A stretch of DNA of 64,000 nucleotides from Ptychomitrium polyphyllum (GCA_973851085.1 OZ316775.1:1-64000); one strand, 5' to 3'; shown: positions 1 to 64,000, counted from the stretch's first letter. Notes: generated by a model from the letters alone, not told the origin. Translations and numbers: made by a program.

Positions 1-2
1 CC

Positions 3-1163
3 TTGTTGTGCTCCAATTACGTGTGCGCGGCAGTGATGCACGTGCTGGGCGGACCGATGCAAGAGAGGGAGGGAACGGGAGCAGCAGGAGCTCCTCGGCC
101 ATGTGAGAGGGGTGAGGCACCCGCGGAGGTGAGGCCGAGTGCGGGGAATGCGAGCATGGGCGAGTGCAGTAGCAGGGGGCCGCGGAGATCGCCGATCAAG
201 GAATTGGCGGGGCCGGGGCCGGCAGGACGTGCCGCGGGTGCGGAGCAGGACGTACCAGGTGCGGGAGGATTACGCCAGTTGGCAGGCCGGACGGGACTTG
301 TGCAGCACGGGACGGGGCTGAAGGCGGTGCTTTTGGCACAGATTCACCAACTGCAGACTACTGCGAGCAGGCTGGAGGACGAGAGCAGCTTGAGGAAGGA
401 ATTGGAGAAGGGGAAGGAACTGCTGGAGGAGAAGAATGGCAGACTGGCGGAAGTGAATGGTCAGCTGAGGGACGCCGCAGAGTTGAACGCGAGATTGGAG
501 CGGCAGTACCTCGCGTTTGAGGATTCGTGGAGCAGGGAGAAGCAGCTGCTGCTGGACACGATACGCATCGAGAAGCAAGAGCGTGCGGAGCTTCTCGGGA
601 AGTGGGAGGGAGAGCGCAGGAAAGTTGCGGAATTGGAAAGGGACCGGAAGCGGGTGGGAGAGCAGCTGGCGAAGCAGAAGGAGGCATCGCACGCCGAGAT
701 TGCGGAGCTCAGGGTGACGGTGGCCAATTTGCAGAAGGATCTGGGTGGGAAGGAGCGGGACGGTCCTCCAGTTCAATCCGCCGAGGGCGTAGAAGGACTG
801 AAGCAGCGGATTGAGCAGCAGCAGACGCGATTGGATGCGCAGAACACCCGGCTCCTACAACTGGAGTCGCAGATGAGGGAGTTGGGCACCTACAACGAAG
901 AACTGACGGCCCAATTGAGGAAGGGGAGGGAAGGATCGGAGACGACGGAGACTGATTCATCTGCGGAGGCCGATGGGGAGGAAGTTGAGCAGGAGGGGGA
1001 GGGAGTTCCGCAGGGGCGCGGGGAGGTTCAGCAGGAGCGGGGGGAAGTTCAGCGGGAGCGGGGGGAAGTTCGGCAGGAGCGCGAGGAGGTTCAGCAGGAG
1101 CGCGAGGAGGTTCAGCGGGAGCGGGAGCAGGTATCCGGCAAGGGGAAAGAAGTTGCGGGGTGA
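3..1163 (+). CDS. Intronless coiled-coil protein (~375-386 aa; true start uncertain, first in-frame ATG at 36), candidate structural ORF of the telomere-associated element
   Basis: Long open frame. The central ~200 aa are E/K/R/Q/L-rich heptads (LEDESSLRKELEKGKELLEEKNGRLAEVNGQL...LKQRIEQQQTRLDAQNTRLLQLESQMRELGTYNEELTAQL), followed by C-terminal EVQQERE repeats. Confidence 0.6.
   Translation: MLCSNYVCAAVMHVLGGPMQEREGTGAAGAPRPCERGEAPAEVRPSAGNASMGECSSRGPRRSPIKELAGPGPAGRAAGAEQDVPGAGGLRQLAGRTGLVQHGTGLKAVLLAQIHQLQTTASRLEDESSLRKELEKGKELLEEKNGRLAEVNGQLRDAAELNARLERQYLAFEDSWSREKQLLLDTIRIEKQERAELLGKWEGERRKVAELERDRKRVGEQLAKQKEASHAEIAELRVTVANLQKDLGGKERDGPPVQSAEGVEGLKQRIEQQQTRLDAQNTRLLQLESQMRELGTYNEELTAQLRKGREGSETTETDSSAEADGEEVEQEGEGVPQGRGEVQQERGEVQRERGEVRQEREEVQQEREEVQREREQVSGKGKEVAG
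979..1131 (+). repeat. 21-bp coding tandem repeat (~7 units, GAGGAGGTTCAGCAGGAGCGC-like) encoding EVQQER(G/E)
   Basis: Visible 21-nt periodicity inside ORF 3..1163. Confidence 0.85.
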
Positions 1164-1347
1164 TGGGAGTAGTTTTGAGAGCTCGGGTTCTGGTGAAGAT
1201 TGTGTTTGCGAGGGCGCTGCAGAGGGAGGAGCGACCAGGCTGCGTAGAATGCCGAATATTGCATATGCTGAACATGACAATGATAGGATGTTAGACGGAA
1301 TTGGTGAGCCGGTAGGACGGCAGTTTAGGAAGTTTGTATGATATCTG

Positions 1348-1594
1348 CTCTCGTGTTTTGAAATTCCCAACTCCGACTTCTGATGACTCCCGTGTTTTGA
1401 AATTCCTTTTTAAACTCCGACTTCTGATGTCTCCCGTGTTTTGAAATTCCTTTGTAAACTCCGACTTCTGATGTCTCCCGTGTTTTGAAACTCCCAACTC
1501 CGGCTTCTGATGTCTCCCGTGTTTTGAAACTCCCGACTCCGACTTCTGATGTCTCCCGTGTTTTGAAATTCCCGACTCCGGCCTCTGATGTCTC
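1348..1594. repeat. Minisatellite, 6 units of 39-44 bp (CTCCCGTGTTTTGAAA(T/C)TCC..ACTCCGACTTCTGATGT)
   Basis: Units start at about 1348, 1387, 1431, 1475, 1514 and 1553. Confidence 0.92.
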
Positions 1595-2463
1595 ATTGCC
1601 TAGGCGACCGGGTTTTAGGGTGTGTGCCAGTGTCGGCGCATGAATCCTAGATGCGGGTGTCGTCTGCGGCGTTCCAATCCGGGTTTGACACATGGCGGTA
1701 TCTTCAGTCCTGTGCTCAGTTCTCCGCGCCTCCAGTGCCATGTCATCCGGCCTGGCTTTCCCCTCTACCCGACATGTCCGTCACGTCCGTCAGCATGCGC
1801 CTACGTGCATGCGCCCGGAATTTCGGAATTTCGTGCCTGTTGTGGGCGAATTTCGGCACCCAGTTAAACCTGGTCACTCGACAGTTCTTACACTCGACAG
1901 TTCTGATGTTTTCGTGGTCGCTCAGACCCGGTCCCCGAAATGGACCATCAACTTGCATTCTTCATGCTCTTTCGGAAAAGGCCTCGCGCGTCTTCATCCG
2001 ATACCGCATGAGGCCGTCACGAGAGGATGAAGTATGACGGGCCTTAACTTCATCCGTCCACAACTCGGGCATGTTGAGCCCGGTGAACGAAAGCCATACC
2101 ATTCCGAACTCCCGTTCGGAGCTCCTACACCGTGGGAGAACCCGGTCACACAAGTGACTCCCCCCCCCCCCCACTGCATGGCCGCATGTGCCGTCACACA
2201 TGTTGACTTTCTCACTGCGTTGTCGTATGACCCCAAACCACCCTGGAGCACAATGTGGGCGCCTTGGCACACGGCGTTCCGAATCCCAGTGCCCAGTGAT
2301 GATGAAATGAATCTCGTTTCCCCTTGTTTTCCTCACTGACAGTGATGAACTCTATTACTACAACCCCTGGTCCACTTGAACACTGATTTCTTATGTTGCA
2401 ACAAGTACGACGATGGAAGGTAATGTCAGCACTCTAAGCACAGTCAGAGAGATAACTCCTCCT

Positions 2464-2790
2464 GAAAACATGCACTAGTATTATCCACCGAGCAGTTCGG
2501 CTTACAATATTGCATTTATTGATACGATAGCCTAGTGCTTGGTGATTTATCTTGATACTGGTCTTGTTTCCGAATATATGATGAAGGGGTTTCCCCGAGG
2601 CAAAAATAATTGCCGATTCTTCTCTCTACATAACTGTGTCACTCCCTTCGGTTGATGTCAATTGCCGACTTGCATAATACATCAGTCGATCATGACCTTC
2701 ATCATCGATTGTGACAGTATCGTACTTACACCTTCTCCGGAAGCATGAGTATACACAATAAAGATAACAGTATACATTGGAACGTAATGT
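2464..2790 (-). pseudogene. Degenerate Ty3/gypsy LTR-retrotransposon pol fragment (RNase H domain)
   Basis: Manual minus-strand translation gives FIVYTHASGEGVSTILSQ / frameshift / DDEGHDRLMYYASRQLTSTEGSDTVM*REESAIIFASGKPLHHIFGNKTSIKINHQALGYRINKCNIVSRTARWIILVHVF. This matches the gypsy RNase H pattern (TDAS..GAVLSQ..YYASRQL..E..A..FA..F.HY..G..TDHQAL..GR.ARW). A possible integrase remnant lies at ~1800-2340 but is weak. Confidence 0.8.
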
Positions 2791-2799
2791 CGACAGTAG

Positions 2800-3100
2800 C
2801 CAGTGAGGCCGACGGATTATGTGAGTCTAATTCAACAACATTCTGATGTCGTCACAGTTGGGTGCAAAGAAGCCGAACCACCCTAAAACCTGGTCGACGG
2901 TACAGACATCAGATCATCACCCGAAGGAAAATTTAGAAGCGAATCCAAAATCTCATGTATACTTCATGAACGTATTTCACATACAAAATGGCCAGTATCG
3001 GGCCCCGAACCCCTACCCCGGCACTGTACTGGATGGCTGGCCAGTCCGGGCGACCCGATTCGAACCCAGTACCGAAACTTCGAACCCAATACCCTGAACC
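2800..3100. repeat. Dispersed ~300-bp module, diverged paralog of 5745-6090
   Basis: Shared blocks CGGATTATGT, AACCACCC, CATCACC.GAAG.AAAATT, AAGCGAATCCAAAATCT, CATGAACGTA.TT, ACAAAATGG and CCAGTATCGGG occur in the same order in both copies. Confidence 0.8.
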
Positions 3101-3536
3101 CGATACCATGAACCCGATACCCCGAACCCGGCTCCCGTACCGCGGTACTGGATGACTGGTCCGTCTAGGCGACCCAATTCGAACGCTGGACCGAAATACC
3201 GGACCCTAAACCCGGAGCCGTAGACCCTGAACCCGTGAACCGTAGCCCGGTACCGGGTGGCTGTTCCGTCCTGGCTACCCAATTCGGACCCCGTACCGGG
3301 ACATGGGTTCCGCGGCGACCGATTCCGGCTGCACCGATACCGATCCCGTCCGACTTTCGAGACCGGTCGTGTTCCGCGTGGGAGTGCCCGAACCTGGTCG
3401 CTCGGGCCCCATACAGAGACGGCGAGTAATGGACGCCGTCTTCCTTATTCCAAAATGGGGCCGGTGGCCACATACGAGTCTCCGACGGGGAGCACGACAG
3501 CGGGTGTGAACCCTCCGGCGACACACTCTCTACAAT

Positions 3537-4718
3537 CTAAGCCTCCTTCTTAATGTACTTCTTCTTGACGCCTATGAGAGCCATGTACTTATCCTTGATA
3601 TCCACATTGGTGCGGCCGGGTAGTTCGTCTTGAAACCTGGTCAAGATCTGCTTCCATTTTCCAATACCGTATTTTCTGACGCCGGCCCTCAGTACCTCTA
3701 CCTCCCGGTCCGTCCACTTCCTTCTCTGCCTTCCCTGTGTCGAACCGGATGCTGGGGGCGCCACGAAATGGTCGGCGGATTCATCGCTGGTGGGTTCGAG
3801 GCTTCGCTCGGCCGCTTTGGGCTGCAGGTCGTCCTCCTCGAGAAGTCGCTTCCCGTTCTGCTGGTGTGCCTCCCGGCTCGGCCCATCTTCAGGCAGGCAC
3901 ACGGGGGGGCCGAACACGGCACGGTGTGGGCCCACTAACGGAGGGGGAGATCCTGGATCCGACAGTTCCTGGTCGGTGGAGGTCTGCCTCGAGCCGACTG
4001 CGAACCCCGCAGCCCCTAGAGCTCGGATATCTTGCTGATGCTGGTCGGCTTGCTCCGCGATGAGCTGCTCCAGTTGGGAGCATCTTCTGTTGAAATGGTT
4101 CTCCAGGTCATTCAACCTGGTAGCTTCGCAGATGCCGCTGGCTCCTGCAAGGGGAGGCCCATCTCCTGGAGCTGCTCCTGGCGGCTGGACTTCCGGGGGG
4201 CGCCTCCCAACAACGGCGGTTTGTATGGGTGCGTCGAGCGCCAAGGATCCGAACGAAGCCCAAGCTCTCTGTGCCAGTATGGAGAGCTTGTCCCGGATGG
4301 CCTCGTATTGTCTGGGATTGTCCTGTGCGCCTGGAATCCACCCTCTGAGCTCGTTTTTCAGCTCCCGGATGGGATCGAGGAAGTCCTCCGGTTGTAGGGC
4401 ATGTCTCAGGCGCCCCCCGACCACCGTATCCTTCAGCTTCACCTCATCCTTGCCGACGAGCATCGTATATGTGAGGGTTCGCAGGAGTCGCTTGACTTGC
4501 TTGATGCTGTGCCTTTCGAGCGGAGGAGTCGACAGTAGACCGGTGACATCTCTGATTATGGACATCTGAGTCAGTCGGGGAACTCCTTCTGGAAAGGGCA
4601 CTTCCTTCCGGAACTCCTCCAGCACTAGAACTCCATCCGTGCACTTTAACATGAATTCCCAAACCCACAACTCTCGCGACCAGAGCCAGGAATCCTGCCT
4701 GCACTCGATGGGCGCCAT
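3537..4718 (-). CDS. Intronless protein with a C-terminal single Myb/SANT telobox domain (TRF-like telomere-repeat-binding type) and a central coiled coil
   Basis: The C-terminus RRKWTDREVEVLRAGVRKYGIGKWKQILTRFQDELPGRTNVDIKDKYMAL matches the TRF/TRB Myb consensus (W...E...L..GV.KYG.G.W..IL.....GRT.VDLKDKW). First ATG at 4718. Confidence 0.8.
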   Translation of the reverse strand: MAPIECRQDSWLWSRELWVWEFMLKCTDGVLVLEEFRKEVPFPEGVPRLTQMSIIRDVTGLLSTPPLERHSIKQVKRLLRTLTYTMLVGKDEVKLKDTVVGGRLRHALQPEDFLDPIRELKNELRGWIPGAQDNPRQYEAIRDKLSILAQRAWASFGSLALDAPIQTAVVGRRPPEVQPPGAAPGDGPPLAGASGICEATRLNDLENHFNRRCSQLEQLIAEQADQHQQDIRALGAAGFAVGSRQTSTDQELSDPGSPPPLVGPHRAVFGPPVCLPEDGPSREAHQQNGKRLLEEDDLQPKAAERSLEPTSDESADHFVAPPASGSTQGRQRRKWTDREVEVLRAGVRKYGIGKWKQILTRFQDELPGRTNVDIKDKYMALIGVKKKYIKKEA

Positions 4719-5400
4719 CCGCAATTGCGACCTCCTTGCAGCGGATCCCGGAGATCAGGGAATGCTTGCAAAGTCACGGGTCAAGAGATCGGCGTGGTTC
4801 ACACCAAGATCTGCCGGACCGGATCAAAATAAAATCAAAACAGGCCGCAGTAATGGGGGGGGGGGGGGGTTTATTTCGGAATGAGCAGATACCTTACAGG
4901 AGGAATGGGTACGACCGAGAAGATGCCGTCCGTGGGAGGTGAACAGGGAATATACTGAATACATAGAGGACATCGATTGGGAACACACTCAAAACTTGCA
5001 GTCACGATCGGAACCGCGAAATCCCCTGGACCTGCGGAAACTCGCACAAGTCGGAGACCTCTAGGATCGGGTCTGGACACTACGATCGGACCACGGAAAT
5101 CCCCATGAATGCGAAAGCCACGAGAACTTCCATCAAAACCATGGGTCGTGCGGATGGAGGGGTACATTACCATCAACTATGTGCCCGGACGGCAGTGGCA
5201 GAGGACCCACCAGCACGTGCCGCACCAAAAATGAATTGAAAACATATCCACAATATAAACTGAGCACATGGTACATAATAGCGCCTACAAGTGTGGTGAC
5301 TCTATTCAGGGAGGAGCGTAGGAAAGTAAAAGGAAAATCACTCTGCGATATGAACGGTAAGAGAAGAAAAAGCCGTCCAAACTGCCGCTGCACCGGCTGT

Positions 5401-5550
5401 GAACTGAGGCTCTGCCTAGAAACTACCGGTGAACTGAAGCTGTGCCTAAAATTTGCAGGTGAAGTGAAGCTGTGCCTAAAAATTGCAGGTGAAGTGAAGC
5501 TGTGCCTAAAAATTGCAGGTGAAGTGAAGCTGTGCCTACAAATTGAAGGT
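5401..5550. repeat. 30-bp tandem repeat, 5 units (GAA(C/G)TGAAGCTGTGCCTAAAAATTGCAGGT)
   Basis: Directly visible. Related units occur at ~6595-6660, 9190-9245 and 9830-9890. Confidence 0.9.
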
Positions 5551-5744
5551 GAATTGGTCACTCTGCCCAATCCTGCGGCGGACTATGCCGTCAACCCACG
5601 AGCCCACGTTCAGGTATTCCGATGTTTTTGTATAGCCTCGGAGTTTTTGGCGTTATGAATCGAAACAGTGAATGGTTGAGTATAAGTTTCTCGTCACTGC
5701 ACGGAAGGCCTCATAGCTGTGGCGTTCATATAATCCACAGAACA

Positions 5745-6140
5745 TGAGACCGGCGGATTATGTAGGTCTGACTCAACTGCATTCTTCAATCGCCACAACC
5801 GGATGAGAAGGAGCCAAACCACCCTCAACCTCCGACAGTGTGAACATCGGACCATCACCTGAAGAAAAATTCGAAAGCGAATCCAAAATCTGATATATAT
5901 TCCATGAACGTACTTGATACACAAAATGGGACGGGAAGGTGGACATTCAAACACACATTTGACATATAAGTGCGAGGATACGACGACCGGCTCAAGGAGG
6001 GCGCCGACCAGTATCGGGTCCTCAACCCCTAAACCCCGGTACTATACTGGATGGCCGGTCCGTCCTGGCGACCCATTCCGAAACCCTAAACCCTAGAAAC
6101 CCAGTACCCTAAACCCGAAGCCCAGTACCCTAAACCCCTG
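5745..6140. repeat. Second copy of the ~300-bp module, ending in degenerate telomeric repeats (AAACCCTAAACCCTAG..CCCTAAACCC..CCCTAAACCCC)
   Basis: Similarity to 2800-3100; CCCTAAA motifs at ~6027 and 6081-6138. Confidence 0.75.
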
Positions 6141-6947
6141 ATTCCCTGAGCCCGAAGACGGATGGAAAACTAGAAATCAAAACAGGGTTACCTACGTTCC
6201 ATTCCAACTTCCTCCCAATCCTCAGAGTCCTCCCAGTATCTTGCGATTTCGGAGTTGCGGGTCAGGGCGAGCATGACCGAGTACCGGCTCCGGAACCCGT
6301 ACCCCAGTACTGGATAGCCGGTCCGTCCAAGCGACCCAATTCGGACCCGGTACCGAGATACCGGTTCCACCGGGGCCAATCCCGGATGCACCTCCGAAGC
6401 TTATTGGGGACATCAATGCACTGCATGAAAGACCTCGATACATATCATCGTTCGACGGTCAGCAGCTGTCTCCTCTATGGCCTCCTTGGGCTGACTGGGG
6501 AATGACATTCGACCCTTTTGGAAGAGAGCCGAGTTCATCTGGTGAATCATTGTTGGGAACAGAGGGCCGTCGACACTGCCGCTGCACCGGCTGTGAACTG
6601 AAGCTCTGCCTAGAACTGCCGGTGAACTGAAGCTGTGCGTAAAAGACGCAGGTGAACTTGTCGCTCTGCCTGAACCTGCGGCGGACTGTAATGCCAGCCG
6701 ACGAGCGCTGGGTTCTTTTTGGAGCAACCGGCATCTCCGGGTCCCGCACCCCCCTACGCTGGGTTAGCTACTGGACGAGACGTCGGCATCTTGCAACGAC
6801 GGAACTTTGGAGATCCGCATGTTGAGGGACCACGCGGACGGTGGTCGGAGGTGGACACCGGCGACAGACGCCGAGTATCCCGGGGCAATTTGGACATCAG
6901 TATCCGATGCACGTGATCACTGCACGACCAGATGCGGCCCGGTTTCG

Positions 6948-8501
6948 CTACGTCTCGAATGAGTCCACTGGACAACGGAATGTTTCATTGTCCGACCCTA
7001 AACCCTCTGGCTTGGCCTTCACATGTCTCCTCCAATTCCTGCCGTATTTGTTGATGAAGTGGCGGGCGCCGGTGACCCGATCCACGTACACCCCTTCCAT
7101 TTTCCAGTACCCGCCTCCTCTCACCTTCTGCAGCATGGTGGGATGGGGGTCCCTCTCCCTCGCCCGACTGTGATTCTGCCAGGACGCGTTGTCCAGGAAG
7201 TCCTGGATCACGGGCCGGTTGTGCGCATCATCCAGCTCCCAACCGTCGTAGTGGAACAACGGACGCTCTTTCCGTACCTGCTGATCCACCACAGCCCCCC
7301 CCCAATTCCGAGCGTCCTTGAGGTGACGCCGCATGTGTTTGCCGCTCCATCCGACTGCCTGGCGAGCCCTCGTGAGGGCGGACCGCATCGCGATGCTCGG
7401 CGTGCAATCGTTCCCGCCCAGTACCAGGCCTTGCAGTATCCGGACCTTCGATCTGAGGTTGTGCAGGACTTCGTGGGCGGAAATGCTTTGGGTGCGGAAC
7501 GGCCCCCCCAGCAATCTCTCGATGCCCTGCAATTGCAGCAGCCCCAGGTCCGAACACATACGGTGGGCCTCCGCGACTGTGTGGGCACGTGCGATGGACA
7601 CTTCGATCCTGGTGCCCAGCAGGCGTTCCCTCAACGTCGCACCGTCGTACCCTTCCCATGCTCGTAATAGTTTCTCCATCTGCTCCGCCCGGATGCGCAT
7701 GGTGCGGATCGTCTTGGGCATGTCGTCCAGGCTGTGCCTCGGTATGGCGGACAGGACATCATGGCACGGCTCGTGGTAGATTTTGACCTTCCCGATCCCT
7801 TCGTGGCCCGATAGGTAGAACTCCAGGGAGCCGTGGTTGGGAATGTCGAACATCTCGTGTATTTTGCCCTGCCTGAATCTTCGAACGGGACCGAACTGAC
7901 CCTCGCCGAAGCAGAGGACATCTATCGTCGCTGCAGGCAGCAGCGTCCCGATGTCGAATTGGTTCCTCCTCCCCACAGCTACTCTCCCGCGGAGGGCCGT
8001 GTGGTACTGCACGAAGCGGTCGATTCTAGGCTGGGCTTTCTGGTAGGCCCACTTCATGCCATAGAACCCCACCCGGCGTTCCACATGGCCGCACGCCCGG
8101 AGCGCTTCCACCATCGCTCGGAGGGGGACGTTCACCTGGCTCCTGGCGAGGACCATGTCGTGGTTGCTGAGAGTCAGCGCCAGCCCATGGCCCCTTCGCA
8201 ACTCCTGGCAGATGGAACGCTTCTGGTCCTCCCTCTCCGCATCCGAGAGCCCTGCATCCACCTTCACGACGATCGGGTCGGATATGACGTGCAACCACTC
8301 CCTGTAGAATTCGGAATCCTTCACGCGGATTCTGCGGTTGGCTGGACGCACGATCTCTCCGACCAGGCCGTGTAGATCACGGAGATCCATCATGAAGCAC
8401 GCGGAGTCGATATCTGTATGGAGTGGGTCGGCGGTGGTGGATCCGGTCCCCAACCCGGGCTGACGCCCGGGACGCCCGCTGACATTCGCAACAGCGTCCA
8501 T
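6948..8501 (-). CDS. 517-aa intronless protein of unknown function (copy 1)
   Basis: Long ATG-initiated ORF with globular, enzyme-like composition, intact in both copies. Confidence 0.75.
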   Translation of the reverse strand: MDAVANVSGRPGRQPGLGTGSTTADPLHTDIDSACFMMDLRDLHGLVGEIVRPANRRIRVKDSEFYREWLHVISDPIVVKVDAGLSDAEREDQKRSICQELRRGHGLALTLSNHDMVLARSQVNVPLRAMVEALRACGHVERRVGFYGMKWAYQKAQPRIDRFVQYHTALRGRVAVGRRNQFDIGTLLPAATIDVLCFGEGQFGPVRRFRQGKIHEMFDIPNHGSLEFYLSGHEGIGKVKIYHEPCHDVLSAIPRHSLDDMPKTIRTMRIRAEQMEKLLRAWEGYDGATLRERLLGTRIEVSIARAHTVAEAHRMCSDLGLLQLQGIERLLGGPFRTQSISAHEVLHNLRSKVRILQGLVLGGNDCTPSIAMRSALTRARQAVGWSGKHMRRHLKDARNWGGAVVDQQVRKERPLFHYDGWELDDAHNRPVIQDFLDNASWQNHSRARERDPHPTMLQKVRGGGYWKMEGVYVDRVTGARHFINKYGRNWRRHVKAKPEGLGSDNETFRCPVDSFET

Positions 8502-11174
8502 CCTGGAATCCTGATCTCCGAACGCCGAAGAACGTGGGTCACGATCCGCACGGAATCAGGAGGTCCCCATCGCAGGTCCCACACCTCCTCCGATAATGTG
8601 GCGTATACTGTCGGCATGCATTCGAAATACGTCGAAGCGCTCCACGTCCTTATTCTTTTGTTTGTCGGAACATATGCGGATGACCTACATATGAGGATGG
8701 TACGACCCACGAGGTACCGTCCTTCGCAGATGATATATTGAACGTGCACAGAACGTGAACCAGAACTACGCAGGGAACGTGCGGGGTCACGGTGAGAACG
8801 CGAAAATCCCCCACACCTGGAGCGCTTGCACGACCCCGGTCCCCCTAAATCGGAGCATGGAAATCACAGTCAGAACCGTAAAGCCGTCACACTTCGACCG
8901 ACACCAACGGAGTGATACCAACGGAGCGATGCGATACCATCAGATGTGCACCGAGATTGCCGTAACGGAGGGATCCAGCATCACAGAATTGGGAGAAAAT
9001 GAACCGAAAATATATATATGCAAAATAAATTGAAAATACATCGCAGATATGAGCCGCCCAGGACAATATACAAGTGCCTTACACGGTGGTGCCTACCCTT
9101 ACAGAAGAGCGTAGGGGAGCAGAAGCACAGTCACTTGCGATGCGAAAAGCGGGAGAAAGATGCCATGGAACTGCCACTGCACCGACGGTCAACGGAAGCT
9201 CCGCCCGAGGCTGCCGGTGAACTGGAGCTCGGCCTGGAACTGCGGTGGACTTGCGCCGCGGATGGGATGCCACAGCCCTGCCGGATCGGTCACCGGGCCG
9301 GCGGATGTCCCCATCCGAGAGCTCGCCATGATTACGCTCCAACATGCGGAGATCCTAACTGGCGTGGAGAGCCTCTAATCCACGGTGCAATGCCCCGTTG
9401 CACTTTGATGACCGGGATCGGAGAAGAGACGGGTACGAGGCCGCAGGAATCCCAATTCATTGGGTTTAGGCGGTCCCACCCGTTCTTACGGGGAATCAGC
9501 CCGGTCCAATTCCGGTATTGGACGAACCGGTAGGTGCGAGACGGTCACGGCCAGTACGGGGCGAGCCCGGACCAATTTCGGCCCCACCAGTACTCCCGGT
9601 ATCGGAAGCCGGTCCGTCCTTGCAGACCCAATTCCGACCCTACCCCTTCCGACCGTACCAGGTTCAGGGTCCTCCCGATTTTTACAGCAGAGCGTAGGAG
9701 AGTGAAAGGGCGACCACCGGCAGTATGAAAGGTGCGAGGAAGGGCGCTCGCAATGCGAAGAGAAAGAGGAAAACCACTCGTAGTGGCAAGCGTAAGAGGG
9801 GAAAAGCCCTTGAACTGCCACTACACCGCCGGTGAACTGGAGCTCCGCCTAAAAGTGCCCGTGGACTGGAGCTCGGCCGAAAACTGTGGTGCAGTTGCGT
9901 CACGGAGTGGGTGTGACAGCCCCTCCCAGCGTGCGGTGTTGGGAGCGCCGCACGCCCTCCGCACTTGCCCCCTCGCCTCCTTCGCCTGCCTATCCGCTTC
10001 GCCTGCCTGCCCGCTTGCGTGAACCTCTGTGTCCGGCCCTGCCTGGTTGGGGCGCTCGACTTCGACGCAACCGGTGGTGGTACTACCTTACTCCTGCTTC
10101 GTTTCTGCACCGCCGGGGCTGTGTGTGCACAAGGCCAGGGGTATCACGTTTCTGCGGGTTGCGCTCTCGAGATTCCAGTCCGCTGTCCAGCAGCGGCACC
10201 GGGTTTACGGTCTGGCGATGTCCCGTCCTCCGTCCCCTCTACGGTTTCTTGCCCACCCCCCCTCGCCCCTCATCTCTTGGCAGCATGAGGACATGCTTCC
10301 GAATCCTGGTCTGCGTCGTCTCGAAGGGAAGAAGGTACGTGACACCCGACACCAATGTTGGGGTTAGTATGGTTGTATACGGAGTCGTTTCTCCAGTTCT
10401 CATGGTCGCTCATTCGACAGGACGCTCATTGGTTTTGTAATTCTGTTGTAACTAGGTTCTCGTTGATCCAATTCCAGAAGTGCGGACAGTTGCGTCACTC
10501 GCTCGGGGACCAGGTTATTGGACGATTTTTTATTTTGAACTCATTCTCTCCCGGTTCCTGTGTCTCCGACCTGCTCGGTGGCGTGCACGAAGTACTGAGG
10601 ACGGATACAACTGTGAGTCTGCTCCGCTAAAATATTCCGTAATTGACGCAGTCGATGACGGGATTACGCGAAGAGCGTGAGCTGGAACCTTTTCGCGACG
10701 AAGACGGGCCGGCTTTCACGGGAAAAAATGCCCAGGTTCACCATCTCACCGCTCTTTTCCCATTGGGATCGTTTAAATTCTAGATTTGTTCTTCCAACTC
10801 AATTCTTGCTAAATTGGTTGCCCATGCGCACTATGATGGAACCTGGGATGAGGGCTGTAGATACTACTGGCCAACCTGGATATTGCTCGCATTCTGTCCC
10901 CGTTTCACAAGAAACTATGGCTTCTTCGCTGGTGTCCGTGAACCCTTTATTTCTGTCGTCTTGGACCTGGTCTTCACGCCACTGGAGGACGGCCGGTTCC
11001 GTTCTGGTCCACATTTCTCCCCTACTTGAATACTCGCCGGGCCCAATGCTTAATGTGGACAATGGGGCCGTTCTATGATACTGGCCCCTGGTCCCAGACA
11101 GTGCAGTAAGCCGGTGGCATTCGGGTGGAGCAGTGCTGTGCTCTATGCAGGGGTGACTGAGACATAGCCGCAGT

Positions 11175-11520
11175 GGTCTTGTGAAACTGATTTTGCTCTC
11201 CTCAGTTGGGTTCAATTTGTGGACGGTCTTGTGAAACTGATTTTGCTCTCCTCAGTTGGGTTCAATTTGTGGACGGTCTTGTGAAACTGATTTTGCTCTC
11301 CTCAGTTGGGTTCAATTTGTGGACGGTCTTGTGAAACTGATTTTGCTCTCCTCAGTTGGGTTCAATTTGTGGACGGTCTTGTGAAACTGATTTTGCTCTC
11401 CTCAGTTGGGTTCAATTTGTGGACGGTCTTGTGAAACTGATTTTGCTCTCCTCAGTTGGGTTCAATTTGTAGACGGTCTTGTCAATCTGATCTTGCTTTA
11501 CACAGTTGAGTTGCACTTTC
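11175..11520. repeat. 50-bp minisatellite, 6 near-perfect units plus 1 diverged (GGTCTTGTGAAACTGATTTTGCTCTCCTCAGTTGGGTTCAATTTGTGGAC)
   Basis: GTGAAACTGA recurs at 11181, 11231, 11281, 11331, 11381 and 11431. Confidence 0.95.
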
Positions 11521-11743
11521 GAACCTTGTGCTTGGAATGTGTGTGAACCCGGGCTGATTTAGGGTCAGAACGAGGGTAATTCCTCGCCCGAAACCCTAAA
11601 CCCTAATTCTTGCAGAACCTGAAATTTTCAAAAAAGCTTGGGGTTTTTGGAATCCTTGTGGCATTGCGAATCCCGTGGTGTGCAGATGTCGCGCAGAACC
11701 TTAAAATCCAGCCATACCTAAAACCTCTAGGACGCTCTTGTAA

Positions 11744-11827
11744 CCCTAAACCCTAAACCCTAAACCCTAAACCCTAAACCCTAAACCCTAAACCCTAAAC
11801 CCTAAACCCTAAACCCTAAACCCTAAA
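11744..11827. repeat. Interstitial plant telomeric tract (CCCTAAA)12, perfect
   Basis: 84 bp of uninterrupted CCCTAAA. Confidence 0.98.
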
Positions 11828-12018
11828 CGCTGGGTTAGCTACTGGACGAGACGTCGGCATCTTGCAACGACGGAACTTTGGAGATCCGCATGTTGAGGGA
11901 CCACGCGGACGGTGGTCGGAGGTGGACACCGGCGACAGACGCCGAGTATCCCGGGGCAATTTGGACATCAGTATCCGATGCACGTGATCACTGCACGACC
12001 AGATGCGGCCCGGTTTCG

Positions 12019-13572
12019 CTACGTCTCGAATGAGTCCACTGGACAACGGAATGTTTCATTGTCCGACCCTAAACCCTCTGGCTTGGCCTTCACATGTCTC
12101 CTCCAATTCCTGCCGTATTTGTTGATGAAGTGGCGGGCGCCGGTGACCCGATCCACGTACACCCCTTCCATTTTCCAGTACCCGCCTCCTCTCACCTTCT
12201 GCAGCATGGTGGGATGGGGGTCCCTCTCCCTCGCCCGACTGTGATTCTGCCAGGACGCGTTGTCCAGGAAGTCCTGGATCACGGGCCGGTTGTGCGCATC
12301 ATCCAGCTCCCAACCGTCGTAGTGGAACAACGGACGCTCTTTCCGTACCTGCTGATCCACCACAGCCCCCCCCCAATTCCGAGCGTCCTTGAGGTGACGC
12401 CGCATGTGTTTGCCGCTCCATCCGACTGCCTGGCGAGCCCTCGTGAGGGCGGACCGCATCGCGATGCTCGGCGTGCAATCGTTCCCGCCCAGTACCAGGC
12501 CTTGCAGTATCCGGACCTTCGATCTGAGGTTGTGCAGGACTTCGTGGGCGGAAATGCTTTGGGTGCGGAACGGCCCCCCCAGCAATCTCTCGATGCCCTG
12601 CAATTGCAGCAGCCCCAGGTCCGAACACATACGGTGGGCCTCCGCGACTGTGTGGGCACGTGCGATGGACACTTCGATCCTGGTGCCCAGCAGGCGTTCC
12701 CTCAACGTCGCACCGTCGTACCCTTCCCATGCTCGTAATAGTTTCTCCATCTGCTCCGCCCGGATGCGCATGGTGCGGATCGTCTTGGGCATGTCGTCCA
12801 GGCTGTGCCTCGGTATGGCGGACAGGACATCATGGCACGGCTCGTGGTAGATTTTGACCTTCCCGATCCCTTCGTGGCCCGATAGGTAGAACTCCAGGGA
12901 GCCGTGGTTGGGAATGTCGAACATCTCGTGTATTTTGCCCTGCCTGAATCTTCGAACGGGACCGAACTGACCCTCGCCGAAGCAGAGGACATCTATCGTC
13001 GCTGCAGGCAGCAGCGTCCCGATGTCGAATTGGTTCCTCCTCCCCACAGCTACTCTCCCGCGGAGGGCCGTGTGGTACTGCACGAAGCGGTCGATTCTAG
13101 GCTGGGCTTTCTGGTAGGCCCACTTCATGCCATAGAACCCCACCCGGCGTTCCACATGGCCGCACGCCCGGAGCGCTTCCACCATCGCTCGGAGGGGGAC
13201 GTTCACCTGGCTCCTGGCGAGGACCATGTCGTGGTTGCTGAGAGTCAGCGCCAGCCCATGGCCCCTTCGCAATTCCTGGCAGATGGAACGCTTCTGGTCC
13301 TCCCTCTCCGCATCCGAGAGCCCTGCATCCACCTTCACGACGATCGGGTCGGATATGACGTGCAACCACTCCCTGTAGAATTCGGAATCCTTCACGCGGA
13401 TTCTGCGGTTGGCTGGACGCACGATCTCTCCGACCAGGCCGTGTAGATCACGGAGATCCATCATGAAGCACGCGGAGTCGATATCTGTATGGAGTGGGTC
13501 GGCGGTGGTGGATCCGGTCCCCAACCTGGGCTGACGCCCGGGACGCCCGCTGACATTCGCAACAGCGTCCAT
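12019..13572 (-). CDS. 517-aa intronless protein of unknown function (copy 2; G16R relative to copy 1)
   Basis: Same ORF as 6948-8501, with one nonsynonymous and one synonymous difference noticed. Confidence 0.75.
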   Translation of the reverse strand: MDAVANVSGRPGRQPRLGTGSTTADPLHTDIDSACFMMDLRDLHGLVGEIVRPANRRIRVKDSEFYREWLHVISDPIVVKVDAGLSDAEREDQKRSICQELRRGHGLALTLSNHDMVLARSQVNVPLRAMVEALRACGHVERRVGFYGMKWAYQKAQPRIDRFVQYHTALRGRVAVGRRNQFDIGTLLPAATIDVLCFGEGQFGPVRRFRQGKIHEMFDIPNHGSLEFYLSGHEGIGKVKIYHEPCHDVLSAIPRHSLDDMPKTIRTMRIRAEQMEKLLRAWEGYDGATLRERLLGTRIEVSIARAHTVAEAHRMCSDLGLLQLQGIERLLGGPFRTQSISAHEVLHNLRSKVRILQGLVLGGNDCTPSIAMRSALTRARQAVGWSGKHMRRHLKDARNWGGAVVDQQVRKERPLFHYDGWELDDAHNRPVIQDFLDNASWQNHSRARERDPHPTMLQKVRGGGYWKMEGVYVDRVTGARHFINKYGRNWRRHVKAKPEGLGSDNETFRCPVDSFET

Positions 13573-16245
13573 CCTGGAATCCTGATCTCCGAACGCCGAA
13601 GAACGTGGGTCACGATCCGCACGGAATCAGGAGGTCCCCATCGCAGGTCCCACACCTCCTCCGATAATGTGGCGTATACTGTCGGCATGCATTCGAAATA
13701 CGTCGAAGCGCTCCACGTCCTTATTCTTTTGTTTGTCGGAACATATGCGGATGACCTACATATGAGGATGGTACGACCCACGAGGTACCGTCCTTCGCAG
13801 ATGATATATTGAACGTGCACAGAACGTGAACCAGAACTACGCAGGGAACGTGCGGGGTCACGGTGAGAACGCGAAAATCCCCCACACCTGGAGCGCTTGC
13901 ACGACCCCGGTCCCCCTAAATCGGAGCATGGAAATCACAGTCAGAACCGTAAAGCCGTCACACTTCGACCGACACCAACGGAGTGATACCAACGGAGCGA
14001 TGCGATACCATCAGATGTGCACGGAGATTGCCGTAACGGAGGGATCCAGCATCACAGAATTGGGAGAAAATGAACCGAAAATATATATATGCAAAATAAA
14101 TTGAAAATACATCGCAGATATGAGCCGCCCAGGACAATGTACAAGTGCCTTACACGGTGGTGCCTACCCTTACAGAAGAGCGTAGGGGAGCAGAAGCACA
14201 GTCACTTGCGATGCGAAAAGCGGGAGAAAGATGCCATGGAACTGCCACTGCACCGACGGTCAACGGAAGCTCCGCCCGAGGCTGCCGGTGAACTGGAGCT
14301 CGGCCTGGAACTGCGGTGGACTTGCGCCGCGGATGGGATGCCACAGCCCTGCCGGATCGGTCACCGGGCCGGCGGATGTCCCCATCCGAGAGCTCGCCAT
14401 GATTACGCTCCAACATGCGGAGATCCTAACTGGCGTGGAGAGCCTCTAATCCACGGTGCAATGCCCCGTTGCACTTTGATGACCGGGATCGGAGAAGAGA
14501 CGGGTACGAGGCCGCAGGAATCCCAATTCATTGGGTTTAGGCGGTCCCACCCGTTCTTACGGGGAATCAGCCCGGTCCAATTCCGGTATTGGACGAACCG
14601 GTAGGTGCGAGACGGTCACGGCCAGTACGGGGCGAGCCCGGACCAATTTCGGCCCCACCAGTACTCCCGGTATCGGAAGCCGGTCCGTCCTTGCAGACCC
14701 AATTCCGACCCTACCCCTTCCGACCGTACCAGGTTCAGGGTCCTCCCGATTTTTACAGCAGAGCGTAGGAGAGTGAAAGGGCGACCACCGGCAGTATGAA
14801 AGGTGCGAGGAAGGGCGCTCGCAATGCGAAGAGAAAGAGGAAAACCACTCGTAGTGGCAAGCGTAAGAGGGGAAAAGCCCTTGAACTGCCACTACACCGC
14901 CGGTGAACTGGAGCTCCGCCTAAAAGTGCCCGTGGACTGGAGCTCGGCCGAAAACTGTGGTGCAGTTGCGTCACGGAGTGGGTGTGACAGCCCCTCCCAG
15001 CGTGCGGTGTTGGGAGCGCCGCACGCCCTCCGCACTTGCCCCCTCGCCTCCTTCGCCTGCCTATCCGCTTCGCCTGCCTGCCCGCTTGCGTGAACCTCTG
15101 TGTCCGGCCCTGCCTGGTTGGGGCGCTCGACTTCGACGCAACCGGTGGTGGTACTACCTTACTCCTGCTTCGTTTCTGCACCGCCGGGGCTGTGTGTGCA
15201 CAAGGCCAGGGGTATCACGTTTCTGCGGGTTGCGCTCTCGAGATTCCAGTCCGCTGTCCAGCAGCGGCACCGGGTTTACGGTCTGGCGATGTCCCGTCCT
15301 CCGTCCCCTCTACGGTTTCTTGCCCACCCCCCCTCGCCCCTCATCTCTTGGCAGCATGAGGACATGCTTCCGAATCCTGGTCTGCGTCGTCTCGAAGGGA
15401 AGAAGGTACGTGACACCCGACACCAATGTTGGGGTTAGTATGGTTGTATACGGAGTCGTTTCTCCAGTTCTCATGGTCGCTCATTCGACAGGACGCTCAT
15501 TGGTTTTGTAATTCTGTTGTAACTAGGTTCTCGTTGATCCAATTCCAGAAGTGCGGACAGTTGCGTCACTCGCTCGGGGACCAGGTTATTGGACGATTTT
15601 TTATTTTGAACTCATTCTCTCCCGGTTCCTGTGTCTCCGCCCTGCTCGGTGGCGTGCACGAAGTACTGAGGACGGATACAACTGTGAGTCTGCTCCGCTA
15701 AAATATTCCGTAATTGACGCAGTCGATGACGGGATTACGCGAAGAGCGTGAGCTGGAACCTTTTCGCGACGAAGACGGGCCGGCTTTCACGGGAAAAAAT
15801 GCCCAGGTTCACCATCTCACCGCTCTTTTCCCATTGGGATCGTTTAAATTCTAGATTTGTTCTTCCAACTCAATTCTTGCTAAATTGGTTGCCCATGCGC
15901 ACTATGATGGAACCTGGGATGAGGGCTGTAGATACTACTGGCCAACCTGGATATTGCTCGCATTCTGTCCCCGTTTCACAAGAAACTATGGCTTCTTCGC
16001 TGGTGTCCGTGAACCCTTTATTTCTGTCGTCTTGGACCTGGTCTTCACGCCACTGGAGGACGGCCGGTTCCGTTCTGGTCCACATTTCTCCCCTACTTGA
16101 ATACTCGCCGGGCCCAATGCTTAATGTGGACAATGGGGCCGTTCTATGATACTGGCCCCTGGTCCCAGACAGTGCAGTAAGCCGGTGGCATTCGGGTGGA
16201 GCAGTGCTGTGCTCTATGCAGGGGTGACTGAGACATAGCCGCAGT

Positions 16246-16591
16246 GGTCTTGTGAAACTGATTTTGCTCTCCTCAGTTGGGTTCAATTTGTGGACGGTCT
16301 TGTGAAACTGATTTTGCTCTCCTCAGTTGGGTTCAATTTGTGGACGGTCTTGTGAAACTGATTTTGCTCTCCTCAGTTGGGTTCAATTTGTGGACGGTCT
16401 TGTGAAACTGATTTTGCTCTCCTCAGTTGGGTTCAATTTGTGGACGGTCTTGTGAAACTGATTTTGCTCTCCTCAGTTGGGTTCAATTTGTGGACGGTCT
16501 TGTGAAACTGATTTTGCTCTCCTCAGTTGGGTTCAATTTGTAGACGGTCTTGTCAATCTGATCTTGCTTTACACAGTTGAGTTGCACTTTC
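16246..16591. repeat. 50-bp minisatellite, second array
   Basis: Duplicate of 11175-11520. Confidence 0.95.
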
Positions 16592-16814
16592 GAACCTTGT
16601 GCTTGGAATGTGTGTGAACCCGGGCTGATTTAGGGTCAGAACGAGGGTAATTCCTCGCCCGAAACCCTAAACCCTAATTCTTGCAGAACCTGAAATTTTC
16701 AAAAAAGCTTGGGGTTTTTGGAATCCTTGTGGCATTGCGAATCCCGTGGTGTGCAGATGTCGCGCAGAACCTTAGAATCCAGCCATACCTAAAACCTCTA
16801 GGACGCTCTTGTAA

Positions 16815-16876
16815 CCCTAAACCCTAAACCCTAAACCCTAAAACCTGGTGACCCTAAACCCTAAACCCTAAAACCT
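16815..16876. repeat. Interstitial telomeric tract, interrupted: (CCCTAAA)4-ACCTGGTGA-(CCCTAAA)3-ACCT
   Basis: Directly visible. Confidence 0.95.
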
Positions 16877-19800
16877 GTGGAGAGCAATTGTGGCATCATG
16901 AAGTCACTACTTGCGTTTTGCAATCAAAATCAATCTCTCTTGGATACTTATAAGGTATTTCCCTTTCACAAGCACGTGATGAATTGGAATCTTGTTTCCA
17001 GGTTTAGGATTGTAGTGAGATCTGCAGTTATGTAGGGGGCGTGTTTGTTTCTATATCTTTATTTCCATACGTTTTGTCTGCATCTGAAGTAGTACGCCGG
17101 ATGTAGAGTGATCTCATAGAAGAACAATGTGGTTTTCTTTCATCTTGATGGGATGTAACCTCGAAAGATTGAACATTAATGTCTAGAGATGATAGTGATC
17201 GACCTGCTTCATGTAGACCTTGCTTAGAATTGTTCACAGTTGGACGATTCTCTTGTTATCTTTCACCCTTTACTTCGCTTTATTGTTTCCTGTTTATTCA
17301 TTGAACTCCTTCTAGAAGCTCTTCACGCTTTGTACGCAAAGAGAGTAGTCAAACTGTTATGAAAATGAATTCTTCTGCGAGTTTTTTGGGACTAGCTACT
17401 AGAGAATATTGTATTCTGAGCTGGCGGTATGTTTTGAGGCTGTAGGAGAGGCATTACTGACTTGTTGAATTCTATTTCCACTTGCAGGCCTGGTTTTTGC
17501 AATCGTCTTTGAAGCTGGTCTTTGATTCGACGAACAGGAAGCCGCTTAGGGCTCTGAGTGAAGGCTTGCAGCCACTACTTGAGCAATTGTCACATGGAGA
17601 TTTTGGGGAGATAATTCTGCCCGGCGGAATCAAAATGTTGAAACGGAATCCAGAGCTGGTGATGGAAGCGTTTGGTCTATTATCGACATACTCCGAATTG
17701 GATCTCAGTCAATACACTGCAGAAATTCCGCTATCAATATTAATTTGGGCTCGACATAACAATGAGACTCGACGCAGAGAATCCCTACAACTAGTAACTC
17801 GACTGGTGGTCCATTCCAACGACTTAGACGCCATTTCAGCCATGTTTCCATCTGTTAAATCTTTACTAGCAGGTAAAGCTTTGATCTTACTTGCACCTTG
17901 TATATAATTCATAAACACGATTCTCTCTAGTTTGAAAGCAGCCCTGATAGCAGTCAGTCACTCCTACTTACCTGCAGAGTTTCTATGGGTATGTAAGTGA
18001 TTGCGAGGAGTATTGTTTTGATGTATACTCACACGCAGTATCTGCAGCTGCTGGTCCGTCTTTTGTGGCATCCAGCATTGGGTGCACGGAGGGCCGCTGA
18101 AGCTGTTGTGCTTCGTGCCGGAAAAGCAGATGATTTTCTATTAGAAGCACTCTTTGATTCCTTGAGTGTTGAAGTGAGCACGTTTGGTGATCAACATCTT
18201 CTCCACACGAACAGGTAAGAGTAAAAGCTATTCTAGCAGTTTGATTTCAGTTTGGAAAGCTTATGAGAACCTAGGATCTACGTCCTGTTCTTTCATTCCT
18301 TTTTGTCGTTTATCGATGCTCACTCCCTCAGCTAATAATGTGGACCCTGTACATGGCGTCATCGTTGTTTTTCTAATTGCATTTCTTGTGGTAGGGACAT
18401 GGCAGTGATGCTGGAGTGTCCTTGGGAGGGGTAACAGTGAACGGTGTTCCTAATGCCAAGCTGCTGTCCAAAACCTGGTTGCTCGCCTCATCCGCGTCAC
18501 TGGCCAGAAAACCTTCACATTGTGCTCGACTGCTGCTCTCGGCACCCAACCCTTGTATTGCACCAGGTCACCATGGAGATGTCATTTGGAAAGTAAGTTT
18601 GGTCGTCACAATTTTGGTTGTCCTTTTTGAGGACATCTTCCCCTTTTTTATATCCTCCTTTTCGTTGATGACATGATTTCTATTAAGCACAATGGCCGAG
18701 TACCTCACAATATTTCTGCTTCAAGTGTTCTGTATTCTTGTTGTTATGTTGATTTACTTGTTGGGTTTTTTGTTCCTGTTCTGTTAGGTGTACAAACCCT
18801 TGGTTCAGGTTGGAATCGTTCAGTTTTTCGTCGTATGTCCTTTTAAATATATAACTGTGGAAGGTTTTACTTGATTCTCTGTCGTGTTGTTACTAGACCC
18901 TTCCATAATCTGGAGTTAGATCAAGTATTCTTATTTCAGCCGGGCTATGTTTTTTTTGTATCTGACTCATGTTATGGATGCAGACTCTTTGTAGAAAGAT
19001 GAAAAGACTTGGCTTGGATATGTCCAGCATTTTGACCTTCGATCCTGTTGCTGTTTGTGAGGTGAGTCGAGTAGAATCAAAATTCTTCCTTTTCATCAGT
19101 GAAAGAGTTCCATGCTGAGAATGTCGTCCACTTTTTGGTTGATGATTTCTGCGATTGGACTTGACCAGGTTTTAGATACCTATGAATGATTGCAGGTACT
19201 TCTTGGATCACCAGGGCTGGTCAGCACAAATTTGTCAGAAGAGCGAGCTGCTATATTTTCTCTTGAAACCGCCATGAGGGTGCTTCCAGATGGTTTTTCC
19301 CCGACTTTTATCCAGGTACAGTTGTGCAACCTTTGTCCTCGTGGTCGTCGGTTGCAAGTATCTCTCTGTAACTGGCCTGTCGGACACGGAGTTTATGCTC
19401 TTGACGAAAGATTGAGTCTACGCCCATGTGTATAGATGTCGGAATGGCATTCAATCCGAGCAGATTTGAACAATTTTTGGTTGTTTGTTGTTATTGCTTC
19501 AGCACGTGGTCCTTGATCGCGCTGTGTCGCGCACTGCTGATTTTTTTGATGCGTACAATGCTTTTGCACAGAATGGATATTCTAGGGGATCGTCATCTCC
19601 ACGATTCTTCATCTTCACAAGATATCGTGGTTTTTTCTTGCCTCACACGCTTAGGTTGGACACCTTGGAGAACAGTTTCGATTTGGATTGTGTTCGATAT
19701 GAATTCATTTATCTGACAGTCCTTTATGAATTCATCTATCTGACAGTCCTTTTTTGCTTGGAAACATACTTCACAGCTTTGTGTTTATTCATGAAAATTT

Positions 19801-20330
19801 GAAGCATGCATCTTCGCTGATGTCCACTCTGGCAGCATGTAGGAGGGATTTTATTTGATCAATTTGTTCTTGCCGTGCAGGTGAATCTGATAAGTCGGGG
19901 TCCGTGAAGGAGGAAGCACGAGAACTCAGACTTCAGGAGGAGTATTCTGTTCGTAAAAAAGCCGAGGCAATACAGATGAGACTTTCTTCAGTGTTGAGAG
20001 CTCCGGGTTCGGTTGCTGTTGCAAATCCTGCGGGGGCACATGAACGATTCCCTGCCTTGGTGAGTTTCTTGGTTATACTTTTGTATTTCTGTGATCCTTT
20101 TTGGATTTTTTGGGATAAAGCACCTGCCCTGTGACTGCACATTCTCTATGGCACACGTTGCATGTGTTAGGGTGGTTATGGGCGATTAGCAGTTTATGGG
20201 TCCTGCAGAATTCAAGTTATCTTGATAGCTTTTTGATCCGACAATTAGCATCTTCTCTAGGTTCTTGATCGCCACATAAAGGCGATGCTGCTATTTTTTC
20301 TCCGCGAGGGTTAGGTGTCGCAAGCTACGA
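16877..20330 (+). pseudogene. GCN1: Partial, intron-containing GCN1/ILITYHIA gene copy (internal exons only)
   Basis: Exon peptides LQPLLEQLSHGDFGEIILPGGIKMLKRNPELVME..LDLSQY..ARH, LLVRLLWHP, LLGSPGLVSTNLSEERAAIFSL and KEEARELRLQEEYSVRKK..LSSVLRAPGSVAVAN match plant GCN1 in colinear order. The copy begins mid-exon at the telomeric tract, has an in-frame TGA near 20266, appears to lack intervening exons and has no C-terminal part. Confidence 0.8.
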
Positions 20331-20450
20331 AAGAAAGAGAAGCAATGTATCCTCTTTCATCTGTAATGTTGAGTGTCGATTCTTCTCATTTGCAGTGGCA
20401 TGTATTTTCTTTAAATGTTGATAGCCTTAACTTCCATGTTTTTCGAACAG

Positions 20451-21845
20451 CTTTCGGAATCATATAAGCCTGCAAAGAGAGCATGGCGGTGTGCAAAAAT
20501 TTGCTCAATTGATCAGCTGGGCTGCTTTTACAACTCCAGATGTAACTGCAAAGAAGAAGCTATCAACTCAGTTCAACATTGGCAAGTCAGTAAGGCTGAA
20601 TCTTTCTCCTCAGGCTCGGTTGAGAGAGCAGTTACCTGCGTCCATTTCTGCGCAGCCAAATGTATCACCAAGCAGCCAGCAATCCTTCCAAGCTACTACA
20701 TCTCGTGACCAGGACTCTATTATATCTGGAGGTGTTCAAAGTTCTGAAGATGTTCATGAGTTTGTCTATGAAGGAATCAATTTACGAAGCTGGAATTGGA
20801 GAGTGGCTGATTTGTGTCGGATCCTGTGTTCTGTCTTGGTCCCTGTCGGCAATGCCATGAGCTTTGCAGCGGGTATTCAAGGAGGACTGGATGGGGCCGC
20901 TAATTCGAGTGTTTATTGGGAGCAAGCCACTCGTTTTATCATTGATGTGTTGATTAATGTCTTCCAAGCACGTGATGAGAACTCGGGTGAAGTCAACAGT
21001 GCATTCAGGTCTGATGCTTTCATCTTATATTGATCTTCTTTGATTCTATTTTGGATATTTTAAGCTTCTCATTTTGTAAGTATTCACATGGTAGTTGTAC
21101 TTCTGGTTGTATTAGAAAAAATCTACTTTGTTGGCTCGGAAAGTGCTTACTGTTACACTCGCGTTTATTTTTAGTATTTGTCCTAGTTCGTATATATTTG
21201 TGCTGTATGATTTGCAGCGAACTTATAGGCACAACAGCTGAAATCTAACCATTATGATGTTGCAACTTTCGTTTGGCAATGTTCACAGATTACAATCGAC
21301 CACACTTCAGCATTGTGTTCTCCATGTATTCAAGAAGATGTTGGAGGGTACACCAACAGTCGTGAATTTGTTTCCCAAGGACGGAGTATGGGAATTAGTG
21401 TTCTCCGAGTGGTTCTTCTACTTTGCATTTGGAGATTTAAATAGATATCCTGAAAGAGGAAAAAATAGCGATTTAAATTCAGGAGTTACGTTCAAATCTA
21501 ATTGGAAGATTCAAAAGACCCTAAGTTCTGATGTGAACATTAGTGCACACAGAGTCCAAATCCTCAAGAATTTTCGCTCTCAATCATTGTGTCTTCAGAC
21601 ACTGAGCCCTTATGCCTGGAAATGATATCATTTTTGGATTTGGCTGCAACCACATCTGGCATTTCAGATAATTTGGTAATTATTGACTCCTTAGTGATGA
21701 ATACTTCAACGACTAAGGTCCAAGAGATTTGCATGAAGTGGTGCTTCTTCAACGTTCGAACAGGTACAGCAAATCCCATTCATATTTCATTTTGACATGG
21801 AATCATACAATCTTCCAATCATCTTTTTCTTTTAGCCTGTTGGAT
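20451..21845 (+). pseudogene. Partial, intron-containing BEACH domain-containing protein B (BchB-like) gene fragment
   Basis: Peptides EHGGVQKFAQ, WNWRVADLCRILCSVL, TLQHCVLHVFKKML..GVWELVFSEWFFYF and LEMISFLDLAATTSG resemble the N-terminal region of plant BchB. There is a frame change inside the exon at ~21560-21590, and the fragment is truncated at both ends. Confidence 0.7.
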
Positions 21846-22205
21846 TGAGAAGGTTTTGTGAAATTGATTTGTCATTATTCACTTGAATTGAAATTTTGAA
21901 CTTGGTGTTTGGAATGTGTGTGAACATGGACTGATTTGGGGTCAGAATGAGAGTACTTCCTCGCCGGACACCCCAAACCCTAATTTTTGCAGAACTTGAA
22001 ATTTTCAAAAAAGCTTTGGGTTTTAGGAATCCTTGTGACATTACAATTCAGGTGGTGTGCAGATGTCGCGTAGAACCTTAGAATCCAGCCATACCTAAAA
22101 CCTCTAGGACGCTCTTGTAACCCTAAACCCTAAACCCTAAAACTTGGACGCTCTTGTAACCCTAAACCCTAAACCTAAACCCTAAACCCTAAAACCCTAA
22201 AAACC
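21845..22205 (+). mobile_element. Short left-truncated copies of the element terminus (~275 bp and ~14 bp), each followed by CCCTAAA repeats
   Basis: Homologous to 11470-11750. GGACGCTCTTGTAA-CCCTAAA occurs at 22107-22127 and 22146-22166. Confidence 0.85.
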
Positions 22206-22845
22206 TGGTCATCTTGGACCTGGTCTTTATGCCAGTGGAGGACGCCCGGTTCTTTTCCGGTCCACATTTCTCCCCTACTTGAATATTCGCCAGGCCCAAT
22301 GCTGTATGTGAAGAATGGAGCTCTTCTATAATACTGGCCCCTAGTCCCAGACAGTGCAGTAAGCCGATGGCATTCGAGTGGAACAGTGCTGTGTTCTATA
22401 TAGGGGTGACTGAGACATAGCCGTAGTGGTCTTGTGAAACTAATTTTGCTCTCCTCCGTTGAGTTGAAATTGTAGACGGTCTTGTGAAATTGAATTTGCT
22501 TTACACAGTTGAGTTGCAATTTTGAACCTTATGCTTGGAAAGTGAGTAAACCCGGGCTGATTTAGGGTCAGAACGAGGGTAATTCCTTGCCTGAAACCCT
22601 AAACCCTAATTTTTGCATAACTTGAAATTTTCAAAAAAGCTTGGGTTTTTGGAATCCTTGTGAAATTCCGGTTCTGGTGATGTACCTGGTCGTCTGGAAC
22701 ATTGAAATCCAGGCATACCTAAAACCTCTAGGACAGACTTGTAACTTTAAATCCTAAATCCAACCATACCTAAAACCTTCAAGACACTCTTGTAACCCTA
22801 AATTCTAAATCCTAAACCCTAACAATATTTTTAGATCCTAAACCC
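22206..22845 (+). mobile_element. Older, diverged left-truncated copies of the element terminus (~540 bp and ~40 bp) with decayed telomeric repeats
   Basis: Aligns to 10957-11750 with many substitutions and only 2 units of the 50-bp repeat. Termini at ~22744 and ~22795 are followed by CTTTAAA/TCCTAAA/CCCTAAA. Confidence 0.85.
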
Positions 22846-22849
22846 GGTC

Positions 22850-25080
22850 TTAAGATAGGATCTATGAATAGTTTTAAGAAGATGATGGGAGATGTTAAAA
22901 TCATTTTGGAAGTTGTTAGTAAGATTTTGAGGAGGTAATGTCAACTTTTTTCTCATGCTCAACACATAATTTAAGCATATAAAGCTTTCTAATACCATAT
23001 TTGTAATTGTAATGATTAATTTAGGAAAAATAAAGCACATCAATTTGGAAAAAAAATTCATAAACTCTGAAACACCATTGTAATTCTAATGATTTTTTTA
23101 TGATATAAAATTAACAAGTTTTTCATCAAATTCTTATGATATTTTTAATTTAAACTAAAAAATCATAGAAAAGAAAATAAATAATTTAAAATGCCTTTGC
23201 AAATTCAACTTTCATAAATAGGAATACATATTCTTTGATTATTCATATATGCAAATTTATAAAATTTAACCATTTATGTATAAAAATTCAAGTTTCTTAT
23301 AAATACTTAGGTTTAAAATTATTCAATGCTTCATCAAATTTATACTTTGAATTTATTTAATAATGCAAAGTTTTATTTGTTTAAAGTTTTTTTTTTCCAA
23401 AATCACCTTTAGAAATCATTTCTTAAATATTTGATAGTTTTATCTATTTTATTTTTTTCATTTTAGATTTATTGATATGTTCTTTTTACCTTATGCATCT
23501 TTAAATCATTTGAGAATACAAAAAGTTTTAAAAAATATTTTTATAATATGTTTATACATTTTTTTCCTTCATTTAATTTAATTTAGCTTAGCTGATCTTA
23601 TTAACATTGTATTAGATTGGAACTTAAATGATTTAAGCTATAAGACCTTAAAAGCACCAACTATATGCAATCATTGTATAATTACATGATTAGTAAATAT
23701 ATTATTTTAATGGGATCAAATATCATAAATCTATATTAAAAGCTTAAAAACAAATCAAAAAGGTGCAATCATTGTATAATTACATGCTTTGTATATATAT
23801 TATTTTAATGGAATCAAATATCACAAATCTATATTAAAAGCTTTTAGACAAACCAAGAAGGTCCAAGGAGGTTTAAAAAAGTCCTTAGAAGGTTTCCATT
23901 TCTAATAAGTTGTTGAAGAAACTACTTTAGTCTTGTAATAAAGAAAAACTTCCAAAGAAGCAATTTGATAATCTTAAAATGTAAAGTGTTGTATTGATAG
24001 CTTCTTTAGAAGCTTCTAAGGCATATTAAGTTTATAAAATATATAGAAGTCAAGGATAAAAAGATTTTTAATCTCAACAATACGTCTTTTATGGTTTAGT
24101 TCAAACCTCTTAGTCTTGTATCTTGCCATAATTACTTGTATTTGATATAAAGTCTAATCATTCCATTATTTCTATCTTAAATCTTTATTTTGTATTTTCA
24201 TTATAATATCAAATAGGCAAGGAACAACAAATTGTGACTTTTATATTTGTTTTTAAATTAAATTATTCAATTTCTTCCTGTGTGAATAATAGAATTAGAA
24301 ATAATATAAGGAATAATGAAATATACAAGGTTGTATCTATAATAGTTCTTTATAAACAAAAAAACAATAAAGAATGCTTGCTATACAATAACATAATAGA
24401 AATTACATAAAAATTAATAAATACATATAAATTTCAATCAAAACAATACTTATAAAGCTCTAGTGGACTTTAAAGCCTCTTTCTATTTAATTGATCAATG
24501 AACAATTTATCATTGTAATAAGAGTTAGCCAATTACACCAATGAATTGCTCAAATTGGTGAAAAAGTTGTATTTCTAGAAAAGTACAAGAAATACTATTT
24601 GAAGATCCAATGTCTTATCAATTTAAAAATAATGCTTTTTACAAACAATATAAACTTGTACATTACAATTTTAGTATATTTTAAAAAATAAATTAGTTTG
24701 ACTTAAATATTTAGGAAGAAGATAAAATAATAAAAAATTCTAATCAAACTTATTTAAAACAAAATAAAATATCTTCAAAAAAGCTCTTACCATTTTAAAT
24801 ACATAAATAAGCTTTACATTTTCTATGGCATTAATCAAAGGTCTTAATTTAATACCATGTTGATGTATACATTCAAAAATTCTATAAAGAAGTTCAAGAA
24901 TCCTTCATCTCCTTTATAGAAATTAGATGAGAAAAGAAAATTATAAACTTCAATAAATAGAAACTTCAATAATTAGATAGCAATCTGTGTTACTGAAAAA
25001 CACAGTAAATTAAAAATCACACCTTTATAAAAATCAAGAAAGTTCAATTTTTTTTGAAAAAAAGAATCGGTTCTTTCCTG
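22850..25080. other. Very AT-rich intergenic DNA (probably decayed repeat), containing a ~80-bp direct duplication at ~23666 and ~23764
   Basis: No credible ORFs; TGCAATCATTGTATAATTACATG...AAATCTATATTAAAAGCTT is present twice. Confidence 0.5.
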
Positions 25081-25960
25081 TTACAGTCTACTTTTCTCCT
25101 CTTGTGTGAAGTTGTTGAGTTGAGGAATTGCAAGGGCAGAGGTGGACCAGTGCTGGGTGCAGCAAGGAGGGCGGGGTGGGGGGACATCCTTCACTCCTGA
25201 AAACGCCCTTCAAATGTCCCGAACGCTCAACAAGTCGTAGATTCGGGCAACGAAGGAACCACGCCCGAGTCCGAGGGCCGAAGGCTTCGTCGCATTCCGC
25301 GTCCAGACATGGCACCCAGGATGGCGCTTCCTTATCCAACACCAACAGTGCCGATAAGGGAAGCTCACACATTAACACAGGACCCTCCTTGCAACAGCAT
25401 CGACACTACCGGAGCTCACGTAGATTCGAAAACCGTAAGTGTTCATCTTCTGTAGATATCGTCAGTCTGGGGTGCTCTGCTGGCTTTGGGCATGCCCCTC
25501 GGCAACCGAGGTCGTCGTCGCCTCATTCACTCCTCTGCTGCGACATCGCAGCTAGTCCTCTGCACCATCACAATTGCTGTGCATTCAGGCCCGAAGCTGG
25601 AGCTTCTGCATCTTCTCTAATGGTACCCAACTTCTCTTCAAATCTCATGCTCTGTGACATTCTCCTTGTGCCATCTCAGAATCAATTATTCGTAGTTTAG
25701 GATATGGCCATGGATTCATGTCTTAGTCGCTTCGGATTATGGGTGGACAGAACCTGGTCGCCATTTATTTAGGATATGGTCATGTCGAGGAGCAGAATGT
25801 ATGTCGCAATCGCTTCAGAATGTGGTTGAACTGAGCGAGGCTACGCCGTTCTTTTCTGCCAATATATAGCAATGTCAATTTGATTTTGGTTTGAGGAGTT
25901 CGAGATTGAGGTGATATTTAGTGTGATGATGACGATGACGATGATGATTATGAATCGCAG

Positions 25961-27606
25961 GCTTCGGCCGCGTCTATTGCGAGCAAGGTCACTGCCGCGT
26001 CGCAATTCTCTTCGGTTAGCAATTGGGTTCATTCGAAGGTTTCCTCTAATTCGTCGAAGACAAGGTACATTGACTCTAGAAGGGCTTGCAGCTTCAGGGT
26101 TCGGCCCTTGGCGTGTAAGGCTAGAGAAGATGTAGAATACGCAGTAAAACATTCTACCACTGTGGATTCGTGTGTGGAAGAGTTCTTGCAATCGAAGAAC
26201 GAGAGTAACGGAGCTGCGGAGGTTAACTCATGCCAGCAGAGTGGAGGCCGCTTATTTGCACTTGTGCTGGCGACATTGCAAACGGTGGCGCCGATTCCCT
26301 TCGATGGAAGTGCGGGAGAATGGGGAGCCAGTCCCGCAGAAGCCGTGCTCTACTCGCCCGACACCAAAGTGCCTCGCTCTGCCGAAGTGGCGCTCCGGAG
26401 AGCAATTCCAGCTGTGAACATTTCCATGAAAAAGATGCAGGAGTCTCTGGAAGACATCTTCTACCTGCTCCGCATTCCTCAGCGCAAACCCTATGGTAAG
26501 TAAAACCATTCCTCCAAATCTTTTCGTTGTCAAAAATGCACTGAGTTATATGGCATTGACTCTGTTTTCTTACGGCTCAAGTTTCGCGTGGCACTTGGCG
26601 ATTGACAAGAGAGTAAAGTGTCCAGGTACTATGGACAGTGATGTGAAGAAGGCCATCAAACTAGCTACAGACGACAAGTCTGCAATTCTCGCTGCTCTGC
26701 CCGCCGATCAGAAGGAGAAGGGTAAGCAGCTGTACAATGACCTAATGGAAAGCAAATATGGTCTTGCGGGCCTGGTGGATGCTATTGCTGCGAAGGACGC
26801 AGACAAAGTGTCCATCCGCCTTGCCTCGTCTCTCGACACAATTGCGCAACTGGAAGTGATGCAAGCTACGGGGTTGGCGTTTCTTCTCCCTTCTCAGTAT
26901 CAGGGCTATCCTCATCTCACAGGACGAGCAGTTGCAGAGTTCATTCTGGAGAAAGGCGATGGCTCAACCTTCACAGTGGCTTCAGGCGGTGGTCCTCAGC
27001 CCGTTGGGGTTCTGGAGATTGTCTTGGACGGTTACTCTGCTCCCTTGACTGCAGGTGAGTAGTGGAGCAATGCTGCGATTATCGTATGGCAATTGATTTG
27101 GCCTAAGTTGTGAAGAGTCATGAATCCGCATCCTGACTCAAGTATTTGGCTCGACAGGGAACTTTGCGGATATGATTCAGAGAGGTGTGTACGATGGAGT
27201 GAAGCTGCGCAACACTGAGCAAGCAGTGCTGTCCGACACGGAGAACCTTGCTGGAGCAGGGCGGGAGTTGCCGATAGAGATTCTTCCTTCCGGGGAGTTT
27301 CAACCTTTGTATAGGACCACTCTCAACGTCCAGGACGGAGAACTGCCAGTGCTGCCGCTCTCTGTGTATGGGGCTGTTGCTATGGCCCACAACAAGACTT
27401 CTGAAGATTTCTCCTCGCCTTCACAGTTCTTTTTTTACCTTTATGATAGGCGTAACTCTGGATTGGGTGGGCTGTCGTTTGAGGAGGGCCAGTTTTCGGT
27501 GTTTGGGTATGTTACCAAAGGTCGGGAGCTTCTCTCGCAGCTCAAAACAGGAGATGTCATCAAAGAGGCCAAGCTTGTATCCGGAACCGATCGCCTTGCT
27601 CAATGA
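25961..27606 (+). CDS. CYP37: Chloroplast peptidyl-prolyl cis-trans isomerase CYP37 (exons ~25961-26495, 26626-27054, 27158-27606; start codon probably in a short upstream exon near 25776)
   Basis: S/A-rich transit peptide, then AVLYSPDTKVPRSAEVALRRAIP, EDIFYLLRIPQRKPYG, LDGYSAPLTAG and LPLSVYGAVAMAH..QFFFYLYDRRNSGLGGLSFEEGQFSVFGY. Introns are GT-AG. Confidence 0.92.
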
Positions 27607-29729
27607 CATCAAGAGAAACTGTAGGTTAACTCTTCCAGCTGATTTAGCTGCCCCTCGCAATTAATTTTGCACCCTCTTGCTGCGTCTGAGAATTCATGGA
27701 ATCATTGTTGGTTGGGCTGTTTGATCTCCGTGTCTTTAGTCTTGTTGAGGCCGTATTTGTTCCGGGATTTGACATCATGCTGCACCGGCGTGGTTATGAA
27801 TAGAATTACGTGTGTGTTTCAGCATTATAGCTGGTACGTGGTGTCTGAGAGCATCGGATGAACGGATTGAACTGAGCAGTTTCGGCGAGGAACTTTCTAC
27901 TGCCTCCAGAGTTTAAATCTTAAATTGCAGCTTTCACTTCATGGAACAATACTTCGAAAATCAACTATCGATTTATATTCCAATTCACCTTGTGAAAGCT
28001 GTCTAAACGAAGAAAAATTACAGAATGGCAAGTGCTTTAGCTGTAACTTAGAGTAAACTATAAGTTATATCCTCGTGTCCAATTACAGTACAATGAAGCA
28101 CAATTGAAACTTGAACAGGAGAGCTGGAGTTCACTGGCACTTCTATTCAAGAAGTGCCTGGGAATGATGTAGCTCTATCATAGCTTATAATTAATACAAT
28201 TTTAGATTGTGAGTCAAATCAATGATCATGACTATGAGGATTTATGCCTCATAATAGAAAGTAGTCCAATGTCTATGGTTCTACATAGAAGCAACATTTT
28301 TTGGAAACTTCACATTTGAAATTCATAATGTATTATTCAAATTACAAGTGAGAAATGAAATATAAAAATATAAAAACGAAATTGAAACATTTATGTGGTA
28401 GAAGAGGTTCAAATAAGAAATAAATGTACATTCTAAAGAATTTTGAATAAAACAAGAATTATTTTAATATCAACAAATCACTTGTCAATTGATAAGGCAT
28501 ATACTTAACGCAATCCTCTTCACATCATTCTATATATGGTCTATATTAGGACGACTAAGTTTAAGAGATCTACAAGGATTTAAGGGATTCACATCCACAA
28601 GGATTTAAGGGATCTACATCCACAAGGATGTAAAGGATCCACAAGGGAATTTACCGTCTACTGTAGGAACCATAAACTTATTTTATAAATCTTCTAGAAG
28701 CATCTTTATATATAGCTTTAGGTAGTTGGCCAAAGGACATAATATGTAGCAATTATATCAATTAAGATTATTACATGCATATTAAATGCATCAAAAATTC
28801 CTAAAAACACTACTTTATTATTCCAAATACAAACTCTTATATAAAGTATATTTTTAAAACTTATTATTAAAGAATTTCTTTCCATATAATTGAGCTACAT
28901 AAGGCTCTTTACAACATGGGATCATCAATTATACAAGTATTCATTATTTATAAAGTAGTAAAGGTTTAATTCTAAATATGAATATATTTCACCAAAAAAA
29001 TTCATATAAGTAACATCACAATAGTAAATGGATCATTTTAGAACTTAGATATTATGAATAAAACTTAATATCTTAATTTAGATATAAATAAACATTTATT
29101 GCAATTCACCACCCCTTGTCATTGTATATTTTAATTAAAAAATGTTAAAGTAATAATATTTTGAACTATCAAACTCTAAAATATATCTTGTTAATTGCTC
29201 CTACAGTTTGGCAAATTACATGCTTGCACAACCTATTTCATGCTTGACTATTGTATGCAATATGAAGATGTTATGAAGATGTTATATTCCTACAAGATTT
29301 ATGAAGGTAAGTGTTAAAGTCTGCAATTTGATTCCTTCATTTATGATAGGAGGGTGGATTAATTTTTTTTAAATGTCCAAAATCAATTATGAGGCAGAAA
29401 GAGTGGACGTTTTTATAATATGCAAGGATGGAAACAAGACATGCCAACAAAATTTCTAGATTATGAATCCAGGTTTGAGAAAAGAAATCAAAGCTGGTCA
29501 ATTTCACAAGTCAATCTGCAGTGATATTATAATAGATCACAAGAATAATACAACACCAAGCAAACAATTTCTTTCAGAAAATATCCTGCAACCTTGTTTT
29601 CAATATATAAAAGACATTGCCACTCTAATTACAGACAAGAAATACATAAAGAACAGTAGGATTTGTGACCGGTTCGCTAAAACTCCAAGGATCACACACA
29701 GCTTTACAAAGCAGCGTTCAGAAACACTG

Positions 29730-32700
29730 TTACCGAGAGCTCAGAAGGCTTCTATTTGGTATAGCTCGCGTTCTGGTGTCAATCCCAGGAGATTTTCCCC
29801 CATGAACCTCGACATCATGCCTGCATTACAGAATCCATCAAAATACCATAACAATTATGCCCAAATGGTACGTGAACTGCAATCCCGCTTAGAAATTCGC
29901 CTATAAATAAAAGCATGATTGATCCTAGAACTTTTAGACGACATATACAAGCATTTTCAAATTGCTAAGCAGTATAGCAGATAATTCTGCTAAAATCTAC
30001 CTAATAGCTTTGAGCTCAAAAACACCCATGCACAAGTACCAACTCCGCTCAAAACAAATGCGAAAAAAATGGCGAGACATACTGGAAAACAAAGTCTGGA
30101 ATAGTCAATTGTTCTCGGGGTACATATCTAAAGAGATCTGACAATCTCTCTACATAGACCACCTTCTTCCAAACCTGTTCACATATAATACATTGCAGTA
30201 TTAGAAAGTAATCCGAGCAAGTTTCCTTCCATAAGCACTCAAATAAATAATCACTACACACAATGTTTTACGAGACTAGTAACCCCGTAAGAATCAGGAC
30301 ATATATACTTGTAAAAAATTCGGTAACTATTGCGTTCTTAAGATCCTACCTCAGGTTCTACCAGTAAATTCAACGCCATCACTGTTGCCCTCAAACCAAG
30401 AGTTGGATGCAGTATATATATTGCCTGCAATAGGCACACAACCCTGAGTAATTACTTGACATTGCACTAGTCAACTCCAGTTAAGAATGTAAAAGGAAAC
30501 TGCAACCAATGAAAAATTCTACCATCAGGGATACCTATACACTTAAGTCGTGTATCTGTATACATACCTGTAAATTATACTCATGCCTCCGACCTAAAAT
30601 CTGATGAAGGCGCTTAACCCATCCCAAATTTGGGTGTCTGTGACCAGGTCAAAGCACATGTTAAAAAGATTATGACAAACACTAGGCCCTAGTCACATGA
30701 ACACAATACAAATAGAACGTAAATTTTGCAGAAACCGGAACAAACTGCACATTTATGCAAGAAATAGAGGGCTTCTAATCTTGCCACAAACTAATTGCAA
30801 CTGTAACGCACACTTGAGTTAAATAGGAAGAAAACTCACATTGAGAGTGCTGCAGCTGAATGGAAGTACACAACTGAATAAGGCCTATGGACGAGTGGTT
30901 CCATCTCCTATGATACAAAATATCGACACCTCATGATCAACACACTACATATATTTGATGATAACAAATCGCCTAGTCAGCAAAATACTAGATTCCACAG
31001 CTTCATAAGTTCTCAGAGACCTACCCACTCAAGCTGGGAAACTCTTGAAAGGAAGAATTCATAAAAATATCGCTTGGACACTAATATGCCTATGTACATC
31101 TTCGAAACGATCCGAGTACAAAATAAATAAAATAAGAATTAGGGCCACCACAACAGAAATACTAAGACAAAACGATGTGCCAAGTACTATACACTAACCT
31201 TCACAACATACAGTGCAAAACGCTCCAGGTCAAGACAACGAAGGAGAAAGTGAGCCCCAACAACAACCATGATTGGTCGTCCATCCACATCGACTCCACC
31301 TCGGTACCTGCAATAATTTTAAAGATAAATCTCAGACAGCTAATCATTAGCCACTACAACTCCGTTATATCCCTTTCAAACGATGATAAAAGAACATTTG
31401 CATAACAAAGGTGGGAACAGAAATTACAATATCTTCATTTCTGCAACTTCTGTCAGATTCACTGCATTTGCTCTTGCAAGAAATCGCCCATGAAGAGAGT
31501 CTTGTTCGGTAGAAGAGAGGGCAGGGGCCCCTAGACCTCCAAGACCTAACCATCTGCCCCAAGCCCAGCCTTCCTGAGATTGTGCAGCTTTCTCCCACTG
31601 CTCTTTCCGTCTCTGATCAGGATCTCGTGTCATTGACATGAAGGCTGGGTCAACCAGCCCATCAATGGAGTCGTGCCTACATACATACCCAAGGACTAAA
31701 AACATCAGAAATTGGAACACCCGGCATTACTACACATGAAAATATTTTTTCCACATCAAAAGACTCTACAAAACCAACAAAAGGGCCAAGTACTGAGCGT
31801 AATGCAGCGAGAGTACAAGAGCCTCACATAATGGAGCATACTACCATCATTAACGACTTAGTAGAACATGTTTCGTTAAATGTGGTATCCAAGATTGATC
31901 CCACATCAGGCAGCTTAACGGTTCATCATTGTATACACCCTGTTCCCGAAAATTCACCTTTTAATAACAGTTGAGCGGTAAGTAGGGGTAACATCTCCTG
32001 ACACGGGCTGTGTGGGAGTTGGGAAGCCATCTGTCCCCGGCAAAGCCGATATTCTGATCTTACGTTCAGAAATAACGGTCTCTCCATTTTCATCACCTAC
32101 GTCGCTTGGTAGCTTGGTAGCAGCGATTTCCTCCTCATTCTTATCTCTTGGAAAATACAACGGAAGCAATCTGTCCAACAACCATACTTGATCAAGTTGT
32201 GTTTTTTCAAAACACAATAAAACCGCAATGATTGATTGTGATATAGGACATAACCTCCTGTAAGAACACTAATTTGAAGGACATATCGTGCATTCCGTAC
32301 CACAATCTCGTGCCACTACTCTAGGCCACAGTACTTACCAAGAAATTACATTTTACTGAAGTAAAATCTAGTTAAATGAAAAACGGAAGAATTTTTGTAG
32401 TAAATTCAGCATGTTTTGAATAAATTTCGGAAAGCACAGCATTCTTGTTCCACGATGATTTGAGTCCACAGAAATTGTGTAGCTATGTGTAGCCAAAGTT
32501 TCCAAATTATCAAATCCTTGCCGAAGCTTGAGCATCCCTCATTGACAACACATCTTTGCAGAAAAAGACGCGAATCAACTGACCTTTTATAGATGTCTGT
32601 ATCAGTAGCATTTGATGTGCAAAAAACTACAGCACTGATCTTATCCTTGTGCTTCTCCAAGAAACGCCTTATGGTCCCTGCTGGATTTGCATATGTTTTA

Positions 32701-35549
32701 AAAACAAAGCTTTAAAGGCTTTCTAGGGTTATCAAGCGTATTGAGGCAGATGACAAAATTATGGTATTGAAATTTCTTGACGACTTACGTATGGCAACAT
32801 GAGCAGCAGGCTCCCTTGGATAACCTTTGGCTTCTGTGTAAATGCAGCCTATTGCAATGCTGGTGGAGCAACCAAGCAGAGCTGTTAGTAAGAACAATTG
32901 AGAGACCTAAGTGGTAATAAGGACAATAGAACGTCGCAGCAAAGCTCTTGTTTTGACCAAAATCCTGGAGATATTTTAGGATTTAAATATAGGATCGACA
33001 AAAAGCACAAGCCCTGCCCGACTTAACAGAAGCCGTACATGTACTGTAACAGCTCCTCAAACAACTATACCAAGAAACTAAGATTGAAACAACAGTGATT
33101 TTCTATCGAAATAGAATATATCATGAATACTATATGTCTACATTGAGAGCATCCATCAGCATGGTTAAGAATATTCACACGTAATTATGAGTTATTTACA
33201 AGCTTCAGTACTCTTAAGTATGGATACAACGAAGTTGCACCTACATGAAACTTGGAAACAAGCAAAGTTACACTATATATGTCCACCTTCAATGTGGTAG
33301 CATGAATTTGAAAATACAATGAATCATTTTCGAAGAAAAATATGACCCTCTAACTCTCAAAACCAATCAGAGTGAATCATTGTTCAACAAGTGAGTCAAA
33401 ATGCTCACCTCGAAAGTCCTTGCTCAATAAGAAGTTCCAGGCATGAACGATAACAATGACTGAGTGCGTTTTCGGCAGCTGTGTGGTACCGGACCGCATA
33501 TCTAGGCCCTACTGTGTGAATTACACGCCTGCAAATTAACCAGTCCAGACACCACTTTATAATGTCACATTTTGAGTTGACGTTATGCATAACCCTGAAA
33601 GGTGTGAGAACATATAGCAACCAGCGAATCAAAGATAGCCTTGTGTGCAGAAGTATTCATGAAACGATCGAGCACTTTTCAATAAAAAGATTACCTTGCA
33701 GGTAGATCATAGCCACTTGTGACTTTAGCCAATCCAGTTCGGCACCCTCCCTATACAATGGTGACATGAATGTCAATTTGTAATTATGCAAATATTGATA
33801 AGCCCCCTGACGTTGATAAAACATTTGCAAGATGTATTGCCAAGTTCCCATACAATACGCATCCATGTAATGCCAAGATACATTCAAGAAATTGTCGCAT
33901 ACACACTGTTTATTGACTGAGACAAAATTATTAACATGACATGGCTGAAGACTAATTCTACAACTGAGCAATTAAAAGAATGCCACTGTTCACAAATTGC
34001 CAATAACAAAAGTCATGACTTTCAAAATAAATGAATCTAGCGATAATTCACAGAAGTTTACCAGAGTAGCACACTCCTCTGCAAGCCCGGGTCCAGCTGC
34101 TGGGTGCAAGCCAGGACTGCTATGTGCTTCATCCAGATTCTGTTCACCATAAGCAGATGATTACACGGGAGAATGGATGTAAGAAAGATGGTGGTAAAGA
34201 TTTGTAGCGTTACTTCAAATCACTACATATCACTACGTATTTTCGCAGTTTTTCAACTTTGAGTAAAACAATGCACAATTCACCTCATTCGAAGAATTGA
34301 CAACTGCATCGACTTCTAAACCCCATGGGGTACCACGCCACAAATAGAGCTTTGCATTAATGTCATGGTCCAAGTGAAACTTAGATGTGGTCGCGTAAGT
34401 CGGTCCCCCGTTTTCGGTTCCTGGCAACATCACCGAGCATTAGCATCTTTCCTGTCGCAGATCTTCTTCTCAACTCTACTTGCCACCTAAAACTGATATA
34501 AAACGCTTCAAGAACATCACTTTCTGGTATTTAGACATTAGCATGTCACGGCTTAACTCTGCTACATCTACCATACTGAAAACTGTCTATAATCTCCTGA
34601 TTTGTCGAAATCCAGAAAACCTAAACAAAAACATTTAGCCGTTCTCGCGCTTTTCAACACCTATATATACAAATGGATCAAGGAGAAATCTAAATGGGAA
34701 AAACACCTAAGAAGTACTCAGACAGTATTCAACAAAGAGCAATACATAGAACCGTGAATCTGAGGACTTTCATCAGGCACTTGAAATAATCACACGATGA
34801 TCACTAAAGTACAAATTAACAGAGATGTAAAAGGCGATTTTCGCAAACCCTGCGTCCAAAAAATCCAAGCTCGACTGGCACACATGAACCGCTTCCGCGA
34901 AGACATGATAGTAGTAACGATTTTATGTAATGCTTCATGGAAAATGAGCAACATTTTCTGAAACGGCCCGCACTAGTTTGAAATTGGTACTTTATAAGAA
35001 CGAGTACTTCAAAGAACAACAATTCCCTCGACAATCATTTAATAAGCTCCAGACTACTCTCTAAACAAACACGGAATATTAGAACGACGACAATATCCGA
35101 TCTTCAGGGTAAGCAACACGTTGATCTAAAACCCGCTAGTCCATCGCCCTTGCACACTTTAACCAGGGAAAAGCACAGATTGGTCCAGAGAAGTGCAGAT
35201 GCCGTCCAAGAGCTCCTATCCCTTACAGGGCTATTGGATTCTCACTATACATCAGAATCAGGGTGACCTAATTCAGCTCCGTATTCTCATCTCACAGAGT
35301 ATGCCTCCGCGAAACTGTCTCCTGAAAGAAGAAATAGAACCCTCCTCAAGCTCATTCCAATGCAAGGCGAAGGAAGATTGTACCTGCAAGCGATGTAAGA
35401 GGATCAACGAAACCCCGATCAGAGGCTTCACTATCACTATGACTCGCAGACGGCGAGAGTATCTCCTGCTCGATCCATCGCGGCACCTGCTCCAGCCTCA
35501 CTACATGCTGCTCCGCTGCCCCACTCCGCAAGCTCAACCTTCCGTACAT
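29730..35549 (-). CDS. GDAP2: GDAP2-like protein (macro/Appr-1-p domain plus CRAL-TRIO/Sec14 domain), multi-exon
   Basis: Exon peptides VVRLEQVPRW, INAKLYLWRGTPWGLEVDAVVNSSNE, RVIHTVGPRYAVRYHTAAENALSHCYRSCLELL, IAIGCIYTEAKGYPREPAAHVAIR, LLPLYFPRDKNEE..LPSDVGDENGET and VWKKVVYVERLSDLFRYVPREQLTIPDFVFQ. Confidence 0.9.
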
Positions 35550-37316
35550 CCTTGTTTCCGGTACTCCTCCTACTCATTCCTCTCCTCACTATCTCTGCCC
35601 AGTCTCCCTCACCGGGCCAACAACCCCATCCCCACGAGCCAAATGCAATCCTCCCTCCCAAACACCAAAACCTCCCGCTCCTCCAAAAATTCCCCTGCCT
35701 CGCTCCTCATAAGCTCATTCCAACGGGAAACAAACCCTCCACCTCTCAGTGCGCGTCTGCAAACCACTTCATCCGGCATCCCCTACCTACGCTGCCAACC
35801 ACCTCTGCTCATCTGAAACAGCGCCGATTCCAGCGGCGAAGGGGGTGAAATTCACGGCCACTCGAGCACCTGCAAACCTTCGACGCGGTGGACAGTGGGG
35901 GACAAGTACAGAAGACTGCAGAGGGGCTGAGCAAAAGGTACAGTGCAACCCTAACGGGAGAGCTCCGACGCCCCGCTGCGCCCACGGCTGTCACCTCTGC
36001 GGCCCTGCACGGTGGCTCCGCTCCTCTGCCCCGTGCACATTGCTTGCGCTCGGGCCCACCTTCGTCGTTGGTTCGTCCAAATCTTCTATTGTCGCACCTG
36101 GGCATCCGTCATTGCTCGGAGTCGCACTTTGGATCCCTCCAGTGGACTTTGATGTGGACTTGGCCAGGAGTTGGTTGCAGTTTGCGTTGCGGTGCCCTCG
36201 TGAACGGTGAGCAACTTTCTCAGTGCCGTTGGAGAATCTGGCAGCACAAGTTTCGGATGACACTACACCGGATTGGGGGAGTAGAGAGAAGGGCAGTCCC
36301 GCATTTTGGGTGAGTCAGGAATTTGTTGGAAGTCACTCCTGGTGTGGGCTACATTCGCAACTGCACTTTGAGGCAGCAAGGTTGACGTAGGGCAGAATGG
36401 TGCAGCTGTGCAATGCATTGCTGTTGGTAGAAGGGCAATCAGAGCCACTCAGGCTTGGTTTACATTCTGGCTCAATTCTGGGCTGGTCTTAAACTCTACA
36501 ACTTTGAACCCAACACAACGGAATTGAATCAAGGTTCACCGTGACTTGATTTTCTTACACTAGGCTCCACAGGGGCTCAAAGTGGAGGCCCAATTGTAGA
36601 TCCAACTTATCAATGGAATTTGGGCTCCCAATTGAGTCGAGCCTTAATGCAAACAACGGGTAAGCTGAAATAACAGAATTAAAAAAAAGATCCACCAAAT
36701 AGTGTGCACCTTAGATTCAAGCCACTAAATGAGCACCTCTGTAGCGTTACTTCTGTTGGTTACAGTGTGCACCTTTCACCTTCGTCACTGGCTCGGGACT
36801 GATGTTTTTAATTTTCTTATCAACCATATAGAGGTAACTTAAGTTTTATTTGTGTTAAAAGAAATTTTAAAATGGAACAAGAACAACAAAGCCATGACCA
36901 TTGGCTCAGCATATTCGTGATTAAGCATCAAGTTTGTAAGGGACTGATCCCCTACTTGGGACCATGCCCTGATCACTCATGAATTATTACTGTATCACCT
37001 GGAAGGTCCTCTTGATTCAAGGTTCCTTAAACTTCTGTTGATCTAAACTGGGTGTTGGTTAAGATTAGTCACACCAGCCTAAAAATCGTATGGTTGTGTC
37101 TAACATCAGCCTAATGCTCTTTTGTAATTAATGTAATAATTGAAGTGTAGAAACTTCGCAGGGTCTACACAATCTCAAGAGTATTCCGTTATGTTCATCT
37201 GTTCAATCGCATTTTGCGTTGAACCACCATATTATAACTCTCCTTGATCCTTCATGGTGCTTGAGTTTCTGGAAGACAGCTTCAGAGCTGCAATTCGTAA
37301 GGAAGAAGAAGAAAGT

Positions 37317-40300
37317 CTAGGAGAACCCATAGTGCGCACAGTGTTGCCTTTCAGATCCCATCACACGCTGAAGCAAAGTAGGGATACTGGTTACTATGCC
37401 GTCTACTCCAGCCTTCAGCATGTCAATCATGGCTGATTCTTCATCAACAGTCCAAGCATGTAATTTTTTACCCGCCCTGAAAAGCACAAAAACAGTCTGT
37501 CAGTGGGGATGCCGGTGCTAGATTGTCTTTATTGTGATAATAGACTCCGTGAGTGTGTCACTCAAAAAAAACAGTATGTCCAGAAGGTTAACGACACAAC
37601 ATGAAAGGAAATCATTGTGTCACAAAAACATATACATGACCAAGTCCATCAAGAATAATTTCTCGCTTGTAAGATTTCAACTAGCAAATGAAAGTTTCAG
37701 AAATCAGCTGTTACCTATGAGCAGTATGGACGAGTTTTCTTGTCACAATTTCGTGAAAAGCGCCAATAATACCAGCCCCTTTCATCCGCAAAGGGCTGGT
37801 GACCTTCCCAGTCAGCTTATCTCTCATCACTATGACGCCCAAGGACTGGCCAAAACATCCTCTCCACAGACATCTTCAAGTAAGTTTCAAGTTATCATAA
37901 ATGAACAAGAATCTTACCAATTTGAAACCGAAGATAATTATTTAGTTACAATTTCACTTCAAGGATGTCGAAAATATCAAGCCAACTACAGCATTGGTTA
38001 TGAATCACTAACCGTCACAGCCAACGAAATGAAGGTGGTGACATCTCACCTCAGGATTAGATGATAAATGTGTAAAATCTTCAACAATGTAGTCGGATTT
38101 AGCCCACAGCACGCAGTTTCGGCAGTCAACAGTCTTCACCTGCCAACAAGAGTGATTTACAAGAAAAATCAGTTTCAGCACTCACAATCAGCAACAGGAA
38201 TGCACAGCCTCATTCTTCTTACACGTTAAGTGCTCTGAAAATATTGCCAGCAGTTAACAAGCAGTTGCTCACAAATGCCAGAGTAAATCTCCGATTAATT
38301 TCATTAGTCCTGTAACAGCTTTGTAAATAGATGCCTGTCTTTCTACAACTAGAGGAAAGTGGACTTGATCAAACTACAGTAAGCCCTACTCGAGGGTACT
38401 ACACTAAGCTGGTGCGCTCTGCCCACATACATAACTTGAAGTAAAAAGCATCAGGGAATAGGAGGAATATGCAGCAAGAGACATCAGTCTGTCCGTCATC
38501 TAGCCTTCCCAAAATCTAACGAACAGATTATAATATATACAAATTATTGGAAATCTTACCACAGAGAGAATAGCAATAGCCATGCCCTCATCGTATCTGG
38601 GAGGTCCTTCTTTTGCATCAATGATTACTTGTTTTACATGTGACATCACATACTGTTGTACCAAACACCATGTCAGCACTCTTAAAATATTCCTGGAAAA
38701 AAGTGCTGCTAATCTATAAATTCACAAGTCTGAGTGTCGTTATCAGGATCCAGCAAGATAGACAATATAATGTGTTGCCGATACAGCATGTATTCTAGAG
38801 TTCATACAAATAAATGATAATCACTATTTCAGAACTTCTAAAACAGTATGTACCTCGTAGGGCTAGTTCAAACTCCTAATCAACACCAGCCCAACTATCG
38901 ATTTAGAAAGAAGTGCTCCAAACTACTCAGTTACCTGGAGTGCAGATTCTAGAGTGGGAATATGTTGCTCATGAAACTTTTCAGAAAACCTTGCGCCAGG
39001 TCTGAGTTCTTTAATCTGCTGAACACAACAATTGAATTAATTTTCAATTCAAAACCATGAATTCGAATTTTCATAACCTTCTATTACCATCCAACCAGGT
39101 AAAGATCATCGTTGATAAGGTCTACAATCAATCCCAATATCGAAGGGCCTTTTAGGCTTGCATGTTCAAGACCTTCATTCTTGCCTTTACCAATAGCTCA
39201 ACATATTAGACACGTGCATTAAAATCAGCGGGGCTTTACTAAGACTTGTGTACAATTTAGTTTGAGCACAAGCGGTTCAGCCACCAGGTGCCAGCAGACA
39301 AATGGTAAAGGTGGTGTGCTTTGTATTTGCCGAGCAAACAGACTACCTGAGAAAAATTAAGATCACCCACGTGCATATATTCATAATCAGTGATAGCCTG
39401 CAGGTCCCTGCCCTCTAGAATATAAGTGATGGACCCAATATAGATCTTTCCCTCCATCAACAATACATATGCTCAACATGATATGCTCTCTACATGCTCA
39501 ACCTGATATTTAAAAAAACAAATGAAACGAACAAAATAAAGAACAGAAAATCCTCTATAAGCTTCCGCACAAACTTTAACGAGCGAAAAACATGAGTTGA
39601 AATACCGATCATGAAGAGCAACTAACACACCATCTTGAGTCCTCGAAGCATCGATCTCTATGCAATCAACATGCAAATCAAGTGCCATGCGATACGATGC
39701 CTCCTGCAAAAAAAAAAAGAGTGAAAACGACTTTGTTTGTATATGATGATCTCAATGATGCTGATCGTAGTGCATCTTCGTTGTTAGTGTAGCCATATAA
39801 ATGTTCAGTGTTCACTACATTGCAATCTGGTCCATAATGGATGATGATGTCGTCACAATTACATAAAGCTCAAATAATGTATGCTCCAGAAAAACTAATT
39901 CAAAGTTCTGCGTAAGCACTAACAGTGTTCGGAGGAGCATTAGACGAATCGCCTCCATGAGCGCAAATCAACGGCGGATTGCTCAGCCACTTGCAATCAT
40001 TCTCTCTATCCTGCATAAGCACATAGCAACAATTCATAAGTTTGCTTAATCTCAGTTTACTGGTATCTATAACTTTCATAAAGACAGTAGGTCTAAAATC
40101 CAATGATGGTACAAATCAAATATTTGATACAGTGACGGTGTCCAGTAGAGCTACAACAAACAACATTTACATAAATGCTACTCCTCCATTTCCAAATCCT
40201 GGACAGATATTTCAGCAACCGAGTACTCATCTACAAGGATTGGCAGACTTCAGTATTTTCAGCAAAGTATAAACACGGGCAAGAGGTTGTTGAGATTGTT

Positions 40301-40598
40301 TAGATTGTTAGAAGTGACAATAAATTACATATCCTGGAGAAATTTTACAGTGTTGTCATTATCTAGAGGCATTTGCTACCGTCTGAATCATTGTGGATAA
40401 AAAGGAAACGTAAGACTCCAGCTGCTTTCGTACCTGATTTACGAATATCTTGCTATGCAAATACATATGCGTGGAGATTATGAGAAAAAGAACCAGTAGC
40501 ACAAGCCATAAGACATTCTGGTTAAGAACTTTGAAGATGGAAGCCGCAATGCGGGCGCTCACAGGTCGGCGCACTCTAGCGAACCGCCTCGGTTGCAT
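37317..40598 (-). CDS. GDPD4: Glycerophosphodiester phosphodiesterase, GDPD4-like, multi-exon
   Basis: N-terminal transmembrane anchor, then PPLICAHGGDSSNAPPNT and VDCIEIDASRTQDGVLVALHDR. The last exon reads MLKAGVDGIVTSIPTLLQRVM..CAHYGFS*. Confidence 0.88.
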
Positions 40599-42919
40599 CC
40601 TTCCTGCTCTCGATCACGCCATAACTGCTCTTCCTCCAGGACTTTATCCGCTTCAAAGAGGCAAATTATGAATCTCGTTTTGCCCACTCTATCGTAGCGC
40701 CGACAACAGCTCCTCCCACCTTCACATCTTCTCGCAGCGCAAGGCCAGAATTCTGCACGCAATCGACAAGAAAAGCGCTTTCGATGTGTAAACAACGCCA
40801 GAAGATTCAACACAGTGTAGGTAAACTTGACTTACAAGCCCTAACGAACATCCAAGAATATTCGTCAGTCATTTCTCTCACCAATACTAATGTAGCCTCG
40901 TGAATTCTCACGGCGATTCTTCCTGCGGATCGGGACTGCTAAACAATGGCATAATAAGTCGATGTCAAAGATTTAACCTAACCTCTACATTTCCAATTCT
41001 CCAGCACTTTCCACTCCAGAATAAGATCATCTCAGCACGATCTTGACCAAGAACCGAACTGAAACCAAGTCAGAAAGAAATACGTCGCTCATCACTGACT
41101 CACTAGCATCCACCGTCCCTGCAACATCATTCTCGAAGCGAACAGACAATAGAATAGCGAACTCCACCGACACACATCAAGACATCGGGCCTAATGCAGC
41201 AACAAAGCTCCAATGTAAACATACTTCCCAAGAGTTGTCACCTACAATAAAGAAAATAATCAGCGAAACGAAAATCTAAGATCTCCCGTCACGTACATGA
41301 AAACAAAGGGAAAGAGAGTTTTTCAGGAAACGAACCCGGCCGACTCCAGATGAAGAGCGTTCCCTCGTCTCCGATTGCTTTGAGAAACAGAAACAACGGC
41401 GAGCTGTCTGCACAACATGAGAAAGCTCTTCTTCAGAGATCACCCCTATGCGTAAAAGAAGGTGATACGGACGGAACCGCTATGGCGGACCTTGGCAGCA
41501 AAATAAACGGAAGCAGAGGGCACTAGTGAGACCTCGCCTGAGTATCACAAGGATATCGAGTTGGTATCACCACGGTCTCGCACTGGTATTTCCTAAGTAT
41601 GCTCGGGGTATTGTTCAGATAGGCGAGAAAACCCCCGGTGAGTCTTTCAGCTGTGCGTGGAGCGTCGACAGTTTCGCAGCACTCGCACGCTTGTCCAATT
41701 TACGAGATGCCTTACCTGCGTATCACATGGGAATTGTGCTGGTATCATCTGGACACATCATTAGTGGCACTACGTTGGGGTGGTTGCTTTCTGGTGTTAA
41801 ATGCTACCTGAAATGAATGAAAGTAGTAGGTATTATTACTATTCAACAATATATAAATAAAAATAAACTAAAAAATACATTACCTCAATAGCATGCAATA
41901 TAAGCTTTCTATCCAATCAAGTTATTTTCTCTTTAACCACATAAAAATCCTTGAAACAAGTAAGATAATTATATATCCGAAACCTCTTCTACAAAGATAA
42001 AGCATTTAAGAGAAACGAGAGTTTTTAATCTTTATTAAAAAATACAATGTTTGTGTGTTCTTATTAATAGAAGATATATAATTTTCCTATTACATATTAT
42101 CATTTACTAAATACCATCATCCTTCAAAAATTACCATCTAATAGTCATTGAATTTTATTTATACTTTTAACATTTCAATTTTTATATTTGCATCATGAAG
42201 GTATTTCTAAATAATTGGAGCTCCAAGTTGGAATATTACTAGCATGGTTGTATTACATTAGGAGTTAAAGCCAAATGAAGACTTCTAAAGTATTTAGGTG
42301 GAAGAAAAAGATCTTGAACCAAATTTGGCCTTTGATAATTTAGATTTAGTAATTTCATTTGAATCACTAGATTAAATTGTAAAATATCAATTTAAATAAG
42401 TGCGTATTACCACCAATATTAAATTTGATTTAACATGCATGGTAAATTTTTCTAACACAACCCAACTATTTCCTAGGTATTACAAAACAAAAAAGCATGT
42501 GTCTCACCATGTTATTAAAGGGTGTCACACGGATTCGGATAGTATCTAATACAGGTATGGCATCTTCCGAGTGTCCCTTGGATATTCTTGGAAGAACCTT
42601 CCTACATGAGGCACCTGTCTAGAGAGGGTGAAGAATTTTCTAAAAGCGTTTCTGAATGCTGTAATAATCAATTCAATGCCCATAATCTTGGTTCAATACT
42701 AGAGGGATTTACCTGAATTTTTTGTTTAGGAAAAAAGAAAATTTAAAACGCTTTAGCCGTCGCCAACGATTATTGGAAGAGAAAGATGTTTCGGCCCACC
42801 CTCAAGGGCATCTTTCTAAACAATCATATAACTCCATACACTATTATGTAATCTACTTGCAAAGCAAGTTTTCAAACTCTGGTGCCAACATGAAAAAAAT
42901 TAATACTACTGTAGTATAC

Positions 42920-45900
42920 TCAAAATGAACGTACACTAAAATGACATAAGAGCTTAGAATTTCGGTGGTGACCCCTTTTAGACTCTAGTTTAACAGCACG
43001 GATTCCTTGCCGAAGATAAGTTACAGGTATGCAAGATTGGCCGACCATGTCATCTCGTATAAATTTATCATGCTCCCTAACTTCCAACCTGAGTATTGCA
43101 AGCTCCGGAGCTGAAGCCACAATTTCAATTCAAATATCAAAATTTCGCTTCATCACCGTTCATTCTAAGACAGGAGATAATCAAAAGCAATTTTATCCAC
43201 TGCTATGATCTAATCATAGTAGCAATGATTTACAGTAGTCTACAACGCTTGCCACCCGTCTAAAGCGCTCAAGACAAAAAAACAAGGACCTCACCTTGAA
43301 GTTGAAATTCGAACTCCTCATCTTCCCAGTGAGGTTCCCGGGACCGTTTTTCCACCTTGGTGTTTTTCTTCACTTCATCGCCATCCACACCATGCACTGC
43401 AACCTGATAGTCCGAACATTTAAAGAGGTCAATGCCCATAATAATGTTCTCACATTTCTCAAATACTAAAAGGCTTGGTATGAATCCTCGACAACTCGAT
43501 GTTCCTGAGACACCATGTTCCTCATTAGTGTTACCTCCAAATCCAATAAAACTATCAGGGTATGCTTGATACCATTCAAAAATTTAACAGCTACGTGATC
43601 AGATATTTATCAGAATACTATGTTACGTCTCAAATCAGCAAGGTGCAACAAAACAACCACCTTGACATAATAGTCTGGCTTCTTGAAAACATCGTAGTTT
43701 CTATGCCAATCGGTCCCCAACAAAACTTTCACCTGCAAACTCCCACCAACATTTGACGAGTAAAGATTAGATGTGCTCTAGTAGAAGGAGCGTTCTAATA
43801 GAAGGTGCACTCCACCAGCAAATTCAATCACTTATTATACAGTGCATGCGTGTTGCACAAAGAACATCAGACACCTAGTATATTCGGTGAAAGGTGCACT
43901 CACTTGTTGTAACGCACTCTCGACATACGAATTGTAATAAAAATTCTAAAATGAATGATGGAAGATGAAGAGATGCATACCCGTGAATGCATAGGACATA
44001 GATGAACCTAAAGAGAGATATTTAACATGGCAGAAGGTCAAGAAATGGATTTATTTTATCACTTACTTAAAGGACACGCCAAAAATTGTATTCTTCACGA
44101 AAAGTGAGCTGTCAAAACTGGGCTGTAGGAGGCTAACCTTCAATTCAAGCTTCGGTTGCAGACTTTTAGGATCCACATTAGATCCAGGTAGGAGAAAATC
44201 AGGCTTCTTGACATACCCACAACCACCATTCTTGCTGAAAAATGCTTCGGAAATCCATACAGGTCGATCATGACCTTGCATGTTCACAGCTGCGACTTGA
44301 AGCCCGTGTTTCCAAGCATCCATAGGATTTGCATTTGATGAGTCAAATCGAAGTCCAAATGGATACATTCTACCCAAATTGGTCTTTGTGAACCTGCATA
44401 ACCATTTCCATGACCACACATTCAACAATATTAAGAATATAGACATATTGTCCTCTTATTGTTCTCCCTAAACAGAAGAAGGCTAACTACCTGAATGTAA
44501 GTGCTACAAGAACAACTGCACCTACACAGCGGCACAACAATCAAACTCCGCTTCAACTGAACTAGGTGTAACGTATAGTGTCAAATAAGAACTCTTACTC
44601 TATCAAAGAATATGGGTGATTTTTTATAAGATGATCGAGTTGAGGTTCACTCAAATTGGCCATGACTGCACGTTGACCAGCAAGCAGTGGGCCGCCTTTC
44701 TCATGCCGTTCCTTCATTTCTGAAGGCTTCTGACAATAGATATATAATAGCTCCTCAAACTCGGGAATTTTAGGTACGACTTGGTTGACATCATCACCAC
44801 CCCTCATTGAGACCATTTTCTGCGTCACTCTTTCAGCAACTTGACTATGACGCTTGTGCATTTTCCTCTCCCTTTGTGCACGTGATGAACTTCCTTCGTC
44901 TGAACGGCTGTGAGAACTGTCGCTCCTCTCAAAACCAATAGATTCCTTTATCACATTGTCAGCAACTTCAGGTTCTTCTGCAACCTGCAAGAAAAGAATA
45001 ATGAAAATCTCAGCATCGTGTCAATCTTTGCCGAACAAGAGAAATTGTAACATAAAACACCTGCTAGTTGTGCAAAGCCGATGCAAAGAAGCAGCTGCAA
45101 AAGACATCTTTCCATAAAATAAAGCCTGATTAAATGCATGATACATCGTGTGTTAAAAGTTGTTATTCCCAAAGGTAGGCATATTTTATACCTGATCTGG
45201 AAGTGATTCACTCGGGGGTTTATCAGAGATGATGATGCGATTCTTCAGCGAATCCGGTGATTGAAAAGAAATGGGTGGTCGATCACTGGCAGAAGGAATG
45301 AACATTGTGTCACCTAATATTTCTTTTAAAACCTGCATACACAAAATCCAGGTTTCAATCACTTCAACATAATTTCATAGACCATATCTGTATCTAAAAT
45401 GGCATTGAATTTCATTGTACCGAATTCAAGGCCAGAGACCAGTGCAGAATCAGCGAACTTCCAAAATGAATCTTACCATAGCTGCTATTTTCTGGTGCTC
45501 CGCCGATAAATGACTTTCAATAGTGAGAATGACAGGGTAATCAGACACTTTGAATGCGTTCTCTTTTATCGCCTTAATGCAATCCTCGAATGCAACTGCC
45601 TTTGTCAGGGTACTGTCAGGCAAGTCTACGTTAGTGCTACAGATGGATGCTCAAACAGAAACAAACAACGACCGCTTCAAAGCATTGGAATGAGAAGGTA
45701 CAGAAAAACCCTCTTCAAACGTTACAGCAGTCCCATTTGCTTCTGTAAGTCCTGAGAAGGGATTTGTACAACCAGAAGTATCTCATTAACCGAAGCACTA
45801 AGGAGTCAAATTTCAAGCCAAAGATGTAAAAACAATGGCGAGTATAAATTCGACTGTAAGTAACTACGAAGTAGCTACAGATTGGATGCGTACCCGCCAT

Positions 45901-46821
45901 GAAGAACCTTAATTTTGCCATTTTTCCCATCCCAACAATCAAGCTCGATGACACGGCATCCACGGAGCAGAGCTTCTACAAGAGGTTGGGCGCTGCACCT
46001 GGATGTCAATTGGTTGCCCGTTAAATATGAATTGTGGCTCGAAAAGATGTAGTAGTGCGACAGCGGTGCTGTCATATCCTCCGTAGGCTGCGTTTTCAGG
46101 CCGTTTCGCTACAGATTTCAAATCAGTGCGTCAGGACAGAAACTAATACACAATCGCCTCTAAAATCCTCACTCTTTATCCACGTGCACGATACTCTGAT
46201 CACATGAACCACCCGGATCTGAGTTTACAAGAAACAGTTCCCCTTCCTTTGAACAGGCTGGCATGCATGGAGGGATACCACGCAATGCCATATTCAGATA
46301 GATAGTGATCAGAAGTGGTTAGGACGAACTCTTCAAAAGCAATCGCAACTCAAAGCATAACAAGTTTATAGACAAAATGAACGAAGACTTAAATGAGAGA
46401 ATTTGGCTCCAACCGTTTGAGAAGACGGTATTCGGTGTCCATTTAGCTCAGTATTCAGGACAAACTTAAGAAAGGCGGGTAAGTCGAGGGTAGCAGGCTG
46501 CTCCCGCGACGATAACATATCACGTTTCGAATGACGTTTCGAATGATCGGCTCTCTGGCTCAATCCCGGAAGCCTCAAATGACGGCCACTACTGGTCTTG
46601 GACGTCGAAATTTTAAACTTCGTGATCAACAGCTCTGCCTCGTCCTCCGTCGCGTCTCTTTCGCCCTGCACAGTTCTCATAAAGGTTGCCAAATCGGCGG
46701 CATTCATCGAGCTTCCTCTCCGCGTCGCCTTCTCGAAGGCATCCGCCACTAGGTTCGGAGGTGTGCACACGGCGTGGAAGGGCGCTACGCTGGGCGGGAG
46801 GCAATGACATCGAGTCGCCAT
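42920..46821 (-). CDS. PLC: Phosphoinositide-specific phospholipase C (EF-hand, X, Y and C2 domains), multi-exon
   Basis: [67 protein letters not shown] and [31 protein letters not shown]. Confidence 0.95.
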
Positions 46822-49800
46822 TGTAAGGCTCCAACACTGGCCTGGAAAGCGCCCACGCATTTCATTACATTGACTGCAACACTGAAGAAATCGGACACCC
46901 AACGTCCACGAACACGACGAGGAAACGATACTTCGTGAAGCTCCAAGAGACAAAGTAGTCTAACTCTCAGACTTTCGATTTGATCTTCTCTGAAATTTAC
47001 ACCACTCTCAACTCCACGAACAATCTACAACAAACTGCACGAAAAATGAACATCAGAAGACCACCAATCTTGGTCGCTGAAAGTAAGCTCGCTAGTTTTA
47101 GCCTCTCATAGAAACGAAACAACTCAACTACCAGTATTTAGATCGAGTGCTCTCGCATCCCTACCTACACCCACTCACATAATTCCACGGTTGTAACAAT
47201 CCCTGCAGAATGACTGCCCCAGGGGAATCCAGAAGCTGCGCAAGCTGCTGGAAAGATTGTACTGTGAAAGACTAACAGATCTCAGCCATGTTTTATACCT
47301 CAAGAGATCTCCAATGAGCAAATATTTCTCCTCGGCTTGTAAAATAGTCTTCAGTCTCCTTTTCACCCCCGTCACTCTGCTCTAAGCACAGCAGCAAAAA
47401 TGGATTAATCCTCTCGACGATGCAAAGAAGTAGCCACAGGAACCCTCAAGCAGAACCTGGTCAAAACTCAACCCTCGTCGACCCACCAAGTTCACTCATC
47501 AGGGGATGGTACCAATACGCAGACACGAAACTGACATAGCGCGCAGAGGAAAGATCCCCACAAGCAACTCAAGAGCTTAGAGAACAACGCAAGTGGTTTA
47601 GTGTAGCTGCTATTCCAGCCCTCTTTCCCTGCTGCAAATATGACCTTCAGACACATGTGCCACAAAAGAAAAGAAAAGAAAAGAAAAACCCATCCAAAGT
47701 ATGGGTACGAAAACCACAGGCTAACGATGCCTATTCGTAATAGACTACCAACTATTATCCTCTTACGTCACGCCAGAGAAATTGTGGCACTGAAGTCAGC
47801 AGCTTGCTACAGTGGATATGGAAGCAGAAGGTACTCGGCAAAAGCATAGAGAAGAGCTGCCTGCCTGCCAAACCCTGCAAGAATGGCATGTGTAACGAGG
47901 AACCAGGCTGTGAGATTAGCTGGCTGCTAGCACACGACCTGTTGTTCTATTGTCGTCAACAGCAGAGGCTTCTGCGCTTGGGTAGCTAGGAATGATCGTT
48001 TTGAACTTTTGAAGCGGGCGATGGCGATGGCACCTACTCCGAATAGCGCGCACTACATTGATGAAAGCGCGGGACTCGGGAGTCCGGGTACTGTTTGGTG
48101 TGCGTCGACTCAAGGCGATGCTCATCACTTAGTTTGGAGAGCTATTTTCTGGGATCCCTGCTCCAGTTGAGGACTTGTACTTGAGAGGGGGTCCATACGC
48201 AGCTCTAACCCACATCTGTGTCTCGCTTTCGTTCAGTTTCGGAAGTTGACGCGATTAGCACCTTCAAGCGTTTAGCTTTGTCGCCGAAGAATCATCAGTT
48301 TCGGAGTTTTTCTTATCTTCTCCTGCCTGCGAGTTTGATGATTTTACCAGTTTCTTCACAGGTTGATTCCATTGCAGATTAAGATTGTGAAGGTGACGAG
48401 CGCTACACGATCACAGAAACCCTACGAGAAATATAGGTGACAACTGTGCACATAAAATTTGCATCCGTCGCTCTAACATGAACCTCGATTACAGAAAACC
48501 ACACTCTAACCGCTACCGGCTCATGGTCTGCTTGATTCCACCCAAATCTCCTGCTGGCAACCGTAGGCTGTCATCACAGAGAGCTCTGTAAAATTCGACA
48601 GACAGAAAGAAAAAGGAAGGAAGTGGATGACTGAGGCAACAGGGTTTAAATGAAGCAGTGGATAGTACAATGCATTGTCGACTGCATTTAGGAATTTCTC
48701 TTCAGCAGTCGTTACGCTCGCTCTTCCATGACTTTCGATTGCAAATCTGGGAACTCGAGAAGCCGTTTGAGGTATCAATTATGACTTGATTGGTGCTCTT
48801 TGTAGTAGTCCAACGAGCCGATTGCGGAGCTCGCCCCCGAGCAGCCCCGACCTACCCCTCGCCCGGCTCTCCCCCACATGGGCCACGCCCTCCCCGCGCC
48901 CGGGCTCACCCAGGCTTCGTTCCTCCACTTCGACTCACCTCGTCTTCCCGCTTTTCTCCATTTCTCATCGACGCCCGAGTGCCACCGCTTTTTGCCATCG
49001 CCCCTCTCCTCTCCTGTTCGCCATGCCGCCATTGCCGCCGTAGCCGTCGCACCTCGCCTCCTGTCTGCTTCTACTCGTGACCCCTCTTGTGATTGCGCTC
49101 GTCTTTGTTGTCTTGTTGGTCGACATGGTCGTTCTCTCTCGGTACTGTCTTGTGACCATTGTAGTCTTGATTGCTGTTTTGGGATGGTTGTTGTCTTGCT
49201 GCTCGTGTTCTTTGTGCTTATAAACGAAGAGGACAGAAGTTTCCAAGAGGAACAATAAAGCTTAAGCATCGGACAGCATAACCCTTCAAGAGAACTGCAA
49301 ACGTTAAGAATCGGACTACATAAGCTATAAAGAGCTTAAGAATGGAACAACTATTCAATAATAAGTGTACAACATCTGTGTTGAGGCTTCAGATGCTCGT
49401 TGTGCACCGCTAGTATCCACAATCCTCACGAAGGACAGCCAGAACAGCTAGCTTCCCATTCCATTCTGTGTACTTTAAATGCTATTTTTGGGACTTCAAG
49501 ACCTGAGACTGGACCTTGATGATCATCAACGAAAGTTGCATTCAGAGAGAACATCTTGTAGGTCATTTTTAAAGTCTCATCTTATTGGGAAATTCTCTCC
49601 TGTATGCTACAATATTGGCTGGATTTGTAAGAGGATCATTCTGCTGAGGGCCTCAAGTTGCAGGCTTGTTGACATGCAGGATATTCTGTGCACTCAAGCA
49701 CTCATCTCCATGCTTTGTAATCCTGCTCAAGCCAAGATGATTCGAATGGATTTATGTTGGCACAGTGCTTTCGTATGCCAAACAACTGGGCTTACATCTT

Positions 49801-49882
49801 CATTTGTATAACCAACCGAGGGTACAACGTAAACATTGCTTCATGTCAATCAACGAAGAAATTGAAGAGAAAGAATGCCAAT

Positions 49883-52110
49883 TTATAACTCTTCTGAAGT
49901 AGCATCTGAACTTGACTTCCGTCTTGAACTAAAGCGAGAGTGAGATTTTGGAGTTGACTTCTTGCCATACCACCACCTCTTAATGTGTCGCCTTGCTTTG
50001 TTCAATCTCTTTGATGCATTTTGCACCACTATTTGTGTTTGTGCTCCAATTTTAGCACCGAGTTTGGCAACAGAATACCTCCATGTTTTCACCACTGGTT
50101 TGGCCTGCAGGATTCCAGTCACCGATAGATATCACGCCTGGCAAAATAAAACTTTTCATACTCTCTCGGCCCTCACACAGGAAATAGAACCATTTCTTGG
50201 CTTCTGGTAGGTCTCCATTGGATCTCAATATAAATAAAAATCTTCCTGATGAAGCTAGAGAAGGTAGTAGTTTGGTACTGTCTCCAATCGGCAACTTATC
50301 TGAGGTATCAAAATTACCACAAATGTAAAGAAAAGTAGATTCTAAAGTGCAAGTCGAGGACCACTCTATCCTTTCAGCCTGTTGGATGTCCTTCAACTTG
50401 CACTATTAACAGAGTGAACCAAGGAACATAATAAGAAAGAATGAAAATGCACAACCACAAATTCAAGCCCATCTGTCGCAGATACCTGACTCATCTCAAC
50501 ATCAGCCTCTGAATCTTCGCCTTCATCAGCCTCGTCCTCATCGTCGTCGAGATCGCGAGGACTGCGGCCACCACCGTAAGCAATTCCAGGATTCTTTTGA
50601 ATGTCCTCTCTTGAGTAAACTTTAATCTTAGGTGCTCCAGCTGGCACGTCCTGCAGCACATACAATGGATTTAATTACTATGAATACGAGTAACTTCGGG
50701 ATGAAGTTGCGAGCAGCAGTTAAGAACGCTTCTAGCACTCAGAATCGAGCCCCAAAAATTTCTGAAGAAACTAACTCACTTCGAGAGTGCGCTGGAGCTT
50801 GTCCATTTCGGCTTGTTTGCCAACCTTTGGAGTGAATGCTTCTTCTGGTCCTCTATACTGTTCATAAACACAACATCCACGAGTAGCTGATGAGTATAAT
50901 ATTAAGCCAGAAAATAAATGGTGAAAAGAGGATTTTTTAAAAGTGAAAAGAAGATGCTCTACAATCTGTGCAATTGCAAACATACTAAACAAGTTTATGA
51001 ATAGCTTGCACTACCTTTGGTATAGGAGGTAGTTTGCCAACACAAGCTTTACTGAAATCTTTGCAAAGTAGCTTCATTAAGCCAGCTCGTGTTGAACCGG
51101 CTTTGTAAAGATACTCGGCAACATCAGTATCATGCTCTCCCATAACCTGTGTCAACGACCAGGTGTTAGAGTGCGCTAGCAATAGGGCCACGTTGCTTTG
51201 AATATGTCGTGCAATAGTGTCACCTTTCTCTGGATTACTGAATTATAAGGGGGAAGCGAAGATGGAAGGTACACTGTAAATACCACTTGACAGGCTCGTT
51301 CTATAGTTTTGCAGTCCCTCTTGCATACGCCTTCCACCGATTGCTCTACTAGCTTTAAAACGAAGTCCAGTACAGAATTAACAGCAGTGTTAAATAAAGC
51401 AGATTGTAAACTAAAATGCTGGCATAGAGATCAACTGCAACAATTGACAAATGAGCATTGTGACACAGCCAGCATCTGTCATTGTTAATTGCCCATTGGC
51501 AACCAAAATGTAAACATCATTGGATCCACCATCTTTCATGGGCTGGCACGTTCTGGATCACCCTACCTCAAGTCTGTCATTATTCTCCATAATGTCCAGT
51601 TTCAAAATCCAGTCACTTTCCTTTTTCTTCAAGTTGCAAATATTCTCCGCGACATTGATAATCTCAAGCTCAGTAATCTGCAGACGCATCGAAAAATTAC
51701 TCAATAACCTAAAGCCCTAAATGCCCATCGTGCATAAATAAATAGTTGCAAGTTTTAACGAAACTCAACAATCACAATAATTGATAGCTGCATCCAAATT
51801 TAGGGACCATTCTATTTAAAAATTACATGCATTGCTCCAACAAAAAGATACCGTCGAGTAATCAACAGAGCCAGCTGAAGATCGTCAGCGGCAAGTATAC
51901 CTTCTTGGGAGCAGCTTTAGTACGTCTTTCCTTCACTTGCCGTACCAGTTGCTTAGAAATTACCTCACACACTCTGCATTTGATGAACGGAATGTCTTCC
52001 CTTCTAGCCGTCAACGCCATTTTTCTCTGAGCTTTTGCTTGCTGCATACTAAAGATGAACACACCCGCTAGAACCAGGAGCAAGATCTTGGAATATCGAC
52101 ACGAAGCCAT
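49883..52110 (-). CDS. Canopy/DUF3456 (saposin-like, ER-resident) protein, multi-exon
   Basis: Signal peptide, ARREDIPFIKCRVCE, VMGEHDTDVAEYLY..LCKDFSKAC, an acidic tract, and C-terminal SEEL (ER-retention-like). Confidence 0.8.
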
Positions 52111-54227
52111 CGCTGATGGCTGCACAGTCGCACTTAATACAGATATCTTCAATTTCAGGAGCTAACAGTATAATTTAAGGTCTACTTCTCATTTCCCCTG
52201 CTCACCACCTATCGTAATGCTCGTGCGTAAAACTATAGTCGATCAGCTGTAGTGATCCAGTAAACCTGCATTCTGCAACGGTCGAAAGGTTCTTCTATGA
52301 GACCATGCGTTCTCATAAAATGCTCAAGATAGCAGAGTACAAGGCAAGACCTCAAATATTTTCACAGTTGACTCCTCAAAACACATACGTTGGCCTCTCC
52401 TGTGTGAAGTTCCCAATGCTACTAAAAGGCCAAGAACTTAATCGCAGTGTCTAACTATTCAAAGCTCAAAGCCTGGCAAATTCGTCAGTAATCAGAGCAA
52501 TGTCGCATCTATTACATATGTCAGAACATCTTCAATAAAAATAGGGTACCACGATGAGATATCGATCACGTACTACACCGCAGTTGTATCAACAAAACCA
52601 TTTCAATGGTGCACATAAATCAGAATTCGTTAAAAGAACGAAAGAATCCAACTAACGTACCACTAAGCTCAATTTGCAAACGGGACAAAAAAGAACATGA
52701 TAATAAGTTATCCGAGAACTGGAAAGGCTAGCACACCACCAAAACAGAACATATGAGATTCACTGATGAGTTCTACACCTGATTATGTTTTCCAAATCGA
52801 AAGCAGAGCAGAACAAGATGAAGACATCATGCATTGCATTCAAATTTGCATGTAGAGCAAGATTGCTCTCCCCGAGAGCCTCAGCCACCCAACAGTTGGT
52901 CTCTGCTCCGAAACCATGGCGCCCCCGGTCTGGACCCCGGTATCTCCCTGTTATCCTATTATTAGCCTTGTATCATTGTCGTCTCGTTGCCCACGCAAGT
53001 CAGGATCATCAGCACAAACATCCCTGTGGATGAGCGGATGTTCGCCCCATCGTGATGCCGTCTTACGTTCCTCATTCATCGTTTACATAGGATCCGCATC
53101 AGTGCGCAACCGCTTATGGTCTGAGTGGCTCAGGGATTGTGCTAATACCGGACTTCCAGTCCTGCCTGGCAACCATCCTCGCGGCGCCCCCGCCTCCTAG
53201 TGGACCGTCACGTGTCCGTCGCTCGTAGGGAGGCTCCTCAAATGGACGATCCGCGAAGAACTCGGAAACCTCCGAACTAACCTGGCAACAACAGATTCGC
53301 CCCATACTCGGCAGGCTGCAAAATTTGCAAACCCTACCAGCTCGCACTGGCAGGCAGCAGTAGTGTTCCACACTACGTGTTCTATCAGCCGCGATCGTTG
53401 AGCTCATCCCAGGTCAGCTACGTTATCACTATGCACACGAATTTCGTTCTATTCTCGTGATTGTGTAGCTCATGATCAGGACGAGCTTTCCTCTTCAACG
53501 CTGTGGTCTAAACTGGATAGTACATTACTCCACCGTGACACGCCTCCGTCACATGTCATAATATTATTCCTGTCTTACATGCTACTGTTTGTTGGGCTGT
53601 CAATCTTGATTCAAGTAGATTGTGATAACAGCAATCTGAGTTTTCAATCTAGTCTAGACTCTGGATTGTGAGCAGCAGCGCATGTAGCACCGTTGGTCCC
53701 GGTATGTCGTTGTGAAGGTGAATCTCGTCTAGATTCTTGTGAAGCTTAAGGTAGTTTTGATGAGTGTATGTGCTTGCTTGACATCAGTTGTACAGGTTTG
53801 ACTGCTGGGGTTTGTGGAGAGTTTGAGTTGCTGTGAACTTCTTCGCCTTCAAGATCCGGCAGGTTGCGGGAAGGAGCGCCGGAAGGCATGGAGGTTGGAA
53901 ATGCAGGTGATGATGACGAGTCTGGGCAATGGCTTTAGCCTTGGCGGCAGCACTTCTAGAGGTAAAGTGTTGGAGACGAAGCCATCTGTTTGCAGGTCTC
54001 TGTGGGACCGGTGAGTTTCTCGTGATGAGAAAGCCATGTCGGATTCGTGACCTAGAATGATGGACGACGGTAGAGGATTCATGGTATCTTGCTGCTGAGG
54101 GAACAATCTCAGACCACTTTCGAATTTCGAATGCAAGTTGGTCATTGTTGGTCTGGGAAGCACAGGAGGAAGCCATTTCTAAACGATCTGAGGCTTATTT
54201 CCATTTGGGTTCCAAAGTTGAAGGAGA

Positions 54228-56183
54228 ATGGGGGTTGTGATGGATCCCACAATAGGCACGACTGACTACCACGACACAACGGATGGTGAGACCGGGGAGG
54301 AAGTGCACGGCGAGCAGATGAGGTCGCTTGGTGAATCAAATCCTAGCGAGAGCAACGGTGTTCACTATATACGAGCGGGAATTGTAACGGATTCCACAGG
54401 CACAAACCATGAATCCATTGCTGATGGCGAACCAGGGGCAGCGCACGCGGGCCACTTGCACGCGAAGCCTGCAATCGAATTCTCCCCTGCCCCACCTCAC
54501 ATCCACCGTGGTGCGAGCGGCGGTATTTTCCGTGGTCCAAGTGGGGGAATTCGCCGCGGTGCGAGCGGGGGTTTACACCGTGGTGTGAGCGGGGGGATCT
54601 ATCGTGGTGGAAGCGGGGGGATCCACCTCCCGAAGCTCACAAGCATCACTTTCTCCATGTCTCGCCTCCCGGAAGAGGACGTAGGAGTTCAGATGCACTT
54701 TACCGAGACAAAGGAGGAGGAAATTCCGACGGATTCACCACGAGCAACTGACGACGATGGGTCTCCGAGGAAAAAATCTAGGATGCGGAAGCACTTGACC
54801 GTTATTGGAGCGTGCAGCTTCGGATTTCGTCTCTCGGAGACGGTACTCTCCCTCATCGTCATTGTGGTTATGTGCTCCAATTCGCAGTTCATGGGTGCTG
54901 CTGGCGCAGATTTCGGCACTTTGAGGTTCAACCATTTCCAAGCTTACAGGTGTTGTTTCACAAATTGCCTTGAATTGCTCTATTACTTTTTTTTATTCTT
55001 GAATGGATTTCGCACTTTAAGTTCGCTTAGCATTTGCCGACTTTGTAGAAGCATTGGAAGAATGGCGCTCATGCAGAGGAAGGCACTCGGTGATTACTGT
55101 GCACTCTAAATTATTAGGTTGCTTGACAACGGTGATCAGTTGGGAGTATTGGACACTAATTAATTCTTTTCCCCTTTCTATGTGTGATTTACATTCTGTA
55201 GTTCATGTAACAAAAGAAGATGTCCATTTCTAGTGTATTTTATCTGCCCAAATATTTATTTGTCATGGTAGATTAGGGTGAGAGTTGCATCAAATCTTCC
55301 ATATTCTAAGTCAAAATTCATACCGCAGAAATCCAGTTTAGTATGAGTCTCAATAATTTGGCCATGTTTGATAGTCAGTTCCCCGAAGCAATCAAATCAA
55401 ACAGTGTAGTTACAGACAAGTTGATGCGTATTCAAGAATATTTTATTCACGTCAAGTTCGAGTTGGCCTCGGGTTTTCCTAGCACTAGATTTCAGGGCAT
55501 GTGGCATATTGCAATGCTCTATCTCATGCTAATACAGCCGATGCTTGTGGGTGCAGGTACTTGGTGGCTGTAAACGTTTGTGTTTTCCTCTACTCTATGT
55601 TGCAGTTCATACAACTGGCATATACTGTAATTCTAGGCATCTCCTTCATCCCGTCTATTCTCATCAGCACTTGGCTCACCTTTGGTTTCGATCAGGTTGG
55701 CTACTTCTCAATCTTCTTTCCGCAACATTTCTAAAACCATCGCTTGATGATATCCTACATATGCTCATAGAAATAATGCAGCATGTAAGACTCTAGACCG
55801 TAAACCCTAGCCCAAATCCTTTTTCGATTCCATTCTATTCAATTGCATCAATTCTCCCTTGAAATTCCAAACTATTATGCTCGAGAGGAGATTCAAGCTT
55901 CAGCGCTACCTGGTTCCAGATTGAATTTTATTTTAATTGCTGGAGGTCATTTATGCAGCTATTCTCGTATCTCCTTCTCTCTGCGAGCACCTCAGCGGCG
56001 ACAGTAGCCAACATGTCCTACACGGGAGAGATGGGCGTCCGCTTATGCTCACGCTACGATTTGGGATCCTTCTGTGCCAGGGCAGATGCTGCTGTCACCA
56101 TGAGCTTCTTTACGTTTCTGGCGATGCTTTCCTCCACCATCCTTGCTATCTATCGCATTGGTGTTTTATTGAAGGAATATTGA
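54228..56183 (+). CDS. CASP-like (CASPL/DUF588) four-TM protein with a long N-terminal extension (exons ~54228-54949, 55558-55695, 55959-56183)
   Basis: [56 protein letters not shown] and [22 protein letters not shown]. The N-terminus contains HRGASGG repeats. Confidence 0.88.
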
Positions 56184-59100
56184 TTAAGTGCAGCTGTATG
56201 CCATGATTCTATGGCGTGTATTGTATGTATTTCTTTTATTAAAGATGATTTTTTATTCACCTGTTGGTACAAAGTATTCACATGGGTAATTGAATGAGGC
56301 ATGCTTTAGGCGAAAACATAGTTTCTAGTATGTCCCGAGTTGAGCATATTTTTGAAGTTGCAGAACATTGTTGCCAATTACAACAGAGTATTTTGGTTTC
56401 ATTTGTAGAATCTTTCATGATTTAAAATCTTCTAATCGTTCCTGACCATCTTGTCGTACTTAAAATTTAAGTACACATTCTGATAAAAAACGGTTGACGG
56501 AATTTAGAGGTTTCAGCATGAATACGAGAAGCTTTGAGTTCATTAGAATATTGTATTTAGGTTACCTTGGTGCGAGATCATTTACAATATTTCAAAGGTG
56601 GTACTAGATGTCAGAGTTTATAATAAAGTTTGACAAATAAAGTGAATGTGGGGTGTGATCGGCTTATAGCGATCATAAAGTCGGTGCATTGCAACTTGTA
56701 GCTGTACTGCCCCCACTGCGAGTTGCTAGCAAAAGTGACAAAGTGCCTCATAAGTTGGTTGCCAATCTCAAGCTTCACATGAGATTGCTTAAGATGGGAG
56801 CTGACTTGGTAGTGCAGTGGTACGTGCTACTGTATGTAAGTTAGATGGCCTTTAGGGGTTGTGATGGCAAGCTTTTGGAAGTGGTGACTCGTGACCAATG
56901 AATGATGGAAGAGCGCTAGTGTCAAGTGGTGATTTAAAATAATTCTATTTCTGTCAGATTCTGTCGAACCTGACTGGGTAAGATTCTAGTGTAACAAATG
57001 ATGTGTATGACATACCCTAAATTACAAGGAGAGCTTCTTATCATAAAAGAAATATATGATATGTTACGAGAGTCTACAGTAATACATATTTGTTGTACAT
57101 GATTTGAATCTTATTTAAAATATATACAATGTTTTATGTCACCCAATATCACAATTCTAACTAATCTACATTGAAGTACTGGATATATTATAAGTATTAA
57201 ATCAAATATGAAAGATCCATACTCACTTTTTTCAAAAAATTGCAAGAACTTAAAAACACTTTGAATATGGAAGAAATAAATATTATGGCAACTTTGAAAT
57301 ATTATCTTTTCATAACAAAACAAATTATTGTTAGAATTTTCAACAAAAGACACAATGAATAAGAATCACTAAGAAGTTATATTTTATCATGTTTCATGAT
57401 TATAACTTATATTTATACCAATGAATCTTTTTGTGCTAAACACTAAAAATTTGAATTATGTGAATTATATTTTGAAATTGTAATTGTAGCAAAAGTTGTT
57501 GAAATTAATTTTTTTGTTGTATAGTTTTGAATTATTTAGGTGAAAATTTTAATTTTTTTAAGAAATTAGATGTATATAGATGGGTCAAACATAAAACATT
57601 TTAACATGGTTAATTGCTAGAACTATTGTGCATCTTCTATAAATAATAAATCCTACATTTACAATACAAAGTTCCATATCATGGACTCTGTACCAATCAT
57701 AGGACATCATTACATTCAAAAACACGTAATTTCAGAAGTCGATTAATATAAGTTATGGCCTGCTGCCTCCTCGATACTCTGAAAATATATTCCCACAATC
57801 ATATTTCATTTAGATCTCGAATACAATGTGGACAATAACGCCTCATCTCATGTCATACAAACTAGGGACTTACATGTTACATAACAATCCGCAATGACAA
57901 ACCAGCCCGGACGCTTCAGGGACGGCCTGAGTGAACACCATCTAAAAATTCCTCAAAAGGAGCACTTGACACCGTGCGGGACTTTGCACACGGGACCCAC
58001 AAGCAACCGACAATCGTTCCTAAGCAAGATGAATGTTGCCCTCACAAGAGCCCACTCGTCAAACCCCTCACATGCCGAGCTCATGGCCATGGGCTCGTGA
58101 AGCTCAAGACGCTTGCCCAGCCTATGAGCTCCCGCACACGGGCGCTGCGCCCGAGAACGCCCAAACACCGCAGTTCGATGACCCCATCTCGCGGCTCACC
58201 GCGCCTCACTCCAGCACTCACCCCCGAGCCTTCACGGCTTGCAAGACTAGATTGCTGCCGCTCAATGACCTCATCGGACGGCCCAGCGTGCTTAGTCTCA
58301 GCGCTTCCATCGATGAGCCTCGAACGCCCTCAAACACAATCCTAACCGTCGGAGGATCGCATCGGGCGGCTGGACGCTCCCAATTCGTAAACGTTCACAC
58401 CGGTGAGCTTCGAAGTCACAGCTTCAATCCGAACCATCCGATAGAATCGGACGGCACAGCGTCTTCCATTCTACGAGCGCTCGCACAGGCGAAGCTTTAA
58501 GGCCCGCGTGGTCGACGCTCCGGACTCTCGTGGCGCCAGGTCTTGTGTCGCACCACAAATCTCTGGCACGCTGGCACGCTTGCCGGCAGGTACTTCGTTC
58601 GCAGGGGGGATTCAGCCACCAACTGCAGGTCGCTGTGATCCTGTCGCACAACTTGGGGTTCGTTGCTGACAACGGCGGTTTCTACCGGTTTGGGGAACTG
58701 AAGTGGAATTGGTTTGGCAGACTCCAGAAGACTCAGTGCGGAGTTTGGGCAGCCTCATGTGGAGGGTTGAGGAATCACTACTGTAATAGGATTTCATACA
58801 TCGCGTGCTACAAGGGCTGTGCGGGTGGGTGGTGTGGACCTTTGTAGCCTCAGGCTGTTGGATATATCATTGGCTGCCAATTTTCAACTCAATTTTTTAT
58901 TTCTCTTGGTTAATGTGGAGAATAATGTGAGTTGAATTCGTAAATGTGAGGAGTGTGAACGTATTGAGTGGTAGTCTTGTTGGATTTTTCTTCAGTTTTC
59001 AAGGAGTATTCTATTAGTTGCACGGATCGTTGAAGTGGTGGAGTTGGAGTTGAAGTTGGAGTTTGCGTTTCGTTTTGGTGACTTGATAATCTTGGCTTTT

Positions 59101-59987
59101 GAGGGAAATCGTCAGCTTATGGGGAGTGCAATTATTGGTGGAGGGTGATCAATCTTTTTGCTGAGATTCTGTGGCAAGTGGGCATCACCACATTGCCTCT
59201 TCCGCTCCCGTGTCCAAAAGTTGCGAGTGCTCGAGGGTCCGTGCGAAACAGCGTCTCTGTACTCATATGTGCGAGTCTCTTTCACATCTTGTGAGGCGCT
59301 TGCTCTCTGGGCCACGTAAGGCTGAGAACGTGGTGTAGGAGCAGGTGTGTCGTACGTGCATCGGGTGGCGTTGTGGGTTCCATATCCCCAGTGTGCATGA
59401 TGTTACGTCGCTCCAACTATCTTCTTTTTTTCTCAGACTCTTTAGTTCTGTATTCAGACTGACGTATGCTGCTGTCTCTGTTGTCCCTTGTGCTATTCAC
59501 ATAAGCACGAACTTACAGAGACAATGTCGACATTATTCATGAGCTTTTGAAAGTGCAGAACGGGATCGCTCTGAAAGCCCATCAACTTTGTGAGTATCGT
59601 CGCAACTTCGCAAGGATATTTTGGCAAAAATCTTGGTGAAGATGCAAACTGGCATTCCATGACTGCCTTTCCCGGAGATGTCCATCCCCTCTCCGGTATA
59701 AGTTAGACGTGATGCCTTGAAGGTGTGCGCACAATTCGGCAGCCTTGGTTTAGTTTGTTCCACAACCGAGCTTGCAACAATCAGGACGTTATGAGTTCGT
59801 ACGAGATGGCGTTTCATGTGAGTGAGCTGTGCGAGGAGCAGGACCATGGAGACTGAATTTAGCTCTTGACACTGCAACTGGTCCCTAGCGCTCATGAAGG
59901 GCTGCTGTGAGACAACTCACTGCTCGTCAGCCTTTGTTACTTGGATCTACTCTGTCACAGGACTCCCTGAGTGTCTACATCCCCGGA

Positions 59988-60494
59988 ATGGCAATGTCGA
60001 AGGGCAAAGCGTCAGAAAAAATGCAGCGCGCTGTTCGCAAGCTCCAAAGCCGAATCGCAAACCCTAACCTGCAGTACCAGAACCTCAGCTCCGACGAGGT
60101 CTCTCCGAGGAGCGCAGGCGACAATATTCGCAAACGAAGCTCCCCCCTGTCTCGCAACATCCCAGCTCGCCCGGGCCGTGACCTAAAGTCGGATGACGAC
60201 GACGAGAGTGCAGCCTGCCCCCCTTCAGACGTCCCCGAGGGCTTCCTTGCTGTCTACGTCGGGCGAGAGAGGCAGAGATTCGTCATCAGCGCCAACTACC
60301 TCAAGGACCAACTATTCAAGGTATTGCTGGAGAAATCCGCGGAGGAATACGGGTTCGAGCACAAAGGCGGGCTACCAATCGCCTGCGACGTCGCCTATTT
60401 CGAGAACCTCCTGTGGTCCATTAAGTCGAAGAACCCTGGCTTGTTTCAAATAAACTATTGCTCCTGCTTCTCCGTGTACTCGTACTCACGGTAG
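59988..60494 (+). CDS. SAUR: SAUR (small auxin-up RNA) family protein
   Basis: PSDVPEGFLAVYVGRERQRFVISANYL..FKVLLEKSAEEYGFEHKGGLPIAC; coding region intronless. Confidence 0.93.
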   Translation: MAMSKGKASEKMQRAVRKLQSRIANPNLQYQNLSSDEVSPRSAGDNIRKRSSPLSRNIPARPGRDLKSDDDDESAACPPSDVPEGFLAVYVGRERQRFVISANYLKDQLFKVLLEKSAEEYGFEHKGGLPIACDVAYFENLLWSIKSKNPGLFQINYCSCFSVYSYSR

Positions 60495-63400
60495 ACTGAG
60501 AAAATCATGCCTGTAAGACCAATACCATACCATCTTTCTTATTAGTCAGTTACACTTACTCTTTCAATTACCTTTGGGTAGTACCTGCCAGGGTGCAGCT
60601 TGTACCTGAAAATATCTAAATGAAATCGATCCTAACCGAAGGGCATATCGAGCTCATATCGATGCTTCTTTAAATTTATTCTTTTGATGTTTTTGGTGGT
60701 CCTTGATTCGGAAATTTGTTCATTTCCTGCAGGTGATTGAGTGCGTAGGAAGTTATGTGAGTGACATATCCCGGGCCCTCGCCTATTCATTGATGACAAA
60801 GCTGACATGAAATATCGCCGATGGTCGGCACATAGTTAGTACCTCATAAGCTGCATTAGGCCAGAGTGGGTTCATTTGTATCATGAACAGTGGACTTGCG
60901 AGGTCAGGGAATGTGTCATTTTATTGAAGCGATACCATGGCGGCGTGTTTTCGAATAGTGATGTGAGGTGGGGGATGTCGTAGCCCTAGTAGAACTAGCT
61001 ACTTTTGGCTGGGTGTCACCGTGTCATCAAACTTTGATATGTCTGAGTTGGTAACGATATGGGGTGCGGACTTCGATGGTTTACTGTGAGCAAGAAGACT
61101 TGATTAGGAGTGATCTGAAAGAGGATCCTTCGTCTTAGTCGCAGATCTAGAACAAAGGTTTTAGCAGTTATGTGTGACTGTTTCATTTATATGATTTAGC
61201 GTGATTGAGAGGGATATGAGAAGCTGTATCATTTTGCAAGCAGGAATCTCAGCCTCGTTACTCTGCAGAATGTCAGAAATTAAATTTTTTCTGTTGTCAT
61301 TGTGTTGTGCTCTTCAATTCTCCGCAACAAGCCCACCTTTGTGTGCCAGACGCTCAGCAGTTGGCCACAGCAGAAGGTACTGGTAGCATTCGCATCGGAA
61401 ATGATTTATATTTGCCTGAGTTTCTCAGATTCTTTACATGCTTGACACTGTCCTTTATAATTTGCTATTTTTAAGTGATGCAGGTGGGAAGCTTGCTGAC
61501 CAAGAATTGCCATGAAGGAAATTGGCAAGAATTGTCAAATAGACCAAGTGATGAAGCTAATCAAACTCTCAGAAAATAAAGGGACAGCTAGATATTTCAA
61601 ACTCATTAACTTACTGTATACATGCATGTCAGCTTGTCAGGCTGAATTCCTTTCCTCACCTTTTTCCCGATTTTCCGAAAGAAACATTTTATTGGCATGT
61701 ACTGTAAGTCAGGATCACCCATAAGAAACACATTAGCCGTCGACTAGTACCATAGATTCTCCAAATTTGCTTTGGCTACATTTAGCAAATATTCTGGAGT
61801 CACTTCACGGACGGATTTAAGAGTGGTATCGTAGAGCCCTCCCAATCGGACTCCAGGTCAATAATAATCTGATGCAAGAGCCATTTTACTGCAGCAAATC
61901 ATGTTCTAATTCGAAATTGCCTAAGTTCAAGGTTTAGTAGTAGCATATTTTTGTACTGGAATAAAAGATTGGTAAAGTGGAACTCAATCAGCAACGTGAA
62001 ACTTGGATGTTAGACAGTGGACACAATGAGAACGGTGGAGTTATTTGAGGATTTCCTTCATGGCGATACTTGATCAGCAATACTTGAATGTTAGATAGTA
62101 GACACAATGAAAATACACTACCCATCACATATTTCAATGGTCTGTTGAATTGCTCCGCGCCCAAATTTGCTAAGAATGACCGGTTGTTAGAAGTCCTTTA
62201 CAGATGATCAATCTCAATAAAGCAGCTGTTCGTGGTTGTAATGTGAGTGGGTATCTGGATAAGGTAACCACCGACGTGTTAGAGTTCAGATGAGTAGGCT
62301 TCTCTGCGATAATATTGTGATTTGAGTAACCTCCAACATTAGTTGATTAATTGCTCTGGAGCTATTTGAGGATTCTCTAGAAATTTCCTCAGTGAGCAGG
62401 TCAAGTTGTTGAAACATGAGACTGGAGTTTTGCAAACAATGGGTATAGTCACATGAACTAATTTGCAACACCTGAGTTGGTACCAACTGCAAATTGCAAG
62501 TTAATTTTGGAGTAATGCATGTTGTCATGAAACATGACTGAGGTTCATTCAACCTACTATGTGTTCCCCCAAAGATAGATAGGAATTTTTGTAGGTTTTC
62601 AGGCAAAACCGAGTGTATCGTAACATTTGCAACTGGTCACCCTTGAATCCAAGGACGTTGAGCTCTTTTATTCCTACTCATGTGATGTAGAACTGCACGA
62701 AGTACTGATTATAGCCTGATCATGTTAGCAAAGGGTGAGGTTCCCCCAATGCTAAAGAATGTTATGGTGGGAGGGCTGCAGCGATGGGCTTGTTGAGCTT
62801 GATGGACACAACTTGTTATGTAAGAATGTTGTGATTATCTCTAAGCCTGAATGAAGGAAATTTTGCAGGAAATTAAAAGTAGTATTATATATAGACACCA
62901 GGTTTTAGGGTCGATGAGACATTTTTGTATGTAAGACATACGAGCCGATCTAGAAGCTCATGTGCACGTAACTAACTCAGTGTTGCTAACAGCTTCATGA
63001 CATGCTGACAGTAGTGAGTGTCAGGAATGAACATGGCAGGTTGAGTTGAATGAAACATTTGAAATCTAGAACTCTTTTTGTTGAATAAGGGAGACCTATC
63101 CTAATTGTTGAGAGTACATTTTATCGGAATTAAAAAAAAAATTCCATGGCCATATATAGATAGAGTTAAAAACTACAATATTTCCAAGCCCTGCTTTCCT
63201 GCCTTAAGTGAATTGCATGGAACTCTATCTGTTTTATTCCGTAATTCCGACTAGTGGCTCTCAATAAGTTACTACTGTAAGCATGATAGTGACTTGCACA
63301 CCGAGCAGTATTTTTTTTGGATGCATACGCACAACAAAATAATGTCATATTTGAATTTGACACTAATTTGTTACAAGAATCTGAAGTTATGTTTTTACAC

Positions 63401-64000
63401 TTAGGAGATCATATCACTTCTACTTAATCTTATTTTCATTGATTTTTGATGTTGATAGGTTTTGTTTTAAATAGCGTTTTTAAATGCAATATCTAACTTT
63501 ACAATGTAGGAGTCAATACAAGTATGTGGAAAAAGTTGTGAACATCCAACAATACTATGGAAAAAAAATTGTGTGTATTTGAAATGTATTTTATAGACTT
63601 CAAGTGTGACTATTGAGATGTATTGATTTAGTAATAAATCAATGTCTTATCAACTTTTTTAAAATACCATTAATGAAGTTTGGAAATGTTATGTTCATAG
63701 GTGTTGAATAATATATGAGACTCATGAATCATATTTATATAAATACATAATTTACTAGGAAAATACAAATGTTACATAAATTGAACCTTTATTTTGTGTA
63801 TAAAATCCAGCTTATCTAATTCCTAATTAACATAATAAATTTGAAACTTACAAGATATTAATTTGTATAAAATAATGTATTTTCCAAAATATTTTTGAAA
63901 AAAACTATTATAACTTTTATATGAATATTTTCTATATTTATGTGTATGTGTGATTAGGATATTTGGTTTAAAACATCATTGTATATACATGACCTACAAT

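Follow-up and report, generated by a model that had tools for sequence, protein, structure and literature searches.

The first 22.8 kb of the window (the whole stretch of Ptychomitrium polyphyllum DNA that was analysed, 64,000 nucleotides) carry a polar array of an element tied to telomeric repeats, and the gene adjoining its fixed end encodes a 517-aa protein that we predict to be a tyrosine nickase of Rep_trans fold. The reading we favor, with a probability of roughly 0.55, is telomere-targeted rolling-circle DNA transposition, in which the nickase would cut at the junction of element and repeat and join the G-rich strand to telomeric 3' ends, and telomerase would cap the broken far end. Whether this puts the element in a eukaryotic DNA transposon class of its own, with a non-HUH Rep_trans-fold nickase, the telomere repeat as target half-site, ligation of its own strand to chromosome 3' ends, its own telomere-binding protein, residence at chromosome ends in deep moss clades, and distant relatives in fungi, seems to us an evenly balanced question.

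The element meets the telomeric repeat at one fixed position. Six junctions reading TGTAA/CCCTAAA, with no poly(A) tail, all lie on the plus strand (TGTAA ends at 11743, 16814, 22120, 22159, 22744 and 22795), while the left ends of the copies vary (11828, which corresponds to 6757 of copy 1, ~21845, ~22146, 22208, which corresponds to 10955, and ~22757), and in both respects the first-pass annotation was correct. The sequence CTCTTGTAACCCTAAA occurs exactly five times in 64 kb vs. 0.69 expected with three mismatches allowed, and the maximum in 100 shuffles was three; of the six junctions, the one at 22744 has decayed (GACTTGTAA/CTTTAAATCCTAAA). The strand polarity of the array suggests a chromosome end on the left-hand side. 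Over 4987 bases copy 2 departs from copy 1 at 6 positions (99.9% identity), whereas identity to copy 1 is 84.4, 84.8, and 87.5% for the relics on the right (the last over 40 bp only), which means that the relics are older as a group; the earlier statement that the right-most copies are the most diverged holds in this sense, but there is no steady gradient. To the right of 22850 the 64-kb window contains no matches to the element. At the other side, contigs of run X4 extend copy 1 by at least 253 bases beyond base 1, and the part of the element left of the window likely holds at least two further gene cassettes. The element body contains CCCTAAA 9 times vs. 0.6 expected, and telomere-like seeds are found at left ends (CCCCCTAC at 6749-6756 and AACCCTTTA near 10945). 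The motif CC(C)TG occurs after telomeric tracts.

The first-pass annotation had treated 1..22845 throughout as element array, and this stands for the polar array itself but not for ~16880-21840, which is not element sequence and where a fragment of the host gene GCN1 had been overlooked (PF24993, E 1.9e-23). No telomeric repeats separate the fragment from relic 3, and its extent outside the Pfam-matched exon was judged by eye and by resemblance. The features are collected in Table 1.

Table 1. Features of the array in the window (coordinates from the first base; strand where assigned).
Feature	Coordinates	Strand	Remarks
Copy 1	1..11743		Runs past left window edge; fixed right end ...GGACGCTCTTGTAA
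Coiled-coil ORF	3..1163	+	Open at window edge; 375 aa from ATG 36
39-bp tandem repeat	1348..1594		3' of coiled-coil ORF
Myb gene downstream module	2804..3335	-	Paralogous to 5745-6392; has telomere-like motifs
393-aa protein, C-terminal telobox-type Myb domain	3537..4718	-	Domain at residues ~330-380
Myb gene upstream module	4719..5603	-	Paralogous to Rep upstream module
Rep gene downstream module	5745..6392	-	Variant telomeric repeats 6078-6137
517-aa Rep-like protein	6948..8501	-	Predicted TBP-like Rep_trans fold
Rep gene upstream module	8502..9300	-	Additional partial module 9806-9922
50-bp tandem repeat, 6.8 copies	11175..11512		Subterminal
Inverted pair of telomere-like motifs	11548..11606		~140-190 bases from fixed end
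Conserved fixed-end junction	11730..11750	+	Candidate nick/joining site on G-rich (-) strand
(CCCTAAA)12	11744..11827	+	Between copies 1 and 2
Copy 2	11828..16814		Left-truncated at equivalent of 6757
Telomeric tract with variants	16815..16873	+	Caps GCN1-bearing unit
Host gene GCN1 fragment with introns	16880..21840	+	PF24993 match at 17461-17904
Relic copy 3	21845..22120		Last 275 bases; 84% to copy 1; abuts GCN1 fragment directly
Mini-copy 4	22146..22159		Last ~14 bases, flanked by telomeric tracts
Relic copy 5	22208..22744		Left end at equivalent of 10955; junction decayed
Mini-copy 6	22757..22795		Then decayed telomeric repeats to ~22845

The assignment of the 517-aa protein comes from its predicted structure. 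The core model (residues 22-340, pLDDT 94.7) was compared with 48,161 chains, among which only 4CIJ (Z 7.5, rmsd 4.0, 186 aligned; below the search tool's caution line of 8) and 4CWC (Z 5.0) reached a Z of at least 5, with TBP next. Foldseek placed 4CWE and then 4CWC on top for the full model (probabilities 0.93 and 0.87) and placed 4CIJ seventh for the core model (E 0.39); no Foldseek match against the PDB reached E 0.001. With the full model three helical proteins ranked above 4CIJ. Inovirus Reps are among the viral matches. The structural match is thus a moderate one. The Rep_trans family (PF02486), characterised by site-specific nicking with a 5'-phosphotyrosine bond, includes the pT181/pC221 RepC/RepD proteins, pSTK1 Rep (4CIJ), RepDE (4CWC, 4CWE), and inovirus Reps. 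An HUH protein is not among the matches listed, the best of which have the unrelated TBP-like fold.

The candidate catalytic residues D32, D183, Y242, and E300 all fall within predicted strands (Y242 in strand 236-243) and follow the order of D46, D142, Y191, and E214 in RepDE (PMC13107129, PMC5714925); their conservation, strand placement, and order would suit D32, D183, and E300 as a metal-binding triad at equivalent positions in space. Counting the rows that cover each column, conservation is 46/49 for D32, 50/59 for D183, 62/67 for K240, 66/67 for Y242, 53/59 for R298, and 57/60 for E300. Compared with the Rep_trans motifs (PMC5714925), motif I reads N-x-F-D in place of RxD, so that the Arg is absent, motif III (YxKxxE) reads Y-[QHP]-[EK] in place of YxK, so that the Lys is absent, and motif IV (W/LxRxE) is matched by G-x-R-x-E. 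Because Pfam gave zero matches in 89 family members and hhalign against 17 Rep_trans proteins gave a probability of 0.3%, the protein is a distant structural relative of Rep_trans that lies outside PF02486; PHROG likewise gave no match, and PDB sequence searches with alignments A1 and A3 came back blank. The protein that had been listed simply as unknown is, with moderate confidence, a predicted Rep_trans-fold tyrosine nickase. An RNA-dependent RNA polymerase was the top Atlas feature match (0.93, 168 shared), but with a low recognition value (1730), no support from the fold searches, and a Phage_CRI lead (14% of members) on the same list, this candidate was rejected. A viral origin was rejected as well: 50 pattern matches in viral contigs included no relative.

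The other two proteins noticed at first pass were also upheld. Telomere-repeat-binding proteins make up 21 of the 22 best PDB matches of the Myb domain (best E 7.7e-8), and this single C-terminal domain is nearest to telomere-repeat-binding factors of the TRF/TRP type, with a recognition helix that has partly diverged (KDKYMA, not KDRWRT). Homologs of the N-terminal part were not found, Atlas leads for it were below 0.9, and the Myb gene was not seen at related loci. The coiled-coil ORF has a heptad signal reached by 10-31 of 1000 shuffles, and homologs of its protein were not found. The region upstream of the Myb gene, with a TATA-like tract and a likely 5'-UTR intron donor, is likely a promoter. 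The inverted pair of telomere-like motifs is possibly a hairpin or a protein-binding site, its hairpin stability being no better than that of shuffles (z -0.82), and at the junction itself neither strand of the window or of L001 gives a hairpin better than those of shuffles. Copy 2 retains a second intact Rep gene (13572-12019, minus strand) with one changed residue, G16R.

The multi-copy, left-truncated family described at first pass recurs beyond this locus. Named members of the 517-aa family occur in Physcomitrium (5 ids), Ceratodon (7 ids), and two fungi, and 5 of the 7 Ceratodon ids carry ordinals from 1 to 12 on their chromosome, including a neighbouring pair of first genes. None of the three proteins of the window is present in the protein collection searched. 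A separate Rep clade, ~45% identical, lies next to the same TGTAA/CCCTAAA end in metagenome loci. This terminus is present at 13 of 32 metagenome loci, or 8 of 22 once near-identical loci are collapsed, and strands are never mixed, which bears out the expectation that it should be found elsewhere in one orientation; it is absent at 14 of the 22 distinct loci, several of which are short contigs, and L009 and L029-L032 are decayed copies amid host genes without the terminus. Over the last 12 bases before the repeat, a span picked by eye, 9 match the window (p ~4e-4), and otherwise the non-coding parts of the two clades have only telomere-like motifs in common. Synonymous sites are saturated, and the AU test rejects a single clade of window, L001, and L003 (p 6e-52). 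With dN/dS of 0.18-0.27 among L001, L002, and L003, the Rep gene is under purifying selection. The two stop-free, single-frame metagenome copies adjoin long telomere arrays at contig edges, L004 has a 3.35-kb unit between two fixed ends in which Rep is the sole recognisable gene, and very short copies of 9-25 bases are found at 22146-22159 and in L002.

Given the predicted Rep_trans-fold tyrosine nickase, a DNA mechanism is indicated, and the element likely spreads as DNA rather than via RNA. In the proposed cycle, Rep would nick the minus strand at, or slightly telomere-ward of, 5'-GGGTT^ACAAG and stay attached, via Y242, to the element strand at its 5' end, while the freed 3'-OH would prime host replication and the element strand would be peeled off directly or via a single-stranded circle. 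The phosphotyrosine would then be attacked by a 3'-OH of telomeric DNA that is in phase with the repeat, either at the G-overhang or at a nick that Rep makes in it, and the element would be joined to this 3'-OH in a manner that may resemble IS91-type transposition with the telomere repeat as the target. Transfer would stop, or the new end erode, at varying points, often at internal telomere-like seeds, after which telomerase would cap the new end and the following event would build on the cap; the telobox Myb protein probably brings the complex to telomeric DNA. Rep_trans proteins bind the 5' end and need a free 3'-OH for rejoining (PMC5714925), a geometry matched by the element, whose G-rich strand has its 5' end at the fixed end. 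The captured GCN1 piece retains introns, which we count for a DNA mechanism. Against it, the same polarity is also predicted by reverse transcription and by recombination, and copies of 9-25 bases fit aborted template copying more easily than strand transfer. A second end, for termination, did not come to light in the window, which lacks the left part of the element.

Recombination could account for much of this architecture if the element were a Y'-like subtelomeric sequence, spread when a telomere end invades the internal (CCCTAAA)n tract adjoining an existing copy, or a telomere-containing circle, and copies the distal DNA, with a Rep-like protein that only makes circles or single strands or is a passenger. 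Yeast Y' biology is the basis for this explanation, which predicts the same polarity, an inherited fixed junction, and variable left ends, and which accommodates the very short copies, the left ends at telomere-like seeds, the seeding of the element body with CCCTAAA, the intron-bearing GCN1 fragment, and the near identity of copies 1 and 2. We still consider it unlikely, as passive inheritance would not preserve one junction in two clades with unalignable non-coding DNA, nor a candidate catalytic tyrosine under purifying selection, and a helicase was not found in the window. A local segmental duplication or an assembly artefact by an interstitial telomere tract would also give nearly identical copies 1 and 2, but it is largely refuted and very improbable in view of the six differing sites, the ~15% divergence of the relics, the coverage of 27-30 of 30 bins by contigs of four public runs (three organism codes), the multi-copy homologs in Physcomitrium and Ceratodon, and the recurrence of the junction in other genomes.

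A retroelement like Terminons, Athena, or Coprina would act through a plus-strand RNA ending in CCCUAAA that pairs with the G-overhang and is then reverse transcribed, with the RT encoded left of base 1 or elsewhere and the Rep, Myb, and coiled-coil genes as accessories. Terminons have the same polarity, capped 5' truncation, head-to-tail chains, captured host genes, and coiled-coil and Rep ORFs (PMC6431247), our element does continue past the left window edge, very short 3'-end copies suit aborted reverse transcription, and endonuclease-deficient Penelope-like elements occur in Selaginella, while BLAST has given some hits to mosses too (PMC8557442, PMC12477314). This explanation seems to us somewhat more doubtful than recombination. 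An RT was not found in 124 six-frame segments of the array, in agreement with the first inspection, or in 78 segments of 17 related loci; in both clades Rep, not RT, adjoins the terminus, and Ceratodon chromosome 8 begins with two gene models that are Rep. The hammerhead that defines the Terminon 3' structure beside the terminal C-rich repeats (PMC6431247) was not found either: the CTGANGA..GAAA core is matched loosely at 3 sites of the 22.8 kb, all of them away from the termini, the 5 kb upstream of each junction contain no such core, five related loci have 0 matches, and Rfam was blank. With no RT, no hammerhead core near the termini, and no poly(A) end in evidence, the HeT-A/TART or Penelope-like RNA mechanism originally suggested for the array is not supported.

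In the literature searched, neither this element nor a eukaryotic or telomeric Rep_trans protein is described, although Repbase, Dfam, or supplements may name such a family otherwise. The available text of the Physcomitrium T2T preprint contains neither "subtelomer" nor "Helitron," that of the Funaria paper does not contain "subtelomer," and "telomer" does not occur in the Replitron paper. The eukaryotic rolling-circle transposons treated in this literature, Helitrons and Replitrons, use HUH enzymes, and the telomere-attaching elements covered in its reviews are retroelements, rare in plants (PMC12477314). If our reading is true, it would add a new transposase fold for eukaryotes and a DNA-only route that adds sequence to chromosome ends, by which these could be lengthened without telomerase or reverse transcriptase. 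Under the rival explanations too, the ends of moss chromosomes would still harbour a family of eukaryotic Rep_trans-like proteins that has gone unannotated. With a short candidate nick site and named candidate catalytic residues the proposal is directly testable, and Physcomitrium, which has homologs, offers gene targeting and telomerase-RNA knockouts (PMC8287931). A nicking enzyme able to link a DNA strand to a 3' end of choice could be a useful tool as well.

The array resembles Drosophila HeT-A/TART/TAHRE in its one-orientation, head-to-tail arrangement at telomeres. Yeast Y' elements, MoTeR, SART, and TRAS also form such arrays at or in telomeres, and HeT-A/TART/TAHRE carry poly(A) at the chromosome-proximal end. 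In our array, by contrast, neither a poly(A) end nor a Gag, RT, or helicase gene is seen, and telomerase-type repeats persist between units. With Terminons, Athena, and Coprina the element shares polarity, telomere-capped truncation, tandem chains, captured host genes, and coiled-coil and accessory ORFs, among them Rep (PMC6431247); it differs in that RT and terminal hammerhead were not found within the window. One end fixed beside a short target and a variable other end are features of IS91/ISCR, Helitrons, and Replitrons, for which an unreliable other end (one-ended transposition) and capture of neighbouring DNA are described (10.1101/2025.01.24.634351, PMC6431247), but those use HUH enzymes, whose fold is unrelated to Rep_trans (PMC13107129). 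Such transposons have a defined termination end, with a helicase in Helitrons or direct terminal repeats in Replitrons; the natural left end of our element lies outside the window. Rep_trans itself is given as restricted to bacteria, with the sister family Rep-Arvir in archaea, in a 2026 study (PMC13107129), and the 517-aa protein departs from it in having no profile-level similarity, no RxD Arg, and no YxK Lys, in its long insertions and C-terminal extension, and in being a nuclear, eukaryotic protein on a telomeric element. What it has in common with Rep_trans is the predicted TBP-like alpha/beta core, the matching order of Asp, Asp, Tyr, and Glu, each within a strand, and the R-x-E and K-x-Y motifs.

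The array at the left of the window is real, and it is polar and head-to-tail as the first-pass annotation had described it, with the fixed right end of the element (...TGTAA) falling at 11743, 16814, 22120, 22159, 22744 and 22795. CCCTAAA repeats follow on the + strand after each of these six ends, the fifth junction (22744) being decayed, and a 16-mer spanning the junction has 5 exact occurrences vs. 0.69 expected with 3 mismatches allowed. Copy 2 (11828–16814) starts at the equivalent of position 6757 in copy 1 and differs from it at 6 of 4987 bases, the relics at 21845–22795 are 84–88% identical to copy 1, and no element matches were found in the window right of 22850. Because the C-rich strand is the + strand, the chromosome end would lie to the left of the array.

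The GCN1 fragment within the array is a captured piece of a host gene, capped on its left side by telomeric repeats and fused on its right side to a relic terminus. A block of GC 0.20–0.22 (23000–25000) forms a sharp A+T-rich divide between the array and the ordinary host genes. The motif CC(C)TG continues 8 of 25 telomeric tract ends in the window and ten metagenome loci, and it recurs at loose contig ends and within the element (2881). It could mark healing by telomerase or be a motif that the element carries.

Coordinates of features in the window and in metagenome loci (L) that carry relatives of the Rep gene
Feature	Position	Strand	Remarks
Coiled-coil ORF	3–1163	+	heptad signal; copy 1
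393-aa protein with C-terminal Myb domain		G-rich	copy 1
517-aa protein (Rep) gene		G-rich	copy 1
Upstream modules of Myb and Rep genes	4719–5603 and 8502–9300		paralogous
Downstream modules of Myb and Rep genes	2804–3335 and 5745–6392		paralogous
GCN1 fragment	16880–21840		GT-AG introns kept; both gene ends missing; not element sequence
CYP38-like cyclophilin	26300–27606		ordinary plant gene
Phosphoinositide phospholipase C	44063–46860		ordinary plant gene
CASP-domain, weak match	54228–55109		listed among ordinary plant genes
SAUR	59988–60494		ordinary plant gene
CC(C)TG after telomeric tracts	window 16843, 16873, 22203; L001 110, 3404; L007 3219, 5241; L019 4809		

The coiled-coil protein proposed for the element is borne out by its heptad signal, and no homologs of it were found. 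The telobox Myb assignment also holds, since 21 of the 22 best PDB matches of the Myb domain are telomere-binding proteins. Since paralogous modules flank both the Myb and the Rep gene, each of the two looks like a cassette transcribed on its own. Contigs from four public sequencing runs cover 27–30 of 30 bins of 1–11738. In one of them (X1), near-identical contigs have depths of 1579 (299–1440), 1921 (5509–7040) and 3738 (9030–10629) and diverged variants 50–80, a pattern which fits many copies with right ends outnumbering left ends, contig depth not being equal to copy number and X1 possibly being the source sample. Depth in another (X2) is nearly flat at 1107–1602 and rises to 2125 only in the last kilobase. 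Two or more additional variants of the downstream module also occur among the contigs, with a depth like that of the element's left part, and suggest at least two further cassettes left of base 1.

A profile search at E ≤ 0.001 gave 351 representatives of the family of the 517-aa protein, while Pfam, PHROG and PDB sequence searches with the family gave no match. The few named members are from mosses, the nearest being Physcomitrium (60%; five gene ids) and Ceratodon (50%), and distantly from a chytrid and a rust fungus. These nearest relatives make a moss the likely host. The distant full-length relatives P0156, P0157 and P0166, whose sources are Fimicolochytrium (chytrid, two adjacent gene ids), Puccinia (rust fungus) and a metagenome protein, have the same candidate catalytic residues as the 517-aa protein. 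Five of the seven Ceratodon gene ids, which we take by convention to be chromosome ordinals, are ordinals 1–12 on their chromosome, including KC19_8G000100 and 8G000200. The protein accessions of KC19_6G223100, KC19_6G225000 and KC19_VG001200 fall within a span of only 56; provided that accession numbers run in the order of the chromosomes, the two chromosome-6 copies are likely close to the far end of chromosome 6.

AlphaFold2 gave confident models of the full protein (pLDDT 91.2) and of its core, residues 22–340 (pLDDT 94.7). The top Foldseek matches of the full model are the staphylococcal Rep_trans structures 4CWE (E 5.6e-3) and 4CWC (E 1.2e-2), and helical proteins scored above 4CIJ in the full-model structure comparison. 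When the core was compared with 48,161 chains, Z ≥ 5 was reached only by 4CIJ (7.5, a value which stays under 8; rmsd 4.0 over 186 aligned residues) and 4CWC (5.0), followed by TBP, to which the Rep_trans fold is common. In Foldseek with the core model, 4CIJ is only seventh (E 0.39), and a profile comparison of the family with 17 Rep_trans proteins was blank. Viral structure matches include a protein named inovirus Rep and A0A345MNV4, an inovirus Rep_trans according to an excerpt of PMC13107129. The most conserved polar residues, counted by rows, are D32 (46/49), D183 (50/59), K240 (62/67), Y242 (66/67), R298 (53/59) and E300 (57/60), which fit in kind and order the Rep_trans active site, given for RepDE as D46, D142, Y191 and E214 (PMC13107129, PMC5714925, in part). 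Unlike Rep_trans, the 517-aa protein lacks both the RxD Arg and the YxK Lys. On the predicted models, we class it as distantly related in structure to Rep_trans but outside PF02486.

The metagenome contig scan gave 188 pattern matches in 32 loci, or 22 once near-identical loci were collapsed. The terminus ...GGACACCCATGTAA|CCCTAAA or a close variant is present in 13/32 loci (8/22 distinct); a locus holds up to eight pattern matches, always on a single strand. Of the 12 bases that precede the repeat, 9 are identical to the element's end in the window (p ~4e-4, for a span picked by eye); otherwise only telomere-like motifs are common to the non-coding DNA of loci and window. Synonymous sites between the compared Rep genes are saturated, and the AU test (16 rows; three long-branch rows omitted) rejects a single clade of the window, L001 and L003. 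dN/dS among L001–L003 is 0.18–0.27. A single frame free of stops is found only in L001 and L003, and both adjoin long arrays of telomere repeats at the edge of a contig. The Rep cassettes of these two intact copies (637–2268 and 687–2321) are inverted with respect to the terminus, when set against the window and 12 of the 13 loci that carry a junction. In L002, ~9 bases of the terminus only (1773–1783) are flanked by two telomeric tracts. The family is not strictly telomeric, because L009 (9782–11377) and L029–L032 (near 9740–11725) hold decayed Rep copies amid host genes (GST, clathrin), and neither a terminus nor a telomeric tract lies within distances of up to 10 kb.

We consider it somewhat probable (roughly 0.55) that Rep nicks at the junction and joins the element's G-rich strand, whose 5' end is the fixed end, to telomeric 3' ends. 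Rep_trans enzymes nick a single strand, hold the 5' phosphate via a tyrosine and rejoin it to a free 3'-OH (PMC5714925, in part). The predicted nick would fall at, or slightly telomere-ward of, GGGTT^ACAAG, and the telomere would offer G-rich 3' ends whose sequence resembles the donor side of the junction. The strand would then be displaced and joined to a telomeric 3'-OH, with telomerase capping its ragged far end; this would produce the array just as observed, with one polarity, one phase and a ragged, capped far end. Both aligned left ends coincide with telomere-like seeds in the element.

The same polarity is predicted if recombination via internal telomeric tracts or circles spreads the element, which we regard as possible and distinctly less probable, and if the element is a Terminon-like retroelement, which seems a little more doubtful still. 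Either would explain copies of 9–25 bases more easily than nicking by Rep; however, both account more poorly for a junction and candidate active site kept together across clades. The RNA route entertained in the first-pass annotation found no backing in Pfam: matches to an RT, a helicase or a transposase were lacking in all 124 six-frame segments of 1–11830 and 16800–23000, the element itself extending left of base 1, and in 78 of 112 listed segments from 17 of the 32 loci, the segments omitted mostly overlapping Rep. No hammerhead core was found near any terminus, and Rfam was blank. An RT and a hammerhead next to C-rich repeats are the defining features of Terminons, Athena and Coprina (excerpts of PMC6431247 and PMC8557442), whereas the seen part of the moss element yielded neither an RT nor a terminal hammerhead. 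A merely local duplication or an artefact is very improbable.

The element is likely categorically new, with a mechanism that is predicted. A literature search, with repeat databases, the 2017 Terminon paper and supplements outside its reach, gave no description of it or of any eukaryotic Rep_trans. PMC13107129 (2026) confines Rep_trans to bacteria and names an archaeal sister family, and telomere-associated elements are called rare in plants (PMC12477314). Partial sources give (GGCCCA)n at 13/52 ends in Physcomitrium and (CCCAGGG)n at some ends in Funaria. In IS91 a fixed ori end adjoins a short target and the ter end is leaky (10.1101/2025.01.24.634351, in part); the moss element would likewise work by a fixed end beside a short target and an unreliable other end, but through an enzyme of unrelated fold.
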